In this document: positions 1 to 64,000 of the stretch, piece after piece | Layout: every line of letters begins with the position of its first letter | Position numbering within the stretch: the stretch's first letter is position 1 | Origin: Armatimonadota bacterium | Lineage (GTDB): Bacteria > Sysuimicrobiota > Sysuimicrobiia > Sysuimicrobiales > Humicultoraceae | Assembly: GCA_037443365.1 (NCBI GenBank) | Contig: JBBIOM010000007.1 | Location: forward strand, 19,303 to 83,302 | DNA: 64,000 nucleotides | Direction of reading: 5' to 3' | Made by a program: the position numbers and the translations under genes | Notes under the pieces: model-generated | What the model was told of the DNA's origin: nothing | What the model saw: only the letters and a program-made list of their open reading frames with translations | Databases searched by the model: none

Positions 1-120
1 CTTTCCAACGCCGACGAGGAGGCCCGGCTGCGTGCGCCTGCCTTCCGGCAGCGCCTGGCCGAGGCGGTCGCGCGCGCGGTGCAACGTTTCCTCGTGATCT
101 ACCCGGTACCCGCGAGCTAG
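1..120 (+). CDS. 3' end of an upstream gene; the tail resembles the C-terminus of an N-acetylmuramoyl-L-alanine amidase
   Basis: Frame 1 reads LSNADEEARLRAPAFRQRLAEAVARAVQRFLVIYPVPAS, then TAG at 118-120. The LSN..E..L pattern followed by an Ala-rich helix is typical of Amidase_3 ends. Only 39 codons are visible. Confidence 0.4.
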   Translation, partial: LSNADEEARLRAPAFRQRLAEAVARAVQRFLVIYPVPAS

Positions 121-144
121 CCTACAGGCCCAGGGGGGCGACCC

Positions 145-879
145 ATGCTTCGAGCCGACGGACGTGCCGCCGACGAGATGCGGCAGGTCCAGATCACCCG
201 GAACTTCATCCCGCACGCGGAAGGGTCGGTGCTCATTACGCTCGGCGAGACGCGCGTCGTGTGCACCGCTACCGTGGAGGAGCGCCTGCCGCCGTGGCTT
301 CGCGGTGCGGGCCAGGGTTGGATCACGGCCGAGTATGGCATGCTGCCCCGCTCGACGCACGAGCGCACCCCGCGTGATCCGGGTCGGCAGGGCGGGAGGA
401 CGCATGAGATCCAGCGCCTGATCGGGAGGTCGTTGCGCGCGGCGGTGGATCTCCAGAAGATGGGCGAGCGCACGATAACGGTGGATTGCGACGTCCTCCA
501 GGCCGACGGCGGTACCCGGACTGCCGCGATCACGGGCGCGATGGTGGCGCTCGTGGACGCGCTGGCCGTGCTGAGGCGCACCGGTGCCCTGGGCTGGTGG
601 CCGCTCCGCGAACTGGTGGCGGCCACCAGCGTGGGGATAGTCGAGAACGAGGTCCGCCTGGACCTGACCTATACCGAGGACGCGCGCGCCCGCGTGGACC
701 TCAACCTGGTCATGACCGAATCGGGCAACATGGTCGAGGTGCAGGGGACCGCGGAAGGCCTGCCATACAGCCGGGCGGAGCTCCTCGACATGCTGGCGCT
801 GGGCGAGGTCGGGATCCGCGCGCTCGTCGCGGAGCAGAAGGCGGCGCTGGGCGACGCCCTGTCGGGACAGCCGCGTTGA
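145..879 (+). CDS. rph: Ribonuclease PH
   Basis: The 244-aa ORF begins [46 protein letters not shown] and contains [14 protein letters not shown]. This is a full-length RNase PH signature. Confidence 0.93.
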
Positions 880-1493
880 CGCTGGAGATCGTCCTTGCCA
901 CGCGCAATCCCGGGAAGCTCCGCGAGCTGCGCGCGCTGCTCGAGGGCCTTCCGGTGCGCGTCCTGACCCTCGACGACTATCCGGGAGTCCCGGCCCTGCC
1001 CGAGACCGCCGACACCTTCGAGGGCAACGCGAGGTCGAAGGCGACGGCCGTAGCGCTCATGACCGGGCGAATCGCGCTTGCCGACGACTCGGGTCTCGAG
1101 GTGGATGCGCTGGGCGGCGCGCCTGGGGTTCACTCGGCGACGTTCCTGGGTGAGGGCGCGACCGACGCCGATCGGATCGCCTGGGTGCTCGAGCGGATGC
1201 GCGGGGTGGAGGATGACCGCCGCACTGCCCGGTTCCGCGCCGTGGTGGCCGTGTCCACCCCTGATGGGGCCGTGCGCACCTTCGAGGGCATCTGCGAGGG
1301 GCGCATTGCCGCGGCGCCCCGAGGGGCCGGGGGTTTTGGATACGATCCGATCTTCTTCCTTCCGGCGCACGGATGCACCATGGGGGAACTCCCTGTTGAG
1401 TCCAAGAACGCCATCAGCCACAGGGCGCGGGCGCTGCGGGCCGCGCGCGCACATCTGGCATCACTGGCCGGCGCGGCATCGTCTCCCGTGTGA
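876..1493 (+). CDS. rdgB: Non-canonical purine NTP pyrophosphatase (RdgB/HAM1 family)
   Basis: The TTG start at 876 overlaps the rph stop (TTGA). The product reads [20 protein letters not shown]...GNARSKA...[19 protein letters not shown]...GFGYDPIF...SHRARAL. The longer ORF from 486 is an in-frame run-on across rph. Confidence 0.9.
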
Positions 1494-1512
1494 AGAACCC
1501 TGGAGAAGGCGC

Positions 1513-3153
1513 CTAGAGGATTGCTCTGGAATCGCGCTCCAGCAGCGTGCGCCGCGCCAGGGGCACCGGTGGAGCGCCGAGCCCGATCAGCCGGTCGTGG
1601 AACTCCCGTAGCGAGAAGGCCGCCCCGCGTTCTGCCCTGTAGTCGTCACGCAGTTTCCGGATTAGGAACTTGCCCAGCGTGTAGTTGAGGTACCCCGGGT
1701 CGAAGGTGCCGCGCACTGCCTCCTTGCGCGCGGTGAGCGGCTCCATGTAGGCGCGGTCCTCGAACAGGGCCGCCGCCTGATCCACCGTCATCCCTCCCGC
1801 GTGCATCCTGATCGCGGCCAGGTACCTGACCTGCCGCACCAGGGCCTCGGCGAGCTGGGCCAGGTGGAACTTCGGGCTTCGGTCAACGCCGGCTTCGAGC
1901 ATCATCTCCTCGCAGTAGTGCGCCCACCCCTCGATGAAGGAGTACGAGGTCAGCATCTTGGCGGTCCGCGAGGGGGCGTTCCTGATCCTCAGGAAATGGA
2001 TGAAGTGACCCGGGTAGGCCTCGTGGATGCTGACGTCCTTGAGCGTGGCGTAGTCGAACTTCGTCAGCCATTCCTCGCGCTTCTCCCGCGGCCAGTCAGG
2101 CAGAGGAGGTGTGACGTAGTAGTAGGACTCGGCGGTCTCCTCAAAGGGGCCTGCTGAATCCATCATGGCGAAGGCCCACCGCGCGAACGGCGGCGTCTCC
2201 TCGACCAAAGGCCGCGCGTCACCTGGGATCGTCACGATCGCCTCCTCGATCAGGAACCGCCGCAGGCCCTCCAGCATCGCCTGCGTCTGCGGGATGAGCT
2301 CCTCTTCGCTCGGATGCTCCCTGGCCAGAAGACCCATGACCTCGCGCGGGTGCTCGCCCGGGGCAACCTGCGCTGCCACCTCACAGAGGTCCGCGCTCAG
2401 CCGCTCCATTTCGGATTCGCCCAGGGCGATGAGGCGGTCGAGGGGTACATCCACCATCTCGCCGCTTCGCAGCATCGCTGCCAGGGCCGCCTCGCCGATG
2501 GCGAACTCCCCGGTGGCGTGGTCCCTTGATTCGGCGAGGGACGCCTCGAATCGCTCCAGGGCGGCGCATGCCGCAGCGCGTGCCGCCTCGAACCGCGCGT
2601 GCAGCGGCGTGCCCGAGACCGCCGCGGCCGCGCGCGCCAGATCGCCAGCGTAGTACGCCCTGTATCCGCCGTAAACCTCGATCGCGGTCTCGACGATGGG
2701 TAGGGCCAGGGGCTCTTCGAGGTGAGCCCGGGCTGTCTCCAGGAAGCCGGGTATCTCCTCGAGGTGGCAGGCAAGCGCGCGCAGGCGCTCGGGGAGCGGC
2801 GCGTAGGCGCGCTTGATGTATGTGGTGACGTCCAGGGGGAAGCTCCAGGCGACCGGGTTGCGCGCGTGCTCGCGCAGGACCTCGAACCGAAGGCGCTCAT
2901 GGGCGATCGTCTGGGAGATCAGGGCTGCGTCATGTGAGGCCTGGGCCGTCAGGTCTTCACGCGGCAGTTCTACAAGACCCCGTTCCCACGTGGCGAGCCT
3001 GCGCATCCAGGAATCGAGCGCAGCCCTTGAGTAATCGCCCGCCCTCCCATCGTAGGCATGCAGCCCCATGCCCGAACCGCTGGTGGGGTAGAACTCCAGG
3101 TAATCGGCCAGGAATCCCTGCGAGATGCGCTCGAACTCGTTATCCGGTTGCAC
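1513..3153 (-). CDS. DUF885 family protein (putative metallopeptidase-like)
   Basis: 546 aa with YYYVTPP...HEAYPGHFIHF...EGWAHYCEEMM, which is characteristic of DUF885. Confidence 0.72.
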   Translation of the reverse strand: MQPDNEFERISQGFLADYLEFYPTSGSGMGLHAYDGRAGDYSRAALDSWMRRLATWERGLVELPREDLTAQASHDAALISQTIAHERLRFEVLREHARNPVAWSFPLDVTTYIKRAYAPLPERLRALACHLEEIPGFLETARAHLEEPLALPIVETAIEVYGGYRAYYAGDLARAAAAVSGTPLHARFEAARAAACAALERFEASLAESRDHATGEFAIGEAALAAMLRSGEMVDVPLDRLIALGESEMERLSADLCEVAAQVAPGEHPREVMGLLAREHPSEEELIPQTQAMLEGLRRFLIEEAIVTIPGDARPLVEETPPFARWAFAMMDSAGPFEETAESYYYVTPPLPDWPREKREEWLTKFDYATLKDVSIHEAYPGHFIHFLRIRNAPSRTAKMLTSYSFIEGWAHYCEEMMLEAGVDRSPKFHLAQLAEALVRQVRYLAAIRMHAGGMTVDQAAALFEDRAYMEPLTARKEAVRGTFDPGYLNYTLGKFLIRKLRDDYRAERGAAFSLREFHDRLIGLGAPPVPLARRTLLERDSRAIL

Positions 3154-3284
3154 GGATGCTCCTTTGTTGGGTTTGCCCGGACACTCACGCGGATGCCGGG
3201 CATCTTCTCCCGGAGCCGCCGTGATCCCTCCCTGGAACTTTCGGCTTGCCTAAAGAAGAGGATTCGGGTACCTTAAGAACGACC

Positions 3285-3536
3285 ATGATGACCGCGCGCA
3301 CGCTCTCGGAGATGCGCCCAGGCGAGACCGCCCGCCTGGGGCAGATGCCGGCCGTGGAGGTCGGCCTGGCGCAGGAACTTGCGGCCGTGAGGTTGCTGCC
3401 TGGAGAGGTCGTTACGGTTCTGGCCGAGGTGGGCGCAGGCGGGCCCTTGCTGGTGCAGGGAGCCGGCGGCGTCTTCGCCTTGGGCCGCCGTCTCGCCGCT
3501 CGCCTTTCCGTTGAGGGTCTGGGTCCGTGCCCCTAG
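3285..3536 (+). CDS. feoA: FeoA-domain ferrous iron transport protein
   Basis: The small SH3-like protein reads MMTARTLSEMRPGETARL...LPGEVVTVLAEVGAGGPLLV and sits directly upstream of feoB. I chose ATG 3285 rather than the alternative start at 3246. Confidence 0.8.
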   Translation: MMTARTLSEMRPGETARLGQMPAVEVGLAQELAAVRLLPGEVVTVLAEVGAGGPLLVQGAGGVFALGRRLAARLSVEGLGPCP

Positions 3537-3577
3537 GCTGCCACGATCCCAGGTCTGGCACCCCTGCCGACGGGGAC

Positions 3578-5515
3578 ATGCAGGTCGCCCTGGCCGGCAA
3601 CCCCAACGTCGGCAAGTCCACGGTCTTCAACCTGCTGACCGGCTTCGGCGCGGCCACCGCGAACTACCCGGGCACGACCGTCGAGGTCACCGTGGCCGCC
3701 GCGCGCATCAACGGGAGCCGCGTGACCATCCTCGACCTGCCGGGCACGTACGCCCTCACGGGACACACAGAGGATCAGCAGGCGGCTCGGCGCGCCCTCC
3801 TGGAGGAGCGTCCCGACGCCGTTGTGGCGATCCTTGATGCCACCAATCTGGCGCGCAACCTGTACCTGGTCCTGCAGCTTGTGGATCTGGGGTTCCCGGT
3901 TGTGGTGGCGCTGAACCTCACGGATGAGGCAGAGCGGCGGGGGATTCACATTGACGCGGCTCGCCTGGGAGCACTGCTGGGGGTTCCTGTGGTTCCCACG
4001 GTCGCCACGCGGCGCCACGGGATGTCCGACCTCATAGCCGAGGCCATGCGCCAGGGAAGGCCGTCCGCGCAGCCCAGGCACAGGTACTGCGCGGAGATCG
4101 AGGACATCGCCGCACGGGTCGCGGCGCTCCTGGAAGGACACGTTCTGCCGGCGCGCGGGCGCGCGCTGCTGCTCCTTGAGGAGGGTGACGCTTCCGGGTT
4201 GCCCCCTGGGGTGATCACACCAGGGGCCGCCGCGGAGGCCGCGGCGATTGCCCGCGCGGTGAGCGCTCAGGGCGGGGAGGCCCTGGCGCTGGCGATCGCG
4301 CGCGAGCGGCACCTGGCGGCCGAGCGCATCGCGCACGAGGCGACACTGCGTTCAGGCCAGGCGCAGCGGCTGCACCTCTGGCGCCTGGCCACGCGGCCTG
4401 CAACCGGCGTGCCCCTGCTCCTCGCGGTGCTGGGCGCGGTGTTCGCGTGCCTGTTCTGGGGCGGGGGCGTGCTGGCCGGATTCGTGGATGCCCTCTGGGT
4501 GCGCACCGCCTCGCCCGCCATCGCCACGCTCTCCGCCTGGGCCCTGGGAGACGGCGTGCTCACGCGCATCGTGCACTGGGGCCTGGATGCGGGCCTGCTG
4601 GCCGTGCTCACCGTGGGCATCCCCTATGTGTTGACGTTCTATCTGCTGCTCTCGATCCTGGAGGACAGCGGGTACCTCAACGTTGCCGCGGTGCTGACCG
4701 ACCGGTTGATGGGCCGCCTTGGCCTGAACGGCAGGGCCGCGATCCCCCTGGTGGCGGGCGCCGGCTGCAGCGTGCCGGCGATGCTCGGGTTGCGGGTGCT
4801 GCGCAGCGAGCGCGAGCGACTCATCGGCGCCACGCTCGTGGCCTTGCTGCCGTGCAGCGCGCGTACGGCCGTGATCATGGGCGCGGTCGCCTTCCTGGGC
4901 GGCTGGCGCGCGGCGCTGCTGCTCTACCTGACCGTGGGGGTTCTCATCCTGGCGACGGGCTGGGGGCTCAACCGCCTGGTGCCTGGCCGGGCGCCGGACC
5001 TGCTCATGGAGGTCTTCCCGTTTCGCTGGCCGATGCCGCAGGGCGTGCTGCGCAAGGCGTGGTCGCGGGCCCGCGAGTTCGTCACCGTGGCCGTTCCGTT
5101 CGTTTTGGTCGGGAGCCTCCTGCTGGGCGCGCTGTACGAGACGGGCCTGATCCGTCTAGCCGAGCGGCCGCTGTCCCCGATCGTGGAGGGCTGGCTCGGC
5201 CTGCCGCCGGTGGCCGGGCTCACGCTGATCTTCGCGGTGCTGCGCAAGGAGCTCGCGCTGCAACTGCTCATCGCGCTCGCCGTCGTGCAGTACGGCAGCA
5301 GCGCGAGCAGCCTGTCGGCGTTCATGACGCCCAACCAGGTGTTCACCTATGCGCTCGTGAACACGATATACATTCCCTGCGTGGCGACGATGGCAGTACT
5401 GGCGAGGATCCTGGGCTGGCGGCGGGCCGCGGCGATCTCCGTGTTCACGATCGTGCTGGCGCTTGCCGTCGGGGGGCTGGCCACGCGGCTGCTGGCTCTC
5501 TTGGGATTCGGATAG
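3578..5515 (+). CDS. feoB: Ferrous iron transporter FeoB (G-domain plus permease)
   Basis: It begins MQVALAGNPNVGKSTVFNLLTG (G1 motif), has DLPGTY (G3), and continues into a long polytopic membrane domain. I chose ATG 3578 inside ORF 3527..5515. Confidence 0.92.
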   Translation: MQVALAGNPNVGKSTVFNLLTGFGAATANYPGTTVEVTVAAARINGSRVTILDLPGTYALTGHTEDQQAARRALLEERPDAVVAILDATNLARNLYLVLQLVDLGFPVVVALNLTDEAERRGIHIDAARLGALLGVPVVPTVATRRHGMSDLIAEAMRQGRPSAQPRHRYCAEIEDIAARVAALLEGHVLPARGRALLLLEEGDASGLPPGVITPGAAAEAAAIARAVSAQGGEALALAIARERHLAAERIAHEATLRSGQAQRLHLWRLATRPATGVPLLLAVLGAVFACLFWGGGVLAGFVDALWVRTASPAIATLSAWALGDGVLTRIVHWGLDAGLLAVLTVGIPYVLTFYLLLSILEDSGYLNVAAVLTDRLMGRLGLNGRAAIPLVAGAGCSVPAMLGLRVLRSERERLIGATLVALLPCSARTAVIMGAVAFLGGWRAALLLYLTVGVLILATGWGLNRLVPGRAPDLLMEVFPFRWPMPQGVLRKAWSRAREFVTVAVPFVLVGSLLLGALYETGLIRLAERPLSPIVEGWLGLPPVAGLTLIFAVLRKELALQLLIALAVVQYGSSASSLSAFMTPNQVFTYALVNTIYIPCVATMAVLARILGWRRAAAISVFTIVLALAVGGLATRLLALLGFG

Positions 5516-5535
5516 CCGTGAAGGAGGCATGGCGC

Positions 5536-6891
5536 ATGTCCCCAGAGCACGTGCACAGGCACATAGACATGCACCGCCAGGAGTCGCTGGAGATCCTCAA
5601 GACCCTGGTTCGCCAACCCAGCATCAGCGCGCAGGGGATCGGCGTCAGCGAGTGCGCCCGCCTGCTGGCCGGGGTCATGAGCGATCTCGGGATTCCCTCG
5701 GAGGTGATCGAGACGCCGACCGCTCCGGTCGTGTATGGCGAGGTCGCCGGGAAGCCTGAGGGCTACACGCTGCTGTGCTACGGACACTACGACGTGCAGC
5801 CGCCCGAGCCGCTCGATCTGTGGGTGAGCCCGCCTTTCGAGCCCACGGTGCGCGACGGCCGGCTCTACGGCCGGGGGACCGGCGACAACAAGGGCCAGCT
5901 GATCGCCCACGTGCTGGCGGCCAAGGCCTGGATCGAGGCCGCGGGGGCGCCGCCTGTCAACCTCAAGTTCGTCTTCGAGGGGGAGGAGGAGTCGGGGTCG
6001 GGCGGGCTGGCCGAGTTCGTGAGGAAGCACAAGACGCGCCTGGCAGCGGACCTGGTCTACATCTCCGACGGCGGGCTGCATCCCAGCGGCGCGCCCGTCA
6101 TCTCCCTGGGCAACCGCGGGATAGTGGGGATCACGCTTGTCGCCCAGGGCGCCGATCGCGACAACCACTCGGGCAACAAGGGCGGCGTGGCGCCCAACCC
6201 TGTCTGGATGCTGGTGAACCTGCTCTCGACCATGGTGGATCCCGCGGGCCGGGTGCTGATCGAGGGCTTCTACGACAACGTGCGACCGATCGGTCCAGTG
6301 GAGGAACGGCTCCTGGCCGGTATGGAGTTTGACCCCCGCGAGTTCGCCGCAACAATGGGGCTCGATGACCTGCCGATGGACGGGGCCACCTACTGGAAGC
6401 GCATCATGCTGGAGCCGTACTTCAACATCAGCGGATTCGCCAGCGGCTACGTGGGTCCGGGATCCAAGACCATCATCCCCTCGAGGGCCGAGTGCCGCAT
6501 AGACATCCGGCTGGTGGTGGATCAGAAGACCGGCGAGATCTTCGAGAAGGTGAAGGCGCACGCGGCACGCGTGGACCCGCGCGTTCAGGTGCTCGCGCGC
6601 GGCTTCGGGTCCATGGAGCCCAGCCGCACTTCTGTGGACCACCCGGCCGTGGCCGTTGTGGCCGGCGCCATCCGGGCGGTACGGGGGATCGAGCCGTTTG
6701 TCAACCTCTGTTCAGGGGGGAGTCTACCCAACGCGGTCTGGCCCACGGTGCTTGGCGCAGATCACATCGGCGTGCCCTACGCCAACGCCGATGAGGGCAA
6801 CCACGGCCCCAACGAGAACCTGAGCCTGGAACGGTTCTACGACGGCATCCACGTGAGCGCCGAGGTCTTCCGCGCGCTGGCTGGCGTCTAG
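5536..6891 (+). CDS. M20 family metallopeptidase (dipeptidase/ArgE-DapE-like)
   Basis: It reads MSPEHVHRHIDMHRQESLEILKTLVRQPSIS...GHYDVQPPEPLDLWVSPPFEPTVRDGRLYGRGTGDNKGQL...FEGEEESGS. AGGAGG lies upstream of ATG 5536. The listed 814-aa ORF from 4447 is a run-on over feoB. Confidence 0.86.
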   Translation: MSPEHVHRHIDMHRQESLEILKTLVRQPSISAQGIGVSECARLLAGVMSDLGIPSEVIETPTAPVVYGEVAGKPEGYTLLCYGHYDVQPPEPLDLWVSPPFEPTVRDGRLYGRGTGDNKGQLIAHVLAAKAWIEAAGAPPVNLKFVFEGEEESGSGGLAEFVRKHKTRLAADLVYISDGGLHPSGAPVISLGNRGIVGITLVAQGADRDNHSGNKGGVAPNPVWMLVNLLSTMVDPAGRVLIEGFYDNVRPIGPVEERLLAGMEFDPREFAATMGLDDLPMDGATYWKRIMLEPYFNISGFASGYVGPGSKTIIPSRAECRIDIRLVVDQKTGEIFEKVKAHAARVDPRVQVLARGFGSMEPSRTSVDHPAVAVVAGAIRAVRGIEPFVNLCSGGSLPNAVWPTVLGADHIGVPYANADEGNHGPNENLSLERFYDGIHVSAEVFRALAGV

Positions 6892-6911
6892 GCGCCGCTG
6901 GCTCCTCGCCG

Positions 6912-6940
6912 TTGCGGAGCGCGCGCGGCTCTGCTACGAT
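6912..6940 (+). promoter_or_regulatory. Putative sigma-70 promoter for tRNA-Pro
   Basis: TTGCGG (6912-6917), a 17-nt spacer, then TACGAT (6935-6940), ending 8 nt before the tRNA 5' end. Confidence 0.35.
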
Positions 6941-6948
6941 CGCGGCGT

Positions 6949-7025
6949 CGGGGCGTAGCGCAGCTTGGCAGCGCGTCTGGTTTGGGACCAGAAGGTCGGC
7001 GGTTCGAGTCCGCCCGCCCCGACCA
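6949..7025 (+). tRNA. tRNA-Pro (anticodon TGG)
   Basis: It folds by hand as a 77-nt cloverleaf: acceptor CGGGGCG/CGCCCCG, D arm GCGC..GCGC, anticodon stem TCTGG/CCAGA with loop TTTGGGA, T arm GGCGG-TTCGAGT-CCGCC, discriminator A and an encoded CCA. Confidence 0.93.
6981..7025 (+). repeat. attL-like copy of a 45-bp direct repeat (the 3' part of tRNA-Pro)
   Basis: TTTGGGACCAGAAGGTCGGCGGTTCGAGTCCGCCCGCCCCGACCA recurs at 8448-8492 with a single mismatch (44/45). Confidence 0.8.
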
Positions 7026-7043
7026 GTGTTCATGCGAGTTTCG

Positions 7044-7300
7044 TCACTTCTCTCCGTTCGAGGATAGCCCAAGATCTAGGTGTAAGTCAGGTGTAGAGAA
7101 CAACCGCGCCCCCGGCACGCGGATGCCTTGCTCCTGCATCCCAGGGAGAACGTGCGCGTAGACATCACCTGCGACGCTCACGCACGAATGCCCTAGGGCT
7201 TCACTAACGACCTCCTAGGTCCACGTCTTCTCGACGGAGCCCAAGGGCCTCGCTCGGTCGCATCCCGCTCTCAATAGGCATGAGATGGAGCCGATAGTAG
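7044..7300 (-). pseudogene. Tyrosine-recombinase (phage-type integrase) remnant with internal deletion and frameshift
   Basis: On the minus strand, ...ESGMRPSEALGLRREDVDLGGR (Arg-I box) stops at 7204-7206. Immediately after, in another frame, comes ALGHSCVSVAGDVYAHVLPGMQEQ... (His-II/catalytic Tyr box), ending at TGA 7046-7044. The central part of the catalytic domain is missing. Confidence 0.7.
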
Positions 7301-7500
7301 CATGAGGATCGTTTCGCTTCGGCTGGGAGAGGCGTCCCAGAAATCGACTGCGAGGGCGCCTGTGCCGAGTGCTGATCGTTCTGAAAGGGCACAAACGGAC
7401 TTTCGATGATCAGCGAGGAGGGGGCCCGGACGGGAGGAGTGCAGGCGTCAAGAAGCAAACCTACGATAGATCGTTCTCAGCATCCTGCTGGGAGGCTGCC

Positions 7501-8151
7501 ATGCTGGTTCGCGAGCGAATGACAACGGATCCGGCGACCATCACATCCGGCATGTCGGTGCCGGACGCCCTGCGTCTGATGCGCCAGAGAAAGATCCGAC
7601 GCCTGCCCGTGGTCGATGGCCACGGACAGCTGGTCGGGATCGTCTCCGACAAGGATCTGCTCTACGTGGCGCCCTCGCCAGCGACCACGCTGGCGATCTG
7701 GGAGATCCCCGAGTTGCTCGGCAGGCTTAAGGTCGAGCAGGTTATGACCCGGGAGGTTGTCACAGTGTCTGAAGACGCGCCGCTGGAGGAAGCGGCGCGC
7801 ATCATGGTGGACCGCAGGATTGGCGGCCTGCCCGTCATGCGAGGCAAGACTCTGGTCGGCATCATCACCGAGACGGATCTGTTCAAGGTGTTCCTGGAAC
7901 TGCTGGGTGGCCGCAGACCAGGCGTGCGTGCGACCGTTTCCGTCTCTGGCGTCAAAGGCACGATGGCCAAGATCACCGGCGCGATCTTCGGCGTCGGCGG
8001 CGATATCGTCGGCCTCGGTCTGAGCGAAGTCAAGGATGCCGCCGGAACGCCCTGGCGTGTCACGTTGAAGGTGCAGGGCGTCTCCCGGGAGAAGCTCGTG
8101 GCGGCCATCCGGCCTGTCGTGCAAGATGTCCTGGAAGTGCGCGAGACGTAA
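7501..8151 (+). CDS. CBS-pair plus ACT domain protein (AcuB-like)
   Basis: The first CBS reads MLVRERMTTDPATITSGMSVPDALRLMRQRKIRRLPVVDGHGQLVGIVSDKDLL, and a second CBS contains VMTREVVTVSEDAPLEEAARIMVDRRIGGLPVM. An ACT-like tail follows (RATVSVSGVKGTMAKITGAIF). I chose ATG 7501 within ORF 7369..8151. Confidence 0.8.
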   Translation: MLVRERMTTDPATITSGMSVPDALRLMRQRKIRRLPVVDGHGQLVGIVSDKDLLYVAPSPATTLAIWEIPELLGRLKVEQVMTREVVTVSEDAPLEEAARIMVDRRIGGLPVMRGKTLVGIITETDLFKVFLELLGGRRPGVRATVSVSGVKGTMAKITGAIFGVGGDIVGLGLSEVKDAAGTPWRVTLKVQGVSREKLVAAIRPVVQDVLEVRET

Positions 8152-8209
8152 CGATCAGGGCGCGGAATACGGAAGTACCATTGGGTATGTAGGAAGACTT
8201 CCGACGTTC

Positions 8210-8366
8210 TTCGCGGTGGGGCCAGCACGGCCCCGCCCTAGCGTCTCCCGGTGCTACATCCTCCCCAAGCATCTTCAGGCCGCCTGGCGGGCCAAGTTGC
8301 AGCACGCCTATCGTCAGCCGACGTACGCAACCGCGCGCAGCGTTGCAGCAGAGCATGATGAAGGTG
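8210..8366 (+). pseudogene. Possible IS256/mutator-type transposase fragment
   Basis: The translated segment ...RCYILPKHLQAAWRAKLQHAYRQPTYATARSVAAEHDE resembles the ...kvPkklq.e.kaaLk.iy.Ap..eeA... region of IS256-family transposases. No DDE core and no plausible start are present. The call is weak. Confidence 0.3.
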
Positions 8367-8447
8367 AACGGCGGACTGGTGGCGTAATGGTGGCTGGGGC
8401 TGCTCGTGCAATCTCAACTGGCCTGGGTCTTGGAGTAGGACTACTCC

Positions 8448-8492
8448 TTTGGAACCAGAAGGTCGGCGGTTCGAGTCCGCCCGCCCCGACCA
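8448..8492 (+). repeat. attR-like copy of the tRNA-Pro 3' segment
   Basis: TTTGGAACCAGAAGGTCGGCGGTTCGAGTCCGCCCGCCCCGACCA. The upstream sequence (ctactcc) cannot form the anticodon stem or the 5' half, so this is not a functional tRNA. Confidence 0.8.
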
Positions 8493-8526
8493 ATGCAGCA
8501 CACCACCTCTGTCACGGAGGTATCGC

Positions 8527-9657
8527 ATGAAGCCTCGCCACAGCGGATCCCCCTGGTACACGACTTCGCGCAGGCGCGGTGCATTCGGGGTTGCGCTCGC
8601 GGTGCTGTTGTGCGCCGTCTCCCTGACACCGCCCTGCGGTATCGCCCAGACGCCGTTCTACGCGGGCAAGACCATCGAGCTGCTCGTCACGTTCGCGCCC
8701 GGGGGCGGCACCGACCTGGATGCGCGGTTCTTCGCTCCGTTCTTCGAGAAGCACACCCCGGGCAACCCGCGAGTGATCGTGCGCAACATGGCCGGCGGGG
8801 GAGGGGTCACCGGCGCCAACTGGTACTGGAACAACGCCAAGAACGACGGCCTGATGATCATCGCGGCTTCGGGTTCCAACAAGATACCCTTCATCCTCGG
8901 CGTGCCTCAGGTCCAGTACGACTTCCGCAAGTGGAGGCTCATCAAGGTCAACGGGGTGGGCGGTGCCGTCTACGTATCGCCGCGAACTGGCATCCGCAAG
9001 GTTGACGACGTCCTCAAGCCTCGTGAGCGGCTGGTGTACGGCAGCATAGGTCCCACATCCGTTGACCTGACGACGCTGCTGGCATTCGAGGTGCTCGGCA
9101 TGGAAGTCAAGGCGGTCTTCGGGTTCGAGGGCAGGGGCCCGGCCCGCCTGGCCTTTGAGCGGGGCGAGATCAGCATAGACCACCAGACGACGCCGGCCTT
9201 CTCATCGCAGGTGGGGCCGCTTGTCAAGGAAGGCAAGGCCGTCCCGATCTTCTCGCTGGGGCAGCTGAATGAGCGCGGGCAGATCGTCCGCGATCCCGGG
9301 TTTGCCGACCTGCCGACCGTGTACGAGGCCTTCCAGACGCTGTACAAGAGCAAGCCCGACGGCTACATCCGGTACAAGGCCTACAGGTCGATCCTTTCCG
9401 CGGGGTTCTCGTTCCAGAAGACCTTCTGGGTTCCGGAGGGGACACCGGTTGAGGCGCTAGGCGCCCTGCGCGAGGCAGTGGACCGGATGCAGCGCGACCC
9501 CGCCTTCCAGCAGCAGGCCAGTACCGTCCTGGAGGGCTATCCCGTGACCCGGGGTGACCTGGCCGAAACCGCGGTCCTGCGGTCGCTCGGCATCACGCTT
9601 GACGTGCGTCAGTACATCCTGAACCTGCTGCGCACGAAGTTCGGCGTGGCGATCTAG
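8527..9657 (+). CDS. tctC: Tripartite tricarboxylate transporter substrate-binding protein (TctC/Bug family)
   Basis: It has a signal peptide (GVALAVLLCAVSLTPPCGIAQ), then FYAGKTIELLVTFAPGGGTDLDARFFAPFF...VIVRNMAGGGGVTGANW, typical of Bug/TctC proteins. A tctA-like permease follows. Confidence 0.85.
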   Translation: MKPRHSGSPWYTTSRRRGAFGVALAVLLCAVSLTPPCGIAQTPFYAGKTIELLVTFAPGGGTDLDARFFAPFFEKHTPGNPRVIVRNMAGGGGVTGANWYWNNAKNDGLMIIAASGSNKIPFILGVPQVQYDFRKWRLIKVNGVGGAVYVSPRTGIRKVDDVLKPRERLVYGSIGPTSVDLTTLLAFEVLGMEVKAVFGFEGRGPARLAFERGEISIDHQTTPAFSSQVGPLVKEGKAVPIFSLGQLNERGQIVRDPGFADLPTVYEAFQTLYKSKPDGYIRYKAYRSILSAGFSFQKTFWVPEGTPVEALGALREAVDRMQRDPAFQQQASTVLEGYPVTRGDLAETAVLRSLGITLDVRQYILNLLRTKFGVAI

Positions 9658-9679
9658 CCCGGGGCAGCACGGGTTTCTC

Positions 9680-11632
9680 ATGGCAGAGGCCATCGCGGCG
9701 GCCGCGGCCGTCTTCCTGGATCCAGTTCGCCTGGGCCTCATGATGCTCGGGATCCTCGCGGGGATCTTCGTCGGCATACTCCCAGGGCTGGGCGGGATCG
9801 TGGCGGTGAGCATCATGCTGCCGTTCATCTACAAGCTGGACGCCGTGGCCGCGCTCGCGACCATGACCGGGGCGGTGGCGGTGGTGCACACCTCGGACAC
9901 CATCACCTCGGTGCTGCTGGGGGCACCCGGCTCGGCTGCCTCCACGCCCTCGGCGCTGGAAGGACACCCGCTGGCCAGGAAGGGACAGGCCGCGCGGGCC
10001 CTTTCGGCCGCGTACCTGGCATCGCTCATCGGGGGCATCATCGGCGCCGTCGGGCTCACGCTCTCGATCCCGATCGCGCGGCCGTTCGTCCTCGCCTTCG
10101 GGTCCCCTGAGCTCTTCATGCTGTGCGCGCTGGGCGTGTCCTTCGCTGGCGGCCTGCTCGGGAAGGTCCCGCTCAAGGGCATCGCCGCGGGCCTGTTTGG
10201 CCTGCTGCTGGGGACCGTGGGGCCCACGCCGGCGGTGGCCGAGTTGAGGTTCACCTTGGGCCAGATGTTCCTGGCCGACGGGTTCAACGTGGTCATCGTG
10301 GCGCTGGGCCTGTTCGGCATCGCGGAGATGATCTCCATCCTGTCCAGGGGCGGAGGCATCAGCCACAAGATAGATCTTGGCAGCGGATGGGCCGAGGGCG
10401 TGCGCGACGTGGTGCGGCACCGCTGGCTCGTGCTGCGCGGATCGCTCGTTGGAATGTGGGTCGGCGTCCTGCCGGCGTTGGGCGCCACGGCCGGCGCAAT
10501 GATGGCCTATGGGCAGGCCGTGGCCACCGCGAGGGACAAGGAGAACTTCGGGAAGGGCGACATTCGCGGGCTGATAGCCGCGGAGGCCTCCAACAACTCG
10601 GTCATGGCCGGCGACCTGATTCCCACGCTCCTGTTCAGCGTGCCTGGGAGCGCCACGGCCGCGCTGATGGTGGGCGCGCTGCTTCGCTACGGCATACTGC
10701 CGGGTCCCCGCTTCGTAACCGAGCACCTCGACCTGATGTACGTGATCGTGTGGTCGTTCGCGTTCTCCAGCGCCGTGGGAGCCGGGTTGTGCTTCCTGCT
10801 CAGCCCATCGCTCGCCAGGCTCACCCGCGTGCCGTTCTCCTACATCGCCCCGCCGGTGCTGCTGACGATGCTGCTCGGCGCCTACCAGGTCTCGAACGCT
10901 ATGGGCGAGATATGGTTGCTCCTCCTGCTGGGCCTCTTTGGGTGGGGCATGAAGCAGGCCGGCTGGCCCCGCGCCCCCCTGCTGATCGGATACGTGCTCG
11001 CGCTGCCCATGGAGCGGTACTTCTGGCTCACGCTCAACCTCTACGAGGGCTACACCTGGCTGCTGCGTCCATGGGTGGTGGCATTTGGCCTTGTGCTGGT
11101 GGCGCCGTTCGTGTGGGGCTTCGTCCTGCGGCGGCGGAAGCGCGAGGAGCAGGCGATCGAGCACCCCCGGTCCCCAGCGCGCTGGCAGGCGCCGTCGGCC
11201 GTGGGCGTGCTCTTCGTCATCCTGTTCGCGGCCGCGATTCTCGAGGCCGGCCGCTACCAGCCTGCGGCGCGCCTGCTGCCCTGGGCGGTCGCGATCCCGG
11301 GGCTCCTTGTGGCGGCCCTACAGGTGGCGGCGGAGTCGCGCGGGCGCTCTGGCGGCGCCGACGATGACGAGGAGGGCGATGAGGGCGCGCCTCCCGACCC
11401 GCTGGAGGCGCGGCGGCGTCCCAGGCGGGCCTTGATGCACCTGGGCGGGATCGTGGCCTGTGCCGCCCTGATCAGCGTGATGGGATTCCGCGCGGCCACG
11501 GCCCTGTACATGCTCGTCGCGCTCCTTGTGGCGGCCCGAATGACGCCGATCAAGGCGGCGCTGTACACGGCGATCACGATCGGCCTGTTGTGGTTCCTGG
11601 GCGATTCGGTCCTGGGGCTCAAGTGGCCGTAG
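9680..11632 (+). CDS. tctA: Tripartite tricarboxylate transporter permease TctA with a C-terminal TctB-like extension
   Basis: 650 aa. The first roughly 495 aa are a polytopic TctA-type permease (LPGLGGIVAVSIMLPF..., VLLGAPGSAASTPSALEGHPLARKGQAARAL). After a charged linker (RRRKREEQAIEH), about 150 aa carry four further hydrophobic segments, the size and shape of the small TctB subunit. Confidence 0.82.
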   Translation: MAEAIAAAAAVFLDPVRLGLMMLGILAGIFVGILPGLGGIVAVSIMLPFIYKLDAVAALATMTGAVAVVHTSDTITSVLLGAPGSAASTPSALEGHPLARKGQAARALSAAYLASLIGGIIGAVGLTLSIPIARPFVLAFGSPELFMLCALGVSFAGGLLGKVPLKGIAAGLFGLLLGTVGPTPAVAELRFTLGQMFLADGFNVVIVALGLFGIAEMISILSRGGGISHKIDLGSGWAEGVRDVVRHRWLVLRGSLVGMWVGVLPALGATAGAMMAYGQAVATARDKENFGKGDIRGLIAAEASNNSVMAGDLIPTLLFSVPGSATAALMVGALLRYGILPGPRFVTEHLDLMYVIVWSFAFSSAVGAGLCFLLSPSLARLTRVPFSYIAPPVLLTMLLGAYQVSNAMGEIWLLLLLGLFGWGMKQAGWPRAPLLIGYVLALPMERYFWLTLNLYEGYTWLLRPWVVAFGLVLVAPFVWGFVLRRRKREEQAIEHPRSPARWQAPSAVGVLFVILFAAAILEAGRYQPAARLLPWAVAIPGLLVAALQVAAESRGRSGGADDDEEGDEGAPPDPLEARRRPRRALMHLGGIVACAALISVMGFRAATALYMLVALLVAARMTPIKAALYTAITIGLLWFLGDSVLGLKWP

Positions 11633-11681
11633 TGAAGCGTGCCGCAGGAGTTAGGGAGCAGAAGCAGGGAGGAGGAGTCGC

Positions 11682-12872
11682 ATGCAGGCGCGCATTCCGG
11701 CGGTCATGATGCGCGGCGGCACCAGCCGGGGGCTGTTCTTCCGTCGTGAGGCCCTCCCGGGCCCGGGCGAGTTGAGGGACCGCGTGATCCTGCGGGCGTA
11801 CGGCAGCCCCGATCCCTACGCCAGGCAGATCGATGGAATGGGCGGCGCGACCTCGGTGACCAGCAAGGTCGTGATCGTGGGACCGTCCGATCACCCCGAC
11901 TGCGATGTGGACTACTTGTTTGGGCAGGTGGACATCCGGCGCCCGCTCGTGGACTACACCGGGAGTTGCGGAAACCTGGCCGCGGCCGTGGGACCGTTCG
12001 CCATCGAAGAAGGCCTCGTGGAATGCACGCATCCCCTCACCCGGGTGCGCATCTGGCAGGTCAACACCGGCAAGCGCATCATGGCTCACGTTCCGACTGA
12101 CGGGCGGTGCCCGGAGGTGGAGGGGGAGTTCGCCATTGACGGCGTTCCCTTTCCTGGGGCGATGATCCGTCTCGAGTTCCTGGAGCCCGGGGGTTCGTGC
12201 ACGAGCGGCTTCCTGCCCACCGGAGCCGCCTGTGACGAACTGGAGATTCCTGGCATGGGGCGGATCCAGGCAACCCTGGCAGATGCCGCTAATCCGGTTG
12301 TCTTTGTGCGCGCGGAAGATGTCGGGCTGCGCGGCGAGGAGTTGGGCGACGAGATCGATGGCAGTCCATCCGTCCTTCGCGCGCTCGAACTCATCCGTAG
12401 CCACGGAGCGGTCGCCATGGGCCTCGCCTCTTCCCCGCGCGAGGCCTCGGAACGCAGGCCCGGCACCCCCAAGGTTGCCTTCGTCTCGCCGCCGTCAGAC
12501 TACCGCACCTCGCGAGGAGAGCAGGTGGACGGCGGGGCAATCTCGCTCGTCGCCCGCATCATGACCATGGGCACGCTGCACCGGACCTACGCCATCACAG
12601 GCGCCATCGCCACGGCGGCGGCCGCGCTGGTGCCGGGAAGCGTGGTCAACCGAGTGGCGCGCACAGCCATCGGCGAGCCTGAGCAGGAGCTGCTGCTTGG
12701 GCATCCCAGCGGCGTGCTGCCCGTGGGCGCGCGCGTCACACGACGGGCCGAGGGCTGGGTTTGTGAGAAGGGCGTCGCTTTCCGGACGGCGCGACGCCTC
12801 ATGGAGGGTCACGTCTGTATCCCGGCCTCAACATACGCGGCGGACGCGCGCGTGCCCCAGCCCGGGGGCTAG
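11682..12872 (+). CDS. PrpF / 3-methylitaconate isomerase family protein
   Basis: The N-terminus MQARIPAVMMRGGTSRGLFFRREALP is diagnostic of the PrpF/Mii family. The protein is 396 aa. Confidence 0.85.
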   Translation: MQARIPAVMMRGGTSRGLFFRREALPGPGELRDRVILRAYGSPDPYARQIDGMGGATSVTSKVVIVGPSDHPDCDVDYLFGQVDIRRPLVDYTGSCGNLAAAVGPFAIEEGLVECTHPLTRVRIWQVNTGKRIMAHVPTDGRCPEVEGEFAIDGVPFPGAMIRLEFLEPGGSCTSGFLPTGAACDELEIPGMGRIQATLADAANPVVFVRAEDVGLRGEELGDEIDGSPSVLRALELIRSHGAVAMGLASSPREASERRPGTPKVAFVSPPSDYRTSRGEQVDGGAISLVARIMTMGTLHRTYAITGAIATAAAALVPGSVVNRVARTAIGEPEQELLLGHPSGVLPVGARVTRRAEGWVCEKGVAFRTARRLMEGHVCIPASTYAADARVPQPGG

Positions 12873-13705
12873 AAGAAGAACTCGTCGGTGCTCGCGCCGT
12901 CGTCGAAGACGAGGGTGCGTGCGATGCGCCCCTGGGGAACCACGAATACCAGCGAGCACGCCCCGGCATCTCCAGGCCGCACCAGCAGCGTCGAGCGGCA
13001 GGCGTCGGACAGCCGGAACGTGGATGGGTCGTAGGCGTAACCCTGGCCCTCGCGGTCCGTGAGCGCGAAGAAGTTGGGGTTGAGGGCCTTCGTCCCACGG
13101 CCCAGGTTCTTCAGCGTGATGGCTATCTGCGCCGAGCGCACAGGAGTACCGCTGTACTTGGGAGCGCGCGCGGTCAGCACGACGTCGCGGGCCGGGCGTT
13201 CATCCGCCAGCAGCGCCCGCACGAAGGCCTTGGGGTCGAAGACGCCGATCCGGATGATCGTGCCGCTTCCCACGCCCAGCACCAGCCCCATGGCGTCGTA
13301 CCAGAGGATCCGCTCATCGCCGCCTCCTGACGACGGCGGTCCGTACGCCGCTGTCGCGGTCGAAGCGGGTTGACCCACGCCCACTCCTCGCTCTGTACGG
13401 TACCGCTCGCCCGTCGTCAGCAGGATCACGACCTGGTCGTCACGCACGCCGACGGCGGTGCGCTGCCGGTCGTAGTAGAGGTACTGGACCGAGCCCGAGG
13501 CGTGCGTGCGGTCGGGTTGTCCCCATCCCGGCGTCTGGTGTATCGTCCGTGTGGGAACACCCAGGCGCAACGCCCCCAGCGACTGCCCCGGCACCACGAG
13601 CCAAGCGTCGGCCGGCGCCCCGGAGGTCAGCACAGGCGGTGTGGAGAGCACGCAGAGGCCAGCGGCAAGATGGAGTGCGATGATGACGCACAGCGCACGA
13701 TACAT
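12869..13705 (-). CDS. Secreted hypothetical protein (C-terminal DUF4352-like beta domain)
   Basis: It has a signal peptide (MYRALCVIIALHLAAGLCVLS). The C-terminal part reads AQIAITLKNLGRGTKALNPNFFALTDREGQGYAYDP, resembling Ig-like DUF4352 domains. Confidence 0.5.
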   Translation of the reverse strand: MYRALCVIIALHLAAGLCVLSTPPVLTSGAPADAWLVVPGQSLGALRLGVPTRTIHQTPGWGQPDRTHASGSVQYLYYDRQRTAVGVRDDQVVILLTTGERYRTERGVGVGQPASTATAAYGPPSSGGGDERILWYDAMGLVLGVGSGTIIRIGVFDPKAFVRALLADERPARDVVLTARAPKYSGTPVRSAQIAITLKNLGRGTKALNPNFFALTDREGQGYAYDPSTFRLSDACRSTLLVRPGDAGACSLVFVVPQGRIARTLVFDDGASTDEFFF

Positions 13706-13798
13706 GTCAGCATCTAGTTCGCCACGGCCTTGCCTTGACCCCCTTTTGGGGCGGTGCTACCGTGGCGGTAGCGTGTGCGAGCAAGAGGGAGGAGCAGG

Positions 13799-14845
13799 GT
13801 GACGAAGCCGCTGGAGTTGTTCCAACAGGCCTCCGCGACGATGCGTAAGGTGCTCTACGAGATCAAGCGCGTGATCGTGGGGCAGGACCTGATGCTGGAG
13901 CGTCTGCTGGTGGCGCTCCTTGCGCGGGGGCACGTCCTCCTCGAGGGCGTTCCCGGCCTGGCCAAGACCCTGGCCATCAAGAGCGCGGCCCGGGCGATCG
14001 ACTGCGAGTTCAAGCGCATCCAGTTCACGCCGGACCTGGTTCCGGCCGATCTGGTCGGAACCCGCATATACAACCGCCAGACCGGCGCGTTCGACGTGGA
14101 ACTGGGTCCTGTCTTCGCCAACTTCGTCCTGGCGGACGAGATCAACCGCGCTCCGGCCAAGGTTCAGTCGGCGCTGCTCGAGGCGATGCAGGAGAGGCAG
14201 GTGACGATCGGCAAGCAGACCTTCCCCCTGCCGTCTCCCTTCCTCGTGATGGCCACGCAGAACCCCATCGAGAGCGAGGGGACCTACCCGCTGCCCGAGG
14301 CGCAGGTGGACCGCTTCATGTTCAAGGTGGTCATAACCTATCCCAGCCGGCACGAGGAGGTCACGATCGTCGAGCGCATGAGCGCCGCCCCTCCCGAGGT
14401 GGCTCCTGCGATCAGCGCTGCGGAGCTGCTCGAGCTGCAGGCCATCACCGACGCGGTGTACGTGGACGCGCGGATCCGCGAGTACTCGGTGACGCTGGCC
14501 GCCGCGACCCGCCGTCCGGACGAGGTGGGGCTGGACCGGCTGGGCCGCTACATCGCCTACGGAGCCAGCCCGCGCGCGTCGCTCAACATGGTGCTCGGAG
14601 CCCGCGCCCTGGCGCTGCTGCGGGGGCGGGAGTACGTGATGCCCGAGGACATAAGGGACATAGCGCCCGAGGTGCTGCGCCACCGCCTAGTACTCTCGTA
14701 CGAGGCCCTGGCCGACGCGGTCGGGCCCGATGCGCTAGTGGAGCAGGTGATCGCGGCCGTGCCGGCACCGCGCCTGGCGTTGGGCGATCCGCACGAATCA
14801 CAGCGCGTCGGGGCCTCCGGGGGCGACATCGCCCGGGGAGAGTAG
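13799..14845 (+). CDS. MoxR-family AAA+ ATPase
   Basis: It contains VIVGQDLMLERLLVALLARGHVLLEGVPGLAKT (Walker A) and LADEINRAPAKVQSALLEAMQE. I preferred GTG 13799 because GGGAGGAG lies upstream; the listed ORF starts at 13775. Confidence 0.9.
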   Translation: MTKPLELFQQASATMRKVLYEIKRVIVGQDLMLERLLVALLARGHVLLEGVPGLAKTLAIKSAARAIDCEFKRIQFTPDLVPADLVGTRIYNRQTGAFDVELGPVFANFVLADEINRAPAKVQSALLEAMQERQVTIGKQTFPLPSPFLVMATQNPIESEGTYPLPEAQVDRFMFKVVITYPSRHEEVTIVERMSAAPPEVAPAISAAELLELQAITDAVYVDARIREYSVTLAAATRRPDEVGLDRLGRYIAYGASPRASLNMVLGARALALLRGREYVMPEDIRDIAPEVLRHRLVLSYEALADAVGPDALVEQVIAAVPAPRLALGDPHESQRVGASGGDIARGE

Positions 14846-14851
14846 CCGGCC

Positions 14852-15799
14852 GTGCCGGCCGCCGTGTTGCCCGAGACGCCCGAGCAGCTGCTGCGGCGGC
14901 TGGAGTTTGCGGTCGTGCGCCGCCTGGACGGCTTCCTGTTCGGGGACTACCGCGGGGTCTTCTACGGGCCCAGCCTCGATCTGGCCGAGGTGCGGGAATA
15001 CCAGCCGGGTGACGAGATCCGTCGAATAGACTGGAACGTGACGGCGCGCATGCGCCGCCTCTTCGTCAGGCAGTACCACGAGGAGCGCGAACTCACCGCC
15101 TGGCTCCTGGTGGACGCCTCGCCTTCCATGGGCTTTGGCACGCGGCGGCTCCTCAAGCGCGAGATGGCGGTCGAGTTCGCGGGGACCGCCGCCTACATCG
15201 TCGCCCGCCACGGCGACAAGATAGGCGCGATCGCGTTTCCGGGCCGGGGCCTGCCGCTGGTCCCGCCCCGCGCGGGCCGGCGCCACGCCCTGCGCATCCT
15301 GCACTCCCTGATGCAGGCCGGATCCCCAGGCCCAGAGACGCCTGGCGTGCCCGGGACGGCCAGTCCACAGGGGATGACCGATCTCGCTGGCGCGCTTCGC
15401 GCCGCGTCCGGGATGCTGCGCCGCCGCTGCCTTGTCTTCATCGTATCGGACTTCATCGCGTCCGACGGATGGGAGAGGCCGCTGTGCGAGCTTGGACGCC
15501 GTCACGATGTGATCGCGGCCTGGATCCGCGATCCGGCTGAGGAAGCCCTGCCCGATGTGGGCGTGATCCCGGTAAGCGATCCCGAGACCGGGGAGCACAT
15601 CTGGATCGACACATCCGACGCGCGCGTGCGTTCTGCCCATCAGGCGCTCGTCAGCGAGCGCCGGGCGAGCGTGACAGGGGCGTTCCGGCGCGCGCGTGTG
15701 GACCACCTGGTGCTCTCCACGGCCGAGACGCTTGTGGGTCCCCTGGTGGATTTCGTGCTGCGGAGGCGCAGGCGCCTGTGGATTTCACCTGGCCGCTGA
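14852..15799 (+). CDS. DUF58 domain protein (MoxR-associated)
   Basis: It contains GDYRGVFYGPSLDLAEVREYQPGDEIRRIDWNVTAR, which is the DUF58 signature, and it follows moxR. Confidence 0.85.
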   Translation: MPAAVLPETPEQLLRRLEFAVVRRLDGFLFGDYRGVFYGPSLDLAEVREYQPGDEIRRIDWNVTARMRRLFVRQYHEERELTAWLLVDASPSMGFGTRRLLKREMAVEFAGTAAYIVARHGDKIGAIAFPGRGLPLVPPRAGRRHALRILHSLMQAGSPGPETPGVPGTASPQGMTDLAGALRAASGMLRRRCLVFIVSDFIASDGWERPLCELGRRHDVIAAWIRDPAEEALPDVGVIPVSDPETGEHIWIDTSDARVRSAHQALVSERRASVTGAFRRARVDHLVLSTAETLVGPLVDFVLRRRRRLWISPGR

Positions 15800-16710
15800 T
15801 GCTCTGGACGCTGGCCCTGGCCCCGCTCCTCTGGTGGGGGTACCGCGCCCTCATCCGGCGCCAGCGGCGGGCAGCCGAGCAGTTTGCCGAGCCGCGACTG
15901 TTCGGGATGGTGGTATCGCGCCCGCCGGGATGGCAGAGATCCCTTCCTGCCGCGTGCCAGTTGGCCGCCCTGCTCCTGCTGGCGGCGGGCATGGCGCGCC
16001 CTGTCACCGCGCTGCCCCACCGGGTGAACCGCGCGGCCGTCGTCATCGCGATTGACACGAGCAAGAGCATGATCGCGACAGACGCGCAGCCGACGCGCCT
16101 GGAAGCCGCGCGCAGGGCGGCGCTCCTGCTGGCGGACCTGGTGCCCCGAACGACCGCGCTCGGGCTCGTGTCGTTCAGCGAGTACGGCACGGTCCTGCTT
16201 CCGCCCGGGACCGACAGGCGCGCGCTGGCCGATGCGATCGAGCGTCTCCGGCCGCAATCGGCCACCTCCATCGGCGGCGGCATCACGGAGGCGGTGCGCG
16301 TGCTCGCTGCGCGCGCGGGTTCTCCTGGTTCCATCGTGATCGTCTCGGATGGTGTGAGCAACTTCGGGCCGGACCCGGACCAGGCCGCAGCCCGTGCGCG
16401 GGACGAGGGCGTGCGGATCTTCGCGGTGGGCGTGGGCAGGCCGGGCGGGACCGTCATGCGGGTCGAGGGCCAGCTCGTGCTCGTGCCCGCCGACAGGGCC
16501 GGGCTTGCGCGCATAGCCCAGATCACCGGCGGGCAGTTCTTTTCGGCGGCCGGCGAGGAGGAGCTGCGGGCGATTGCGCGCATGCTCAACCGCGACATGG
16601 GTTGGGAGTTCTCCCGCCAGGAGGCGACGTTTCTCCTCGTTGGGGCGGCCGGACTCCTCATGCTGGTCGGCGGCGGGTTCTCGCTGCGATGGTTCGGACG
16701 CCTCCCGTGA
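15778..16710 (+). CDS. VWA domain protein (BatA-like)
   Basis: It has an N-terminal TM segment (MDFTWPLMLWTLALAPLLW), a VWA MIDAS motif (VVIAIDTSKSM) and a C-terminal TM segment. Confidence 0.85.
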   Translation: MDFTWPLMLWTLALAPLLWWGYRALIRRQRRAAEQFAEPRLFGMVVSRPPGWQRSLPAACQLAALLLLAAGMARPVTALPHRVNRAAVVIAIDTSKSMIATDAQPTRLEAARRAALLLADLVPRTTALGLVSFSEYGTVLLPPGTDRRALADAIERLRPQSATSIGGGITEAVRVLAARAGSPGSIVIVSDGVSNFGPDPDQAAARARDEGVRIFAVGVGRPGGTVMRVEGQLVLVPADRAGLARIAQITGGQFFSAAGEEELRAIARMLNRDMGWEFSRQEATFLLVGAAGLLMLVGGGFSLRWFGRLP

Positions 16711-16744
16711 TGCTGCGCCCGCCTTCTGGGGGCGTTTCCGGGCC

Positions 16745-17722
16745 ATGACCTTCGAGTGGCCGTTCGTGCTGTGGGCACTGGCGGCGCTGCCGCTGCTGGC
16801 GTGGGCGTACGGCAGGTCGCAGCGGAGGCGCCCGCGCGCGGTCGTGGTCGTCCCAGACGTGGGGATGCTGGCGCGGGCAGGGGGAGGCCGCCGCAGTTGG
16901 CGCAGGTGGACGCCCCCGACCCTCTACCTGCTCGGACTCGCGGCGATTGTGATCGGGCTGGCGCGACCCTCTGCGCCGCTGCCGGCGCCCGCGCGCGAGG
17001 GGGTGGTGGTGCTCTCCATTGATGTGAGCCGGAGCATGCTGGCCGATGATCTGCGGCCCAGCCGGCTAGCCGGCGCGAGGACCGCGGCGGCGGAGTTCGT
17101 CCGGGCGCTGCCCGACGGCTTCCGCGTGGGCCTGGTCACCTTCAGCAGCTACGCCACGACGGTCGTGCCGCCGACCACCGACCGGGCCCGCGTGCAAGAC
17201 GCGATCAGCCTGCTCACCACGGAGTATGCCACCGCGATAGGCGAAGGCCTGCTCGAAGCGGTCTGGGCGCTGCCCGGCCGCGTCCGCCCGCCGCTGGGAA
17301 GCACGGCGATGCCGGAGCCGGCCGGCCGGCTTCCCCCAGGGGTCGTGGTGCTGCTTTCGGACGGTCAGAGCAACCGGGGGACTCACCCGCTGGAGGCCGC
17401 GCGCATCGCGCGCGATCTCGGCGTGAGGGTTTACACCGTGGGGCTTGGCACGCCTGAGGGCACGGTTCTCAATGTCGCCGGGCGCAGCATCCTTGTGCGC
17501 CTGGACGAGCAGACCCTGCGGGAGATGTCCGAGATCGCCGGCGGCGCGTACTACCGGACCACGAACCTGCGCGAGTTGCGCCGGGCGTACAGGGACCTGG
17601 GCCGGGAGATCGGGTGGGAGCGCCGTCCCACCGAGGTGACCGCGCTAGCCGGCGGTGCGGCGCTGGTGTGCCTGCTGGCCGCGGTGGTGTCTTCGCGCCT
17701 CGCAGTGCACCGGATTCCATAG
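16745..17722 (+). CDS. VWA domain protein (BatB-like)
   Basis: It begins MTFEWPFVLWALAALPLLAW, has a MIDAS motif (VVLSIDVSRSM) and a C-terminal TM segment. I chose ATG 16745 within ORF 16574..17722. Confidence 0.85.
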   Translation: MTFEWPFVLWALAALPLLAWAYGRSQRRRPRAVVVVPDVGMLARAGGGRRSWRRWTPPTLYLLGLAAIVIGLARPSAPLPAPAREGVVVLSIDVSRSMLADDLRPSRLAGARTAAAEFVRALPDGFRVGLVTFSSYATTVVPPTTDRARVQDAISLLTTEYATAIGEGLLEAVWALPGRVRPPLGSTAMPEPAGRLPPGVVVLLSDGQSNRGTHPLEAARIARDLGVRVYTVGLGTPEGTVLNVAGRSILVRLDEQTLREMSEIAGGAYYRTTNLRELRRAYRDLGREIGWERRPTEVTALAGGAALVCLLAAVVSSRLAVHRIP

Positions 17723-17776
17723 GGAGCCGGGCGAAGGGCGAGGCGTGACATCTGTGCTATACTCGTGCCTGGCCGC

Positions 17777-17852
17777 GCGCCTGTAGCTCAGCGGATAGAG
17801 CGGCTGCCTTCTAAGCAGCGGGCCGGGGGTTCGAGTCCCTCCAGGCGCGCCA
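17777..17852 (+). tRNA. tRNA-Arg (anticodon TCT)
   Basis: A 76-nt cloverleaf: acceptor GCGCCTG/CAGGCGC, D arm GCTC-AGCGGATA-GAGC, anticodon stem GCTGC/GCAGC with loop CTTCTAA, T arm GGGGG-TTCGAGT-CCCTC and an encoded CCA. A TGcTATACT extended -10-like element lies at 17755-17763. Confidence 0.92.
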
Positions 17853-17868
17853 GTTCGTCCCCGGGGGC

Positions 17869-18282
17869 CTAACGGCAGGCGATCTCCGCAGCCCGGAACT
17901 TCCACTCGTATGTAACCGGCTCAGCCTTCGACGGAAAGGTGAATGACACCCTGTGCCAGCCCACAGCCAGCGGGGCCCTGGGCTGGTAGGCAAGGGTGGC
18001 CAGGCTCTGGGGCAAGTCCTTCGTGCCGCTCGCCTGGGCACTCGCCGTGACGTCCCTGCCATCGAGTCTCAGCGTCACCACCGTGACGTCGAGACTGCCA
18101 TACCGCCGCATGGCATCGGTCAGGCGCAGGTGTACGCCTATCACGGGCGTGCGACAGACCGTGCTAGTAGGCCGCGGCAAGACCCCTGAGATCTCGGGCG
18201 GCAACGCATCCGGCGTTCCGTTCGCCAGTGCTGCCGCCGCCGCAGCCAACACCAAGCATGCGATTGCCCCGAGCGACCTCAC
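17869..18282 (-). CDS. Small secreted hypothetical protein
   Basis: 137 aa with a signal peptide (MRSLGAIACLVLAAAAAALA). I recognise no family. It lies antisense to the run-on 5' part of ORF 17996..19528. Confidence 0.5.
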   Translation of the reverse strand: MRSLGAIACLVLAAAAAALANGTPDALPPEISGVLPRPTSTVCRTPVIGVHLRLTDAMRRYGSLDVTVVTLRLDGRDVTASAQASGTKDLPQSLATLAYQPRAPLAVGWHRVSFTFPSKAEPVTYEWKFRAAEIACR

Positions 18283-18439
18283 TCCACACCTCTTGAGTCA
18301 GGATGAGACACCTTGCTTGCTTCTCGCAGCACCACACGTGTTCCTACTGAATGGGCGCCCGACGACACGAAGCAGGACTGGAGCAGAGCCGCGGCAAAAG
18401 CCCCATGCAAACCTGGCCGATCAGCGCCGGAAGGGATGC

Positions 18440-19528
18440 CGCGGCGTGCATGACGCAACCGGGACGTACCCACTGATCTTCGACGGTCACAACGACACGG
18501 TCCTGAGCCTGCAGGACACCGGCCGATCGTTCTTCGAGCGGTCTGATGCAGGACACGTGGACCTGCCCCGCGCGATGGAGGGCGGGCTGGGCGGCGGGTT
18601 CTTCGCCATCTACATCCGTGATCCGGCCGTATCGGACAAGACCCAGGAGGACCCCTCGCGGGCCGACAGCTCGATGCGCCTGTACACGGACGAGAGCACG
18701 TGGCCCGCTCCGATGTCGCTCGAGTACGCGCAGGCCACCGCGCTGGACATGCTGGGACGGCTGCTGGCGATCGAGCGGGCCTCCGACGGGAAGGCAAGGG
18801 TCGTGCGCAGCGCGGCCGAGCTGCAGCGGTGTCTCGCCACGGGCGTCTTCGCCATGCTGCTGCACTTCGAGGGAGCCGAGCCGCTCGATCCTGAAGGCCG
18901 CGCGCTCGAGGTGTTCTACGCCGCGGGGCTGCGCTCGGTTGGGATAACGCACAGCCGCCGCAACCGCTTCGCGCAGGGCGTGCCGTTCAAGTTCCCTCAC
19001 TCGCCCGATACCGGTCCCGGGCTCACCGACGCCGGAAGGGAACTGGTGCGGCAGCTCAACCGCCGCAGGGTTGTGATCGATCTGTCGCACATCACCGAGC
19101 AGGGCTTCTGGGATGTGGCGGGGCTGACCGATGCCCCGCTGGTCGCCACGCACTCCAACGCCTTTGCGCTGACGCCATCCCCGCGCAACCTCACGGATCG
19201 GCAACTCGACGCGATCCGCGATAGCCGGGGGGTAGTGGGACTGAACTTCCACGTGGGCTTCCTGCGCGATGACGGCGCGCGGGACGCCAATACGCCGGTC
19301 GCGCGCATGGTCGAGCACATTGACTACATGGTCGAGCGGATGGGGATTGACTGCGTGGCCCTGGGCTCGGACCTGGACGGAGCGGTCATGCCCGCCGAGC
19401 TGAAGGACGCCGCCGGTCTGCCCGGTCTCATGCGTGCGCTCGCGGACCGCGGGTATGCGGGAGATGACCTGCGCAAGGTCGCCCATCAGAACTGGGTCAG
19501 GGTCTTGCGTGAGACCTGGGGTGATTAG
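18440..19528 (+). CDS. Membrane dipeptidase (peptidase family M19)
   Basis: It begins MHDATGTYPLIFDGHNDTVLSL (HxD zinc motif), with ...VIDLSHITEQGFWDV...PLVATHSNA...GLNFH... and GSDLDG. I chose ATG 18440 within the longer ORF. Confidence 0.88.
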   Translation, partial: RGVHDATGTYPLIFDGHNDTVLSLQDTGRSFFERSDAGHVDLPRAMEGGLGGGFFAIYIRDPAVSDKTQEDPSRADSSMRLYTDESTWPAPMSLEYAQATALDMLGRLLAIERASDGKARVVRSAAELQRCLATGVFAMLLHFEGAEPLDPEGRALEVFYAAGLRSVGITHSRRNRFAQGVPFKFPHSPDTGPGLTDAGRELVRQLNRRRVVIDLSHITEQGFWDVAGLTDAPLVATHSNAFALTPSPRNLTDRQLDAIRDSRGVVGLNFHVGFLRDDGARDANTPVARMVEHIDYMVERMGIDCVALGSDLDGAVMPAELKDAAGLPGLMRALADRGYAGDDLRKVAHQNWVRVLRETWGD

Positions 19529-19546
19529 GCGCGCCGTCTCTCGCCC

Positions 19547-20701
19547 GTGATGAAGATCCTGATCGTCACGCCGGTCTTCCCGCCCGACATCGGCGGGCAT
19601 GCCACGGCCATCCCGCCCCTGGCCGGCGAGCTCTGCCGACGCGGGCACCGGGTCACCGTGATCGCGGTGGCCGACCGCGCGGACCCGGACGATGCGCGGC
19701 ATGCGTTCGCGATCGTGCGCCTTCCCCGGCGTACCCCCAGGCCCCTGCGGTGGCTGCGGACGATCGGAGCGATCTGCGATCTGGGAAGACACGCCGATGT
19801 CCTGCTGGTGTACGGTCTCGCCCTGGAAGCGGTGGTTGCCAACGCCGTGATCCGGCGGCCCTTGGTAATGAAGGTCGTGGGCGACCTTGCCTGGGAGCGT
19901 GCGGTGCTGCTGGGTTGGGTGCGCGACACGTTCGAGGCGTTCCAGCAGCGCCGGTACGGGATCAGGGTAGGGGCGCTGCGGCGTCTTCGATCCTGGTGGA
20001 CGCGGCGGGCGGATCGCGTGATCGCGCACTCGAGGTGGATGGCCGGTTGGATCGAGCGCTGGGGAGTTCCGCTTTCCCGTATTGCGGTAGTACCCAACGG
20101 CGTCGAGCCGCCCGAGGAGCGGGTGCCGGGCGTCAAGCCGCTTTCGACGCCGGTGACGCTCGCGACCGCGGCGCGTCTTACGCCCTGGAAGGGAATCGAG
20201 GATCTGATCCGCACGGTCGCCGCCATGCCCGGCGTGGGCCTGATCGTGATCGGTGACGGCCCACACCGGGGGCATCTGGAAGGCGTCGCCCGTAGTTCGG
20301 GCACATCCGGCCGCGTGCACTTCGCGGGCCTGCGCACGCGCGAGGAGACGCTTGCCATCATGGCCTCGTGTGACATCTTCGTGCTGAACTCCACCTGGGA
20401 AGGCATGCCCCATGCCGTGCTCGACGCGATGGTCCTGGGGATGCCCCTGATAGCCACGGCGGTCGGAGGCGTGCCAGAGGTCGTCCTGCACGGAGAGAGC
20501 GGTCTGCTGATACCTCCTTCAGATCCCGATGCTCTGCGCAGGGCGCTCGAGCGCCTGGTCGCGTCGCCCGCCGAGCGCGCGCACCTGGCAGGCGGCGCGC
20601 GCCGCCGCGCGGAATGCTTCACGATCTCGCGCGTGGCCGACGCTACCGAGGATCTCCTGCGCACCGCCGCGCAGCGGGCCGCCGGGACGGCCCGACCGTG
20701 A
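19547..20701 (+). CDS. Glycosyltransferase family 4 (GT-B, GT1/GT4-like)
   Basis: It begins MMKILIVTPVFPPDIGGHATAIPPLAGELCRRGHRVTV, and the C-terminal half has NSTWEGMPHAVLDAMVLGMPLIATAVGGVPEVV (E-x7-E region). Confidence 0.85.
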   Translation: MMKILIVTPVFPPDIGGHATAIPPLAGELCRRGHRVTVIAVADRADPDDARHAFAIVRLPRRTPRPLRWLRTIGAICDLGRHADVLLVYGLALEAVVANAVIRRPLVMKVVGDLAWERAVLLGWVRDTFEAFQQRRYGIRVGALRRLRSWWTRRADRVIAHSRWMAGWIERWGVPLSRIAVVPNGVEPPEERVPGVKPLSTPVTLATAARLTPWKGIEDLIRTVAAMPGVGLIVIGDGPHRGHLEGVARSSGTSGRVHFAGLRTREETLAIMASCDIFVLNSTWEGMPHAVLDAMVLGMPLIATAVGGVPEVVLHGESGLLIPPSDPDALRRALERLVASPAERAHLAGGARRRAECFTISRVADATEDLLRTAAQRAAGTARP

Positions 20702-21816
20702 AGATTCTCCACGTCACCAATACGGTGACGGTGGGTGGGGCGGAGACCGCGCTGCTGGCGCTGTGCCGGCAGCACCGCGAGGCCGGGCTCGATCTGACCG
20801 TTGCGTGCCTGCGCGAGTACGCCGGCGGCCCCCGGTCGCTGCGGCATGAGTTCGAGCGTGTTGGGGTGGCGGTGCGCGACCTGGACCGCGCCCGGGGAGA
20901 TCCCTTCTGCGTCTGGGACCTTGGCGCCGTGGTCCGCCAGGAGCGCCCTGACATACTTCACACGCACCTGCCCAGATCAGACATCGCGGGAGTGATCGCG
21001 CGCGGGCGGAAGCCGATTCCCAGGGTTGTGACCGTGCACGGTGCATACGGCGCGCACGGGCTCTGGCGGCTCCTGCTGCCGGCGCTGGCGGGCGTATGGC
21101 GCACTGCCGACGCCGTGTTGGCGCCTTCGAATGCCGTGCGCCTCTGGCTGGCTCGGGCATGCGGCGTGCGTTCGGAAAGGGTGCGCGTGGTTCACAATGG
21201 CGTTGAGGTCGAGCAGTACGCTTCGGCGCGGCGCGATCTTCGGACAGAGTGGGGGATGGACGCGCGGCCGACCATCGGTGCCGTGGGCCGGATCGAGCCC
21301 GACAAGGGGCACGATCTCCTGGTCCGCGGCATGCAGTCCGTGCTGCGCGAGTTCCCCGACGCGCTGCTGCTGATCGCAGGGACAGGCGCGCCGCGGCACT
21401 TGCGTTCGCTGGTCGGGCTAGTGCGCCGCCTGGGGTTGGCCGAGAGCGTGCGGCTCGTGGGATTCCAAGAGGACATCTGCTCCTTCCTGCACGCCGTGGA
21501 TGTGTTTGCCTGCGGGTCACGCCTTGAGGGTTTCGGGCTGGCCGTCGCCGAGGCGATGGCCGCGGGGAAGCCCGTTGTCGCTGCCCGCATCCCGCCCATG
21601 GACGAGGTCGTTCAGGACGGCGAGACCGGCCTGCTCGTGGCCCCGGAGTCACCTGAGGCGTTTGGACGAGCGATCACGGCGCTTCTGCGTGATACCTCTG
21701 CCGCGCTGCGGATGGGCCGGGCAGGACATCTGCGCGCGGCTCTGCGGTTCACCTCCGCGCGCATGGCCGCCGAGATCCTTGCCGCGTATCACGCTGTGCT
21801 GCGAGGGACCGGGTGA
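20698..21816 (+). CDS. Glycosyltransferase family 4
   Basis: The GTG start at 20698 overlaps the upstream stop (GTGA). It reads VKILHVTNTVTVGGAETALLALC...GSRLEGFGLAVAEAMAAGKPVVAARIPPMDEVV. Confidence 0.85.
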   Translation: MKILHVTNTVTVGGAETALLALCRQHREAGLDLTVACLREYAGGPRSLRHEFERVGVAVRDLDRARGDPFCVWDLGAVVRQERPDILHTHLPRSDIAGVIARGRKPIPRVVTVHGAYGAHGLWRLLLPALAGVWRTADAVLAPSNAVRLWLARACGVRSERVRVVHNGVEVEQYASARRDLRTEWGMDARPTIGAVGRIEPDKGHDLLVRGMQSVLREFPDALLLIAGTGAPRHLRSLVGLVRRLGLAESVRLVGFQEDICSFLHAVDVFACGSRLEGFGLAVAEAMAAGKPVVAARIPPMDEVVQDGETGLLVAPESPEAFGRAITALLRDTSAALRMGRAGHLRAALRFTSARMAAEILAAYHAVLRGTG

Positions 21817-23018
21817 AGCCGGGCTGGCTGCGGCCGGTCTTGGACAGCGCGTTCCTGGCCGGGGGTCGGGCCGCGGGGATGGTAGCCGGGTTCGCCATGG
21901 CCGCTGTGTTCGCCCACCTTTCGACCCGGGAGGTCTTCGGGCAGTACCGCTACGTTATGGTGCTCCTCGGGGTGATCGGGCTGACCGCGCTCCCCGGTGT
22001 GACCGTGGCGGTGATGCGGGCCAGCGCCCGCGGGGATGAAGGCGCGCTCGGCGCGGGCATACGCGCCCGCTTCAGAGCGTCGCCGCTTGGGGTCGGCATC
22101 CTGCTCGTGCTGGCCGTGACGCTGGGCGTCGGGGGCCAGCCAGCCGTGGGGCGCGCGCTTGGGATCGCCGCCCTCTGCTTCCCTCTGCTGACCGCGCTGG
22201 AGCTCTACCTGCCGTTCCTTGGCGGTAGGCAGGACTTCCACAGGTACGCGCTGTTCCAGGGCGCGGTCGTGGCGCTGCCGGTCCCGGTCGTTGCGATGGC
22301 GCTGCTGACAATTGGCCGGGCGGAGGCCGCGGTGTTCGCCTGGCTTGCCAGCACAGTCCTGCTACACGCCGTCCTTCTGCGGGCGACCGCGCGCGATCTG
22401 CGTTTCGATGCGGCCGCCAGTCCCGAGGTGGTGCGCTACGGGCGCCGGCTTTCGCCGATCTACTTCGTTTCAACCGGCCAGACCTATCTCTCGGGCCTGG
22501 TCGTGGGGACCTCCTTGGGACATGTCAGTCTGGCGGTATTCTCCATCGGCATGGTGTGGTGGGAGGCCCTGCGGCAGGGGATGTCCCTGATCAACCTTCA
22601 GATGCTTCCGCGCATGGCCGCGGCCCCGCAGGATGACGCGCACCGCATCGTGCGGCGCAGCCTGGCCATCGGTTCTCCGGCGGCGGCCGCGGTTGGAGGC
22701 TTGATGGCCCTCGCCATGCCGGTGCTGGTGCCGGCGTTATTCACGGCGCAGTACCGCGAGAGCGTGCTGGTGTCTCAGATACTGGTTGCCGGAGCGGCGT
22801 TGGGCTTTCCCGGGAGTCAGGCAAACGCCTTCCTGGCGGCCCGGGGTCATGTCCGGGCGCAGTACTGGCTGGCCGCTACGGCGTTCGCCGCCGAGGTTCT
22901 GGGTCTTGTTCTGTTGACGACACGCTTCGGTGTGGCCGGCGTGGCCGCGGCCAAGTCCATCGCGCGGCTGTGGCACTCGTTGTTCGGGACGGCGCTTGTG
23001 GCAGCGATCGGGCGATGA
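21813..23018 (+). CDS. Polysaccharide flippase (Wzx/MOP superfamily)
   Basis: A 401-aa polytopic membrane protein located between glycosyltransferases and sugar-modifying enzymes. Its start overlaps the upstream stop. Confidence 0.7.
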   Translation: MKPGWLRPVLDSAFLAGGRAAGMVAGFAMAAVFAHLSTREVFGQYRYVMVLLGVIGLTALPGVTVAVMRASARGDEGALGAGIRARFRASPLGVGILLVLAVTLGVGGQPAVGRALGIAALCFPLLTALELYLPFLGGRQDFHRYALFQGAVVALPVPVVAMALLTIGRAEAAVFAWLASTVLLHAVLLRATARDLRFDAAASPEVVRYGRRLSPIYFVSTGQTYLSGLVVGTSLGHVSLAVFSIGMVWWEALRQGMSLINLQMLPRMAAAPQDDAHRIVRRSLAIGSPAAAAVGGLMALAMPVLVPALFTAQYRESVLVSQILVAGAALGFPGSQANAFLAARGHVRAQYWLAATAFAAEVLGLVLLTTRFGVAGVAAAKSIARLWHSLFGTALVAAIGR

Positions 23019-24385
23019 GGCCACTTCGCGCGGCCCTGGCGCGCGGCCTCTTTGAGGTTGGGTCGCGCCTGTTCCGCCGCGAGGCCCGGCGCGAACTGGC
23101 CGTGCTGAGGTGGGCCGAGCATGCCGATCCGCGGGAACTGCGTGCCCGACAGGAGGCCCGGCTCCGTGCGTTGATCCGATGGGCCTACGACACGGTTCCC
23201 TACTACCGGCATGCCATGGACCAGGCAGGGGTTTCGCCCGGCGACATCCGGGGCATTGACGATCTCCCGCTTCTGCCCGTACTGCGACGGCGCGATGTCC
23301 GAACCAACCTTGATTCCCTGGTGTCAGATCGCGCGCACACCAGGGATCTGTTGCCCCAGGTGACATCAGGGACGAGCGCTGGTCCGATCAGGTCATTCCT
23401 CGACAGGCGTGCCTTGCCGTTCGAGCGGGCTACCCAGTGGCATTCCCTGGAGTGGGCCGGTGTAATGCCATGGGAACCCGTTCTGATGCTCACGATGGCC
23501 GGGTTCGGTCCGCAGACCCAGATCAGCACGTGGTGGAACAAGCTGACCGGGAGCGCCTTAATGCCGCTGGAGATCCTTCATGCGCGCCGGCCGTTGCCGG
23601 TCATCGAGATGCTGGAGCGCCTGGCACCAGCGGCGATCCTGGGTATGCCCAGTCTACTGCACCTGCTGGCGCAAACGGTCCTACTCTCCGGGCGGCCGCT
23701 GCGCGCCCGGCCGCGCCGCGTCTTCTACCAAGCGGAGCACATGGGGGAGGACACGCGCGAGTTGATCGCACGGGCATTTGGAGTGCCGGTATTCTCACGC
23801 TATGGGGCGCGGGAGCTCTCGGGGCTGATCGCCCAGACCTGCGAGTGCGGGCTGTGGCATCTGGACACCGAGGGTTTCATGGTCGAGGTTGTATCGGGGG
23901 AACCGGGCGACCCGCAGGGGATGCCGGCCCAAAGAGGGCGATTGGTCATCACCGACCTGCGCAACCATGTCATGCCTTTCATACGGTACGAGATCGGAGA
24001 CGTAGGCGCGGCTGTCAGGGAGGAAGGGTGCGCGTGCGGTTGTACCCTGCCGGTCCTGGGCGCACTGGAAGGCAGGTACTGGGATTGGGTTGTAACGGCT
24101 GCAGGTCTTACGATTCCCGCGTCGGTCCTTCAGTACAAGACGACACGGCTGCACGGCGATCTGATCTGGGAGTACCAGTTCCGGCAGGACCGCACTGAGA
24201 AGCTGGAGGTCGCGGTTGTGCCGGTCGGCGACTACGGCGACGACCGCCAGGAGGAGCTGGCCCGGTGCCTGGAGGCGGTATTGGGAGGTGGGATCGCCGT
24301 GCGAGTGACGCCGGTCGGGCACATACCCCGCGAGCCGTCGGGCAAGCGTCCCGTGCTGAAGAGCACGCTCCACCAAGGCAGGTAG
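23015..24385 (+). CDS. PaaK/CapK-like adenylate-forming enzyme (phenylacetate-CoA ligase family), paralog 1
   Basis: ATG 23015 overlaps the flippase stop (ATGA). It has TVPYYRHAMDQAGVSPGDIRGIDDLPLLPVLRRRDV, an AMP-binding loop (TSGTSAGPI) and a C-terminal IPREPSGKRPV. Confidence 0.8.
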   Translation: MRPLRAALARGLFEVGSRLFRREARRELAVLRWAEHADPRELRARQEARLRALIRWAYDTVPYYRHAMDQAGVSPGDIRGIDDLPLLPVLRRRDVRTNLDSLVSDRAHTRDLLPQVTSGTSAGPIRSFLDRRALPFERATQWHSLEWAGVMPWEPVLMLTMAGFGPQTQISTWWNKLTGSALMPLEILHARRPLPVIEMLERLAPAAILGMPSLLHLLAQTVLLSGRPLRARPRRVFYQAEHMGEDTRELIARAFGVPVFSRYGARELSGLIAQTCECGLWHLDTEGFMVEVVSGEPGDPQGMPAQRGRLVITDLRNHVMPFIRYEIGDVGAAVREEGCACGCTLPVLGALEGRYWDWVVTAAGLTIPASVLQYKTTRLHGDLIWEYQFRQDRTEKLEVAVVPVGDYGDDRQEELARCLEAVLGGGIAVRVTPVGHIPREPSGKRPVLKSTLHQGR

Positions 24386-24389
24386 AGGC

Positions 24390-25751
24390 ATGCTGCGCAC
24401 ATCCCTCATGCACGGTCTCTTTGAGCTGGGATCGCGCCTGGTCCGCCGTCGGGCGCGGAGCGAGCTCGCCGTCCTGAGGTGGGCCGAGCGTGCGGATCCC
24501 GAAGAGCTGCGCGCGCGGCAGGAAGCCCGGCTCCGTGCCCTGATCCGCTGGGCCTACGAGACGGTTCCCTACTACCGCCAAGTCATGGACCAGGCAGGGG
24601 TGGCGCCCGGCGACATCCGGGGCGTAGATGATCTTCCTCTGTTGCCCATACTGCGCCGGCGCGACGTCAGGTCGCATGGCAAGGCCCTGGTCTCGCATCG
24701 GGCCAGGAGCCGAGACCTGCTGACCAGGACGACATCGGGTACGAGCGGCGAGCCAATCGTCTTCTTTCGCGACAGGCGCACCGTGCCGTTCGAGCAGGCC
24801 ACCAGGTGGCTTTCCGCGGAGTGGGCAGGGGTAGCGCCCACCGACCCCACACTGCGGCTGACGCTGGGCGATGTCTCGGCGCGGGCCTCTCAGGGGTCCT
24901 GGTGGAACAGGATTGCAGGTGGCACCTCCATCCCGCTGGAGGTCCTGTACTCGCGAGAGCCGGCTCCCATTATGCGGGCACTGGAGCGCTGTGCGCCGGT
25001 GGTCATCCTTGGGTATCCGAGCCTCCTGCACCTGCTGGCCCAGGCGGTCCTTCGCGCCGCCAGGCCGCTGCGCGCCCGGCCGCGCTGCGTCTTCTACCAG
25101 GCGGAGCAGATGGGGGACGATACGCGTCATCTGCTCGTCCGCGCTCTCGGCGTGCCCGTCTTCTCACGCTACGGGGCGGCGGAACTGTCAGGTCTGGTTG
25201 CTCAGACCTGTGCGAGCGGACGGTGGCATCTGAACACCGAAGGGTTCGTAGTGGAGATCGTGGATGGGGAGCCCGGCTGCGCCCAGGGAGTGCCAGCACA
25301 CAGGGGGCGTCTGGTCGTAACCGACCTGCGCAACATGGCGATGCCGTTTGTGCGCTACGAGATCGGCGATGCGGGCACGGCGGCAGTGGAGGAGAAGTGC
25401 CCGTGCGGTAGGACCCTGCCGCTGCTGGGCGAGTTGGACGGCCGGGCCTGGGAGTGGGTCCTGACGCCGGCGTGCCTCCGGATCCCGTCAATCATTCTCC
25501 AACGCATCATGCGGCTGCACGCTGATCTGCTTTGGGAATACCAGTTCCGGCAGGACCGGCCCGAGGAACTGGAAGTCGCGGTCGTACCCGTCGGCGACTA
25601 CGGTGAGGACCGCCGGGACGAGCTGGCCCGGGCCCTGCAGGCGGAATTGGGGCGCGACATAGCGGTGCGCGTGACGCAGGTCGAGCGCATACCACGCGAG
25701 CCGTCAGGCAAGCGCCCGGTGATGAAGAGCACCTTCGACCAGGAGAGGTAG
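24390..25751 (+). CDS. PaaK/CapK-like adenylate-forming enzyme, paralog 2
   Basis: It is collinear with paralog 1 and shares long identical runs (ARQEARLRALIRWAY, PSLLHLLAQ, GVPVFSRYGA, VAVVPVGDYG, IPREPSGKRPV). It has TSGTSGEPI. Confidence 0.8.
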   Translation: MLRTSLMHGLFELGSRLVRRRARSELAVLRWAERADPEELRARQEARLRALIRWAYETVPYYRQVMDQAGVAPGDIRGVDDLPLLPILRRRDVRSHGKALVSHRARSRDLLTRTTSGTSGEPIVFFRDRRTVPFEQATRWLSAEWAGVAPTDPTLRLTLGDVSARASQGSWWNRIAGGTSIPLEVLYSREPAPIMRALERCAPVVILGYPSLLHLLAQAVLRAARPLRARPRCVFYQAEQMGDDTRHLLVRALGVPVFSRYGAAELSGLVAQTCASGRWHLNTEGFVVEIVDGEPGCAQGVPAHRGRLVVTDLRNMAMPFVRYEIGDAGTAAVEEKCPCGRTLPLLGELDGRAWEWVLTPACLRIPSIILQRIMRLHADLLWEYQFRQDRPEELEVAVVPVGDYGEDRRDELARALQAELGRDIAVRVTQVERIPREPSGKRPVMKSTFDQER

Positions 25752-25755
25752 CACC

Positions 25756-27171
25756 GTGGCACACGGCAGCGCAGGCGGGATCATGCGCGCCGCGCGGTCG
25801 GCCGGGTTCCGCGCGCTGTTCCGGATGGCGGCCCCCTTTGCCCTGCGCGAGACGTGGCAGCATCTGGTGCTGCTGCGCGCGATGGAGCGCGCCGATACCG
25901 GCGTGCTGCTGGAGAGGCAGGAGGCCCGCCTGCGCGGGCTGATCGCCTGGGCGCACTCAACGGTTCCCTACTACGAGCGGATCATGCGACAGGCGGGCGT
26001 ATCCCCATCCGACATCAGCGGCATCGAGGATCTGCGCGCGCTTCCGATACTCCGGCGCTCCGACATCAGGGCCGCGGCCACTGACATGATCTCACGGTGC
26101 GCCGGTCCTGGCGACTGGTTCATCAAGTCCACGTCTGGAACCACGGGCCAGCCGCTGCGCATCTACCGTGACCGCAGGACCTTCTCGTTCGAGCAGGCCA
26201 CCATCTGGCACTCGCATGAGTGGGCCGGTGCGACCCCGGTGGACAGGTGGTTGATGGTGACCGCCCCTGCCAATCAGCACGGCCGCTCGAACATCACCCG
26301 GTGGAAGCGCCTCTGCGGAGGACGCCTGGTGCCGCTCGAACCCCTGGTGGGTATGCAGTCGCAGCCGGTGCTGGCAACGCTCGACGCCACGGCGCCGGAG
26401 GTGATCCGGGGCGTCCCCAGCCTGCTCGGCCTGCTGGCACAGATCGTCCTGCGCGAGGGGTACCGGCTGCCAGAACGCCCTCGGTGCCTGCTCTATACGG
26501 GCGAGCACATGAGTGAGGAGGTCCGCGGGCTGATCGGCGCGGCGTTTGGCGCTCCCATCTTCTCCGTGTACGGGGCCAACGAACTCGCTGGCGTGGTGGC
26601 GCAAACATGCGAGTTCGGGCGCCTGCACCTGAACACCGAGGGGTTCATCGTGGAGGTCGCAGACGGCCAGCCCGGCGACAGGCAGGGTGCGCCGGCTGCG
26701 CGCGGGCGGCTGCTCATCACCGACCTGCGCAACCGCGTCATGCCGATCATCCGGTACGAGGTGGGCGATGCTGGCGTGGTAGGCGACGGCGCGGGCTGCC
26801 CCTGCGGCAGGACGCTGCCGCTGCTGGGCGGGCTGGAGGGACGGATCGCGGACCTCATTGTCACGCCGTCGGGCCGGCGGCTCCCGGTGACGCTGCTCCG
26901 CCAGCCGGCCCGAAGGTATCAAGAGATCTTTGGAGAGTACCAGTTCAGACAGGAGCGTCCGGACGAGCTGGTGATGCTCCTGGTGCCCACGGATGGCTTC
27001 ACGCGCGAGGCGGCCCAGGGGCTGGCGCGCGTTCTCGAGTCTGCCCTGTACGGTGAGGTGGTTGTGCACGTGGAGGCCGTGGAGCGCATAGCGCGCGAGC
27101 CCTCGGGCAAGCGTCCCCTGCTGAAGACCACCCTTGTCAATCTTGACGACACCCTCCAGCGTCGCGCATGA
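25756..27171 (+). CDS. PaaK/CapK-like adenylate-forming enzyme, paralog 3 (more diverged)
   Basis: It has TSGTTGQPL, TVPYYERIMRQAGVSPSDISGIEDLRALPILRRSDI and IAREPSGKRPL. GTG 25756 has AGGAGAGG upstream. By alignment with the paralogs, ATG 25783 is an alternative start. Confidence 0.8.
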   Translation: MAHGSAGGIMRAARSAGFRALFRMAAPFALRETWQHLVLLRAMERADTGVLLERQEARLRGLIAWAHSTVPYYERIMRQAGVSPSDISGIEDLRALPILRRSDIRAAATDMISRCAGPGDWFIKSTSGTTGQPLRIYRDRRTFSFEQATIWHSHEWAGATPVDRWLMVTAPANQHGRSNITRWKRLCGGRLVPLEPLVGMQSQPVLATLDATAPEVIRGVPSLLGLLAQIVLREGYRLPERPRCLLYTGEHMSEEVRGLIGAAFGAPIFSVYGANELAGVVAQTCEFGRLHLNTEGFIVEVADGQPGDRQGAPAARGRLLITDLRNRVMPIIRYEVGDAGVVGDGAGCPCGRTLPLLGGLEGRIADLIVTPSGRRLPVTLLRQPARRYQEIFGEYQFRQERPDELVMLLVPTDGFTREAAQGLARVLESALYGEVVVHVEAVERIAREPSGKRPLLKTTLVNLDDTLQRRA

Positions 27172-28580
27172 CCACGGGCATCCCAGCGGCGCCCGACAAC
27201 GACGCGCTGATCCCGGCCCTCGAGATCGCCCGGCTGCTGCGCGACCGGTACTGCGGAAGAAGCGGGCTCCTGGCGCGCGTCGTGGACGTGCGGCGCGGGC
27301 AGGTTGTTGATCCCGGCCCGATCGTGGATGAGCTGGGCGACTACGTGCAGTACGTGCACGAGCTCGGGCGGATTGCAGGTGAGGACGCGCTGTGCGAGTG
27401 GGCGCAGGGGCAGGTCATCGGCGCGCTGCGCCTCACCCAGGCCCCGGGCGGCCTCATCCATCCTTTCGCGCCCGGGTCCGGCCCGCGTGGACGCGTCCAC
27501 AGGGTGATCTACTCCAACCTGGCCACCGTGGACACGCTGTGGGGCCTGGTGGAATCGCTTCGCACCTGGGGGAAGGGCGTGATATCCCTCGAGACCGATC
27601 GCATGCTCACCGGCGTCAGGCGTCTTGCCTGCGGCCGCGACGGGCTTCCGGTCTACGCGGCGCTTCCCTGGGGGTTCCCTGGGATGCAACTGCCCGTCTC
27701 CAGCCCCATGCTGGCCGGCATCTGGATGGAGTGCCTCGTCAAGTTCGGCGATGCCACCGGCGATGATGCCCATCTCTCGTGGGCCACGGACATGGCGCAG
27801 GCGGTGTTGGACACGCCGGAGTTCCGCTCGCGCGGGCTTCCTCCGGCGCGCCTTCCCACCAGCGCACTGGGTGACGCGCTGGCCTCCCTGCTCGACCTCG
27901 CGTTCAGGGCGCGCGGGCGCCTTGAGTCCGCCGGCGGTGTTGTTGCCAAGGGTGATGCCTTCTTCGCCTTTGGGCTGCTCGCCCTCCACAGGGCGACCGG
28001 TTGGGAGTGGGCTCGCGACGCCGTGCTGCGCTGGAAGCGGGCCGCGCTCGATTCCATGACGGCGCAGGACGGCAGGTTCTACGACGTCCGTCCGGCGCGG
28101 GGAGCGCCAAGAGACGTCGCGCTGTTCGCGAACAACACCTGGCTGGAGGTGCTGCTGGACATCTTCCACGACCTGCGCGACGAAGAGTCCCTCGCGGCCG
28201 CATGCCGCTCCGCGCGCGCGTGGCTGCATCGGCGCACGGCCGCCGGCCTGATGCCGGACCGCGACACCGACAGCCGCGCCACGCTCGACCCGCTGGTGGA
28301 TTTCGCCGTGAACCTGCTCAAGATCGCGGAGCAGACAGGGGATAGGGAGTGGGGGGAGGCCGCCGCAGGGATCTCCGAAGCCATTGAGCGGTGCTTCCGC
28401 CAGCCGTTTGGCCTGGCATGGTCCGCCGAGGCGCGAACCGGGGAGGCGGCCTCCACCGTGATTGCCGCCAAGTACCTGGGGCTCTACCTCAAGCTGCACC
28501 TGGTGCATCACCGCGTGCGCGCGCAGGGTGCCCGCATCTTCGCGGATCCGCACCTCCGGTCCCTGGCCACCGATCGGTAG
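27168..28580 (+). CDS. Hypothetical protein, helix-rich, possibly an (alpha/alpha)-toroid fold
   Basis: 470 aa. The start overlaps the upstream stop (ATGA), so it is co-operonic with the adenylating enzymes. It has no TM segment and no motif I can assign. The fold guess rests only on the repeated Trp/Leu-rich helical pattern. Confidence 0.55.
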   Translation: MTTGIPAAPDNDALIPALEIARLLRDRYCGRSGLLARVVDVRRGQVVDPGPIVDELGDYVQYVHELGRIAGEDALCEWAQGQVIGALRLTQAPGGLIHPFAPGSGPRGRVHRVIYSNLATVDTLWGLVESLRTWGKGVISLETDRMLTGVRRLACGRDGLPVYAALPWGFPGMQLPVSSPMLAGIWMECLVKFGDATGDDAHLSWATDMAQAVLDTPEFRSRGLPPARLPTSALGDALASLLDLAFRARGRLESAGGVVAKGDAFFAFGLLALHRATGWEWARDAVLRWKRAALDSMTAQDGRFYDVRPARGAPRDVALFANNTWLEVLLDIFHDLRDEESLAAACRSARAWLHRRTAAGLMPDRDTDSRATLDPLVDFAVNLLKIAEQTGDREWGEAAAGISEAIERCFRQPFGLAWSAEARTGEAASTVIAAKYLGLYLKLHLVHHRVRAQGARIFADPHLRSLATDR

Positions 28581-28681
28581 GGCGCGCCGCGGGGCCGCCT
28601 AGAAGCCTCGCTTCTTGGGTACAACTCCCTGTAGAGGGACCATCAGCAGGGCTGATCCCTGTTGCCGGAGGGGAGAGGCCG

Positions 28682-28999
28682 GTGTACCCAGACCTAGCGG
28701 CCGACGTTGCGCGGCTGCTCCTGGCATTGCTTGACGAGAAGGCCTGGTTCCGCCACGGCCTCAACGACGCCCGCCTTGCCGAACTAACGGGGATGTCGCC
28801 GCATCAGGTCGCCGGCGCCCGCGCGGAGGCGGAGGCCCTGGGGCTGGTCGAGAGGCAGGGTGCGGGCACCGACCGCGCGGTAACGATGCTCACGCCCAGG
28901 GGCGTCGCGAGGGCGCAGGCCCTGCGCCCTCGCGCTGAGGGACCTGGCAGCGAAGGAGGAGCAGGCGCCGAAGCAGGCGGCGAAGGCGCGCCCGATTGA
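28682..28999 (+). CDS. Small winged-helix-like hypothetical protein
   Basis: GTG 28682 follows GGAGGGGAGAGG. It reads LNDARLAELTGMSPHQVAGARAEAEALGLVERQG, which looks like an HTH/wHTH, followed by a low-complexity Gly/Ala/Glu tail. Confidence 0.4.
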   Translation: MYPDLAADVARLLLALLDEKAWFRHGLNDARLAELTGMSPHQVAGARAEAEALGLVERQGAGTDRAVTMLTPRGVARAQALRPRAEGPGSEGGAGAEAGGEGAPD

Positions 29000-29025
29000 G
29001 ACGCCCCAAGGCGCTGTGCTACAAT
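28996..29025 (+). promoter_or_regulatory. Putative sigma-70 promoter for tRNA-His
   Basis: TTGAGA (28996-29001), an 18-nt spacer, then TACAAT (29020-29025), 14 nt upstream of the tRNA. Confidence 0.45.
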
Positions 29026-29039
29026 CGGGGCTGACCCGT

Positions 29040-29118
29040 GGTGGCCGTAGCTCAGCCTGGTTAGAGCGCCTGGCTGTGGCCCAGGAGGGCGCGGGTTCGA
29101 ATCCCGTCGGTCACCCCA
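29040..29118 (+). tRNA. tRNA-His (anticodon GTG)
   Basis: The cloverleaf has the His-specific extra 5' G(-1) opposite discriminator C. Acceptor GTGGCCG/CGGTCAC, anticodon stem CCTGG/CCAGG with loop CTGTGGC, T arm GCGGG-TTCGAAT-CCCGT and an encoded CCA. Confidence 0.92.
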
Positions 29119-29143
29119 TGCCTGTGCATTGAGGTCAGAAACC

Positions 29144-29175
29144 GCGAGGGACGCGGATGATCCCGCGTCCCTCGC
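29144..29175. terminator. Bidirectional intrinsic terminator between tRNA-His and groEL
   Basis: A 13-bp GC-rich stem (GCGAGGGACGCGG ... CCGCGTCCCTCGC) is followed by TTCTT on the plus strand and by GGTTTCT on the minus strand. Confidence 0.6.
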
Positions 29176-29207
29176 TTCTTCACCTGGCCGATCCAGGGAA
29201 GCCGCTT

Positions 29208-30839
<1,632 letters not shown>

Positions 30840-30863
30840 CTTGATCCTCCCAACGAAAGTGTG

Positions 30864-30890
30864 TTAGCACTCTCCACCGGAAAGTGCTAA
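30864..30890 (-). promoter_or_regulatory. CIRCE operator (HrcA binding site)
   Basis: TTAGCACTC-N9-AAGTGCTAA is one mismatch from the consensus TTAGCACTC-N9-GAGTGCTAA. It lies in the groEL leader, 25 nt upstream of the start. A possible TTGACG-17-TATGGA promoter lies at 30897-30925 on the minus strand. Confidence 0.85.
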
Positions 30891-31065
30891 TCCAACTCCA
30901 TATTGTTCAGGACCGGCAGCGTCAACGCAAGAATGGAGCCCGGGCCGTGCTGGTTGGTTTTCGGCCACTGGCTCGCAATATCTCAACGAAGTTCGCGATT
31001 TCTCCGCCTTTCGCGCCTTTTCGCCGCCAGGGGCCGGCGTTGCCGCCGGCTGCTATACTTAGGGC

Positions 31066-31806
31066 GTGTCGCGCGCTACCCGGCCTTTGCAGTCCGCCCG
31101 CTGGCTTCAGGGCGTAGTGGCGCTCTTCCTGCTGGCGGTCGGCTTCATGCTGGCGGCGCAGGTGCGGGCCCGGGAGCCCATTCGCCAGGCAGGAGCCCTG
31201 CCCTCATGGCGTCTCCCGGAGCTGGCCGTGCTCGTCCGGCAGCAGGAGGAGGCGCGGCGGCTGCTAGAGGCCGAGGTGGATGAACTCCGAAGGCGCTCAC
31301 GCGACTACGAGGCCGCGGTCATCGAAGGCCGGGGCCTCTCGCAGGCCATGGCCAGGGAGTTGACCCGCTACAGGCTTGCGCTGGGTCTGGTTCCGGTGGA
31401 AGGCCCTGGGGTCCGCGTGGTGGCCAGGGGTGGGGCTCCGGGGAAAGGCGGCATCGTGCCCGCGGGCGTCGAGGCGCAGGACCTGTCGGGCGTGGCAAAC
31501 GAGCTCTGGGCTGCGGGTGCCGAGGCCATGGCCATCAACGGCGTGCGCATCCTGGCCACCACAGGCATCCGGATGGATGAGGGCACCTTGCGCGTGGGTT
31601 CGGCGGCCGTCGCGCCTCCCTACACAATCGAAGCCATCGGTGATCCGGCCGCGCTGCAGGCAGCCTTGGCCATCCGCGGCGGGTTCGTGGAGGGACTGCG
31701 CTCGGTGGGGATTCACGTGACGGTCGCGGCCCAGGAGCGCCTGCGGATACCGGCCAGGGATGCCGTGGCGCCCCTGCGTCATGCCCGGCCCATGAGCGCC
31801 GACTGA
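31066..31806 (+). CDS. DUF881 domain protein (YlxW/YlxX-like, cell-division associated)
   Basis: It has an N-terminal TM segment, then a coiled coil (LLEAEVDELRRR), then GPGVRVV...AQDLSGVANELWAAGAEAMAINGVRI...TIEAIGDPAALQAAL, which is the DUF881 signature. Confidence 0.8.
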   Translation: MSRATRPLQSARWLQGVVALFLLAVGFMLAAQVRAREPIRQAGALPSWRLPELAVLVRQQEEARRLLEAEVDELRRRSRDYEAAVIEGRGLSQAMARELTRYRLALGLVPVEGPGVRVVARGGAPGKGGIVPAGVEAQDLSGVANELWAAGAEAMAINGVRILATTGIRMDEGTLRVGSAAVAPPYTIEAIGDPAALQAALAIRGGFVEGLRSVGIHVTVAAQERLRIPARDAVAPLRHARPMSAD

Positions 31807-32019
31807 TACCCCCAAACGGCGGCGCGGCCGCCGCCAGGTGAGCAGGGGGTTGCCCCTTCTCCTCCGGCCGGCACGGCCGCACCGTTGCCCCCGTCCTCAG
31901 AGATGCGGACCGCGCTTGGGTCAGGGGCGCTAGGCGCGTTCTTGATACGCCCCGGCCTTGCGATCCCTTCCTCTTTCGAGGCGGGGCCTCATTATATGCA
32001 TGCCCTCCCGGGCCGTCAA

Positions 32020-33198
32020 TCAGTCTCGCCCGTGCCTCTCGACCGCCAGCGCCACCGCCTCACCGCCGGCCAGGCAGGCCGCGGCCACGCCGCGCCGGCC
32101 CTCGCGGGCGGGCATCGCATGCAGGAGCGTGGTCAGGATGCGCGCGCCGCTGGCGCCTATGGGGTGCCCCATTGCCACGGCTCCACCCCGGATGTTGACG
32201 CGATCGGAGCCGATCCCGAGCTCCCGGCTTGCGGCGATCACCACCGCCGAGAACGCCTCGTTGATCTCGTAGAGGTCTACATCCTGTGCGGCCCATCCCG
32301 TCTTGGCAAGCAAGCGCCGGATCGCCTCGGCGGGCGCGATCGTGAACCACTCGGGCGCCATCGCCGCGGTGGCACCGCCGGCGATCCGGGCCAGCGGCGC
32401 CAGCCCCATGCGTCGGCTGGCCTCGCTCGAGGCCAGCACCACGGCCGCGGCGCCGTCGCTGATCGAACTCGCGTTGGCCGCGGTCACGGTGCCGTCTTCC
32501 TTGAAGGCGGGCTTCAACGCCGGTATCTTGGCGTAGTTCACTCGACGCGGCTCCTCGTCCTCGGTTACCACCGGGGCGCCGCCCCCGGGCTCGACCGGCA
32601 GAACCTCGGAGCCGAACTCGCCCGCGTCCATCGCGGCGATCGCCCGGCGGTAGCTCTGTGCGGCGAACGCGTCCTGCTCCTCCCTCGTGATCCCGCGTGT
32701 GCGGGCCAGCAGCTCGGCGCAGTTGCCCATGTGCCCGTGGCCGTAGGCGTCGTGCAGCCCGTCACGCAGGATGACGTCCACAAGAGCGCCGTCGCCGAGC
32801 CGGTACCCGGTGCGCGCCCGCTCGGCCAGATACGGGGCCGCGCTCATGTTCTCCATACCGCCGGCGACCACGACCTCGGCCTCCCCGGTCTGGATCGCCT
32901 GGCAGCCGAGCATCACGGCCTTGAGTCCCGACCCGCACATCTTGTTGACCAGCGTGGCCGGAACCGAGTCAGGCAAGCCGGCCGCCAGCGCTGCCTGGCG
33001 CGCCGGGGCCTGGCCCAGGCCCGCGCTCAGCACGTTGCCCATGATCACCTCGTCCACCGAGCCAGCCGGAACACCGGCGCGGCGCACGGCCTCGGCCACC
33101 ACGAGGCCGCCCAGCCTCGTGGCCGGGATCGCCGACAGGCCGCCCATGAACCGTCCGATCGGAGTCCGCACCGCGCTCAGGATCACCACTTCAGCCAT
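32020..33198 (-). CDS. Acetyl-CoA C-acetyltransferase (thiolase II)
   Basis: It begins MAEVVILSAVRTPIGRFMGGLS and contains NKMCGSGLKAV (active-site Cys), NEAFSAV and GGAVAMGHPIGASGARIL. I chose the start at Met 33198 within the longer ORF. Confidence 0.92.
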   Translation of the reverse strand: MAEVVILSAVRTPIGRFMGGLSAIPATRLGGLVVAEAVRRAGVPAGSVDEVIMGNVLSAGLGQAPARQAALAAGLPDSVPATLVNKMCGSGLKAVMLGCQAIQTGEAEVVVAGGMENMSAAPYLAERARTGYRLGDGALVDVILRDGLHDAYGHGHMGNCAELLARTRGITREEQDAFAAQSYRRAIAAMDAGEFGSEVLPVEPGGGAPVVTEDEEPRRVNYAKIPALKPAFKEDGTVTAANASSISDGAAAVVLASSEASRRMGLAPLARIAGGATAAMAPEWFTIAPAEAIRRLLAKTGWAAQDVDLYEINEAFSAVVIAASRELGIGSDRVNIRGGAVAMGHPIGASGARILTTLLHAMPAREGRRGVAAACLAGGEAVALAVERHGRD

Positions 33199-33265
33199 GC
33201 CGCACCTCCGCTCGATGTCCCCCACCCAGTCTACCGTGAGCACCGCGGCCCGCAAGGTGGGTTCT

Positions 33266-33295
33266 TTGACACCCCGTCTGGGGCTGATGTATAAT
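33266..33295 (+). promoter_or_regulatory. Putative sigma-70 promoter upstream of rpsU
   Basis: TTGACA (33266-33271), an 18-nt spacer, then TATAAT (33290-33295). This would give a leader of about 130 nt before rpsU. Confidence 0.55.
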
Positions 33296-33428
33296 ACGCC
33301 CGTCACAAGACCTGCCACGGTCGTTGAGGCGGCGGTCGGAAGCGGCGGCCGCGTCGGTTCTGGAGGGCAGGTTCCTCAAGCGCAGGGTGGAGGAGCCTGC
33401 TTCCTGTCTGTCTGAGGGGTGATGCGCG

Positions 33429-33605
33429 ATGGCGGAGATACGCGTGGGCAAGGACGAGAGCCTGGATGCCGCGCTGCGTCGTTTCAAGCGGCAGGTGAAG
33501 CGGTCCGGGATCCTCACCGACGCCAAGCGTCACGAGCACTACGAGACCCCGGCCCAGAAGCGGCGCCGCAAGATCGCGCGCAGCGCGAAGCGGCGGCGCC
33601 GATAG
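33429..33605 (+). CDS. rpsU: 30S ribosomal protein S21
   Basis: I translated it by hand: MAEIRVGKDESLDAALRRFKRQVKRSGILTDAKRHEHYETPAQKRRRKIARSAKRRRR, then TAG. At 58 aa it falls below the ORF-track cutoff and is therefore not listed. Confidence 0.9.
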   Translation: MAEIRVGKDESLDAALRRFKRQVKRSGILTDAKRHEHYETPAQKRRRKIARSAKRRRR

Positions 33606-33623
33606 GCGAGGCAGCCGCGCGGC

Positions 33624-34082
33624 ATGGAGGCGCCGGGGGCGATTCAGCACCGCCTGGAGGAGGATCTGAAGGCGGCGCTGCGCGCCAGGGACACGCTGCG
33701 CACCTCCACGATCCGCCTGGCGCGGGCCGCCCTCAAGAACGCCGAGATCGAGCGCCGTCGGCCCCTCAATGAGGCCGAGGTAATCGAGGTCCTCCGGCGC
33801 GAGGTGCGACGCCGGCGCGAGGCGATCGAGGCCTTCACGAGGGGCGGGCGCGACGACCTCGTCGAGAAGGAGCAGCTGGAGATGGCCGTCCTGCTGGGGT
33901 ACCTGCCGGCGCAGCTCGAGGAAGCCGAGATCCACCGGATCGTGGCCGAAGTGGTCGCGGAGGTGGGCGCGACCGGCGGCGGGGAGTTCGGGCGCGTTAT
34001 GGGTCCGGTGATGCGCCGCGTTGCCGGGCGGGCAGATGGCAGGACCGTGGAGCGCATCGTACGCGAGGCGTTGGGGTGCTAG
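33624..34082 (+). CDS. yqeY: GatB/YqeY domain protein
   Basis: It reads IQHRLEEDLKAALRARDTLRTSTIRLARAALKNAEIE...EVIEVLRREVRRRREAIEAF and follows rpsU, as in Firmicutes. Confidence 0.88.
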   Translation: MEAPGAIQHRLEEDLKAALRARDTLRTSTIRLARAALKNAEIERRRPLNEAEVIEVLRREVRRRREAIEAFTRGGRDDLVEKEQLEMAVLLGYLPAQLEEAEIHRIVAEVVAEVGATGGGEFGRVMGPVMRRVAGRADGRTVERIVREALGC

Positions 34083-34108
34083 GCGGGTCTTTGGGCGAAA
34101 GCGCGTGA

Positions 34109-34137
34109 GCCCGGGGCGGTCCCCGGGCTTTCGTGTT
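34109..34137 (+). terminator. Intrinsic terminator after yqeY
   Basis: GCCCGGGG-CGGT-CCCCGGGC followed by TTTCGTGTT. Confidence 0.6.
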
Positions 34138-34174
34138 GGCGGCCGACGCGGCCGGAAGGGGTGATCCGCGGGCA

Positions 34175-34657
34175 ATGACTGCGCCGTCGAGACGGAGGAG
34201 ACCGACCAAGCGCGCCCAGAGCGCGGGCGGCGTGGTCTACGAGCGCCAGGGCGGAGCAGTGCGCATACTGATCCTTCAGCACGAGGCCGGCAAGTGGATG
34301 CTGCCGAAAGGCACGATTGAGCCCGGGGAAGCGGCCGAGGCCGTGGCGCTGCGAGAGGTGCACGAAGAGGCGGGTCTCTCGAACGTGCGCGTGGTGGGAG
34401 ACCTGGGACAGGAGCGGTACTCGTTCTACTGGCGTACGGAAGGAGCGTTCTACGACAAGACCGTGCACTACTTCCTCCTGGAGTTCCTGGGCGGGCAGGA
34501 GACCAGGCCCCAACGCGAGGAAGGATTCGTCGCGGCGGAGTGGGTGTCGTTTGACGAGGCGCTGGCGCGGATCAAGTACAAGGAGACACGCGAGATAGTC
34601 CGCCGGGCGCAGATCGCGTTGGAAAGCCGCTTTGCGGCCGGGGAGGCAGAGGGATGA
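34175..34657 (+). CDS. NUDIX hydrolase
   Basis: The Nudix box reads GKWMLPKGTIEPGEAAEAVALREVHEEAGL. I chose ATG 34175 because the listed start at 34133 lies inside the terminator. Confidence 0.85.
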   Translation: MTAPSRRRRPTKRAQSAGGVVYERQGGAVRILILQHEAGKWMLPKGTIEPGEAAEAVALREVHEEAGLSNVRVVGDLGQERYSFYWRTEGAFYDKTVHYFLLEFLGGQETRPQREEGFVAAEWVSFDEALARIKYKETREIVRRAQIALESRFAAGEAEG

Positions 34658-35931
34658 GCAGCGAGACGGACGAGCGCGTGCGGCGTGTGCTGCAGCAGTA
34701 CTCAGACCACCTGAACCCCTCGTGGGTTCGCGGGTACAAGTTCCTGGGTGTGGAGACGCTGGAGACGGAGGCCGAGGGCGCGATCATACGGGACGCCTAC
34801 GGCCGCGAGTACCTGGACTTCGCCTGTGGCCCCGCCGTATTCATCGTGGGGCACCGTCACCCCAGGGTTGTTGAGGCCGCACGGCGCGAGCTCGACCGGA
34901 TGCCGCTCTCGGTCAGGATCATGCCTAACGAACCGATGGGCCGGCTGGCCGAGCTCCTGGCCGAGATCACACCGGGCGATCTCCAGTACGTGTTCCTCTG
35001 CAACAGCGGCGCCGAGGCGAACGAGGGCGCGATCAAGCTGGCGCGCGCCGCGACCGGGCGCCCTGAGATCATCGCGACGATAGGCGCGTTCCACGGCAAG
35101 ACGCTGGGCGCCCTCTCGATCTCAGGACGCGAGCTGTACCGCAAGCCGTTCGAGCCCCTGATCCCCGGCGTCACACATGTGCCGTTCGGGGATGCCGGGG
35201 CCGTCGCCGACAGGATAACCCCTCAGACCGGCGCCGTGATCGTGGAGCCGATCCAGGGCGAGAACGGCGTCGTGGTCCCTCCCGACGGCTACCTCCGCGC
35301 GCTGCGCGGCGTCTGCGACCGCTCTGGCGCCCTGCTGATCTTCGACGAGGTGCAGACAGGCCTGGGCCGCACCGGGAGGATGTGGGCGTGTGAGCACGAG
35401 GGCGTGGTTCCCGATATCCTCACCTCGTCCAAGGGCCTGGGTGGTGGCATCGCGCCCGTCGGCGCCTTCATCGCCCGTCCCCACCTGTGGGAGGCCATGA
35501 CCAGGCATCCATACATGCACACAACGACCTTCGGCAACCGCCTGGGGTGGGCGGCGTCCGCGGCCACCATACGCGTCATCCAGGAAGAGGGGCTGCTGGC
35601 GCGCGCCACGGTGATAGGGGATCGCCTCATGGCGGGGCTGAGGCGGGCCGCCGCGTCTGTGCCCGGGATGGTCACGGGTGTGCGCGGCCGCGGCTGCCTG
35701 GTGGGCGCGGAGTTCGCCGACGCCGACGTGGCGTTTCTGGTCCTGGCGGGGATGGTGCAGCGGCAGGTGCTGGCCTTCCACGGGATCAACCGCGGCGAGG
35801 TCATCAGGTTCGCTCCGCCCCTGATCGCCACCGACGCGCAGGTGGACCGCGCCGTGGAGGTGTTCGGCGAAGCCATGGGTGAAGCGGAGGCGCTGCTCGC
35901 CGAGCTGCGCGCCTCCTCCGACGCGTCATAG
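34654..35931 (+). CDS. Class-III (omega) aminotransferase, PLP-dependent
   Basis: It contains NSGAEANEGAIKLAR, FDEVQTGLGRTG and DILTSSKGLGGG (PLP Lys). The start overlaps the upstream stop (ATGA). Confidence 0.9.
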   Translation: MSSETDERVRRVLQQYSDHLNPSWVRGYKFLGVETLETEAEGAIIRDAYGREYLDFACGPAVFIVGHRHPRVVEAARRELDRMPLSVRIMPNEPMGRLAELLAEITPGDLQYVFLCNSGAEANEGAIKLARAATGRPEIIATIGAFHGKTLGALSISGRELYRKPFEPLIPGVTHVPFGDAGAVADRITPQTGAVIVEPIQGENGVVVPPDGYLRALRGVCDRSGALLIFDEVQTGLGRTGRMWACEHEGVVPDILTSSKGLGGGIAPVGAFIARPHLWEAMTRHPYMHTTTFGNRLGWAASAATIRVIQEEGLLARATVIGDRLMAGLRRAAASVPGMVTGVRGRGCLVGAEFADADVAFLVLAGMVQRQVLAFHGINRGEVIRFAPPLIATDAQVDRAVEVFGEAMGEAEALLAELRASSDAS

Positions 35932-36069
35932 GCCGCACCCGAAGCGGGCGACAGCGTGAGCCGTGTTGTGGACGGGTCCATGATATGCTAGTGTCTCAAT
36001 GAGCCGGATGGGACAGAGGACGAAGCAGGTGGATCAGAAACAGGAGGAACAGAAGGAGGGAACGCCATC

Positions 36070-37626
36070 GTGAGGTACCTTCCCGGGCGCGCAGTTGCGC
36101 TTGCAGTTGTTCTGGCCCTTGTTCTAATCCCGCTGATGCCCACCGCGGCGCAGCAGCCACGGCGTGGCGGCGCGCTGCGAATCGCGCACATCGGTGAGCC
36201 GCCGACGCTGGATCAGCACTGGACCACCGCGGCGATCACCGGCCACATCATGTACCACGTCAACGAGGGCCTGTTCGCGGTCAACCGCAAGTTCGAGCCC
36301 AAGCCGGTGCTGGTGGACAAGTGGACGCTCTCCCCAGACCGGATGACCTACACGTTCACCCTGCGCAAGGGGGTGAAGTTCCACAACGGCAAGGAGATGA
36401 CCAGCGAGGACGTCAAGGCGTCGCTCGAGCGGTGGGGACGCATCGCGACACGGGGCAGGGGGCTGTTCGCCAACGTGGTGTCGGTCTCGAATCCCGACGC
36501 CCTGACCGTGGTGATGAAACTGCGGGAACCGTACGCGCTGCTGCCGCTGGATCTGGGCTGGGTCGGACAGTCCGCGGTCATCTTCCCCAAGGAAGTGATC
36601 GACGAGGCCGGCACAGGCATGGTCAAGCGGTTCATCAGCACCGGCCCGTACAGGTTCGTTGAGCACCTCCCCGACCGCCACATCCGGCTTGATCGGTTTG
36701 AGGGCTACGCGGCCCGCACCGAGGATCCAGACGGCGCGACAGGCCGCAAGCACGCCTACTTCGACTCGATCTACATCATCCCGGTGCCGGATGCCGCTGT
36801 TAGAATCGCGGGCGTCAAGCGTGGCGAGTTCCACTTCGCCGAGACGATTCCGCCCGACGAGTACGACCGCCTTCGCACCGATCCCGACCTCGTGCCCTTC
36901 ATTACCGAGACGGCGAGCTGGCTCACCGCGGTCTTCAACAACAGGTCCCCGCTGATGGGCAACCGCAAGATCCGCCAGGCCTTCCAGGCCGCGCTGGATC
37001 AAGAAGCCGTCATGCGCGCCGCCTATGGCAACCCGCGCTTCTGGCGGATAGACCCCGGGCTGATGCCCAAGGAGCACTATCTCTGGACGGATGCCGGCAA
37101 GGAGTTCGTCAACCAGAAGAACCCCGAACGCGCGCGCCAGTTGCTGGCGGAGGCCGGGTACAAGGGCGAGCCCATTCGCTGGATAACGACGATGGAGTAC
37201 GTTGCCTACGGGACCGCGGCCCAGGTGGTCAAGCCGATGCTCGAGCGCGCAGGATTCGTCGTGGACCTCCAGGTTGTTGACTGGGCCACGCTCGTGGCGC
37301 GCCGCGCCCGGCCCGAACTCTGGGACGTGTTCAGCACGGCCTTCAGCTTCGTGGCCGACCCGGTGCTGTTGTTGTCGCTTCAGCCCACGTGGCCGGGCTG
37401 GTACGACAACCGTGACATGAACGCGATGATGACCCTGATGCGGCGGCACTCCGATCCGAAGGTCCGCCACGATCTCTGGAAGCGAATGCAGAAGCTCTGG
37501 TACGAGGACGCCGGCACCATCAAGTTCGGCGACTACTTCGTGCTGCACCTCTTCAGGAAGGAACTCAAGGGCTACGTGAACATACCGACGCACGTCTGGT
37601 GGAACTCGTGGCTCGATGCGCGCTAG
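36070..37626 (+). CDS. ABC transporter substrate-binding protein, family 5 (peptide/nickel type)
   Basis: It has a signal peptide, then QQPRRGGALRIAHIGEPPTLDQHWTT...FTLRKGVKFHNGKEMTSEDVKASLER. This is an SBP_bac_5 pattern. Confidence 0.9.
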   Translation: MRYLPGRAVALAVVLALVLIPLMPTAAQQPRRGGALRIAHIGEPPTLDQHWTTAAITGHIMYHVNEGLFAVNRKFEPKPVLVDKWTLSPDRMTYTFTLRKGVKFHNGKEMTSEDVKASLERWGRIATRGRGLFANVVSVSNPDALTVVMKLREPYALLPLDLGWVGQSAVIFPKEVIDEAGTGMVKRFISTGPYRFVEHLPDRHIRLDRFEGYAARTEDPDGATGRKHAYFDSIYIIPVPDAAVRIAGVKRGEFHFAETIPPDEYDRLRTDPDLVPFITETASWLTAVFNNRSPLMGNRKIRQAFQAALDQEAVMRAAYGNPRFWRIDPGLMPKEHYLWTDAGKEFVNQKNPERARQLLAEAGYKGEPIRWITTMEYVAYGTAAQVVKPMLERAGFVVDLQVVDWATLVARRARPELWDVFSTAFSFVADPVLLLSLQPTWPGWYDNRDMNAMMTLMRRHSDPKVRHDLWKRMQKLWYEDAGTIKFGDYFVLHLFRKELKGYVNIPTHVWWNSWLDAR

Positions 37627-37719
37627 CGTGGAGACGGGTCGTGCGATGGAGGGGGCCATAGCCCCCTCCATCGGGAACGCGCAGGCCTCGCGGGCCTCGG
37701 ACAGGACTCCGAGTCAACC

Positions 37720-38664
37720 ATGAGCGGATACATCGTCCGCCGGCTGATCGCCCTTCTGCCGGTGTTGCTGATAGTCGCAACCGTGGGGTTCTTCCTCATC
37801 TACCTGACGCCGGGCGACCCGGCGTCGGTCATGCTGGGTCCCGACGCCACCACCGAGGACGTGGAGAACCTCAGGCACCTGATGGGATTGGACAGGCCCC
37901 TCATCGTCCAGATCCTCCGGTGGTACGGCCGCACACTGCGGGGGGATCTGGGCTACTCGATCTTCCTGCAACGCCCGGTGGTCCAGGCGATATTCGAGCG
38001 GCTGCAGCCCACCGTGATGCTGACGCTCATGTCCCTCATCGTGGCGGTGCTCATCGGGATTCCTACCGGCGTCGTCGCCGCGGTGCGGCGCAACACCTGG
38101 GTGGACCAGGCCGCGATGGGCGTGGCGCTGCTGGGCGTGTCGATGCCCAGCTTCTGGTTCGGCCTGAACCTCATTCTGGTCTTCTCGGTGTACCTGGGGC
38201 TCTTCCCGGTGGCGGGGTACGTGCCCCTGGCCGAGTCGGTCTCCGGCGCCTTTCGGTCGTTGGTCCTGCCCGCCGTGACGCTGGGCTTCGGCGCCTCGGC
38301 GCTGATTGCGCGCATGACGCGGTCGAGCATGCTCGAGGTGCTGGGACAGGACTACATCCGGACGGCCCGGGCCAAGGGGAACCTGGAGCGGATAGTCGTC
38401 TATCACCACGCGCTCCGCAACGCCATGATCCCCACGCTGACAGTGGTGGGCCTGGCGATGGGCGGTCTTCTCGCCGGCGCCATAGTGACCGAGACGGTCT
38501 TCGCCCTGCCGGGCGTGGGGCGCCTGGTAATCTCGTCCGTGATGAGGCGCGACTACCCCGTCGTCCAGGGGGTGTTGATGTTCGTTGCGGGATCGTACGT
38601 GTTCGTGAACCTGTTGATTGACGTGCTCTACGTATACCTAGATCCGCGGATCAAGTACGCGTGA
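37720..38664 (+). CDS. ABC transporter permease (DppB/OppB-like)
   Basis: It begins MSGYIVRRLIALLPVLLIVATVGFFLIYLTPGDP and has an EAA loop (DYIRTARAKG). Confidence 0.92.
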   Translation: MSGYIVRRLIALLPVLLIVATVGFFLIYLTPGDPASVMLGPDATTEDVENLRHLMGLDRPLIVQILRWYGRTLRGDLGYSIFLQRPVVQAIFERLQPTVMLTLMSLIVAVLIGIPTGVVAAVRRNTWVDQAAMGVALLGVSMPSFWFGLNLILVFSVYLGLFPVAGYVPLAESVSGAFRSLVLPAVTLGFGASALIARMTRSSMLEVLGQDYIRTARAKGNLERIVVYHHALRNAMIPTLTVVGLAMGGLLAGAIVTETVFALPGVGRLVISSVMRRDYPVVQGVLMFVAGSYVFVNLLIDVLYVYLDPRIKYA

Positions 38665-38671
38665 GGTCGGC

Positions 38672-39574
38672 ATGAGCGAGGGAATAGTCACGACGGGTGC
38701 TCTCCCGGCGTACCAGGCGCGCTCGACGGGCGCCTGGGCCGCGGTAGTGCGCGGGCTGCGGCGGAGCAGGTCCACGGCGATAGGCGGGTGCATAGCCCTG
38801 GCCATCCTCACGATCGCCGTGCTGGCCCCGGTGTTCGCGCCCTACGATCCCATGGAGATTGAGGTCCCGCGGCGGCTGCTGGGTCCCAGTGTCACGCACC
38901 CCTTCGGCACCGACAACATGGGGCGCGATATCCTGAGCCGGGTGATCTTCGGGGCCCGGATATCGCTCGTGGTCGGGATCTTCGTGGTGTTCTGCGCCGC
39001 GACAGCGGGGATAACGCTCGGCCTGACGGCGGGGTACTCCGACCGACTCGACCGGTACATCATGAGGGTCATGGACGGCCTGATGGCGTTCCCTTCGACG
39101 CTGCTGGCCATCGCGCTCATGGCCGCCCTGGGCGCCCGGCTCTCGAACGTCATCATTGCCCTGTCCATCGTCTACACGCCCAACGTCGCGCGCGTTGTGC
39201 GCAGCATCACGCTCGTGGTCCGCGAGCAGGACTACGTGCAGGCGGCCCAGGCCCTGGGTGCGCGCGACTCGCGCATACTCTCCCGCCACATACTGCCCAA
39301 CTGCCTGCCCCCCGTGATTGTGCAGGGCACCTTCATCTTCGCGCAGTCGGTGCTTGCCGAGGCCGCCCTGAGCTTCCTGGGCGTGGGCCTACCCCCGTAC
39401 ATACCGAGCTGGGGGACCGTCATAACCACCGGGCGAATGTTCATGCAGACCGCACCCTGGATCACCATATTCCCAGGGGTGGCTATCCTCGTGACGGTGC
39501 TGGGCCTGAACCTGCTGGGCGACGGGCTCAGGGACCTGGCAGACCCAAGGCTGCGTGGACGGCTCGGCCAGTAG
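38672..39574 (+). CDS. ABC transporter permease (DppC/OppC-like)
   Basis: It contains HPFGTDNMGRDILSRVIFGARISL and QDYVQAAQALGARDSRILSRHILPN. Confidence 0.92.
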   Translation: MSEGIVTTGALPAYQARSTGAWAAVVRGLRRSRSTAIGGCIALAILTIAVLAPVFAPYDPMEIEVPRRLLGPSVTHPFGTDNMGRDILSRVIFGARISLVVGIFVVFCAATAGITLGLTAGYSDRLDRYIMRVMDGLMAFPSTLLAIALMAALGARLSNVIIALSIVYTPNVARVVRSITLVVREQDYVQAAQALGARDSRILSRHILPNCLPPVIVQGTFIFAQSVLAEAALSFLGVGLPPYIPSWGTVITTGRMFMQTAPWITIFPGVAILVTVLGLNLLGDGLRDLADPRLRGRLGQ

Positions 39575-39591
39575 GCGGCAGGGCTTCACCT

Positions 39592-42264
39592 GTGGATGAA
39601 CTGAACGGGCGCGGGATGAGCGGGATGGCAATCGCCCGCCGCTTCCTGCGCTTCTTCCAGGACCGCGACCACCGGGTGGTCCCCAGCGCCTCGCTGGTGC
39701 CCCCCGGCGACCCCACGCTCCTCTTTACGAACGCCGGCATGGTGCAGTTCAAGGACGTCTTCCTGGGGGTCGAGCAGAGGTCATACGCTCGCGCGGCCTC
39801 AATACAACGCTGCATGCGCGTCAGCGGCAAGCACAACGACCTGGAGCAGGTGGGGCCCAGCCCCCGCCACCACACGCTGTTCTTCATGGCCGGCAACTTC
39901 AGCTTCGGCGACTACTTCAAGCGCGAGGCGATAGCGTACGCCTGGGAGTTCATGACGCGCGAGTTGGGCATCGCTCCCGAGCGGCTGGTCGCCACGGTGA
40001 TGGACGGCGATGACGAGGCGCTCGCGCACTGGAAGGCCGTGGGCCTGCCGGCGGAGCGCATCCTGCGCATGGGCGAGGCGACCAACTTCTGGTCGATGGG
40101 CGAGGTCGGCCCGTGCGGCCCCACGGCGGAACTGCACTACGACTGGGGCCCGTCGCGGTGCACGTGCGGCCGATCCGACTGCAGCGTGGCCCTGGACAAC
40201 AATTGCCAGCGATGGCTCGAGGTGTGGAACCTGGTGTTCATGCAGTACAACCAGGCGCCAGACGGCAGCCGCGCGCCCCTGCCCAAGCCGGGTGTGGACA
40301 CCGGGATGGGAATCGAGCGTGTGGCGGCCGTCCTGCAACAGGCGGCCTCCAACTACGACACCGACATGTTCGCGCCGATCCTGGGGCGGGTGCAGTCGCT
40401 CCTCGGGCACACCGACGCACAGCGCCAGGAGGCCATCGTCGCCTACCGCGTGATCGCCGACCACGGCCGGGCCGCGACGTTCCTGGTCGCCGACGGGGTG
40501 GTGCCGGGCAACGAGGGGCGCTCCTACGTGCTGCGCATGATCATGCGCCGGGCGATCCGGTTCGGACGGCGCATCGGCTTCGAGGGACCGTTCCTGGGTG
40601 AGATCGCCGACGCCGTGATCGCGCACATGGCCGCGGAGTTCCCCGAGTTGAGCGCACGGCGCGAGTTCATCCTCAAGATCCTGGGAGACGAGGAGGCGCG
40701 CTTCGCCCAGACGCTCTCCGGAGGGCTGGAGCGGCTGGCCGAGGTCGTGGCGGCGACGCGCGCGCAGGGTGGGAGCATCATCTCAGGCCCCGACGCCTTC
40801 CGGCTGTACGACACCTTCGGGTTCCCGATTGAGATGACACGGGATCTCGCGGGCGAGGCGGGCCTTGGAGTGGACGAGGTGGGCTTCCAGCGCGAGATGC
40901 AGGAGCAGCGCCGCCGGAGCCGCGAGGGCGCGGGCGATCAGGGGGGGAGAGGAGCGGCCGCGGTGGAGCCGGGCGCGCTTGACGGTCTTCCGGCCACGAT
41001 CTCGGCCGGCCACGCCCGCCGCGAGGCGCAGGCGCGGGTGCTGGCGGTGATCCGCGATGGCGTGCGAGTACCCGCATCCGACGCGGGCGACGAGGCAGTG
41101 ATCGTCTTGGACCGCACGCCGTTCTACGCCGAGGCAGGAGGCCAGGTGGGCGATGCGGGCACCCTCCTCGCACGCGGCCTGCGCCTGGAGGTCGGCGATG
41201 CGCGCCACATCACGCCGACCCTCGTCGGGCACTTCGGGCGCGTGGCCGCTGGCCGGGTGCGCGAGGGGATGCGCGTGCGGGCAGCGATTGACGGGCCCCG
41301 GCGGGACGCGGTGCGACGCAACCACACCGCCACCCATCTGCTGCACCAGGCCCTCGTGGAGGTGCTCGGGGAGCACGTGCAGCAGGCGGGATCGCTCGTG
41401 GCGCCCGATCGCCTGCGATTCGATTTCACCCACCCCGCCGCCCTGGCACCGGAGCAGCGGGCGCTCGTGGAGCGCCGCGTGAACGAGATGGTGATGGCCG
41501 CGCGGCCGGTGCGCGCGGAGGTGATGCCGCTCGACCGCGCGCTCTCGCGCGGGGCGAAGGCCCTCTTCGGCGAGAAGTACGGCGAGCGCGTCCGCGTCGT
41601 TTCGGTCGCGGGGTACAGCCGCGAGCTCTGCGGCGGAACGCACCTGGCCAACACCGGAAGCGTGGGCCTGTTCACCATCACATCCGAGAGCGCGGTGGCC
41701 GCGGGCATCCGGCGGATAGAGGCCGTGACAGGATGGCACGCGTACGAACGCGCGCGAGCGCACGAGCAGCTTCTCGGGGAGGTGGGCGCGGCGCTCCGCG
41801 CCGCACCCGCGGAGGTGCTCGAGCGCGTGCGGCGCCTCAGCGAGCGTGTGCGCGTCCTCGAGCGCGAGGCGAAGCAGCGTCCGGCCGGCCAGGAGAGCGA
41901 GGCGCGCTGCGAGGTGACCGATGCAGGGGGCGTGCGCGTCGTGACCGCGCGCCTGGAGGGCGACGCCGGGCACGAATCCCTGCGCGCGGCGGGCGACCGC
42001 CTGCGTGGTCGCTTCGGCAGCGGCGTTTACGTGCTTGCGGGTCCGGCCGGAGGCAGGGTGAACCTGGTCGTGATGGTAACCCCGGATCTCGCCGGGCGCG
42101 GCCTGCGCGCGGATGTCCTGGCGCGCGCGATCGCCGGGCGCATGGGAGGCACCGGGGGGGGAAAGGCCGAACTGGCGCAGGCGGCAGGCCGAGACCTGGA
42201 GCGTCTGGATGAAGCCATGGCGTCGGCCGCTGACGAGGTGAGGCGCCTGGGTGCGACAGGCTGA
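39592..42264 (+). CDS. alaS: Alanine--tRNA ligase
   Basis: It contains RRFLRFFQDRDHRVVPSASLVPPGDPTLLFTNAGMVQFKDVFLG, the editing domain (HTATHLL, CGGTHL) and a C-terminal DHHA1 region. The start may be ATG 39616 rather than 39592. Confidence 0.95.
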   Translation: MDELNGRGMSGMAIARRFLRFFQDRDHRVVPSASLVPPGDPTLLFTNAGMVQFKDVFLGVEQRSYARAASIQRCMRVSGKHNDLEQVGPSPRHHTLFFMAGNFSFGDYFKREAIAYAWEFMTRELGIAPERLVATVMDGDDEALAHWKAVGLPAERILRMGEATNFWSMGEVGPCGPTAELHYDWGPSRCTCGRSDCSVALDNNCQRWLEVWNLVFMQYNQAPDGSRAPLPKPGVDTGMGIERVAAVLQQAASNYDTDMFAPILGRVQSLLGHTDAQRQEAIVAYRVIADHGRAATFLVADGVVPGNEGRSYVLRMIMRRAIRFGRRIGFEGPFLGEIADAVIAHMAAEFPELSARREFILKILGDEEARFAQTLSGGLERLAEVVAATRAQGGSIISGPDAFRLYDTFGFPIEMTRDLAGEAGLGVDEVGFQREMQEQRRRSREGAGDQGGRGAAAVEPGALDGLPATISAGHARREAQARVLAVIRDGVRVPASDAGDEAVIVLDRTPFYAEAGGQVGDAGTLLARGLRLEVGDARHITPTLVGHFGRVAAGRVREGMRVRAAIDGPRRDAVRRNHTATHLLHQALVEVLGEHVQQAGSLVAPDRLRFDFTHPAALAPEQRALVERRVNEMVMAARPVRAEVMPLDRALSRGAKALFGEKYGERVRVVSVAGYSRELCGGTHLANTGSVGLFTITSESAVAAGIRRIEAVTGWHAYERARAHEQLLGEVGAALRAAPAEVLERVRRLSERVRVLEREAKQRPAGQESEARCEVTDAGGVRVVTARLEGDAGHESLRAAGDRLRGRFGSGVYVLAGPAGGRVNLVVMVTPDLAGRGLRADVLARAIAGRMGGTGGGKAELAQAAGRDLERLDEAMASAADEVRRLGATG

Positions 42265-42721
42265 CGGGCCGCGCGTCCTGGCGATAGACCCGGGCGAGCG
42301 GCGGTGGGGGATCGCCATCAGCGATCCGTTGGGTCGCATCGCCCTGCCCCTCGAGGTACGCGCGCGAGCCGGCTGGGCGGGTGACCTGGCCTATCTGCGG
42401 CAACTGGTGGACACATACCGCGTGGGCGAGGTCGTCGTGGGACGCCCCCTGACGACCCGGGGGAGCGCCGGCCCCCAGGCACAGGCTGCCGCGCGCCTTA
42501 CCCTGCGCCTGCGCAGTGCGCTTCGCGTGCCGGTGGTGGAGGTGGACGAACGCTTTTCCACGGCGGGCGCGGACCGGGCCCTGCGCGAGGGGGGTGCTGG
42601 CGGCCGGCGGCGCCGCATGCAACGCGACGCGGTGGCGGCCGCGCTTATCCTGCAGCCATACCTGGACCGCCGCCGCGGGGCGTTGCCCGGTTCGGATGAA
42701 GGTGCTATGCTCCCTCCGTAG
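42251..42721 (+). CDS. ruvX: Holliday junction resolvase-like protein RuvX (YqgF)
   Basis: It reads RVLAIDPGERRWGIAISDPLGRIALPLEV...VVVGRPL...VDERFST and overlaps the alaS 3' end. Confidence 0.9.
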   Translation: MRQADGPRVLAIDPGERRWGIAISDPLGRIALPLEVRARAGWAGDLAYLRQLVDTYRVGEVVVGRPLTTRGSAGPQAQAAARLTLRLRSALRVPVVEVDERFSTAGADRALREGGAGGRRRRMQRDAVAAALILQPYLDRRRGALPGSDEGAMLPP

Positions 42722-42744
42722 CTGACGACCGCGCCGGGGGAGGC

Positions 42745-43143
42745 GTGGCGGGCAATGGGGAGTCGCCGGCTCGGAGGTGCTGCGTGATCGAGGAACTGGA
42801 AACCGTTACGTTGGAAGACGAGGACGGCATCGAGCATCGGTTCAACGTCGTGGAGATCGTGGAAGTTGAGCGTCGTCGCTATGCCGTGTTGCTCCCCGAG
42901 GACGAGGAGGACGCGGCGGCGGTCATCTTCAGGATGGAGAGCGCCGACCATCTCGTACCGATCGAGGACGACGAGGAACTAGGCCGGGTGGTGGCCGCGC
43001 TTGAGGAGACGGCGGGCTACAGCGAGATCATTCTCGAGGAGGGCGGCGAGGATCGCGGCGACCTGGAATCGCTCGACGATCTCGTCGGCGAGGTTACGCC
43101 GAACGGGGACCGTGGAGACGATGACGACGAGGAGGATGAGTAG
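42745..43143 (+). CDS. DUF1292 domain protein
   Basis: It reads VTLEDEDGIEHRFNVVEIVEVERRRYAVLLPEDEED plus an acidic tail, in the conserved position between ruvX and mltG. Confidence 0.8.
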   Translation: MAGNGESPARRCCVIEELETVTLEDEDGIEHRFNVVEIVEVERRRYAVLLPEDEEDAAAVIFRMESADHLVPIEDDEELGRVVAALEETAGYSEIILEEGGEDRGDLESLDDLVGEVTPNGDRGDDDDEEDE

Positions 43144-43161
43144 GCGCTCCTGCGGACCGCC

Positions 43162-44151
43162 ATGATCGGGGCAGGCGTGATGCGCCGCCACTGGCTCCGG
43201 CGCGCGGTGTTGCTTGCAGGCACCGCGATCGCCGGCGCCGCGTTTCTGGGCCTGTGCGCGGGCGCGCTCCTCTGGTGCATGATGCGTCCTGTCGGAGGAC
43301 CCGGCCCGGCGCGAACGGTTGTCTTGACACCGGGGCAGACCACCTCGCAGATCGGCGCTGCCCTTGTGCAGGCCGGCCTGGTGCGCAGCGCGCGCGCGGT
43401 CGTCCTCGCCGCGCGGCTGCAGCGCGCCGACGGACGGCTCCGCCACGGCGAGTACGCGCTTGACCCCGGTCAGGGCGCCTGGCAGATCGTGCGCGTCCTG
43501 GCCCGGGGCGAGGCGGTTCTCCACCGGCTCACAATCCCGGAGGGATTCACGGTTGCTCAGATAGCCGATGAGCTGGCCAGGACCGGGCTGGGCGACCGCG
43601 GCCGGTTCCTCGAGATGGCGCAGGGCCTCGAGGGCTATCTCTTTCCTGACACCTACCTCCTGCCGCGCGGTCTGGGGGAGGAGGCCATCATCGAGCGCAT
43701 GCGCGCGCGATTCAACGACGTGGTCGGCCCCGAACTGCGCAAGGCGGCCCGAGAGCGCGGGTTGTCCCTGCAGGCGTTGGTGACGGTGGCCTCAATGATC
43801 GAGCGGGAAGCCCGGGTTCCCGAAGAGCGCCCGGTGATCGCGGGCGTCATCTACAACCGCCTGCGCCTGGGCATGCGCCTGGAGATAGACGCCACGGTCC
43901 TGTACGCGTTGGGGAGGCACAAGACCGAGCTCGCGCTCGCCGATCTGGGCGTGGAATCGCCGTACAATACCTACCGGCATGCGGGCCTGCCGCCGGGACC
44001 GATTGCCAACCCCGGCCTGGCCGCGATCTCCGCCGCGGCCGCCCCGGCGGAGACGCCGTTCCTGTTCTATGTCCTGCGGCCCGACGGCTCGCATCACTTC
44101 AGCCGCACGCTGCGGGAGCACCAGGAGGCGGTCAGGCGGTACAGGCGATGA
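43162..44151 (+). CDS. mltG: Endolytic peptidoglycan transglycosylase MltG (YceG-like)
   Basis: It has an N-terminal TM segment, then TIPEGFTVAQIADEL, ASMIEREA, and YNTYRHAGLPPGPIANPG. Confidence 0.9.
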   Translation: MIGAGVMRRHWLRRAVLLAGTAIAGAAFLGLCAGALLWCMMRPVGGPGPARTVVLTPGQTTSQIGAALVQAGLVRSARAVVLAARLQRADGRLRHGEYALDPGQGAWQIVRVLARGEAVLHRLTIPEGFTVAQIADELARTGLGDRGRFLEMAQGLEGYLFPDTYLLPRGLGEEAIIERMRARFNDVVGPELRKAARERGLSLQALVTVASMIEREARVPEERPVIAGVIYNRLRLGMRLEIDATVLYALGRHKTELALADLGVESPYNTYRHAGLPPGPIANPGLAAISAAAAPAETPFLFYVLRPDGSHHFSRTLREHQEAVRRYRR

Positions 44152-44678
44152 GCCGTCTGCTGCGCCTGCTCGCTCCGCGGTACCGAGTCCGCACAATCGT
44201 TGACCTCACACCCTCGCGGCTGCGGGCCTGGGGGATCGAGGCCCTCATGCTCGATCTCGACAACACGCTGGTCGCCTGGGGCAGGCTGGACCCGCCGGAC
44301 GAGGTCGTGGCCTGGCTGGAGGACCTCCGGCGGTCTGGAGTGCCGGTCTGCCTGGTGTCCAACACCCTCCCGTGGAGACTGGGGGCCGCTTCCGCGGCGC
44401 TGGGTCTGCCGGCGGCGCCGGGGCGGTCCAAGCCCAGCGCCGACAAGCTGCGCCGGGCGCTGCGCATCCTGGGCACACCGTTGGGGCGGACGGCGATAGC
44501 CGGCGACCAGCTCTTCACCGACGTGCTGGCCGGGAACAGGCTGGGCGTGCCCACAATCCTGGCTGGCCCGCTGTCCCCGCGCGAACCCCTGCGCGCGCGC
44601 GTGGTGCGGGCGTTGGAGCGGCTCGTGCTTCGCGCGCTGGCCCGCAGGGGGGTGGAGGCGGAGTGGCCTGAGGACTGA
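44148..44678 (+). CDS. YqeG-family HAD-IIIA phosphatase
   Basis: It contains LMLDLDNTLVAW (DxD motif), VSNT, and AIAGDQLFTDVLAGNRLG. Confidence 0.8.
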   Translation: MSRLLRLLAPRYRVRTIVDLTPSRLRAWGIEALMLDLDNTLVAWGRLDPPDEVVAWLEDLRRSGVPVCLVSNTLPWRLGAASAALGLPAAPGRSKPSADKLRRALRILGTPLGRTAIAGDQLFTDVLAGNRLGVPTILAGPLSPREPLRARVVRALERLVLRALARRGVEAEWPED

Positions 44679-44705
44679 CCGCGCCCTGGCGCGGGCATAG
44701 AGAGT

Positions 44706-46361
44706 GTGCGCGGAACGCGCGCATGCCTGCTGGAGCCGGAGATGAGAAGCGAGGGCAGGGTGGAATGGTGGCCCCTTCACGTGCGCGCGCTGATCGCGCT
44801 CTTCGGCCTTTCCGTTGTCCTTGTCGGCGTGCCTGCCGGGACCACGGTCAAGTCGCCGCTCACCCTGGCAGCGCTGCTTGTATTGCTGGTCGCCGCGGGC
44901 CTGCCCGGCGCCCTGACGCCTGCCCGTACCGGCGAGTTCCCCCTGGCCCGGCACAGCGGGGTGGCGCTGGAGCTGCTCATTGTGTCCTTCATCGTGTTCG
45001 AGACCGGCGGCGCCACCAGCTTCTTCTACTTCCTGTACGTGCCGGCGCTGATGCTGGCCACGCCTGGGCGCGGGATCGCCATGGGCGCGGTAACTGGCGC
45101 GGCATCCGCGGTCGGCTACGCTGTCGCAGCGGCCGCGCAGGGGGCAGTCGGGACGGTTGTGCTCCCGCGCGCGGCGCTCCTGATCCTGGCCGGGGTTCTG
45201 CTCGGGCTGATCGAGGAACGCCGGCGCGCGAGCGCCGCGCCGCTCGCCCGGGGCTACGAGATGCTTGCGCGCGAGGTCAACGCGGCCGCCGAGCAGCGCG
45301 CGGCCCTGGCGTCAATGGCGCCGCTGGATCTGGCCGGGCGCGCCAGGCAGTTCCTCGAGCGGGCGCTCCGCCTGGCGGATGCGCAGTGGGGCCTTGTGGC
45401 CATGCTGGATGACGACGGGCGTCCGGTCGTGGAAGCCCGCACCGGAACCGATGGGAGGCCCCGGCCCGCAGGCGTTTCCCTCGCGTTGGGCGGTGCGCTG
45501 GCCACCGCGCTCAGGTCAGGCGCTTCCCAGATGGTTCTGGACGCGGACAAGGACGCGGACTGGGTCAGCGTCTTCGGCGAGGATCCCGCGCGCTGCGCGG
45601 TCGTGATCCCGCTCTCGGCGCAGGGCGTACCGTTCGGCGCCCTCGTCCTGGCGCGCGATGGGCCCGGGCCGCTCTCCGACGAGCAGATGGCGGCCGCGCG
45701 AGCCCTGACCGAGATGACGGCCCCCCTGCTGAGGGACGCCCGGGCAGTGGCGCAGTCCAGCGAGTTCCTGCTGAACACGGTGAAGGCGCTGGCCGCGGCC
45801 CTGGAGGCCAAGGACCCCTACACGCTCGGCCACTCGCAGCGCGTTGCGACCTGCGCCGTCGCGATCGCCTCCGACCTGGGGCTTCCCGCGGACGAGATAG
45901 ACCGCATCCGCTGGGCGAGTCTCCTGCACGATATCGGGAAGATCGCGATCCCGGAGCACGTCCTGCGCAAACGCGGCCCCCTGAGCGATGAGGAGCGGGC
46001 GCTGATGAACCAGCACCCGGAGCGCGGGGCCAGCATCATGCGCGACGTGACGCTGTTCAGGCCGCTCGCCGACGACATCCGCTCCCACCAGGAGGCCTAC
46101 GACGGGAGCGGATACCCGGACGGCCTTGTCGGAAACGAGATTCCACTGGGCGCGCGCATCATCCGCGTCGGCGATACCTTTGACGCGGTGACCTCAAACC
46201 GCTCCTACCGGCCGGGCCGTACTGTGGAGCAGGCGATGGCCGAACTCAGCCGAGAGGCCGGTACCACGCTCGATCCGGCGCTGGTGGACGTGTTCCTCCG
46301 CATTCTGCGAGAGAAGCCGCCCTTTGAGATCCAGCTCCGGTTGTGGAGGGAGCGGTCGTAG
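44706..46361 (+). CDS. Membrane-anchored GAF plus HD-GYP domain protein (c-di-GMP phosphodiesterase type)
   Basis: It has N-terminal hydrophobic segments and a central GAF-like region. The HD-GYP region reads HSQRVATCAVAIASDLGL...LLHDIGKIAIPEHVLRKRGPLSDEERALMNQHPERG...HQEAYDGSGYPDGL. The start is uncertain: 44706 or ATG 44742. Confidence 0.88.
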   Translation: MRGTRACLLEPEMRSEGRVEWWPLHVRALIALFGLSVVLVGVPAGTTVKSPLTLAALLVLLVAAGLPGALTPARTGEFPLARHSGVALELLIVSFIVFETGGATSFFYFLYVPALMLATPGRGIAMGAVTGAASAVGYAVAAAAQGAVGTVVLPRAALLILAGVLLGLIEERRRASAAPLARGYEMLAREVNAAAEQRAALASMAPLDLAGRARQFLERALRLADAQWGLVAMLDDDGRPVVEARTGTDGRPRPAGVSLALGGALATALRSGASQMVLDADKDADWVSVFGEDPARCAVVIPLSAQGVPFGALVLARDGPGPLSDEQMAAARALTEMTAPLLRDARAVAQSSEFLLNTVKALAAALEAKDPYTLGHSQRVATCAVAIASDLGLPADEIDRIRWASLLHDIGKIAIPEHVLRKRGPLSDEERALMNQHPERGASIMRDVTLFRPLADDIRSHQEAYDGSGYPDGLVGNEIPLGARIIRVGDTFDAVTSNRSYRPGRTVEQAMAELSREAGTTLDPALVDVFLRILREKPPFEIQLRLWRERS

Positions 46362-46368
46362 CAGGGAC

Positions 46369-47385
46369 TCAGAAGTCGCCGGCCGAGGCGGTAGCGACCG
46401 TCGTGTTGCCCCCGGCACAGGCGCGCACAAGGGCTTCCTCCGCCCGCTCTATGAGCCCCTGGGCGCTCTCGGCGTCCCGGGGGTAGCACGCCAGTCCTAT
46501 GCTGACGGTGGGCGTCAGCGGGTACGGATGCCCGGGGGGGACGAACACCGTGCTCTCGACGGACCTACGGATGCGCTCCGCCAGCGCGAACGCTCCCTCG
46601 AGCGATGTCTCGGGCAGGACCAGCCCAAACCTGCCCGAACCCAGAGAGGCGCGGAGATCAACGAGCCGCGTCTCGGCCGTCAGTACTCCGGAGATGTGCA
46701 CGGCTATGGCCGTGGATGCCTCGCTCCCCAGGGTGCCGCTGATCTCCTCTTCCTGGTCAACCGCGAGCAGGGCCAGGGCGAAGGTGCGCCCGAACCGCTG
46801 GCTCCTGGCCAGTTCGCGCGCGGCGGCAGTCGCGAAGAAGGTCGCGTTGAACAGGCCGGTCTGCGCATCAACGATTATCTGCCTCCGCGCGCGCTCGCGC
46901 AGCTCGTCGAGCCGGCTCTGCTCGGTCAGCCCCCTGCGCGCGCGCTGCCGCTCGTGCCGCTGGATGACCTCGAGGACACCGGCCGATATCAGGCGGTTCA
47001 AGAAATGGACTGCCTCGGCATCCTGGTCGCCGGGGGGCACGGCTCCGGCCAGGAAGTCGAGCACGGCCGGCTTTACGTCCAGGAGGGCCCGGATCACCTC
47101 TTCCAGCGGCGTGTCCAGGGCGAAGGCCTCACCGCTGAGCCTGCCCGCGAACTCAACGAAGGACGACACCTGCCCGGTGCTTGCCGCCTCGGCGAGCGCG
47201 TCCAGCCCGGCCTGGGCATGCCGCTCCAGCCGCTCGTGGTCCTTCCACACCTGCCCACGAGCGGGAGTGAGGGCCATGGCGCGGGCCCAGTGCGTCGCCA
47301 GCATCCGGCGTCGCGTGCGTATGAGCTCAAGGGTGGAGGGGTTCATCGCGGCATCTTGTAGACCTGTTACTATGGCCGAGCGCAA
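46369..47385 (-). CDS. Degenerate GGDEF-domain protein with retained RxxD I-site (candidate c-di-GMP receptor)
   Basis: The C-terminal GGDEF fold reads DAQTGLFNATFF...LLAVDQEEE...TRLVDLRASLGSGRFGLVLPET...TVSIGLA...AEEALVRA. The signature GG(D/E)EF is replaced by GSGRF, while RLVD sits exactly 5 residues upstream. The N-terminal roughly 165 aa form a helical domain of unknown type. The start codon is uncertain. Confidence 0.82.
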   Translation of the reverse strand: MRSAIVTGLQDAAMNPSTLELIRTRRRMLATHWARAMALTPARGQVWKDHERLERHAQAGLDALAEAASTGQVSSFVEFAGRLSGEAFALDTPLEEVIRALLDVKPAVLDFLAGAVPPGDQDAEAVHFLNRLISAGVLEVIQRHERQRARRGLTEQSRLDELRERARRQIIVDAQTGLFNATFFATAAARELARSQRFGRTFALALLAVDQEEEISGTLGSEASTAIAVHISGVLTAETRLVDLRASLGSGRFGLVLPETSLEGAFALAERIRRSVESTVFVPPGHPYPLTPTVSIGLACYPRDAESAQGLIERAEEALVRACAGGNTTVATASAGDF

Positions 47386-47447
47386 ACTCCTTTCGCGCAG
47401 GGAAGGGAGGACCCAGCGGTGAATGCCCCAGACGGCGTCAGGCGACC

Positions 47448-47807
47448 ATGAGCACGAGTCTGAGAGGCATCCTCCAGGGACTTGCAGGCGACGATACGCG
47501 CGCCGTTGTGCTGCTCGACGCCGACGGCCGCGCGATCGAGACGGTCCTCAAGGGCGGCGCCGGCGATCCAGGCATAGTGGCTGGCGACCTGGCCGCGCTG
47601 TTCAAGGTCGGCGCCTACTGCGGCCGCAAGATGGACGGCGGCGAGATCGACTACCTCACCGTGACCACCGAGAGCCTGGCCCTCCTCGTGGTGGCGGTTG
47701 GGCCGGCGCACATCCTGGCGGCGGTGCTCGAGGCGGGCGGCAACATCGCGCGTGCCCGGCTGGCGGTACGCCGGTGCAAGGCCGAGATCATCGAGGCGCT
47801 GGGATGA
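47448..47807 (+). CDS. Roadblock/LC7 (MglB-like) domain protein
   Basis: 119 aa. It reads [25 protein letters not shown]...[43 protein letters not shown], the typical Roadblock/LC7 pattern. Confidence 0.85.
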
Positions 47808-48787
47808 AGCGCGCCCTGATCCTCGCGGCTGCCTGGATCGCCGCGGTCGGGCTCATGCAAGGAGCCGCATACGGCGCCGGGCCTGCCTCCGACCCGCTGC
47901 GCGTCGGCGCGGCGCTGTTTGCGCGGGGCGACCTCGCGGGCGCCGAGGCCGCCTTCGTGCGCGCGGTGGGGCGGCATCCCGGTTCGGCCCACGCGTGGCT
48001 TTGGCTCGGCGTCGTGCAGTTCCACGCGGGCGCCACGGAGCGCTGCGAACAGTCGCTCGCCCGGGCCGCCCGGCTCTCACCGCGCAATGGGATGGTGCTG
48101 CTCTGGTGGGGTCATGCGCTGGTCTTGGTGGGGCGCCCGGTCGAGGCCGCGACCGCCTTTCGGCACGCCGCGATCACCCAGGCGCCCGATGCCGTGCGTG
48201 ATCTGGCCCGTCAGGCGCTGCGGGCGTTGGGGCCGCTCCCACAGCCTGCCGGTCATCCTGCTCCTGACGGCGCGCGATCTCCGACCGCGCCGTCCTGGGT
48301 GACGGATGTTGCCAGCTACGGCGCCATCGCCCGCTTCTACAACTCCGGCCTTACGCACGGGCAGACGGCCGCGATCGGTCAAGCCCTGCTCGGCTACAGC
48401 AGGCACTTCAACGTGGATCCCCGGCTGGTGGTTGCGCTCGTGGTGGTCGAGTCGGGATTCCAGCCGGCGGCGCGCTCCCGGGCGGGCGCGATCGGGCTGG
48501 GACAGCTCATGCCGGACACCGCCCGCGCGATGGGAGTGGACGCTACCGACCCTGTGCAGAATCTCTACGGCACCATCCGGTACCTCCGCGGCAACCTGGA
48601 CCGGTTCGGATGGGACAGGGCGCACCTGGCGCTGGCCGCCTACAACGCGGGCAAAGGCGCCGTGCTGAGGCACAACGGAATCCCTCCGTACGCCGAGACG
48701 CAGTGGTACGTGGCGAACGTGTCCGGACTCTACCGGCGGCTTCTGCAGATTCCCGGTGGGAGTGGGGAGCTATCCGGGCGTCTCTAG
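47804..48787 (+). CDS. Secreted TPR plus SLT-domain lytic transglycosylase
   Basis: ATG 47804 overlaps the Roadblock stop (ATGA). It has a signal peptide, a TPR-like region, and an SLT catalytic region: [27 protein letters not shown]...[10 protein letters not shown]...ALAAYNAG. Confidence 0.85.
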
Positions 48788-48840
48788 GTAAGTTAGGGGG
48801 GGACTAGGCAGAGCCAAGAGCGGGAAAGAAGCAGGTTGCA

Positions 48841-48938
48841 GGCAACCCTCGAACAGGCAAACCCGCCGCGAGGCGGGGACGCAAAGCCAACGGGGCCTGG
48901 AGGCCCGAGTCCGCGGGCTCCGGGCCGGCCGGGTTGCC
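48841..48938 (+). promoter_or_regulatory. c-di-GMP-I (GEMM-I) riboswitch-like aptamer, copy A
   Basis: GGCAACCC-tcgaaca-GGCAAACC-CGCC-GCGA-GGCG-GGGACGCAAAGCC-aaCGGGGCC-tgga-GGCCCG...GCCGGGTTGCC. It has the two conserved GEMM-I cores, a GNRA-capped hairpin between them and an outer 8-bp helix (48841-48848 with 48931-48938). An SD-like AAGGGGAG follows 2 nt later. Confidence 0.78.
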
Positions 48939-49674
48939 GAAGGGGAGACGCTTGGAATCCCTTCGTGTCCAGAGCTTTGAGGCGATTGGGGCTGGGGCGA
49001 TCGTCTTCGCGGGTTTGTGCGGAGACGAGGTGGACCTGGAGCGGCTTGTGGCGCACCTGGCCGCGCGCGGCTTTGACGGCGGCGTGCTCGTGGGCGATGA
49101 GGCGACCGAGGGAGTGCTCTGGTTCCGGGACGGCGCGCCGCGCGAGGCATGGGTGTTCGAGGCGGGCGACATCCCGGAGATGCTGCCCGATGGCCCTGGT
49201 CGCGAGCGCCTGAGTGCACTGGCCTCGCGAGGCTGCCGGATCAGCGTCGTGGCGTGCGAGCCGCCTGACGAGCCGCCGGAACTGGCGGACTGGTCCGACG
49301 CACAGCCCCCCGAGTACGGGACGGCCGCTGAGCCGCCTGCCCACCCGTGGCCCGCGATCCTCGAACGCATGGCGGTGCGCATCGCGCGCAGCCGCGGGCC
49401 CCGCCTGGCGAGCCATTTCGCGGCGGCCCTGGTCAGGGCGCTGGAGCGTCACGGCGGCGGCATGGACGGCGAGCGCGTGCACGCCCCGCAACTGCCCGAG
49501 TCGACTTGGCGCGCGATAGTGGAGGTGGCATGCGCGCCGATAGTGACGATCGCCGGGCGCGCCTTCGCCGACCGGACCATAGCAGCCTGCGAACGCGACG
49601 TGCGCGATGCCGAAGGGATGCCAGAAGCGGTGGCCGAAGGCGAGGGGCCGGCCGAAGGCGAGGGGCCGGCATGA
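48934..49674 (+). CDS. Hypothetical protein (no recognisable family; DUF4388-like flavour in the N-terminal part)
   Basis: 246-aa ORF. TTG 48934 lies inside the riboswitch outer helix, so in-frame TTG 48952, downstream of AAGGGGAG, may be the real start. It reads LERLVAHLAARGFDGGVLVGDEATEGVLWFRDGAPREAWV, and the C-terminus carries a duplicated EGEGPA. Confidence 0.55.
   Translation: MPKGRRLESLRVQSFEAIGAGAIVFAGLCGDEVDLERLVAHLAARGFDGGVLVGDEATEGVLWFRDGAPREAWVFEAGDIPEMLPDGPGRERLSALASRGCRISVVACEPPDEPPELADWSDAQPPEYGTAAEPPAHPWPAILERMAVRIARSRGPRLASHFAAALVRALERHGGGMDGERVHAPQLPESTWRAIVEVACAPIVTIAGRAFADRTIAACERDVRDAEGMPEAVAEGEGPAEGEGPA
49633..49668 (+). repeat. Perfect 2 x 18-bp tandem duplication inside the CDS
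   Basis: GCCGAAGGCGAGGGGCCG occurs twice in a row, encoding AEGEGP AEGEGP at the C-terminus of the 48934 gene. Confidence 0.9.
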
Positions 49675-50423
49675 GGCCGCCCCCCTGGCTGCCCAAGGCG
49701 GTCATCGGCCTCATGGCAGGGGCGGCCGGCATCACCTACGGCCTGGACGGCGGCGGCGCTCACGTGCAGGCGGCGCGGGCCGCGGTCGGGTCAACGCTGC
49801 AACTCCTGGCGCCGCTCGTGGCCGGGTTCGGGTGCCTGATGGCGGCTGCGGCCTATGCGCGTGGTGACCGCGAGCGCGCGGTGTGGGTGATCGCGGCGTG
49901 GGCCACGCTGGCCTGGGCCGCCGGGCGTGCCATCTCCGCGGCCGGACGGTGGGGCGGGGGCGGCGCGGCGTACTCCCCGTCGGCGGCCGACGCGTTCTAT
50001 GTCGCCTTCTTCGTGCTGCTCAGTGCCGCCGTTTGGATGGAGGCCCGGCTTGTCTGGCCCGTGCTGGAACCGCGGATCCGCAGGAATCTGGTCGTGTACG
50101 GCGGTCTGATATGGGGGTCTGTGGTTGTCGCGACGCTGGCATTGCTCGCGCGCGGCGAGGCCCCGGTCTTCCAGAAGATGCTGGCCGCCTTCTACCCTGC
50201 GGCCGCGATGCTGCTCGTACCTGCCTGCCTGGTTCCTGCCGCCGGCTTCAGTGGAGGCACCTCCGCCTACACGTGGCTCACCCTGGCGATGGCTGCGTTG
50301 TGCATGGCCGGGGCGAGTCTCCTGCATCCGATCGTGCACAGGGCCGACGCGCTGTGGGTGGCGGGCTTCATCTTCCTGGCGGCCGGTGCCTTCTGGCAGC
50401 GCGCCGCGCTGGAGGAGGTCTAG
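49671..50423 (+). CDS. Polytopic integral membrane protein, unknown family
   Basis: ATG 49671 overlaps the upstream stop (ATGA). It is about 250 aa with roughly 6-7 hydrophobic segments and has no soluble domain. Confidence 0.6.
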   Translation: MRPPPWLPKAVIGLMAGAAGITYGLDGGGAHVQAARAAVGSTLQLLAPLVAGFGCLMAAAAYARGDRERAVWVIAAWATLAWAAGRAISAAGRWGGGGAAYSPSAADAFYVAFFVLLSAAVWMEARLVWPVLEPRIRRNLVVYGGLIWGSVVVATLALLARGEAPVFQKMLAAFYPAAAMLLVPACLVPAAGFSGGTSAYTWLTLAMAALCMAGASLLHPIVHRADALWVAGFIFLAAGAFWQRAALEEV

Positions 50424-50428
50424 CTGCC

Positions 50429-51169
50429 GTGGCCGCCGCTGGTGTGGCCGGTCTGCTGCACTACGGGTGGACACGGGGCTTTGCCGCCGTGGTCGAGGCG
50501 CCTGCCCGGCGAACCGCGGCGGTCTTCGGTCCTGCTGGCTGGGTGCAGGGCGATCCCTCGTCCGTCCTGCCCGCCGGCGCACCGCCTGGCGCAGAGGTGG
50601 TGCGCCTGGCGCTCACCGAGCGGCTGGCCGATCAGATAGCCGGCCTGCAGTTCTCCATTGGCGGTCTGCACACCGAGTTCGTGCGGCTGCGCTCCTTGTT
50701 GGGACGGCTGTGCGCGCAGGGCGCCGACAGCGTGGTGCTCGTCCTCGGCGAGAGGCCCGCGGTCTTCGCGGTGGCAGACGGCGAGATCACCTCGGCCGGG
50801 CTGGATGCGACACCCCCCGAGGAAGCCCGAGGATGGATCGTGGTCTTCTCCGGCAAGGTCAGCCTGCCCGCGGCCGAGGCCCCGGGTGCTGCCGATGAGA
50901 CCTACTTCGTTCCCAGCAACAGCCGGGACTCACTGCCCGAGGAGGTGGCGACCGCCATCCTGAAGGTGGCCGGGCCCGCGGGCGAACGCGTGCCCGGTCT
51001 GCTCGACGGCACGCGCACGATTGGGGTGGTCGCAGGCATGGCCGGGCTGAGCGCCGGACAGGCGCGCGCAGCCGTGGGCGTGCTGGTCGCGCACCGGCTG
51101 GCCTTCAGGTGCGTCAGCCGCCCCAAGGCCGGCTCGCGTACGAAGCAGGGCAGTTCAGCGCAACCCTGA
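50429..51169 (+). CDS. Hypothetical protein, unknown family
   Basis: GTG 50429 lies 10 nt after GGAGGAGG. It reads LRSLLGRLCAQGADSVVLVLGERPAVFAVADGEITSAG, similar in pattern to the 48934 product. The C-terminal part LLDGTRTIGVVAGMAGLSAGQARAAVGVLVAHRL looks winged-helix-like. Confidence 0.5.
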   Translation: MAAAGVAGLLHYGWTRGFAAVVEAPARRTAAVFGPAGWVQGDPSSVLPAGAPPGAEVVRLALTERLADQIAGLQFSIGGLHTEFVRLRSLLGRLCAQGADSVVLVLGERPAVFAVADGEITSAGLDATPPEEARGWIVVFSGKVSLPAAEAPGAADETYFVPSNSRDSLPEEVATAILKVAGPAGERVPGLLDGTRTIGVVAGMAGLSAGQARAAVGVLVAHRLAFRCVSRPKAGSRTKQGSSAQP

Positions 51170-51250
51170 GGGAGGCCTTGCGCAAATGCCCGTGACGCGC
51201 TATCATTTGCTTCCGCCGGGTCCGGCCACCGGACGCGGAAACCGAATATG

Positions 51251-51336
51251 AACCCCGAAAAGGGCAAACCCATCGTGAGGTGGGGGCGCAAAGCCTCGGG
51301 ACCAGCAGGTGTGGTCAGCCGGGCTGCCGGAGGTTG
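51251..51336 (+). promoter_or_regulatory. c-di-GMP-I (GEMM-I) riboswitch-like aptamer, copy B
   Basis: aaccccgaaaaGGGCAAACC-CATC-GTGA-GGTG-GGGGCGCAAAGCC-tCGGGACC...CAGCCGGGCTGCCGGAGGTT. The architecture matches copy A, with one deviation in the second core (GGGGCGC instead of GGGACGC). A hairpin follows (51344-51351 with 51362-51369, containing CCUCCC) that could act as a weak terminator or as an anti-SD against AGGAGG at 51381-51386. Confidence 0.68.
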
Positions 51337-51394
51337 ACATACCGTCCTCCCAAGGCAGCCCGGGAGGGCTCGTTGTATTCAGGAGGCGTAGCAC

Positions 51395-52210
51395 ATGGCG
51401 GCAAGACCGCCGCAACGCCAGGCAGTGGTGCCGGAGCCCCGCGGCGCAGAGGCCTCCGGCCCCGACGACGCCGACCTGGCGCTTGAGGAATACGCCGCCA
51501 CGCGCAGCCCGCAGGCGCAGGAGCGCGTCGTCGCCGCCTGCACGCCACTGGTGCGGCGCATCGCCGCCGAGTTCGCGTACTCGGGAGTCCCGACCGAGGA
51601 TCTGATCCAGGTGGGCTACATCGGGCTGCTCAACGCCATCAACGGGTTCGACGCGGGCCGCGGCGCGAAGTTCGCCACCTACGCCGGCTACCTCGTACGC
51701 GGCGAGATCCGTCACTACCTGCGCGACCAGCGGGACACGATCCGCAGACCGCGCTGGTTTCAGAGGCTCAACACCCGCATCGAGGAGACCATCAGCGCGC
51801 ACGTCAGCGAGACCGGGCGCTTCCCCGGTCTCGACGTCCTGGCGCGCGCTCTCAACGTGGAGGAGGAGGGGCTCCTGGAGGTCCTGCGCGCAAGGGAGAT
51901 CCTTCGCACGGTCTCCATCGAGGCCGACGACGATGGGGCCGACCTCCGCGTTGATCGCGACCGGATACGGCACCGCACGCACGTCAGCTTCCAGCTTCCG
52001 ATCGAGGACCGCGTCACGCTGATGGAGGCGCTGGAGTCGCTCACCGCGCTGCAGCGCAAGGTCGTTTACTACCTTTTCTACACCGACCTTACACAGATGG
52101 AGGCCGCCAAACAGATCGGCATCTCGCAGAAGCACGTGTCGCGCGTGCTTGCCGCCGCGCTGAACAAGCTGCGCGGCGCGCTGGGCGCGCCGTCGCACGG
52201 GGCTCTGTAG
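51395..52210 (+). CDS. Group-3 sigma-70 family factor (SigB/SigF/SigG-like)
   Basis: Region 2 reads DLIQVGYIGLLNAINGFDAGRGAKFATYAGYLVRGEIRHYLRD. Region 4 reads LQRKVVYYLFYTDLTQMEAAKQIGISQKHVSRVLAAALNKLR. AGGAGG lies 9 nt upstream of the ATG. Confidence 0.9.
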   Translation: MAARPPQRQAVVPEPRGAEASGPDDADLALEEYAATRSPQAQERVVAACTPLVRRIAAEFAYSGVPTEDLIQVGYIGLLNAINGFDAGRGAKFATYAGYLVRGEIRHYLRDQRDTIRRPRWFQRLNTRIEETISAHVSETGRFPGLDVLARALNVEEEGLLEVLRAREILRTVSIEADDDGADLRVDRDRIRHRTHVSFQLPIEDRVTLMEALESLTALQRKVVYYLFYTDLTQMEAAKQIGISQKHVSRVLAAALNKLRGALGAPSHGAL

Positions 52211-52229
52211 GATAGGGGAGGAATCCGGG

Positions 52230-52586
52230 ATGTCGCAGTTGAAGGACTTGCTCGCCGAACTGACCAGGGTTGACGGCGTGGTGGCGGCCATGATCGTGGG
52301 CCGTGACGGGTTCGTCGTGGAGGGCCTGACGACGGAGGAGCGGGTGGACCTCGAGGCGGTCGGCGCGGTCGTGGCCAGCAACATAGCGGTGGCCGACTCG
52401 ATGGGCAAGGAGATGGGCCGCGGCTCGCTGCGCACGATGCTGCTGGAGTACGACGAGGGCCCGGTGGCCGTCGGGCCGGCCGGGGCCGACGCCGTCATCG
52501 TCGTGGTGGGTACGCGGCTGGCCAACCTGGGGCGCGTCCGCCTCGAGATGCGGCGCAACAGCCAACTCGCGGCCGCGCTGGTCTAG
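52230..52586 (+). CDS. Roadblock/LC7 (MglB-like) domain protein
   Basis: 118 aa. It reads LAELTRVDGVVAAMIVGRDGFVVEGL...LRTMLLEYDEGPVAVGPAGADAVIVVVGTRLANLGRVRLEM and begins 19 nt after the sigma gene. Confidence 0.85.
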   Translation: MSQLKDLLAELTRVDGVVAAMIVGRDGFVVEGLTTEERVDLEAVGAVVASNIAVADSMGKEMGRGSLRTMLLEYDEGPVAVGPAGADAVIVVVGTRLANLGRVRLEMRRNSQLAAALV

Positions 52587-52681
52587 ATGGTCCCGGCCCC
52601 GCCTGCTTCCCGCAATGTTCCCGGGACTAGCCCGGAACCCTTCGGGGAACATACCCACCGCAGAATCATCTCTGGAGGAGC

Positions 52682-53125
52682 ATGACGATGCGGCGTCAGT
52701 CGCGGCCCGGCCGAGCCAGGGGCGAGGCAGGGTTCACATACCTTGAGTTGCTCGTTGCCCTCTCGCTCTTCGCCGCGTTCTCGGTGATCCTTCTCCAGAC
52801 ATTCATCGTCGGCATGGCGCATGCCGGCCGGGCCAACGACCGCGCGGCCGCCACTACCCTCGCCGTTCAGGTGATGGAGCAGATCCGCGCCAGCGTTAAC
52901 CCGGTGGAGATGGTGGGCTTCACGGACCTTGCGCGCTCGCCGCTCCCCCTGCCGGATCCCTACACCGGCGTGACCAACCCGACCCCCCACACGTTCCAGG
53001 TGGCCGTGGACGTCACCCACGATACGAACCTGCGCCTCACCACCGCCACCGTCCAGATCTACAGGCCCGCCGATCTGAACGGCGCGCCGTTTGTCACGCT
53101 CACGACGGTGCTGGATGACAAGTGA
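52682..53125 (+). CDS. Prepilin-type N-terminal cleavage/methylation domain protein (pilin or PilV/GspI-like minor pilin)
   Basis: A charged leader is followed by G|FTYLELLVALSLFAAFSVILL (Glu at +5). The protein is 147 aa. Confidence 0.8.
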   Translation: MTMRRQSRPGRARGEAGFTYLELLVALSLFAAFSVILLQTFIVGMAHAGRANDRAAATTLAVQVMEQIRASVNPVEMVGFTDLARSPLPLPDPYTGVTNPTPHTFQVAVDVTHDTNLRLTTATVQIYRPADLNGAPFVTLTTVLDDK

Positions 53126-53702
53126 GATTCGCGCCGCGCCAGAGTTGCCGCCCCTGCAAGGAGACCGTGGCGTCACCCTGATCGAGCTGGTCGTGGCGCT
53201 GGGCCTGCTGATGCTCGTTCTGGGGAGCATCTACGCGATCGTGGCCGTCGGGGGCAGGTCCGCCCGCACAACCAACGACTTCCTCCAGGCCCAGGCGCAC
53301 GTGCGCACGGCCCTCGACGTCATGGTGGACGAGATGCGCTGGGCAGAGGCCGTCACATGCGCGTCGCAGACGGCGGTCACGCTGGCCGTGCCGCAGGACA
53401 CGCCCTTCTCTCAGACGAGTCCCTACCGGGTGACCTTCGCGCACGACGCCAGCGCCGCGACGCTCGTGCGCAGGCAGGACGATGCCGGAAGCGGGTGCCC
53501 GAGTTCGGGCGTAGGCAGGCCACTGGCGTACTTCATTGGCGCAGGCGGCCTGGCCTTCGAGTACTTCGACGCCAACGGCGACACGCTGGGAACGACGCCC
53601 GGCGACCTGACGCCCATCGCTCGCGTCAGGATCAGGGTGACCGTCACGCGGGATCACGTGAGCCGCACCTTCGCAGGTGATGCCGCACTGCGCGCCCGCT
53701 AG
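53115..53702 (+). CDS. Prepilin-type protein (PilW/GspJ-like minor pilin)
   Basis: ATG 53115 overlaps the upstream gene by 11 nt. It reads G|VTLIELVVALGLLMLVLGSIYAIV (Glu +5), with DVMVDEMRWAE typical of PilW-like proteins. Confidence 0.75.
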   Translation: MTSEIRAAPELPPLQGDRGVTLIELVVALGLLMLVLGSIYAIVAVGGRSARTTNDFLQAQAHVRTALDVMVDEMRWAEAVTCASQTAVTLAVPQDTPFSQTSPYRVTFAHDASAATLVRRQDDAGSGCPSSGVGRPLAYFIGAGGLAFEYFDANGDTLGTTPGDLTPIARVRIRVTVTRDHVSRTFAGDAALRAR

Positions 53703-53725
53703 GCGCGGGCAAGGGGTGAGAAGAG

Positions 53726-55816
53726 ATGCTGCGCCTGACTAGATGCCAACAGGGGATGGCGCTCGTCGCGGTACTGGCCGTCATCCTCATCCTGTCGCTT
53801 CTGGGCGCCCTCATTCTCTATCTGAGCGGGAAGGAGATGGGACTGAGCGCGCTGCGGGTCATCGGCGCGCAGAGCATGTACATCGCCGAGGGGGGCGCCT
53901 ATTCGGGCCGCGCCGCGCTCATGGCGCTCATGGGCGCCGATCCGATCGGGCAGGTCACCGTGGACCCGTCCCTGGACAGCACGACCCTGCTCGTCTGGTA
54001 TGGAGGCGCGACCGGGGAGGTGGGCCTCCAGAACTCGCTTCGCATCATTGACTTCCTTATCCTCGACGGCCGGCGCTTCACCCTCAACGCGACCCCGTCC
54101 ACGGACTCGCTCGTCTTCCACGTCAACTGGGGCCTGCCCGAGCCGCACCGGAAGCTGCAGGCGGCCGCTGGGCTACCGCCTTCCAACCCGCTGGGGGAAG
54201 GGAGCCACAGGACTACGGTCACGCTCAGGCGGCGGCTCGCATCGCCCGAGAGCGCCCCGAACGAGCCGGCCCGGTACATCCAGCGTATGGGCGGGGCCGG
54301 GGGCGACCACGAGTACGAGTTCTACTACTCCTACGAGATCACGAGCGACGGGCGCGTGAACCCGCAGGCCAGGCGCAGGATCGCGCTGCGCGGCGACTTC
54401 AGCATCTACCTGCGGCGGGATACCTTCGCCAAGTACGCGCTGTTCTCGCACGTGCACACCGGACCCGCGGGCGAGGCGCTCTGGTTCGCCGATATGTCCA
54501 TGTACGACGGGCCCGTGCACACGAACACCGAGTTCCGCTTCGCCTACTTCCCGAAGTTCGGCACCCCTGACAGCGGGATACCCTGCCGGGAGGCGAACGC
54601 CAGGACCACGCGCCTGACCAGCGCCTGGCGGACGGCCTGGTTCTTCAACCGCGGCAGCCCGCGTCAGATAGAGGCCAACGAGAACGTGGTCAGCGGACAG
54701 CGCCGCGACGCACCGGTGTTGCCCGACTGCGACACCAACAGCAGCAACGATCACGACAACGCCCCGGCCGACTTCACGCGCGGGGTGGCCACGATCCCCA
54801 TTCCCTCCAACCCGTTCAGCCAGAAGGGCGTGACCGTGGGACGCGACCCGTCGGATACCAGCGCGGTCCCCAACCGGCTCATACGGGAGGCGGTCCCCGA
54901 ACTCCCGGACAACTCGAGCGCGGTTCCCTCCGGGATATACGTACCGGTTCGAGACGACAACGCCAACGGCATCTCCGACCCCGACGAACCCCTCTCAGGC
55001 GGCATCCTCGTGCAGGGCGATCTGACAAGCTTGGTGCTCGGCATGACCGACAGCGGCGCGTCGCCGGGCGCCTGCAGCCAGAGCGCGGGGTCGCCGGGCG
55101 GCTGCGCGCGTTACACCCTGGTCCAGGGGACTCAAACCGTCACGGTGGTCGTGGACCGCGTGACGCAGCGCACCACGGTCACCAACACGGCCTGGCCCTC
55201 GGGCAACCAGACGCGGACGTTCGCCGGCGTTCCCAAGGGATGGCAGGGCCTGGGCAACGCGAACGCGGCCATCATCTACGTCGAGGGAGCGATCCTCTCG
55301 CTGCACGGCACGCTCGAGGAGAAGGAGCAGACCACGATCGTTGCCTCCGGGCGCATTGACATCACCAACCACATCCGCTACGAGGCGCCTCCTGTGGTCA
55401 CCAATCCCGAGCACAACCCGATCAACCTGCTCGGGATATACTCGCCCAACAACGACGTGCGCTTCGTCACCAACCCCAACGACCCGAGCACGCGCGACCT
55501 CGACATCCACGCCGTGATCATGGCGGGCAACCTGGCGGACGGGTACAACAGCCGCGTGTTCAACGCGACGTGGAACGACAATCCCCCGCGGGGCGAGATA
55601 CGCCTGATCGGCGGGCTGATCCAGGAGTACCTGGGCGTCTTCGGGGTCATGAACACCGCCGGGCAGCTCATCAGGGGCTACGGCTCGTACTTCAGGTACG
55701 ACCGCAGGATGAACCGCGGGTTCTCGCCGCCCTACTTCCCGACGATGACCCTGTATCAGGTGGAGGCGCGCAACTTCGCCGGTCGGCGGCCCACGTGGCG
55801 CGAGGGGTCCCCTTGA
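53726..55816 (+). CDS. Large PilX-N-terminal-like pilus protein (possible tip or adhesin component)
   Basis: It begins QQG|MALVAVLAVILILSLLGALILYL (PilX_N-like, no Glu +5), followed by about 650 aa of Gly/Asn/Thr/Pro-rich, beta-rich sequence with no further motif I can name. Confidence 0.6.
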   Translation: MLRLTRCQQGMALVAVLAVILILSLLGALILYLSGKEMGLSALRVIGAQSMYIAEGGAYSGRAALMALMGADPIGQVTVDPSLDSTTLLVWYGGATGEVGLQNSLRIIDFLILDGRRFTLNATPSTDSLVFHVNWGLPEPHRKLQAAAGLPPSNPLGEGSHRTTVTLRRRLASPESAPNEPARYIQRMGGAGGDHEYEFYYSYEITSDGRVNPQARRRIALRGDFSIYLRRDTFAKYALFSHVHTGPAGEALWFADMSMYDGPVHTNTEFRFAYFPKFGTPDSGIPCREANARTTRLTSAWRTAWFFNRGSPRQIEANENVVSGQRRDAPVLPDCDTNSSNDHDNAPADFTRGVATIPIPSNPFSQKGVTVGRDPSDTSAVPNRLIREAVPELPDNSSAVPSGIYVPVRDDNANGISDPDEPLSGGILVQGDLTSLVLGMTDSGASPGACSQSAGSPGGCARYTLVQGTQTVTVVVDRVTQRTTVTNTAWPSGNQTRTFAGVPKGWQGLGNANAAIIYVEGAILSLHGTLEEKEQTTIVASGRIDITNHIRYEAPPVVTNPEHNPINLLGIYSPNNDVRFVTNPNDPSTRDLDIHAVIMAGNLADGYNSRVFNATWNDNPPRGEIRLIGGLIQEYLGVFGVMNTAGQLIRGYGSYFRYDRRMNRGFSPPYFPTMTLYQVEARNFAGRRPTWREGSP

Positions 55817-56244
55817 GCCGCCGCCGCTCGCAGGAAGGCTTCGGCCTGCTCGAGACGGTCGTCGTGGCGGTGCTGGTCGTCATCCTGCTGACGATGGGGA
55901 TGTCGAGCTGGCGGGGGCACGTGGCGCAGCAGCGCCTGCGCTACGGCGCGGCCCAGGTGGCCTCGGACCTACGCCTGGCCCACGAGCGCGCCAAGGCCGA
56001 GCGCACCCCGTACACGGTCTCCTTCTCGGCCTCGTCGGGGTCCTACGCGATCGCGCGCACGAGCGGGGGGTTTCTCGAGAACGCCATGTTGCCCGACGGG
56101 GTAACCGTGGCCGAGACACTCGTCATCACTTTCTCGGCCTTCGGCGCCCCGGGCGCCGAGTGTACGCTCACCGTGGGCAATGCCGCGGGGACGGCCACGG
56201 TGACGGTGAGCGAGGCAGGCGGCGTGATCTACCAGGAGAACTGA
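55813..56244 (+). CDS. Prepilin-type protein (GspH/FimT-like minor pilin)
   Basis: The TTG start at 55813 overlaps the upstream stop (TTGA). It reads G|FGLLETVVVAVLVVILLT (Glu +5), and QRLRYGAAQVASDLRLAHERA is typical of GspH/FimT. Confidence 0.75.
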   Translation: MSRRRSQEGFGLLETVVVAVLVVILLTMGMSSWRGHVAQQRLRYGAAQVASDLRLAHERAKAERTPYTVSFSASSGSYAIARTSGGFLENAMLPDGVTVAETLVITFSAFGAPGAECTLTVGNAAGTATVTVSEAGGVIYQEN

Positions 56245-56251
56245 CCGCGGC

Positions 56252-58460
<2,209 letters not shown>

Positions 58461-58465
<5 letters not shown>

Positions 58466-58540
58466 CCCAGCCAGCCGGGGGCTTCCACCACCGGCCCTGT
58501 GGCTTTGCGTCCCCGGATCGCTCCGGGTTTGCCCTTACGG
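58461..58540 (-). promoter_or_regulatory. c-di-GMP-I (GEMM-I) riboswitch-like aptamer, copy C
   Basis: The minus strand reads ccgtaaGGGCAAACC-CGGA-GCGA-TCCG-GGGACGCAAAGCC-aCAGGGCCGG...GGCTGGGTTGCC. The 3' conserved GGGTTGCC (58468-58461) overlaps the first candidate start codon (TTG 58465) of the TPR-PilB gene. Confidence 0.76.
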
Positions 58541-58658
58541 GACTAGTGCACTAAACTTCTGGGTATACTCTAACTTGCCCCTGCAGAGATTGCACCGAGG
58601 GTATCACGGAGCGCGGCTTGGCGCAAGGCCATATTGAGAGGAGTTCCGGGGAGGAATC

Positions 58659-60236
58659 ATGGAGACTTACCAGATGGAGACGCGCCTGCTCTCCGGCCTC
58701 ATCCGAGACCGGCACCTGCTCACGCTGGCGGTCAACGAGGGGTTCCACGTCGACCAGCTCGTATCGCCGCAGGCGCGGCGCCTGGCGAAGGTCACCATTG
58801 ACGCGCACGCGATGACGCCGATCCTCGACGAGGCCACGCTGCGGGCCGAGATGACCGATCGCGGTCTCCTGACCCCTGAGATGGAGCAGTACCTGGCGTC
58901 GGTGCTGCTGCTCCCGCCGCCCAACGCCGGGGACCTTCTTGGCTACGTTGAGGAGCTGAAGGCCCGGGAGAGCCGCGACCTCCTGGCGCGCGTCCACGAA
59001 TCCATCGGGGGCTATCTATACCGCCGTACCCCAGAGCAGGCGGACATCGTGCAGTTCACCACCGACGCGATCCATAATCTGCTCGAGATCCAGCGGCGCA
59101 GGACGCGCCGCCAGGTGGCGCCCATCTCCGAGACGTTCGGCCCGATGATTGACGCCCGGCCCCAGGCGACGAACGGCATCCTGGGCTTCTCGATCAGCCC
59201 GTTTGACCGTCTCAACACCCTGCTCTCGGGTTTGCGGCGGGGCTTCTACTACGGCCTGGCCGGTGCTCCCCGCCGCGGCAAGACCAACTTCGCCCTCGAC
59301 CTGGCCGTGCACGTGGCCGCCAACCACAAGGTGCCGGTGCTGTTCTACACCTGGGAGCAGACCCGCCGCGTGCTGGCGGCCCGCCTGATCGCCAAGGAGG
59401 TGGGCATCAACCCCACCTCGATCCTGGTGGGGAGCAACGGGGACGGCGAGTCCGTGGCCGAGAAGGTGAACGAGGCCCGCGGGCCGCTGGGGCGCTACGC
59501 GCCGTTCCTGTACCTGGTGGAGGCGGGCCGCAAGGAGACGCTCGACCGCATCCGCGCCCACGCCCACAACCTGATGCAGGAGTTCCAGACCACGGACGTG
59601 GTGCTGTTCTTCGACTACCTGCAGAAGATCCCGCTGTCGGCCTACGTGGACGACTGGAAGGCCCGGACCGACATGGTCTCCACCGCGCTGGCCGAGCTGA
59701 GCCTCGAGCTCAACTGCCCGGTCTTCGCGATCTCGCCCCTGGACAAGGAGGGCTGCCGGCTGGACGAGCGGCCGGCCGAGGAGACCGAGATCTTCAACCC
59801 GTTCAACCGGCCCACGATGCACCACAGCATGGGCAGCGGCGATCTCGAGTACGACCTCGACGTCGCCATGGTCCTGGCCAAGGACTGGAAGGCCACGGCC
59901 GACCTGCGGCAGTTGATCGAGTCGCGGGCCAAGGCCGAGGGCTTCGACACCAGCGATCTGCCCAGGGTGGACATCCTCAACCTGTTCGTGGACAAGAACC
60001 GCGACGCGCCAGAGGCGGCCTCCAACATAGTGCAGTACGCGTTCTTCGTGACCCTGAACAAGCTGGTGGAACTGGACTACAAGATGGAGCAGGAGTATCG
60101 CCCCGACTACCAGGGCTTCTCCAAACTCCAGGAGATCTACACGTTCCTGCGCGACCACGGGTTCCGCCCGCAGCGCGAGGCGCCCGCCGCCGCGCGCGTC
60201 GGAGGCGTGGGGGGAGCCGGAGGGAGAAGCCGATGA
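58659..60236 (+). CDS. Diverged DnaB-like protein (DnaB-type N-terminal domain plus RecA-fold ATPase)
   Basis: The N-terminus METRLLSGLIRDRHLLTLAVNEGFHVDQLVSPQARRLAKVTID resembles the DnaB N-domain. Walker A is GLAGAPRRGKTNFALDLA (59262-59285). The Walker B/DnaB box is VVLFFDYLQKI, and it also has PVFAISPL and GSGDLEYDLDVAMVL. A strong SD (GGGGAGGAA) precedes the ATG. Confidence 0.72.
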   Translation: METYQMETRLLSGLIRDRHLLTLAVNEGFHVDQLVSPQARRLAKVTIDAHAMTPILDEATLRAEMTDRGLLTPEMEQYLASVLLLPPPNAGDLLGYVEELKARESRDLLARVHESIGGYLYRRTPEQADIVQFTTDAIHNLLEIQRRRTRRQVAPISETFGPMIDARPQATNGILGFSISPFDRLNTLLSGLRRGFYYGLAGAPRRGKTNFALDLAVHVAANHKVPVLFYTWEQTRRVLAARLIAKEVGINPTSILVGSNGDGESVAEKVNEARGPLGRYAPFLYLVEAGRKETLDRIRAHAHNLMQEFQTTDVVLFFDYLQKIPLSAYVDDWKARTDMVSTALAELSLELNCPVFAISPLDKEGCRLDERPAEETEIFNPFNRPTMHHSMGSGDLEYDLDVAMVLAKDWKATADLRQLIESRAKAEGFDTSDLPRVDILNLFVDKNRDAPEAASNIVQYAFFVTLNKLVELDYKMEQEYRPDYQGFSKLQEIYTFLRDHGFRPQREAPAAARVGGVGGAGGRSR

Positions 60237-60511
60237 TCGTGGACAAGCGCGCGCCCATCTACCCCATTCGCACGGTGGCGCACCTCACCGGCGTGAACCC
60301 CAGGCGCATCCGCGCCTGGGAGGACCAGTACAACCTGTTCGTCCCGGCGCGCACAGGGGGAGGGCACCGGCTCTACAGCGAAGAGGATGTGGAACGCATA
60401 CGGTGGGTCAAGGCGATGGTGGAGCGTGGGGTGAGCCTGCGGGGCATTCAGCGGCTGGTGGAGCGCCCCCGCGCAGTCGAGACGGTCGCCGAGGGAAGGG
60501 GTGCCCGATGA
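60233..60511 (+). CDS. Small MerR-family HTH regulator
   Basis: It reads IYPIRTVAHLTGVNPRRIRAWEDQYNLFVPARTGGGHRLYSEEDVERIRWVKAMVERGVSLRGI. The start overlaps the upstream stop (ATGA). Confidence 0.85.
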   Translation: MIVDKRAPIYPIRTVAHLTGVNPRRIRAWEDQYNLFVPARTGGGHRLYSEEDVERIRWVKAMVERGVSLRGIQRLVERPRAVETVAEGRGAR

Positions 60512-60750
60512 AGGTGGAGCTGGACCGCGAGCAGGTCGTGATCTTCACGCCGTCACACAGGATCGAGGGCGAGCTGCACCTGCCCTCGAGCGCCCGGCTC
60601 TCCGACCGGCTGAACCAGGCCAAGGACTTCCTGGCCATTACCTCGGCGCGCGTCTTCACCCTGGACGACCGTCCGCTCTACGAGGCCGGCGTCGTGTTTC
60701 TGCACAAGTCCTACATCGTGATGCTTATGGAGCGTCATGAGGCCATCTAG
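60508..60750 (+). CDS. 80-aa hypothetical protein, unknown family
   Basis: It reads MKVELDREQVVIFTPSHRIEGELHLPSSARLSDRLNQAKDFLAITSARVFTLDDRPLYEAGVVFLHKSYIVMLMERHEAI. It has an ATGA overlap with merR-like and a 14-nt overlap with pilB. The pattern looks beta-rich. Confidence 0.5.
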   Translation: MKVELDREQVVIFTPSHRIEGELHLPSSARLSDRLNQAKDFLAITSARVFTLDDRPLYEAGVVFLHKSYIVMLMERHEAI

Positions 60751-62446
60751 GAGCCCGACCTCGCGTCGCCGGGTGCGGCTCGGCGAGATCCTGGTGGAGG
60801 CCGGGCTGATCACGAGCGCCCAGCTCGAGAAGGCGCTGTCGGCACAGAACGCCAGCGGCGACCGCCTGGGCAGGGTGCTGGTGAGCCAGGGGCTGACCAC
60901 GCAGGAGGCCATCAGCAAGGCCGTGGCCAGCCAGATGGGAATCGAGTACGTCAACGTGCAGTCCGTAGGGATCCCCGAGGAGGTGCTCACGGCCGTTCCC
61001 GAGTGGCTGATACGGCGCCACCAGGTCATCCCGCTGCGCAGGGAAGGGAACACGCTCGTCGTGGGGATGGTGGACCCCCTCGACGTGGTGGCGCTCGATA
61101 CGGTCCGGCGCGTCGCCAAGCTCGACCTGGTACCGGCCGCGATCACGCCCGAGGGGTTCCAGCACGCCGTCAACCAGTACCCGGCCCTGGAGGGCACCCT
61201 GGACCAGGTCATCCAGGAGATCCGCCCCGCGGACGTGGGCGAGGAGGAGCCGGGCCTCGATCGGCTGCGCGAGATAGTCGAGGACGCCCCGGTCGTGCGC
61301 CTGGTGAACCTGATGCTGGTTCAGGCGGTGCGCCAGGGCGCCAGCGATGTGCACGTGGAGCCGCAGGAGGACCGCGTTCGCATACGCTACCGCATTGACG
61401 GCACGCTCTACGGCGTCATGACCGCGCCCAAGCACGTGCAGGCCGCGACCACGAGCCGCATCAAGATCATGGCCAACATGAACATCGCCGAGCGCCGCGC
61501 GCCGCAGGACGGGCGGATCGAACTGCGCGTGGACAACCGCGAGATTGACCTGCGCGTCAGCAGCGTCCCCACCGTGTTCGGCGAGAAGGTGGTCATGCGG
61601 ATCCTCGACAAGCGGGCGGCGCTGGTCGGCGTGGACAGGCTCGGCCTGTTGGGGCCGGACCTGCCGCGATTCGAGTCGCTGATCGCCAAGCCTTACGGCA
61701 TCATCCTCATCACCGGCCCGACCGGCAGCGGCAAGACCACCAGCCTGTACGCCATCCTCAACCGGCTGAACAAGACCGACGTCAACATAATCACGGTCGA
61801 GGACCCGGTGGAGTACCAGCTCGCCGGCATCAGCCAGGTCCAGATCAACCCCAAGGCCGGTCTGACCTTCGCCACCGGTTTGCGGTCTTTCCTGAGGCAG
61901 GACCCGGATATTATCATGGTGGGGGAGATACGCGACGAGGAGACCGCGCGCATCGCGATCCACGCCGCGCTGACCGGGCACTTGGTCCTCTCGACGCTGC
62001 ACACCAACGACGCGCCCGGCGCCGTGGCTCGCCTCGCGGACATGGGCGTGGAGCCGTTCCTGGTCTCCTCTTCGGTGATCGGCGTGGTCGCGCAGCGCCT
62101 GGTGCGCGTGCTCTGCCCGCAGTGCCGCGAGGCGTACACGCCTCCGGTCGAGGTGCTGGAGCGCTACCGGCTCATAGGCCCCGGCGACCCGCCGCCCGTG
62201 ATCTACCGTCCGCGGGGCTGCGACCGGTGCAACCACATCGGATACAAGGGGCGCATCGGGCTCTTCGAGATCATGGTCATGGACGATGAAGTGCGCGCGC
62301 TCGTCGTGCGGGAGTCCTCGGCGGATGTGCTCAAGGCCGCCGCCGTCGCCGCCGGGATGCGCACGCTGCACCTGGACGGCGTGGCCAAGGTGCTGGCCGG
62401 GACGACGTCGCTCGAAGAACTGCTCCGAGTCGTTTTCGTCGAATAG
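60737..62446 (+). CDS. pilB: Type IV pilus assembly ATPase PilB (GspE family) with intact MshEN-type motifs
   Basis: It has tandem RLGEILVEAGLITSAQLEKALSAQ and RLGRVLVSQGLTTQEAISKAVASQ, a T2SSE_N region and ILITGPTGSGKTTSL (Walker A). It also has FLRQDPDIIMVGEIRD and a tetracysteine motif (CPQCR...CDRCNHIGY). Confidence 0.93.
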   Translation: MRPSRSPTSRRRVRLGEILVEAGLITSAQLEKALSAQNASGDRLGRVLVSQGLTTQEAISKAVASQMGIEYVNVQSVGIPEEVLTAVPEWLIRRHQVIPLRREGNTLVVGMVDPLDVVALDTVRRVAKLDLVPAAITPEGFQHAVNQYPALEGTLDQVIQEIRPADVGEEEPGLDRLREIVEDAPVVRLVNLMLVQAVRQGASDVHVEPQEDRVRIRYRIDGTLYGVMTAPKHVQAATTSRIKIMANMNIAERRAPQDGRIELRVDNREIDLRVSSVPTVFGEKVVMRILDKRAALVGVDRLGLLGPDLPRFESLIAKPYGIILITGPTGSGKTTSLYAILNRLNKTDVNIITVEDPVEYQLAGISQVQINPKAGLTFATGLRSFLRQDPDIIMVGEIRDEETARIAIHAALTGHLVLSTLHTNDAPGAVARLADMGVEPFLVSSSVIGVVAQRLVRVLCPQCREAYTPPVEVLERYRLIGPGDPPPVIYRPRGCDRCNHIGYKGRIGLFEIMVMDDEVRALVVRESSADVLKAAAVAAGMRTLHLDGVAKVLAGTTSLEELLRVVFVE

Positions 62447-62455
62447 GGGGCTGCC

Positions 62456-63637
62456 ATGCACATCGAAGACCTGCTGCGAGAGGTCGTCGCGGCCCAGGCG
62501 TCGGACCTGCACCTGACGAGTGGGATCAAGCCCACGATGCGGCTTTGGGGCCGGCTGACGCCGATGGAGCACCACGAGGTCCTCTCGGCCGAGGACACCT
62601 TCCAGCTCGGCTACAGCATGCTCAACACCTTCCAGAAGCAGAAGTTCGAGAAGTTCTGGGAACTCGATCTTTCCTACGGCGTGCCCGGGCTGGGACGCTT
62701 CCGGGTGAACATCTACCGCCAGCGCGGGGCGCTGGGGATCGCGCTCCGGGTCATCCCCATGTCGATCCCGACGCTCGAGGCGCTCAACCTGCCCACCGTC
62801 CTGAGGGAACTCACGCGCAAGCCCCGGGGGCTGGTGCTGGTGACCGGGCCCACCGGACAGGGCAAGAGCACGACGCTGGCCTCGATGATAAGCTTCATCA
62901 ACTACGAGCGCAGCGCCCACATCGTGACGGTGGAGGACCCGATCGAGTACCTGCACCAGCACGGCAAGAGCATCATCAACCAGCGCGAGCTGGGGTTCGA
63001 CACGCAGTCGTTCCCGGCGGCGCTGCGCGCGGTGCTGCGCGAGGACCCCAACGTCGTGCTGATCGGCGAGATGCGCGACCTCGAGACGATCTCGGCGGCG
63101 CTCACGATCGCCGAGACCGGCCACCTGGTCTTCGCCACCCTGCACACGGCCAACGCCGCGCAGTCGATAGACCGCATCATTGACGTCTTTCCGCCCTACC
63201 AGCAGCAGCAGATCCGCATCCAGATCTCCATGGTGCTCGAGGCCGTGGTGTCGCAGCAACTGCTCCCCAACGCGAAGTACAAGGGGAATGCTGACGCACA
63301 GCCGGCGGCGCGCAAGCGCCTGGGGGGCGCCGTCGGGCAGTCCTGGCCGAGCCTGGACGAGATAGGGCGGGTGCCCGCGGTCGAGATCATGCTGGCCACG
63401 CCCGCCATCCGCAACCTGGTACGCGAGGCCAAGACGCACCAGATCGAGACGGCAATACAGACGGGCGGGCAGTACGGCATGCAGACGATGGACCAATCGC
63501 TGCGCGATCTCGTCCTGCGCAAGATGGTGAGGTTGGACGACGCGCTCAGCCGGGCCATCCGCCCCGATGAACTGCGCAAGATACTGTACGAGGCCGGCGT
63601 TGACGTCGAGCGCGCCGCTCGTAGCGCGAGGGGGTAG
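62456..63637 (+). CDS. pilT: Twitching-motility retraction ATPase PilT (with an internal insertion)
   Basis: It has ASDLHLTSGIKPTMRLWG, GLVLVTGPTGQGKSTTL, VLREDPNVVLIGEMRD, GHLVFATLHT and AIRNLVRE. It is 393 aa, with about 26 extra residues between QQLLP and GRVPAVEIM. Confidence 0.92.
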   Translation: MHIEDLLREVVAAQASDLHLTSGIKPTMRLWGRLTPMEHHEVLSAEDTFQLGYSMLNTFQKQKFEKFWELDLSYGVPGLGRFRVNIYRQRGALGIALRVIPMSIPTLEALNLPTVLRELTRKPRGLVLVTGPTGQGKSTTLASMISFINYERSAHIVTVEDPIEYLHQHGKSIINQRELGFDTQSFPAALRAVLREDPNVVLIGEMRDLETISAALTIAETGHLVFATLHTANAAQSIDRIIDVFPPYQQQQIRIQISMVLEAVVSQQLLPNAKYKGNADAQPAARKRLGGAVGQSWPSLDEIGRVPAVEIMLATPAIRNLVREAKTHQIETAIQTGGQYGMQTMDQSLRDLVLRKMVRLDDALSRAIRPDELRKILYEAGVDVERAARSARG

Positions 63638-63645
63638 GCGCCGCC

Positions 63646-64000
63646 ATGGCAGTATTCCGGTACAGCGCCAAGGACAACAGCGGGCGCCTGATCTCGGGCG
63701 TCATAGAGGCCGACAACGACGCCATGGTCGTGGACCGGCTCCGCGACATGGGCTTCTTCATCACGCACCTGGAGCGCGTGGTCGAGCGCGCGGACGTCTT
63801 CCAGTCGCTGCAGTCCATGTTCGGCATAGCGCTGAGGGACCTGGCGGTATTCAGCCGGCAGTTCGCCACGATGGTGAACTCCGGGCTGTCGCTGGTGCGC
63901 ACGCTCACGATCCTGGAGCAGCAGTCCAGCAACAAGCGCCTGAGGGAGATCGTCGCCGGGGTGCGCGCCGACGTCGAGGCCGGCCGTCCGCTCTCGGACG
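63646..64000 (+). CDS. pilC: Type IV pilus platform protein PilC (GspF family), 5' part only
   Basis: It reads MAVFRYSAKDNSGRLISGVIEADNDAMVVDRLRDMGFFITHLE...LAVFSRQFATMVNSGLSLVRTLTIL and runs off the end of the window. Confidence 0.88.
   Translation, partial: MAVFRYSAKDNSGRLISGVIEADNDAMVVDRLRDMGFFITHLERVVERADVFQSLQSMFGIALRDLAVFSRQFATMVNSGLSLVRTLTILEQQSSNKRLREIVAGVRADVEAGRPLSD

Follow-up and report, generated by a model that had tools for sequence, protein, structure and literature searches.

The pilus-motor cluster described here, with its three c-di-GMP riboswitches, comes from an uncultivated CSP1-3/Sysuimicrobiota bacterium (filed under Armatimonadota at NCBI) and lies, with its flanking genes, in positions 44706–64000 of the window, the 64,000-nucleotide stretch of DNA that was analysed. 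A first-pass annotation had listed four c-di-GMP components, namely an HD-GYP protein, a degenerate GGDEF protein, three leader elements and MshEN 24-mers, and all four are present in the sequence. The genes it named were found as well: PilT, PilC, four prepilin-like genes, an SLT protein, a sigma factor, a DnaB_C ATPase, a MerR regulator, an 80-aa protein, two Roadblock proteins and several orphans. Genes for a major pilin, PilD and PilMNOPQ were not found within the window. The locus had been called an atypical type IV filament locus; this description suits the accessory genes and not the pilus core, which is an ordinary type IVa-like set.

The leftmost gene (44706..46361, + strand) encodes a membrane-anchored GAF and HD-GYP protein with transmembrane segments (Pfam HD_5, E 3e-42; GAF_2, E 9e-11), a putative c-di-GMP phosphodiesterase. 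Its HD motif lies at residue 408 and GYP at residue 469, and HQE stands in place of the usual HHE, here and in two orthologues. The neighbouring gene on the opposite strand (46369..47385, −) encodes a GGDEF-domain protein (Pfam GGDEF, E 2e-19), whose start in orthologues corresponds to the Met at 47346. The annotation described a destroyed GGDEF site with a correctly spaced RxxD, and both features are confirmed and conserved in 14 orthologues: RLVD at 240–243 is followed by five residues and then GSGRF at 249–253, with R240, D243, R252 and F253 invariant. The family is predicted to be catalytically dead, keeping the I-site without the catalytic acids, and the protein is a putative c-di-GMP receptor. 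PelD and PopA are degenerate GGDEF receptors that bind c-di-GMP via an RxxD I-site, and the window protein resembles them in having lost the acidic GG(D/E)EF residues while keeping RxxD five residues upstream. It differs from them in its N-terminal domain, for which the sole match is a weak one to RsbRD_N (E 0.003).

Roadblock/LC7 protein 1 (119 aa; 47448..47807, +; Pfam Robl_LC7, E 3e-5, 24.1 bits against a cutoff of 23) is encoded next. The 3′ end of its gene overlaps the start of a gene for a TPR and SLT lytic transglycosylase (327 aa; 47804..48787, +; Pfam SLT, E 2e-21), and SLT is preceded by the same 119-aa gene in locus L083. SLT gene calls are 327 aa in L001 and 329 aa in L083. Beyond aptamer RS1 (48846..48941, +) lie the three orphan genes that it leads. 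The product of hypA (240 aa; 48952..49674, +; start TTG 48952) matched no Pfam or NCBIfam family, and its N-terminus, ME[ST]LR[VI]QS, is common to the window and L004. The product of memB (250 aa; 49671..50423, +) reads as a polytopic membrane protein, and the gene is conserved beside hypA and hypC. HypC (246 aa; 50429..51169, +) has a C-terminal winged-helix-like region; 16 homologues were found in all, weak HTH_47 matches occur in orthologues, and its AF2 model (pLDDT 78.8) gave no Foldseek match.

Aptamer RS2 (51254..51332, +) heads the sigma operon. The sigma factor (51395..52210, +) is of group 3 and SigB/SigF/SigG-like, with Pfam regions r2, r3 and r4; it scores 172.6 bits against TIGR02980, below the cutoff of 234. 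Roadblock/LC7 protein 2 (118 aa; 52230..52586, +; Robl_LC7, E 4e-16) follows the sigma gene directly, an arrangement seen in every locus with a detected sigma gene, in some with a MerR gene between. The four minor pilins behind RS2 are of the H/I/J/K kind. Two are minor pilin-like proteins, one with a G/FTYLE prepilin signal (52682..53125, +; N_methyl, E 0.008) and one with G/VTLIE (53091..53702, +; N_methyl, E 2e-5). The third is a large DUF4900 protein (696 aa; 53726..55816, +; DUF4900, E 1.4e-13) with a pilin-like N-terminus lacking E+5, and is likely a tip subunit of the GspK/PilX type. The last is a GspH/FimU-like minor pilin (143 aa, G/FGLLE; 55813..56244, +; GspH, E 1.8e-4; N_methyl, E 0.004).

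The identity of the three leaders as c-di-GMP riboswitches was borne out by covariance models, with Rfam matches above the gathering score in all three. RS1 matched c-di-GMP-I (RF01051) at 51.1 bits (gathering score 35; E 5e-7). The other two fell in the c-di-GMP-I clan, with the 'GGC' variant model RF03167 as top scorer: 70 bits (E 1.5e-14) for RS2 and 59.3 bits (E 1.9e-11) for RS3 (58457..58542, −), which abuts the start codon of a PilB gene. Over the other 45 kb of the window, Rfam yielded no further c-di-GMP aptamers. The best-scoring model could be taken to mean that RS2 and RS3 are variants sensing some other ligand. We regard this as very improbable: the RF03167 consensus reads GACGC-G-AA where all 31 aligned aptamers, including the two in question, have CGC-A-AA (RS2 carries the canonical A where the RF03167 consensus has G), the G ahead of GC-AAA is likewise retained, as is the C of UGCC, and RF01051 matched both sites too, hidden as the lower-scoring clan member. 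Three positions (A, G and C) presumably set ligand specificity, as we take the Vc2 structures to indicate. The canonical ligand-contacting bases are kept in all three window aptamers, and the G..GC, CGCAAA and UGCC bases in 31 of 31 from the window and its relatives.

The fold is similarly conserved. In the aptamer alignment, 97.4% of cells are paired and nine pairs show double changes; none of 500 shuffles scored as high as the observed alignment. RS1 was found in 7/7 genome-collection loci covering that position, and RS2 in 13/13 genome-collection loci and 19/23 metagenome loci covering the leader. RS3 occurs in 12 of ∼22 genome-collection loci, with one further degenerate copy, and is absent in ∼40% of close relatives.

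The MshEN signature consists of two 24-residue motifs, RLGxxLLxxGLLxxxxLxxxLxxQ, 5 residues apart and ahead of the T2SSE ATPase domain (PMC5013675). Both extension ATPases of the window carry the tandem, as had been claimed, and in PilB2 (60737..62446, +; T2SSE, E 2e-142) it is N-terminal, at residues 14–66. In PilB_TPR (56252..58456, −; T2SSE, E 8e-146; MshEN, E 2e-23), a TPR-linker-MshEN-PilB protein with TPR repeats, it is instead internal, at residues 177–229. The start codon of PilB_TPR, GTG 58456, aligns with the ATG of relatives. Its first MshEN Arg is replaced by Pro, and the first residue of the motif is non-Arg in true orthologues. PilB2 has RLGEILVEAGLITSAQLEKALSAQ, a 5-residue spacer and then RLGRVLVSQGLTTQEAISKAVASQ; both motifs are retained in close orthologues, and the protein is predicted to carry an intact MshEN c-di-GMP site. 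This two-motif (GSPII) layout ahead of T2SSE is that of Vibrio cholerae MshE and Thermus thermophilus PilF (PMC5013675). The window locus differs in having two paralogues, one of which adds an N-terminal TPR domain and a long linker and, in its true orthologues, the non-Arg first residue.

PilB2 belongs to a motor operon that starts with a DnaB-family paralogue (525 aa; 58659..60236, +; DnaB_C, E 4e-24). A small MerR-type HTH protein (92 aa; 60233..60511, +; MerR_1, E 5e-22; 4-nt overlaps with its neighbours) and a DUF6812 protein (80 aa; 60508..60750, +; precomputed Pfam DUF6812), which has 21 orthologues with a conserved HRIEG...SDRLN...FLPIT pattern, precede PilB2. The retraction ATPase PilT (62456..63637, +; TIGR01420, 464.7 bits against a cutoff of 319) and the platform protein PilC (63646..64000, +; T2SSF, E 2e-10), which is cut by the window end and is 405 aa at full length in L001, come after it. 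With overlaps of 4–14 nt from the DnaB-like gene through PilB2, this is a separate, translationally coupled operon without an aptamer.

The DnaB-like protein matches full-length DnaB in Foldseek (E 1e-15), and K208, E233, D319 and R448 are invariant. Because its score against TIGR00665 (115 bits) is far below the replicative-DnaB cutoff of 385, it is presumably a specialised paralogue. RadA and ComM process or translocate incoming DNA in transformation. By this precedent, the cluster might encode a DNA-uptake (competence) pilus whose ring helicase does the same, a reading consistent with the full DnaB architecture and catalytic residues, with the divergence from replicative DnaB, and with the tight packing of the gene with pilB, pilT and pilC in one operon across three gene arrangements. 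We think it unlikely, given that the family also turns up among unrelated housekeeping genes (in Acidobacteriota, Desulfomonilaceae and others), the gene is absent from the otherwise equivalent clusters L116, L137 and L141, and none of comEA, comEC and dprA lies nearby. Within the pilus module, the DnaB-like gene counts as an optional insert. The archaellum offers another likeness: ArlH (FlaH) is a RecA/KaiC-like ATPase encoded beside ArlI-ArlJ, and here too the gene for a RecA-fold ring ATPase lies directly upstream of those for a PilB/PilT-type ATPase and a PilC-type platform (in the order DnaB-like-PilT-PilC in L029–L034 and L060). However, the window protein, at 525 aa, has both domains of a full DnaB homologue rather than a single KaiC-like domain, and the likeness is one of analogy only.

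Comparison of neighbourhoods, which the annotation had proposed, showed the cluster to be conserved in >50 loci, which were found with two independent anchor genes. The core that recurs in them comprises riboswitch, sigma, (MerR), Roadblock, TPR-PilB, PilB2, PilT and PilC. With the DnaB-like gene as anchor, pilB/pilT/pilC adjoin it in 36/80 genome-collection loci, in three arrangements. With Roadblock as anchor, 30 loci have a Roadblock identity of at least 47%; all 25 of these that reach far enough upstream have sigma ahead of Roadblock, some with MerR as well, and 19/23 intact sigma leaders contain an aptamer. L105 and L116 are co-directional throughout (aptamer-sigma-MerR-Roadblock-PilB_TPR-(DnaB-like)-PilB2-PilT-PilC), and L138 shares this order up to PilB2, where the locus ends.

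The genes for the HD-GYP and GGDEF proteins, which had been counted as parts of the unit, are indeed present, but synteny alone links them to the pilus cluster. Since the flanking housekeeping genes are equally syntenic, the left side running on into alaS-ruvX-DUF1292-yceG-HAD, their adjacency could be mere inheritance. It is a real, if lesser, possibility that these two genes and the DnaB-like gene are neighbours by descent with no functional tie to the pilus module: HD-GYP and GGDEF accompany the cluster in no more than two relatives (48–57% identity), GGDEF with SLT in two further metagenome loci, and some clusters do without the DnaB-like gene. On the other hand, GGDEF and SLT adjoin the cluster in the independently sampled loci L088 and L089, and the DnaB-like gene still overlaps or adjoins pilus genes where the gene order is rearranged.

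Which genes the riboswitches would control follows from position. The annotation's regulated set holds for hypA-memB-hypC, sigma-Roadblock-four minor pilins and TPR-PilB only; SLT is excluded because it lies upstream of the RS1 aptamer, and the operon from the DnaB-like gene to PilC because it has no aptamer. Based on MFE folds and comparison of orthologues, the RS2 expression platform (51318..51386, +) combines a segment complementary to the aptamer 3′ half with a weak hairpin, its U-rich tail and an SD (AGGAGG). All RS2 orthologues have a GC hairpin and U-rich tail, the 5′ part of which is complementary to the aptamer 3′ half. RS1 of relatives is followed by a terminator; pairing is 94% in its helix and 90% in the alternative helix, compared to 29–63% in slid controls. 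At RS3, in the window and in relatives, the aptamer is followed by a terminator or lies with its 3′ end directly against a start codon. The window itself has lost the RS1 terminator, and its RS2 hairpin is weak. In two of the leaders, as read in relatives, the aptamer 3′ half pairs against a terminator, and from the platforms OFF switches are predicted for the RS2 leader (in all relatives read) and for the RS1- and RS3-type leaders of relatives, the sign being judged from architecture.

Class I riboswitches of Clostridioides difficile are OFF terminators, one of which controls sigD via the flgB operon, although ON switches of this class exist, in Bacillus thuringiensis (Bc2) and in one V. cholerae example (PMC6366702). 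Were the window riboswitches ON switches, with c-di-GMP promoting read-through or translation, a high level of it would both turn on expression of the pilus genes and stimulate the PilB ATPases, in a coherent 'sessile/adhesive pilus' programme like that of C. difficile pilA1. Such a sign would be simpler and would agree with activation through MshEN, and the minimum-energy fold of several orthologues is the terminator even with the aptamer 3′ half free. The terminator 5′ part is nevertheless complementary to the aptamer 3′ half, not overlapping it, which is the standard OFF layout, and the PilB_TPR start codon directly abuts the aptamer 3′ end; these features make the ON sign doubtful.

With the OFF sign, the sigma leader resembles C. 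difficile Cd1 (class I, upstream of the flgB operon with sigD), an aptamer with intrinsic terminator through which c-di-GMP likewise governs an alternative sigma factor and a motility apparatus (PMC6366702). The window sigma differs in being the first gene after the aptamer, SigB/F-like rather than FliA-like, paired with Roadblock, and tied to type IV pilus rather than flagellar genes. C. difficile Cdi-2-4, upstream of pilA1, is also a c-di-GMP riboswitch directly controlling type IV pilus genes. It is, however, a class II ON switch before the major pilin, whereas the window aptamers are class I, predicted OFF, and before minor pilins, PilB and the sigma factor.

Taken together, we consider it likely (probability roughly 0.7) that the cluster represents a module, conserved in CSP1-3/Sysuimicrobiota-type bacteria, for the motor and priming of a type IVa-like pilus, with expression gated by canonical c-di-GMP-I riboswitches. 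Every single control layer is already known from elsewhere; the novelty is the combination of riboswitches, MshEN ATPases, sigma, Roadblock and DnaB-like helicase, and this combination and the accessory genes are undescribed.

We propose that, with c-di-GMP bound, the aptamer would keep its 3′ half and the downstream terminator could form; in the PilB_TPR leader of the window genome, the bound aptamer would bury the start codon. By either route, the sigma factor, the priming pilins and TPR-PilB would all be silenced at high c-di-GMP. The sigma factor and its Roadblock partner(s) would probably pass the signal on to further genes. As c-di-GMP would also be bound directly by the PilB N-domains, one signal would act on both synthesis and motor activity. 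The combination of OFF riboswitches with MshEN binding has an opposite-sign logic, which was counted against the main explanation. When c-di-GMP is low, a state that the HD-GYP enzyme would favour, the sigma factor, priming pilins and TPR-PilB would be switched on. This predicted OFF sign is contrary to the usual activation of MshE/PilB by c-di-GMP, so that the control layers of the pilus may oppose, rather than reinforce, each other.

Three aptamers of the c-di-GMP-I clan were found in the 64-kb window by Rfam scanning, all above the gathering thresholds, in agreement with the three leaders proposed in the first-pass annotation. RS1 (48846–48941, plus strand), ahead of hypA-memB-hypC, matches RF01051 with 51.1 bits against a gathering score of 35 (E = 5e-7). 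RS2 (51254–51332, plus), ahead of the sigma operon, and RS3 (58457–58542, minus), ahead of the TPR-MshEN-PilB extension ATPase PilB_TPR, match RF03167 with 70 bits (E = 1.5e-14) and 59.3 bits (E = 1.9e-11), respectively. RF01051 also matches RS2 and RS3, where it is hidden as a lower-scoring clan member; the scan detected no further c-di-GMP aptamers in the other 45 kb of the window. In all three aptamers a G precedes GC-AAA, an A follows (A/G)CGC and a C lies in UGCC, and these bases and the CGCAAA block are invariant in 31/31 aligned aptamers from the window and its relatives. We take the three bases to be G20, A47 and C92 of the Vc2 structures. Because of this match, RS1–RS3 are, as far as sequence tells, canonical c-di-GMP-I aptamers, with c-di-GMP as the predicted ligand.

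RF03167 is named 'c-di-GMP-I-GGC', and its consensus reads GACGC-G-AA, with G replacing the intercalating A (we take the meaning of 'GGC' from this model consensus). Classification of RS2 and RS3 as this variant was rejected, since they read GCGC-A-AA and ACGC-A-AA and since A is present in all 31 aligned sequences. The aptamer fold is well supported: in the 31-aptamer alignment, 97.4% of cells in the two helices are paired and nine pairs show double-sided changes. The observed covariation score was reached by 0/500 shuffles, and slid controls gave 20–51%. Among covered loci of the genome collection, window excluded, RS2 is present in 13/13 and RS1 in 7/7, and RS3 in 12 of ∼22, with one further degenerate copy.

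The genes around these aptamers were mapped from third-position GC (G+C of the window is 69%), Pfam, NCBIfam and the gene calls deposited for contig CAZTQE010000010.1 of MAG GCA_964615245.1, which is identical to the 3′ part of the window. Relatives are labelled Armatimonadota (NCBI) or Candidatus Fervidifonticultor, Nitrosymbiomonas or Sysuimicrobiota; the genus Fervidifonticultor belongs to candidate phylum CSP1-3, i.e. Sysuimicrobiota (PMC11604079). Every gene listed in the first-pass annotation was recovered by domain searches and gene calls. Left of the first of them, the HD-GYP gene, lie housekeeping genes (HAD, YceG, DUF1292, RuvX, AlaRS and an Opp transporter). Three tRNA genes (6949–7022, 17777–17849 and 29041–29115) and the gene for a GroEL-type chaperonin (29208–30863, minus) are located further upstream in the window.

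The pilus parts are of type IVa: PilB, PilT, PilC and four prepilin-like genes. Both PilB proteins, PilB_TPR (56252–58456, minus) and PilB2 (60737–62446, plus), were identified by T2SSE (E = 1e-142 to 1e-146) and by their 24-mers, PilT (62456–63637, plus) by pilT_fam (464.7 bits, cutoff 319), and PilC (63646 to the window end, plus) by T2SSF. All four prepilin-like genes (52682–56244, plus) have signal sequences of class III, which read G|FTYLE, G|VTLIE and G|FGLLE in three of them and lack E+5 in the other; one encodes a GspH domain, and the four would fit an H/I/J/K priming set. Neither a major pilin nor a prepilin peptidase nor PilMNOPQ is encoded between 44.7 and 64 kb of the window. In L082, a relative, the genes after PilC are unrelated, and one 148-aa pilin lies 3.5 kb further on.

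Gene order in relatives was compared from two anchors. A profile of the DnaB-like protein (58659–60236, plus) retrieved 198 relatives in one-genome-per-species contigs, of which 80 loci were fetched. In all 36 loci with identity of at least 55%, the DnaB-like gene adjoins pilB/pilT/pilC in a tblastn map, in one of three arrangements: PilB_TPR(−) | DnaB-like-MerR-DUF6812-PilB2-PilT-PilC, PilB_TPR(+)-DnaB-like-PilB2-PilT-PilC, or PilB_TPR(−) | DnaB-like-PilT-PilC. Where the flank is long enough, hypA-memB-hypC-sigma-Roadblock is found as well. Only some loci (the window, L004, L024 and L063) have the minor-pilin cassette, and in L014 and L083 the genes for HD-GYP, GGDEF, Roadblock 1 and SLT show conserved synteny, with 48–57% identity for GGDEF.

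For the second anchor, a profile of Roadblock 2 (52230–52586, plus; from the gene map) was searched against metagenome contigs; it returned >386 relatives, and 30 of the 80 loci fetched have Roadblock identity of at least 47%. A SigB/F-like sigma gene precedes Roadblock in 25/25 loci that reach far enough upstream, the other five contigs ending before the sigma position. With a purpose-built covariance model, an aptamer was found directly upstream of sigma in 19/23 loci with an intact leader; in the four loci without it (L100–L102 and L104) the nearby PilB is also absent. MerR stands between sigma and Roadblock in more distant clades. In L105 and L116 the genes are co-directional behind one aptamer, in the order sigma-MerR-Roadblock(s)-PilB_TPR-(DnaB-like)-PilB2-PilT-PilC, and L138, a locus that stops at PilB2, has this order as far as it goes. 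L137 and L141 begin inside or after sigma, placing their sigma leaders outside the covered sequence. L116, L137 and L141 lack the DnaB-like gene, which is thus an optional insert. The recurrent core thus consists of aptamer, sigma, Roadblock, MerR, two PilBs, PilT and PilC. PilB_TPR of the window's lineage is oppositely oriented and has an aptamer of its own, RS3, as might be seen if an inversion had left c-di-GMP control in place. The neighbourhood proposed in the first-pass annotation, with its pilBTC and sigma-Roadblock associations, recurs in relatives.

Metagenome loci L108–L164 hold Roadblock relatives of 40–43% identity without sigma gene or riboswitch. A P-loop ATPase like the PilB core is consistently encoded 2.3–2.9 kb downstream of the Roadblock gene, and these loci probably represent a different Roadblock-associated system.

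The regulatory sign is inferred from the segment between aptamer and gene. A GC-rich hairpin (6–16 pairs, −22 to −35 kcal/mol) with a U-rich tail behind it follows RS2 in every orthologue; that of L024 reads CCUCUUGGGG-CAG-CCCCAGGAGG, then UUUUUU. Its 5′ arm and loop, GGCAGCCC, are complementary to the aptamer 3′ strand, GGGCUGCC, and the layout recurs in the distant co-directional clusters. Since it is the 3′ half of the aptamer itself that competes, the terminator should be released when ligand binds, making RS2 a predicted OFF switch like the class I riboswitches of C. difficile. The RS2 hairpin of the window itself is weak, with six pairs, and there the AGGAGG Shine-Dalgarno sequence might instead be masked by a CCUCC element. 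For RS1, a terminator (GCCUUUCGGCC...GGCCGAAAGGC, then UUUU) is present in seven aligned relatives, and its pairing over the alignment of eight sequences is 94%; for an alternative helix, formed with the tail of the aptamer, pairing is 90%, compared to 29–63% for slid controls. The 3′ arm of this terminator is lost in the window, which brings the aptamer up against a GGGGAG Shine-Dalgarno sequence and the TTG at 48952 where hypA starts. In the window, as in the four relatives closest to it, RS3 is directly abutted at its 3′ end by the start codon, and in seven other relatives a terminator takes the place of the abutting start codon. We put the probability that the riboswitches have the OFF sign at about 0.65.

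A consensus promoter/terminator scan was uninformative: chance alone would give 5.9 terminator-like sites, and 7 were detected. Ahead of the DnaB-like operon, a SigB-type promoter (GGGTAT) was considered and rejected: the motif closest to the gene is not conserved, and the other copy is the conserved promoter region of RS3 read on its reverse strand. Five loci (L006, L009, L010, L015 and L083) have two periplasmic solute-binding genes, called in L083 as Peripla_BP_6 and NMT1_3, between RS1 and hypA; the window lacks them. By their position these genes would also be under riboswitch control.

c-di-GMP may also be read at the protein level. PilB2 has a fully canonical tandem of 24-residue MshEN motifs (residues 14–37 and 43–66, with a five-residue spacer), and both RLG...Q motifs and both Arg residues are kept in all close orthologues. 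The first-pass annotation had placed such tandems at the N-termini of both PilBs. Both proteins do carry one, that of PilB_TPR being internal (residues 177–200 and 206–229), with intact hydrophobic positions and Pro rather than Arg first. True orthologues of PilB_TPR (rows that were paralogue or second-motif pick-ups were left out) have T, P, A or S instead of the first Arg, again with hydrophobic positions intact. MshEN binding is dominated by hydrophobic residues, and change of Arg9 shifts affinity by at most ∼5-fold (PMC5013675). Given this, c-di-GMP binding is plausible for both putative sensors.

The predicted HD-GYP phosphodiesterase is encoded at 44706–46361 (plus), with HD at 408, GYP at 469 and a Pfam HD_5 match of E = 3e-42. 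HHE is replaced by HQE in the three sequences examined, making its catalytic competence uncertain. The GGDEF gene (46369–47385) lies on the minus strand, correcting its earlier orientation; the degenerate motif and correctly spaced RxxD reported for it hold, as RLVD (240–243) is followed after five residues by GSGRF. The family comprises ∼50 orthologues, beyond which scores drop sharply. Among 14 orthologues, R240 and D243 are invariant and the motif is G-x-(G/T)-R-F with invariant R-F. The GG(D/E)EF motif of an active diguanylate cyclase is lost, both acidic residues being absent; the signature is that of a putative degenerate I-site receptor. Residues 20–111 of this protein weakly match RsbRD_N (E = 0.003), which is curious given the nearby SigB/F-like sigma factor.

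That sigma factor (51395–52210, plus) is closest to the SigB/F/G family, scoring 172.6 bits against NCBIfam TIGR02980, below the cutoff of 234. No anti-sigma kinase, HATPase or STAS gene was found in the cluster; a Roadblock gene follows sigma instead. The second Roadblock protein is the product of a 119-aa gene at 47448–47807 (plus), a Pfam match not shown at first, bearing out the two Roadblock proteins initially reported. It overlaps the start of the TPR-SLT gene (47804–48787, plus); SLT was likewise correctly named, and its length is 327 aa rather than 454. An MglA/MglB polarity module was rejected: Roadblock scores 34.7 bits against the MglB model (cutoff 200), and no MglA-like GTPase is encoded in the window or 81 loci. 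In L107, L115 and L116, MerR and PilB_TPR are separated by a tandem pair of Roadblock genes. From this arrangement, a heterodimer is suggested for the two Roadblock proteins of the window, whose genes lie 4.4 kb from each other.

HypA (48952–49674, plus) and HypC (50429–51169, plus) were also considered for the second Roadblock and rejected, with a probability below 1% in profile-profile comparison with the Roadblock alignment. HypC orthologues gave only weak HTH matches (Pfam, E up to 10), and Foldseek comparison of the HypC AF2 model (pLDDT 78.8) with the PDB gave no match (best E = 5e-3, TM ∼0.1). hypA, memB (49671–50423, plus), hypC and DUF6812 (60508–60750, plus) remain orphans.

The DnaB-like gene is followed by MerR (60233–60511, plus), and from the DnaB-like gene through PilB2 successive genes overlap by 4–14 nt. 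The DnaB-like protein can be aligned to DnaB models over its whole length, with a low score of 115.2 bits against the replicative-DnaB equivalog TIGR00665, short of the cutoff of 385. Its AF2 model (pLDDT 72.5) matched full-length DnaB in Foldseek (E = 1e-15, 475–490 aligned columns), in keeping with the two-domain fold. Walker A K208, catalytic E233, Walker B D319 and Arg finger R448 are invariant, and the most conserved stretch, residues 362–400 (DKEGCRLDE...RPTMHHSxGSGDLEYD), has pLDDT <50. The DnaB motif 'SQLSR' is replaced by 'SPLDK'. Members less than 52% identical (Acidobacteriota, Desulfomonilaceae and others) occur in unrelated housekeeping contexts; their neighbours (metallophosphoesterase, enolase, hemA, dynamin-like and others) share no common theme, and a function could not be drawn from them. 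One speculative scheme, which we regard as unlikely, has two parts: a DnaB-family ring helicase would serve as a dedicated third ATPase of the type IV pilus, co-transcribed with PilB/PilT/PilC, in DNA uptake or processing or by docking to the motor ATPases in the manner of archaellum ArlH, and a c-di-GMP riboswitch would act on a SigB/F-type sigma factor with a Roadblock dimer partner in place of an anti-sigma/STAS pair.

Other elements occur near DnaB-like genes. In L029–L034 and L060, which are loci of Sysuimicrobiota type, a conserved TGGAACGAAACTTGCT element ∼60–80 nt upstream of the DnaB-like gene fits the −24/−12 pattern of a sigma-54 promoter, ahead of a DnaB-like-PilT-PilC operon; the window's clade lacks it. 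L030 (3959–4041), L031 (3957–4039) and L060 (3932–4014) contain an aptamer of the c-di-GMP-I clan, just at gathering score (best model in L060, RF03168 'UAU'), with no plausible downstream gene on the same strand and with the neighbouring real genes on the opposite one. c-di-GMP aptamers also lie near DnaB-like genes that are not beside pilus genes, in L037 (3796–3901, minus), L040 (3284–3460, minus), L045 (810–887) and L053 (1–51). In L037 and L040 an HD-GYP homologue is encoded downstream in the same orientation, a hint that a riboswitch may feed back on a phosphodiesterase. L052, from a Limnocylindrales MAG, has two fluoride riboswitches (14573–14634 and 17749–17817).

Each layer of this system has a precedent. 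Cd1/sigD is a case of a class I OFF riboswitch controlling a sigma factor through an operon, pilA1 of a riboswitch before pilus genes, and MshEN-type ATPases and I-site receptors are precedents for the protein-level layers. Literature searches gave no paper on this gene combination in Armatimonadota or Sysuimicrobiota; the genomic description of Sysuimicrobiota mentions neither pili nor c-di-GMP, and the literature yielded no described counterpart of the riboswitch-sigma-Roadblock trio that recurs in metagenomes. New as combinations are the riboswitch directly heading a SigB/F-like sigma-Roadblock pair, the three paralogous aptamers within 10 kb, the TPR-fused PilB, and the DnaB paralogue with MerR and DUF6812 inside a motor operon. 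The initial observation is confirmed as a whole and its interpretation was largely right, except that it overstated which genes are riboswitch-controlled and omitted the predicted sign.

Control of type IV pili by c-di-GMP has been studied in depth in a small number of model bacteria and is undescribed in the widespread, uncultivated CSP1-3/Sysuimicrobiota. The locus offers a conserved module that is compact and open to testing: a single class of RNA sensor would gate a sigma factor, the priming pilins and one extension ATPase of the two, and each of these ATPases carries a putative protein-level sensor. The accessory features, sigma-Roadblock and the DnaB-like ATPase, are worth experiments, and for the latter, a widely conserved orphan DnaB paralogue, gene context suggests where to seek a function. 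If the OFF sign is true, this would be a natural case in which synthesis and activity are controlled with opposite sign by the same messenger.

Follow-up and report, generated by a model that had tools for sequence, protein, structure and literature searches.

In an Armatimonadota metagenome-assembled genome, an operon of three unannotated genes has a leader that raises the question of which ligand it recognizes and whether it still operates as a switch. The window, that is the whole 64,000-nt stretch of DNA analysed, carries this leader behind a lytic transglycosylase (SLT) gene. A preliminary description had correctly given 146 nt as the distance between the SLT stop (48787) and the TTG at 48934, and had placed there a GEMM-I-like aptamer, suggesting translational control of the operon. 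The best explanation of the locus as a whole, to which we assign a probability of roughly 60%, is that a c-di-GMP-I aptamer, which in related genomes would act through a terminator as an OFF switch, has here lost the terminator by deletion and would turn off translation of a putative pilus-accessory operon through the overlap of its P1 helix with the Shine-Dalgarno (SD) sequence.

Identity and fold of the aptamer

A covariance-model search of the 64-kb window (both strands, 4227 families) matched 48846-48941 on the + strand to Rfam family RF01051 (c-di-GMP-I, GEMM-I) with 51.1 bits, where the gathering score is 35. The E-value of 4.7e-7 is well past chance, and the score falls inside the range of the orthologs, 41.8-57.7 bits. 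The GEMM-I aptamer proposed at the head of the operon was thereby borne out by the very search that the preliminary description had recommended, the score lying above the gathering score rather than below it. Judged from its sequence, the element at 48846-48943 is a true aptamer of the class I cyclic-di-GMP riboswitches and belongs to their GYRA-loop ('type II') subclass, and its predicted ligand is c-di-GMP. The identification is routine, and the Rfam pipeline would annotate the element. An independent NCBI assembly, GCA_964615245.1, has the same leader (4 mismatches in 6816 nt), and an assembly artefact is therefore ruled out.

The conserved blocks read from the sequence beforehand were all found where they had been reported, in the same order as in Vibrio cholerae Vc2: GGCAAACC at 48857-48864, CGCC-GCGA-GGCG at 48864-48875, GGGACGCAAAGCC at 48876-48888, GGGGCC-TGGA-GGCCC at 48892-48906, GCCGGGTTGCCG at 48928-48939 and AAGGGGAG at 48940-48947, with TTG at 48934 and 48952. 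The full P2 stem is CCCGCC/GGCGGG (48862-67/48872-77) with the loop GCGA at 48868-71. The coordinates of the features are collected in Table 1.

Table 1. Features of the leader and the operon, in window positions
Feature	Position	Strand	Basis or remark
Conserved upstream block GGACTAG-N14-GGGAAAGA, candidate promoter/operator	48801..48829	+	Spacing kept in window, L001, L006, L012, L013, L015
5' strand of alternative helix R1	48841..48848	+	Pairs with 48931-48938; perfect 8 bp in window alone
c-di-GMP-I aptamer including P1	48846..48943	+	RF01051 match 48846-48941 and fold M1
P1 5' strand CCCUCG	48846..48851	+	Pairs with 48938-48943; 5/6 pairs, one C.A mismatch
G, Vc2 G20 equivalent (predicted contact to one ligand guanine)	48856	+	Directly 5' of G-C/C-G pairs 48857-58/48881-82
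P2 hairpin GC-AAA-CCCGCC-[GCGA]-GGCGGG-GAC-GC	48857..48882	+	100% of cells paired, 17 orthologs
A, Vc2 A47 equivalent	48883	+	First A past ACGC; invariant, 17 orthologs
P3, a single long stem with irregularities (48885-48907 paired to 48914-48935; loop AGUCCG, 48908-13)	48885..48935	+	Covariation
C, Vc2 C92 equivalent	48937	+	In unpaired GC between P3 and P1; invariant
P1 3' strand CGAAGG	48938..48943	+	Overlaps 5' half of Shine-Dalgarno; read from sequence
Shine-Dalgarno-like AAGGGGAG	48940..48947	+	Deletion junction at 3' edge (48947/48948)
Gene 1, 240 aa from TTG: N-domain PATAN/DUF4388-like, then a Pro-rich linker and a helical C-domain	48952..49674	+	GC3 frame plot; homologs start at same column
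UCCCUUCG, codons 3-5 of gene 1	48958..48965	+	Complementary to tail CGAAGGGG (48938-45)
Gene 2, 250 aa, polytopic membrane protein	49671..50423	+	GC3 frame plot; start overlaps gene 1 stop (ATGA)
Gene 3, 246 aa, orphan protein, GTG start, GGAGGAGG upstream	50429..51169	+	Frame plot, synteny

The fold was evaluated by covariation across 17 orthologous leaders of Armatimonadota, taken from genomes and metagenomes, a check that had also been suggested in advance. Over this set fold M1 was 90.5% paired with 9 compensatory pairs; none of 500 shuffles equalled it, and slid controls reached 34-50%. P2 has a G-C to A-U covariation at column pair 27/36, and in P3 90.4% of the cells are paired, with both-sided changes at 8 of 19 pairs. 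P1, which in the orthologs is CCUCCG/CGAAGG, has no covariation because both strands are nearly invariant. Plain minimum free energy (MFE) folding of the region fails to give the aptamer (z = -2.1), an outcome expected of a GC-rich RNA that depends on tertiary and ligand stabilisation. The identity, fold, conservation and position of the aptamer are established by these analyses, and it is otherwise ordinary; its sole unusual feature is the lost terminator, which leaves the sensor abutting the ribosome-binding site of gene 1.

Two helices of the earlier structural model gave way to this fold. The outer helix that was to close the element is formed by GGCAACCC (48841-48848), the perfect complement of GGGTTGCC (48931-48938). 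The covariation-supported fold, however, assigns the 3' strand of this helix to P3 and P1; the helix competes with P3, and the real P1 is 48846-51/48938-43. In the orthologs only the inner 5 pairs of this helix, R1, are possible; the outer 3 are specific to the window, and there is no covariation. R1 appears in the unconstrained MFE fold and, going by these folding models, could be a ligand-free alternative conformer or due to chance. The second hairpin, GGGGCC-UGGA-GGCCC, consists of bases on the 5' side of the long P3 stem, and as a local hairpin it equals shuffled controls across the orthologs.

All core motifs are canonical in alignments to the models, as are the three predicted ligand-contacting bases, G48856, A48883 and C48937. 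The roles of G20, A47 and C92 in ligand contact have been described (PMC6140456, PMC11218506), C92 being the Watson-Crick partner of the other ligand guanine (PMC6140456). Among the 17 orthologs the A47 and C92 equivalents do not vary, and the G20 equivalent is G in 16. The P2 loop is GYRA in 17/17 (GCGA here; GCGA, GCAA, GUAA or GUGA among the orthologs), which is type II; type I loops are GRRA with a receptor, while type II loops are GYRA and have no receptor (PMC11218506).

The possibility was considered that the specificity is altered, either to another cyclic dinucleotide (3'3'-cGAMP, GEMM-Ib) or to that of the c-di-GMP-I-GGC variant class. With permissive filters RF03167 is the top clan model on the stretch, at 51.8 bits, and both neighbouring aptamers, B and C, score above the RF03167 gathering score. 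However, that gathering score is 59, above the score obtained here, and the base after ACGC, a G in the RF03167 consensus, is A in this aptamer and in B and C. Moreover, G20 versus A20 discriminates c-di-GMP sensors from cGAMP sensors (PMC6140456), and the window has G48856 and not the A of cGAMP sensors. On the diagnostic bases, membership in the GGC-variant (RF03167) or cGAMP class was rejected, and altered specificity in general is very improbable. We read 'GGC' as G20/G47/C92 from the consensus of the RF03167 model; a literature search for the definition of RF03167 returned incidental mentions only.

The leader in related genomes

The riboswitch is a conserved leader in an Armatimonadota lineage. 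On one side of it stands the lytic transglycosylase gene, on the other an operon whose last genes are 1, 2 and 3. Its position is the same in 17 orthologous loci, each time in the 5' leader with the gene on the same strand. A conserved terminator follows in 15 of 16 orthologs; across 15 sequences every pair of its stem is intact, and one pair is compensatory. For an intrinsic terminator, however, the close clade has a weak U-tract, GUUUGUGUC. The 5' arm of the terminator, CCUUUCGGC, can pair with the 3' tail of the aptamer, GCCGAAGGG (92.9% pairable, versus 33-63% when slid), and the resulting antiterminator is seen in the MFE structures of co-transcriptional truncations. P1 and the antiterminator both lie in invariant sequence, where covariation carries no information.

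A conserved terminator whose 5' arm can pair with the aptamer tail implies transcriptional OFF control by the leader of the relatives. In the ligand-free state the tail would pair with that arm of the downstream hairpin to form the antiterminator; with c-di-GMP bound, P1 would sequester the tail, and the hairpin and U-tract would terminate transcription.

Deletion of the terminator and possible remaining control

Pairwise alignments with four orthologous leaders (L001, L005, L013 and L014) contain one gap, of about 66 nt deleted here, and in L001 the segment missing from the window has GGGGAG at both ends. As these alignments show, a deletion of about 66 nt between two GGGGAG repeats took out the terminator in this genome. 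Furthermore, no terminator-like site was found on the + strand in 48700-49100. The P1 3' strand now overlaps the SD, covering AAGG only while GGAG stays free. The TTG start lies 4 nt beyond the SD and 10 nt from the aptamer end. The other TTG proposed as a start, at 48934, sits in the invariant aptamer core GGGUUGCC, and the N-termini of the homologs favour 48952, the candidate that was retained.

With the terminator gone and the P1 3' strand overlapping the SD, whatever control is left must be exerted at translation. The translational control suggested at the outset is accordingly a reasonable inference for this genome, which has no terminator, but does not extend to the orthologs, which use a terminator instead. 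A switch still functional here would act at translation initiation; most likely it would retain the ancestral OFF sign, P1 masking the 5' half of the ribosome-binding site once stabilised by the ligand. A second orthologue lacking the hairpin, L019, has an ATG 11 nt past the aptamer, and the fused layout thus recurs in a different lineage.

The accessibility of the SD and start codon was compared in folding models of ligand-free and aptamer-enforced ensembles. The two differed for one assumed 5' end only; for two other assumed 5' ends both states were nearly identical, and L019 gave no clear pattern. Thermodynamic prediction was thus not decisive as to the regulatory sign in the window and L019, the outcome varying with the assumed 5' end. 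This lack of a robust state-dependent shift, together with the loss of the terminator that 15 of 16 orthologs carry, makes it a real possibility, although not the one we favour, that the sole expression platform has been deleted and the aptamer orphaned. Its predicted binding would be kept, and genes 1-3 would be constitutive or controlled by their promoter only. The deletion is common only to near-identical genomes and could be recent, so that the intact aptamer alone is no proof of continued selection. However, the aptamer has not decayed: its score is within the orthologous range, its contact bases are intact, and the window-specific changes in distal P3 improve pairing. The physical overlap of P1 with the SD and the same fused layout in the separate lineage of L019 also argue against an orphaned aptamer.

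The sign of a translational switch may also have been inverted, the ligand-free RNA burying the SD in R1 and a hairpin that the tail CGAAGGGG forms with UCCCUUCG, and c-di-GMP exposing GGAG. The unconstrained MFE structure (-76.0 kcal/mol) is exactly R1 (48841-48/48931-38) plus this tail:CDS hairpin, with unpaired probabilities of 0.05-0.2 over GGGG, and enforcing the aptamer raises those of GGAG to 0.9-1.0 when the 5' end is set at 48836. Additionally, the outer R1 pairs and the CDS complement are both window-specific. However, setting the 5' end at 48841 or 48846 abolishes the effect, with a 5' end at 48836 it is the start codon that becomes paired, and neither helix has comparative support. 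The tail:CDS duplex (-13.4 kcal/mol, against -9.8 +/- 2.2 for shuffles) is a lead only and not significant (p = 0.064), and the complement was rejected as a selected anti-SD on that value. Such an ON switch is unlikely.

Translational OFF control through P1 remains the preferred reading of the leader. A bolder version, which we regard as doubtful, holds that a single microhomology-mediated 66-nt deletion made the terminator OFF switch a working translational switch by recruiting the purine-rich tail GAAGGGGAG as SD. R1 and the tail:CDS hairpin may then have inverted it to ON, the layout would have arisen again in L019, and the switch would control a hitherto unrecognised accessory module of the type IV pilus, PATAN-like and membrane-anchored. 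If true, the locus would be a natural, datable case of expression-platform turnover on a fixed aptamer. In any event, orthologous leaders with and without a terminator, one deletion apart, offer a natural comparison for asking how readily the level at which a riboswitch acts can change.

A scan for sigma-70 promoters gave no match. The pattern of the conserved upstream block, CTAG-N14-GGGAA, has 3 matches across the window versus 0.58 expected, a weak and not significant enrichment.

The operon, its neighbourhood and known systems

Searches of Pfam and NCBIfam returned nothing for genes 1-3, and neither did profile searches against PDB sequences. The product of gene 1 (AF2 pLDDT 83.5) has no Pfam match, and PF14332 (DUF4388) is absent at E <= 1 in all 29 family members. 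However, 6 of 10 distant profile matches scanned carry DUF4388. Comparison with hhalign gave 91% probability (E = 1.3e-6) to a repeat adjoining DUF4388 in protein P0077 and 65% (E = 6e-5) to a Pfam-annotated DUF4388 copy in P0074. On these profile comparisons, at 65-91% probability and with no direct Pfam match, the protein appears PATAN-like. It has no similarity to the neighbouring Roadblock protein and only a weak local match to the product of gene 3. Gene 2, syntenic in all loci, encodes at least 5 hydrophobic spans. The gene 3 protein (AF2 pLDDT 76) has 16 homologs, none with a Pfam domain, and its model had no meaningful Foldseek match in the PDB.

PATAN domains bind PilB motors in cyanobacteria (bioRxiv 10.1101/2021.06.11.447907). 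Because the PATAN-like domain of gene 1 resembles this PilB-binding kind, genes 1-3 probably code for proteins accessory to the type IV pilus system. A search of 1.84 billion proteins yields only 52 representatives of the three-gene module, in every case under predicted c-di-GMP riboswitch control; with its PATAN-like protein, this flags the unannotated module as a candidate regulator of the pilus motor.

The operon adjoins a type IV pilus cluster. Genes for GGDEF and GAF-HD_5 (HD-GYP-type) proteins lie 2-4 kb upstream, and MshEN-type PilB genes and the two further c-di-GMP clan aptamers are nearby, aptamer B preceding a sigma factor gene. Within about 20 kb, three class I riboswitches, GGDEF and HD-GYP-type genes and MshEN-type PilB ATPases thus surround the pilus cluster. 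The neighbouring GGDEF, GAF-HD_5 and PilB genes and the two clan aptamers suggest that c-di-GMP is in use as the ligand. The locus documents a dense c-di-GMP regulon in a little-studied phylum, and a full-text literature search found no paper joining Armatimonadetes, c-di-GMP and riboswitch.

The aptamer resembles Vc2 and RF01051 in block order, in its three helices and in the contacts equivalent to G20, A47 and C92. Unlike Vc2, it has a GYRA loop (GCGA) on P2 without the GAAA tetraloop and receptor (PMC11218506), an extended P3 of about 20 bp, and an Armatimonadota host. With RF03167 and the GEMM-Ib cGAMP riboswitches it shares the clan and the overall fold, but it differs in the A after ACGC, the G at the G20 equivalent and a score below the gathering score of RF03167.

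In the Clostridioides difficile flgB operon, a class I aptamer with a terminator exerts OFF control over a motility operon that includes a sigma factor gene (PMC11477304). This is the mechanism proposed here for the orthologs, and a sigma factor gene also follows aptamer B; the window copy, however, has no terminator, and its genes are associated with a pilus locus instead of flagella. The C. difficile type IV pilus cluster is controlled by a class II c-di-GMP riboswitch (PMC11477304), which likewise places riboswitch-level c-di-GMP control in a pilus locus but is of the c-di-GMP-II class and an ON switch. Bc1 of Bacillus thuringiensis is a class I switch that joins transcriptional control with trapping of the ribosome-binding site and start codon (PMC11218506). 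Its platform occupies 220 nt and has two terminators, whereas that of the window has shrunk to about 10 nt.

Identity and fold of aptamer A

The motifs from which the preliminary description had recognized a GEMM-I-like aptamer were each found in the window where they had been placed. A cmscan of the whole window against Rfam 15 bore out the assignment: RF01051 matched 48846-48941 (+) at 51.1 bits (gathering score, 35; E = 4.7e-7). Every conserved core block was matched in the alignment, and aptamer A shows every feature of RF01051 that can be tested on a sequence. The motif set is confirmed as real and lies far beyond chance. Furthermore, the same leader recurs in GCA_964615245.1, an independent NCBI assembly (4 mismatches over 6816 nt).

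The two guanines of the ligand are recognized by G20 and C92 in the numbering of Vc2, the Vibrio cholerae class I riboswitch, and position 20 is A in cGAMP-sensing GEMM-Ib RNAs (PMC6140456; PMC11218506). Because the contact bases G, A and C stand at the G20, A47 and C92 positions, the A being where the RF03167 consensus has G, aptamer A is, judged from its sequence, a canonical c-di-GMP sensor. Membership in RF03167 (c-di-GMP-I-GGC) and in GEMM-Ib was rejected, the diagnostic features of both being absent. With permissive filters, RF03167 reached 51.8 bits on this stretch and fell short of its gathering score (59). The P2 loop is GCGA, and GYRA in 17 of 17 orthologs; a GYRA loop marks the 'type II' subclass, without tetraloop receptor (PMC11218506). 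In one orthologous locus (L008:3151-3246), the G20 equivalent is replaced by A (GAACGAGCAAACC), which is the mark of cGAMP-sensing or bispecific GEMM-Ib RNAs.

Explicit structures were scored on an alignment of 17 distinct aptamer A orthologs. The Rfam-type fold paired 90.5% of cells, with compensatory change at 9 pairs (41 cells). None of 500 shuffles matched its paired percentage or its covariation score, and slid controls reached 34-50%. P1 lies in invariant sequence and is therefore backed by conservation and family architecture, not by covariation. Two elements proposed earlier did not hold up. The local second hairpin GGGGCC-UGGA-GGCCC was no better than shuffles (72.6% vs. 71.2% in the orthologs), and the outer helix GGCAACCC/GGGTTGCC (R1, 48841-48/48931-38), offered as the closing helix, is a perfect 8 bp in the window only. 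In orthologs just its inner five pairs are possible and the 3' strand does not vary; moreover, the helix takes up bases of P3 and P1.

Features of the window around aptamer A
Feature	Position	Strand	Remarks
Aptamer A	48846-48943	+	c-di-GMP-I (GEMM-I)
G20 equivalent (Vc2)	G48856		base 5' of G-C/C-G pairs; model alignment
A47 equivalent (Vc2)	A48883		first A after ACGC; model alignment
C92 equivalent (Vc2)	C48937		in two unpaired bases separating P3 and P1; model alignment
P1	48846-51/48938-43	+	Rfam-type fold
P2	48857-58/48881-82 and 48862-67/48872-77	+	Rfam-type fold
P3	48885-48907/48914-48935	+	Rfam-type fold; one long extended stem
GAF + HD_5 (HD-GYP-type) protein	44706-46361	+	syntenic in relatives
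GGDEF-domain protein	46369-47385	-	convergent with GAF + HD_5 gene
TPR + SLT lytic transglycosylase	ends 48787		upstream of aptamer A
Gene 1	48952-49674	+	TTG start
Gene 2	49671-50423	+	start overlaps gene 1 stop (ATGA); at least 5 hydrophobic spans
Gene 3	50429-51169	+	GGAGGAGG upstream of start
Aptamer B	51254-51332	+	RF03167, 70 bits; kept in all related loci
SigB/F/G-type sigma factor	51395-52210		downstream of aptamer B
MglB-like Roadblock protein	52230-52586		followed by pseudopilin genes
PilB-like ATPase	56252-58450	-	behind aptamer C; TPR region and MshEN c-di-GMP-binding domain
Aptamer C	58457-58542	-	RF03167, 59.3 bits
DnaB_C/AAA_25-domain protein	58659-60236		KaiC/RadA-like?
Second PilB-type ATPase	60737-62446	+	MshEN domain
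PilT-like ATPase	62456-63637	+

The operon and its c-di-GMP neighbourhood

Genes were called by third-position GC, as the window is 69% GC. The view of genes 1-3 as a three-gene operon of unknown type stood, all three being without a Pfam or NCBIfam match, and the candidate TTG start of gene 1 at 48952 agrees with its homologs, which begin M-E-T-L-R at the same column. The gene 1 protein family has 30 members, all without names, in a collection of 5.8 billion proteins; those with a source label come from Armatimonadota MAGs. When 1.84 billion representatives were searched exhaustively with a profile, only 52 matches came up. The AlphaFold model of the protein (pLDDT 83.5) places an alpha/beta N-domain at residues 1-101, followed by a disordered linker rich in Pro and a C-domain of four helices. 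Distant profile matches cover the N-domain only, inside larger proteins, and Pfam DUF4388 (PATAN) is present in 6 of the 10 that were scanned. By hhalign, gene 1 was aligned to a repeat adjoining DUF4388 in one such match, P0077 (91% probability, E = 1.3e-6), and to the Pfam-annotated DUF4388 copy in another, P0074 (65%, E = 6e-5). In Synechocystis, regulators that carry a PATAN domain bind PilB, the motor of the type IV pilus (bioRxiv 10.1101/2021.06.11.447907; PMC11181946). For the gene 3 model (pLDDT 76), a structural relative was not found in the PDB. The PATAN-like evidence for gene 1 and the gene neighbourhood point to a probable accessory role of genes 1-3 in the type IV pilus.

The SLT gene is immediately preceded by the GAF + HD_5 and GGDEF genes, whose products are likely the enzymes of c-di-GMP degradation and synthesis, beside three riboswitches. 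With the MshEN-containing PilB genes also near the aptamers, synthesis, degradation and protein receptors of the ligand are thus all encoded within ~20 kb. Downstream of aptamer B, as far as 51395, come a CCUCCC...GGGAGG hairpin, its U-rich tail and an SD AGGAGG. Beyond aptamer C, the first in-frame start is GTG 58450, 7 nt after the aptamer, a fused layout like that of aptamer A. The MshEN domain of the PilB-like ATPase behind this aptamer suggests that c-di-GMP acts on the ATPase through its RNA as well as through the protein. Aptamers B and C pass the RF03167 gathering score yet have A (51290 and 58506, after ACGC) where the consensus is G. By their binding-site bases both look like canonical c-di-GMP-I aptamers, and it may be a general likeness by lineage, not a variant binding site, that underlies their Rfam clan assignment.

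In many orthologs, a conserved GGACTAG-N14-GGGAA(N)AT block (48801-48829 in the window) stands at fixed spacing 15-60 nt ahead of aptamer A, and a similar CTAG-N13-15-GGGAA occurs at 52607-52649, ahead of a pseudopilin gene (52682). The block may serve the adjacent SigB/F-type sigma factor as a promoter, its -10 resembling GGGnAT; enrichment in the window was weak (3 matches vs. 0.58 expected). Three tRNA genes at 6949-7022, 17777-17849 and 29041-29115 (+; RF00005, 66-70 bits) are unrelated to aptamer A.

The terminator of relatives and its deletion in the window

Genome and metagenome scans yielded 25 loci, across which the order GAF-HD protein, SLT, aptamer A, genes 1-3, aptamer B, sigma factor, Roadblock protein and pilins/PilB is kept. 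Aptamers A and B were found by Rfam in essentially all loci long enough for them. Distant relatives (L003, L004, L006-L009, L011, L012, L015, L017 and L019; e.g. L012:3864-5999) have two extra genes between aptamer A and gene 1, encoding a Peripla_BP_6 (LivK-like) lipoprotein and an NMT1_3/TAXI-type solute-binding protein; the window's clade is without both. No matching permease was evident in the distant loci, so these proteins may be sensory rather than for transport.

Directly after the aptamer, 15 of the 16 orthologs from outside the window have a GC-rich hairpin of 10-14 bp and then a U-rich tract. An independent consensus scan also called a terminator in L012, with a 12-bp stem and then TTTTTGCTTC. 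Over the 15 sequences, none of 10 stem pairs was ever broken, one showed full compensatory change, and loop length ranged from 3 to ~30 nt. The U-tract of the close clade (GUUUGUGUC) is weak. Moreover, the 5' arm of the terminator (CCUUUCGGC) and the tail of the aptamer (GCCGAAGGG) are complementary, 92.9% pairable vs. 33-63% in slid controls; both strands are invariant, which places this pairing beyond the reach of covariation. When folds were truncated before the 3' arm, the tail:arm helix appeared in the unconstrained MFE of most orthologs, and enforcing the aptamer left the 5' arm free. The leader of the relatives would thus have the layout of a classic transcriptional OFF switch: ligand binding would hold the tail in P1 and let the terminator form, and with the aptamer unformed the tail would pair with the 5' arm.

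Against its closest relatives (70-75% protein identity), the window stays collinear as far as GCCGAAGGGGAG and is so again once the start-codon region is reached; one ~66-nt segment is missing. In L001 this segment is bordered on both sides by GGGGAG, by its sequence the signature of a microhomology deletion. The deletion took out exactly the terminator, and no terminator-like site was found on the + strand at 48700-49100. Because the terminator is present in close and distant clades, the terminator-less state of the window would, by parsimony, be derived. The 3' strand of P1, CGAAGG (48938-43), now overlaps the SD AAGGGGAG (48940-47), with the TTG start 4 nt further on. A distant orthologue, L019 (Ga0187893_10006106, 1222-1325), is also without the hairpin, and its PBP lipoprotein gene begins with an ATG 11 nt past the aptamer (GCCGAGGGGAAGCGTACATG). 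Fusion of aptamer tail and start codon therefore probably arose twice, the case of L019 being apparently independent.

Possible control by the window copy and comparison with known switches

That aptamer A has been orphaned is considered the strongest rival reading, though a less probable one. The aptamer is without decay: its score lies inside the ortholog range, its contact bases are all intact, and changes particular to its lineage give better pairing in distal P3. Our preferred explanation, to which we give a probability of about 0.6, joins the identity and ancestry of the aptamer with either translational OFF control or some other residual control. Translational OFF control, with the ancestral sign retained, is proposed tentatively: P1 would occlude the SD, turning gene 1 translation OFF. 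Some other residual control is a rather unlikely component.

An inverted ON switch was suggested by folding of 48836-48990, in which the unconstrained MFE (-76.0 kcal/mol) has R1 and a hairpin of the tail with UCCCUUCG (48958-65) burying the SD, and enforcing the aptamer, at a cost of ~9 kcal/mol, freed GGAG. However, the complement between tail and coding sequence was not significant (p = 0.064), and the contrast in SD accessibility depended on the 5' end, being absent at 48841 or 48846; at 48836 the start codon was paired instead. Additionally, a clear state-dependent pattern was not found on folding L019. The folds therefore did not agree on translational control or on its sign. Inversion is considered very improbable, and control retained as in our preferred explanation is the favoured reading.

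Earlier work has described class I c-di-GMP switches acting on motility operons by transcription termination, as well as c-di-GMP riboswitches at type IV pilus loci (PMC11477304; PMC11218506). The modest added interest of aptamer A lies in the loss of its expression platform and in the unannotated operon that it precedes.

Follow-up and report, generated by a model that had tools for sequence, protein, structure and literature searches.

The sigma factor locus

The window, i.e., the whole 64-kb stretch of DNA that was analyzed, carries the gene of a sigma-70 family sigma factor within a type IV pilus neighborhood (Table 1). The intergenic gap ahead of this gene is 225 nt long, from the TGA stop codon of the upstream gene (51167-51169) to the ATG at 51395. 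The sequence features that an earlier note on this DNA had listed between 51251 and 51394 are all present in that gap at the positions given there. Three genes of approximately 250 codons lie upstream, and searches of Pfam and NCBIfam with their products gave no family, even at E ≤1. The surrounding pilus genes come with c-di-GMP components of their own, an environment that fits c-di-GMP signaling.

Pfam searches with the sigma factor open reading frame returned regions 2 and 4 above their cut-offs and region 3 at 20.0 bits, against a cut-off of 25.3. The nearest NCBIfam model is TIGR02980 (SigB/F/G), whose score of 172.6 bits is below the cut-off of 234.35. The description of the gene as a SigB/F/G-type sigma factor thus holds with that reservation, and "divergent group-3 sigma factor" suits the protein best. 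The Roadblock/LC7 gene starts after a gap of 19 nt, suggesting that it is the probable second gene of the sigma transcription unit. Two open reading frames on the minus strand opposite this region (50902-51291 and 51203-52558) were taken as artifacts of the high GC content.

A sigma-70-type promoter-like element can be read in the leader. A strict consensus promoter scan did not list this element (51178-51206). An element of the form TTGC(R)C-17-TAnnnT is found in all orthologous leaders, about 40 to 55 nt 5′ of the aptamer described below, and because of this conserved position the transcript very probably begins 5′ of the aptamer. The element of the window predicts a transcription start at about 51212-51214. 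Close to its predicted 5′ end, the RNA can fold into a small hairpin, whose CCGG...CCGG arms are kept in close orthologs and which may stabilize that end of the transcript.

Table 1. Genes and sequence elements of the sigma factor locus and its neighborhood (positions are those of the window)
Feature	Position	Strand	Description or evidence
GAF + HD-GYP-like protein	44706-46361		Domain searches
GEMM-I copy A	48846-48941	+	RF01051, 51.1 bits; ahead of three ~250-aa genes without family
Promoter-like element, sigma-70 type	51178-51206	+	-35 TTGCGC 51178-51183, 17-nt spacer, -10 TATCAT 51201-51206; read from sequence
Small GC-rich hairpin CCG-GUCCGG-CCA-CCGGAC-CGG	51216-51238	+	Minimum-free-energy fold; at predicted transcript 5′ end
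c-di-GMP-I (GEMM-I) aptamer	51254-51332	+	P1, P2 with GNRA loop GUGA, short P3 without 11-nt tetraloop receptor
GGGCAAACC	51262-51270	+	Read from sequence
CATC-GTGA-GGTG hairpin	51271-51282	+	Read from sequence
GGGGCGCAAAGCC	51283-51295	+	Read from sequence
GCCGGGCTGCCG	51318-51329	+	Read from sequence
Key nucleotides (Vc2 numbering)	G20=51263, G43=51286, C44=51287, A47-A49=51290-51292, G83=51318, C92=51327	+	cmscan alignment
Strand A, CCGGGCUGCCGGAGG	51319-51333	+	Aptamer 3′ strand (P3 3′ side, C92, P1 3′ side) and one base; predicted antiterminator 5′ half
Terminator-like hairpin GUCCUCCC-AA-GG-CAG-CC-C-GGGAGGGC	51344-51369	+	Contains CCTCCC; -14.0 kcal/mol
Strand T, CCUCC-CAA-GGCAGCCCGG	51346-51363	+	Predicted antiterminator 3′ half; most of terminator 5′ arm, loop, first two 3′-arm bases
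U-rich tail UCGUUGUAUUC (TCGTTGTATTC as DNA)	51370-51380	+	6 U in 11; weak U tract
Shine-Dalgarno AGGAGG	51381-51386	+	8 nt 5′ of ATG 51395; conserved in ortholog alignment
Sigma-70 family sigma factor, SigB/F/G-like, 271 aa	51395-52210	+	Pfam Sigma70_r2, r3, r4
Roadblock/LC7 (MglB-like) gene, 118 aa	52230-52586	+	Pfam PF03259, E 4.3e-16; weak MglB NCBIfam match
Pseudopilins + DUF4900 protein	52682-55816		Domain searches
TPR-MshEN-PilB ATPase	56252-58465	-	Preceded by riboswitch copy C
GEMM-I copy C	58457-58542	-	RF03167, 59.3 bits; precedes TPR-MshEN-PilB ATPase gene
Second PilB-like ATPase + PilT-like ATPase	60737-63637		Domain searches

A conserved class-I c-di-GMP aptamer in the sigma leader

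The leader had been proposed to contain a GEMM-I-like aptamer, and covariance-model scoring with Rfam cmscan confirmed it. Positions 51254-51332 of the plus strand match RF03167, a member of clan CL00126, over the full length of the model (positions 1-80) with 70.0 bits, against a gathering score of 59. The E value is 1.5e-14 across the 64-kb window and 9.7e-17 in a local search around the aptamer, which revealed nothing else of note. RF01051 matches the same segment as a lower-scoring, overlapping member of the clan, and the model reported here is the best-scoring one. Altogether the window holds three copies of the c-di-GMP-I clan, at 70.0, 59.3, and 51.1 bits; the sigma leader copy, previously regarded as the least certain of the three, is the one with the highest score. 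With R1, a covariance model that we built from the orthologous aptamers, the segment 51254-51332 scored 96.2 bits, and a scan of the window with this model returned just the same three GEMM-I sites.

The three-helix junction is present, with P1, a GNRA-capped P2 and P3, together with the conserved cores GGCAAACC and GACGCAAAGC. The cores deviate in a single nucleotide: where Vc2 has A at position 43, the window has G. P3 has no CUAAG/UAUG receptor, although a GNRA loop (GUGA) is present on P2. Members of the GEMM-I family without this receptor exist, as docking of the GNRA loop into the 11-nt receptor characterizes the common "type 1" form but not all members; its absence therefore does not exclude the element from the family.

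Many homologs of the sigma factor were found in metagenome-assembled genomes labeled Armatimonadota by their sources, including orthologs of 60 to 83% identity; the placement of the window in an Armatimonadota-like lineage is based on the names given to homologs of 52 to 72% identity. Scanning genomes and metagenomes for the sigma protein gave just three close loci, as such scans depend on exact peptide patterns, and most orthologs come from exact-protein look-ups. The gene order is the same in every homolog of 60 to 83% identity that could be placed on a contig: the three unannotated genes for proteins of approximately 250 residues, the leader, the sigma factor gene, and the Roadblock/LC7 gene, followed by pseudopilin and DUF4900 genes or by a convergent gene for a PilB-like ATPase. 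The aptamer was detected in 13/13 nonredundant leaders of these syntenic orthologs (60 to 83% protein identity), with scores of 63.5 to 72.2 bits except for L031, which scores best on RF01051 with 59.7 bits. In contrast, no riboswitch was found ahead of any of the paralogs at 52 to 57% identity, which lie in unrelated genomic contexts. The succession of promoter, aptamer, hairpin, sigma factor gene, and Roadblock/MglB-like gene is conserved in every syntenic ortholog.

Within the aptamer, 97.3% of the base-pair cells are kept in the 13 orthologs. Covariation is sparse, with one compensatory pair in the ortholog alignment, because the orthologs are so similar to one another. The P2 loop, GUGA in the window, reads GCAA, GCGA, or GUAA in the orthologs. 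Inspection revealed no pairing common to the orthologs that would extend P1 or form a pseudoknot of the linker with the conserved AACCGAAUAUGAAC segment. By sequence and conservation, 51254-51332 is a genuine, conserved class-I c-di-GMP riboswitch aptamer in the leader of a sigma factor gene. Annotation based on Rfam would find the element, which adds one more example to a type of switch that is already known.

A predicted terminator and a competing antiterminator in the sigma leader

A hairpin containing CCUCCC follows the aptamer, and the earlier note proposed that it either terminates transcription or sequesters the Shine-Dalgarno sequence AGGAGG. Comparison with the orthologs mainly favors the terminator. 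In every ortholog the corresponding hairpin is GC rich, with predicted energies of -19 to -38 kcal/mol, and is followed by a U-rich tail. Several are textbook intrinsic terminators: the stem ends with CCCCAGGAGGU followed by UUUUUCG in L016, with GAGAGGACUU followed by AUCUUUUUU in L017, and with AUUUU in L022. The U-rich tails of L014 and L027 read CGUCGUUUU, and in the close orthologs the U run begins 4 to 5 nt past the stem. Over the nine leaders that could be aligned in this region, the 12-bp stem is 90.7% paired, and in four of its pairs both partners are changed. The stem has a covariation score of 0.303, compared with 0.213 for shuffled alignments, of which 4/500 reach that value. In a second clade (L020, L022, and L032), a hairpin of unrelated sequence occupies the same position. 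The version found in the window is poor: its energy is -14 kcal/mol, its stem contains an internal loop, and its U tract is interrupted. A terminator scan of the window picked out only a shorter inner hairpin with the tail UCGUUGUAUUC, and the terminator-like matches of the region were not clearly above the expectation from shuffled sequence.

The 3′ strand of the aptamer appears to have a second partner. Strand A reads CCGGGCUGCC GGAGG and is complementary to the 5′ arm, the loop, and the top of the 3′ arm of the hairpin. In the unconstrained minimum-free-energy fold of the window leader, 51319-51333 pairs with 51346-51363. The predicted energy of this duplex is -25.7 kcal/mol, which 1/200 shuffles reach. 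In nine orthologs, 89.6% of the cells are paired in the same register, compared with 39 to 64% when the partner strand is slid, and in L020, L031, and L032 the complementarity is recreated by a different sequence. In most orthologs the energy of the duplex is no better than that of shuffled GC-rich arms; since such arms pair well by chance, the energy test is uninformative for these leaders.

Binding of the ligand needs C92 and P1, both of which involve strand A, and it would thus compete directly with the antiterminator. The sigma leader is therefore probably a class-I c-di-GMP riboswitch working as an OFF switch, with premature termination at high c-di-GMP; the direction of the response is deduced from the alternative pairings. 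We propose that transcription starts at the conserved sigma-70-type promoter some 40 nt 5′ of the aptamer. When c-di-GMP is bound, the aptamer (51254-51332) would keep its own 3′ strand, CCGGGCUGCCGGAG, so that the hairpin at 51344-51369 forms together with its U-rich tail and RNA polymerase terminates before the sigma factor gene. At low c-di-GMP, the 3′ strand would pair with CCUCC...GGCAGCCCGG (51346-51363) and remove the 5′ arm of the terminator, allowing transcription of the sigma factor gene and of the downstream MglB-like gene. As the thermodynamic minimum of most orthologous leaders is the terminator and not the antiterminator, this OFF-switch model depends on cotranscriptional kinetics.

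Possible Shine-Dalgarno masking and the window's own hairpin

The hairpin of the window differs from those of close orthologs by four substitutions. Two of them, at alignment columns 34 and 45, jointly turn a U-A into a C-G pair, so that pairing in the terminator is retained; with its G in column 45, the antiterminator also becomes a perfect helix of 10 bp. The other two are G-to-A changes at 51352-51353, through which the terminator stem loses two of its uppermost pairs, which all close orthologs keep. As a result, no other member of the set has so weak a terminator (-14.0 kcal/mol) or so strong an antiterminator (-25.7 kcal/mol) as the window, suggesting a switch biased toward read-through.

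With such a terminator, we considered that the switch might act mainly on translation in this genome. The CCUCC at 51346-51350 is also a potential anti-Shine-Dalgarno sequence. The ligand would free it to block AGGAGG (51381-51386), whereas without ligand it would be held by GGAGG (51329-51333) and the ribosome-binding site would be open. When the aptamer is enforced in the window leader, the minimum-free-energy fold indeed pairs CGUCCUCC with GGAGGCG, and the mean unpaired probability of the Shine-Dalgarno sequence drops from 0.20 in the unconstrained fold to 0.02; the weak stem of -14 kcal/mol and the interrupted U tract point the same way. However, the value of 0.20 means that this sequence is mostly paired even without the constraint, and the drop is seen in the window copy only. 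In the orthologs, enforcing the aptamer left accessibility unchanged or raised it (0.80 to 0.81 in L001, 0.80 to 0.80 in L014, and 0.35 to 0.84 in L028), and their CCUCY is locked in a stem of 11 to 14 bp. In the L020/L022/L032 clade, the start codon lies approximately 180 nt past the aptamer (approximately 130 nt past the hairpin), a distance that rules out masking of the Shine-Dalgarno sequence by this segment. We thus consider a switch acting mainly on translation unlikely.

Shine-Dalgarno masking was rejected as a conserved mechanism, as accessibility does not track the state of the aptamer in the orthologs. Of the two functions proposed for the CCUCCC hairpin, termination is supported by the U runs and compensatory changes of the orthologs; masking is contradicted by them and plausible in the window alone. 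There, CCUCC freed by ligand binding may also pair with the AGGAGG ribosome-binding site, so that the ligand may repress translation besides transcription. As the orthologs show no such coupling, we treat masking as a possible extra layer in the window copy, added to the predicted premature termination.

The binding pocket, position 43, and the "GGC" label

The Vc2 numbering was anchored at the C22-G45 pair, at the tertiary pair C44-G83, and at the junction nucleotides A47-A49 (PMC3764141, PMC11705072). The nucleotides of Vc2 that recognize the ligand are G20, A47, A48, and C92, and the family nucleotides conserved at more than 95% in the Rfam seed have been listed (PMC3764141). In the cmscan alignment, the window aptamer has G at model position 10 (G20), AAA at positions 37-39 (A47-A49), and C at J3-1 (C92). 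The inter-helix tertiary pair C44-G83 is important (PMC11705072), and the corresponding C51287 and G51318 are invariant in the 13 orthologs. From these canonical pocket nucleotides, we infer that the ligand of the window aptamer is c-di-GMP.

The consensus of RF03167 (GACGCGAA) differs from that of RF01051 (GACGCAAA) at one pocket position, model position 37, which corresponds to A47 of Vc2. The window has GCGCAAAGCC in this segment, with A at 51290 and not the G of RF03167, and all 13 orthologs have A as well. RF03167 is named c-di-GMP-I-GGC, a class reportedly defined by Weinberg et al. in PNAS in 2017. We take "GGC" to stand for Vc2 positions 20, 47, and 92, going by the two consensus lines; in the literature searched, the class appears only in lists, and no mention of "A47G" was found. 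On that reading of the label, the pocket nucleotides would make the window aptamer a canonical "GAC" type. The orthologous aptamer of L031, whose best model is RF01051 (59.7 bits against a threshold of 35), indicates that the choice of RF03167 reflects shape, namely, the short P3 and the paired P1, and not the pocket. As orthologous aptamers flip between the "GGC" and canonical models, the name of the Rfam model should not be read as a statement of the ligand, a caution that applies to the annotation of such aptamers.

The earlier note suggested that the G replacing A in GGGACGC might alter the affinity or the specificity of the aptamer. This nucleotide, G43 (51286), is the neighbor of C44 in the internal loop of P2; it is outside the ligand contacts and absent from the published list of nucleotides conserved at more than 95% (PMC3764141). 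Position 43 is G in 12/13 orthologous leaders. GGGGCGC, with G43, also occurs in 6/27 unrelated GEMM-I aptamers, several of which have the classical GAAA loop and receptor; this sample came from two pattern scans of viral contigs, the matches being confirmed with model R1. G43 is thus a common polymorphism that probably does not change specificity, although together with the missing 11-nt receptor it could reduce affinity. Neither G43 nor the "GGC" label appears to signal new chemistry.

A variant aptamer that senses another ligand, be it that of the "GGC" class or 3′3′-cGAMP as in GEMM-Ib, is very unlikely on these data. The best Rfam model is indeed c-di-GMP-I-GGC, G43 is present, the tetraloop receptor is absent, and the orthologous leader L001 has the A20 signature of cGAMP-type aptamers (PMC9481103). 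Nevertheless, A47, G20, and C92 of the window are all canonical, an ortholog of the same leader scores best on RF01051, and G43 recurs in unrelated aptamers and is not among the highly conserved nucleotides.

The most interesting loose end is this A20 ortholog. Position 20 is G in 12/13 orthologs and A solely in L001, and A at this position is a signature of cGAMP-responsive variants (PMC9481103). One orthologous leader may have been rewired between ligands, with G20 for c-di-GMP and the A20 of L001 for a cGAMP-type signal, or the receptor-less G43 clade may have shifted in affinity or specificity; we regard this as a speculative and improbable reading. If rewiring in L001 is true, sister lineages tie the same sigma regulon to different cyclic dinucleotides.

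It is also most improbable that the expression platform has decayed in the window lineage behind an intact aptamer, leaving no regulation, or that the element is an ON switch: the G-to-A changes at 51352-51353 open the top of the stem and the U tract is interrupted, but the other window-specific changes (columns 34/45) are coordinated, the aptamer has no damaging substitutions, and no alternative pairing gives a terminator or a Shine-Dalgarno mask specific to the ligand-free state. The changes that keep the terminator pair and complete the 10-bp antiterminator thus argue for tuning rather than decay of the predicted OFF switch.

Comparison with known systems

According to the earlier note, a sigma factor under riboswitch control would turn a small-molecule signal into the expression of a regulon. 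The idea is sound, and it has a precedent: in Clostridioides difficile, sigD belongs to the flgB operon, and this operon is under the control of the Cd1 riboswitch (PMC6366702). In the literature that we searched, Cd1 is the sole comparable case found, and an indirect one, as sigD is inside the flgB operon. Cd1 is a characterized OFF switch in which the strands designated A and T form the antiterminator and the strands T and H the terminator, the latter being the thermodynamic end state and the antiterminator a transient structure during transcription (PMC9262584). The sigma leader resembles it in that a class-I aptamer precedes a predicted terminator, the 5′ arm of which can instead pair with the 3′ strand of the aptamer, and the same OFF logic is predicted here. 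In most of the orthologs, too, thermodynamics favors the terminator as the end state, and the antiterminator must therefore act transiently in both systems. An alternative sigma factor is part of the output in both, and c-di-GMP would thereby set a regulon tied to surface and motility organelles.

The two systems differ in several respects. The sigma factor gene comes first after the riboswitch here, whereas it lies deep in a long flagellar operon in Cd1, and it codes for a SigB/F/G-like protein rather than one of the FliA/SigD type. The neighborhood is that of a type IV pilus instead of flagellar genes, and the host belongs to a GC-rich, uncultured Armatimonadota-like lineage in which the regulation is predicted. 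A c-di-GMP riboswitch placed directly before the gene of an alternative sigma factor would let the second messenger control a set of promoters without a protein receptor. The arrangement is conserved in an uncultured Armatimonadota clade, and the pilus region of the window includes two more riboswitches, PilB-like ATPases with c-di-GMP-binding MshEN domains, and an HD-GYP-like protein. It might thus offer a compact, testable entry to c-di-GMP signaling and surface behavior in a phylum with almost no genetics.

The window aptamer shares with Vc2 of Vibrio cholerae (RF01051) the three-helix fold, G20, A47-A49, C92, C44 with G83, and a GNRA loop on P2. It differs from it by a short P3 without the 11-nt receptor for a GAAA loop, by its GUGA loop, and by G instead of A at position 43, and RF03167 fits its shape better than RF01051 does. 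With RF03167, its best-scoring model, it has the short P3 and the paired P1 in common, whereas at model position 37 (Vc2 position 47) it has A where the consensus has G. GEMM-Ib riboswitches, which respond to c-AMP-GMP (3′3′-cGAMP) and include that of Geobacter pilM, have the same fold and belong to the same clan. They have been linked to pilus-related genes (PMC9262584). They have A at position 20, where the window has G, and the pilM riboswitch is an ON switch.

Ligand pocket of the orthologous aptamers

The Vc2 G20-equivalent position is occupied by A in L001, one of the leaders of syntenic sigma factor orthologues, and by G in the other 12 orthologous leaders. Replacement of G20 by A is the typical change of cGAMP-responsive GEMM-Ib variants (PMC9481103). 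A20 in L001 could mean that the ligand of this leader has truly been re-wired or that its pocket is promiscuous, or it could stem from an error in the assembly. The best-fitting Rfam model alternates between RF03167 and RF01051 among the orthologous aptamers (e.g., L031:2729-2803 versus window 51254-51332). Whichever model fits best, position 47 is A in all of them, and because the models alternate in spite of this constancy, the RF03167 ("GGC variant") label is an unreliable sign of a variant pocket.

Locations of aptamers, leader elements, and neighboring genes. Bare coordinates are window positions.
Feature	Location	Strand	Remarks
tRNA gene	6949-7022	+	
tRNA gene	17777-17849	+	
tRNA gene	29041-29115	+	
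GAF + HD_5/HD protein gene	44706-46361	+	
First GEMM-I copy	48846-48941	+	51.1 bits; long P3 insertion
Three conserved ~250-aa genes	about 48934-51169	+	
GC-rich hairpin, sigma leader	51216-51238	+	
TPR-MshEN-T2SSE (PilB-like) ATPase gene	56252-58465	-	
Third GEMM-I copy	58457-58542	-	59.3 bits
Orthologous aptamer with A20	L001:2861-2938		contig CAYLKW010000061.1; AAAAGAGCAAACC
Long-spacer leader	L020:2872-3000 (spacer region)		one clade with L022, L032
Long-spacer leader	L022:2868-3000 (spacer region)		same clade
Long-spacer leader	L032:2873-3000 (spacer region)		same clade
Receptor-less G43-type aptamer	L054:1691-1771	-	IMG/VR contig, 4.6 kb, 63-65% GC
Receptor-less G43-type aptamer	L054:3597-3677	-	same contig

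Other elements of the sigma leader

In the long-spacer clade of orthologues, ~130 nt separate the terminator hairpin from the sigma start codon. A stretch of ~50 nt in this spacer, almost identical across the three leaders and containing the hairpin GAGCCUGCUGCCCCGACAGGCUC, possibly represents a further leader element, which the window lacks. The window transcript is predicted to begin with a small GC-rich hairpin, whose CCGG...CCGG arms are kept in close orthologues.

The first and third GEMM-I copies and their neighborhood

The first copy lies upstream of the three ~250-aa genes, which are syntenic with the sigma gene at all orthologous loci and gave no match to Pfam or to NCBIfam with the cut-off relaxed to E <= 1. 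The third copy directly abuts the putative start of the ATPase gene, for which in-frame GTG codons at 58456 and 58450 are the candidates, with no terminator in between, so that the 3′ strand of P1 overlaps the ribosome-binding region. As the ATPase itself carries an MshEN c-di-GMP-binding domain, c-di-GMP may control this gene twice, through the RNA and through the protein. The GAF + HD_5/HD gene, located ~2.5 kb upstream of the first copy, likely encodes an HD-GYP-type c-di-GMP phosphodiesterase, and an HD_5/HD gene is also found near the orthologous locus in L031. The three tRNA genes of the window score 65.8-69.9 bits.

Similar aptamers on a virus-classified contig

Contig L054, which is classified as viral, carries two aptamers that, like the one in the window's sigma leader, have G43 and lack the P3 tetraloop receptor. 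They are separated by 1.9 kb and scored 76.7 and 73.3 bits with the covariance model built from the orthologous aptamers. Each is followed by a minus-strand ORF.
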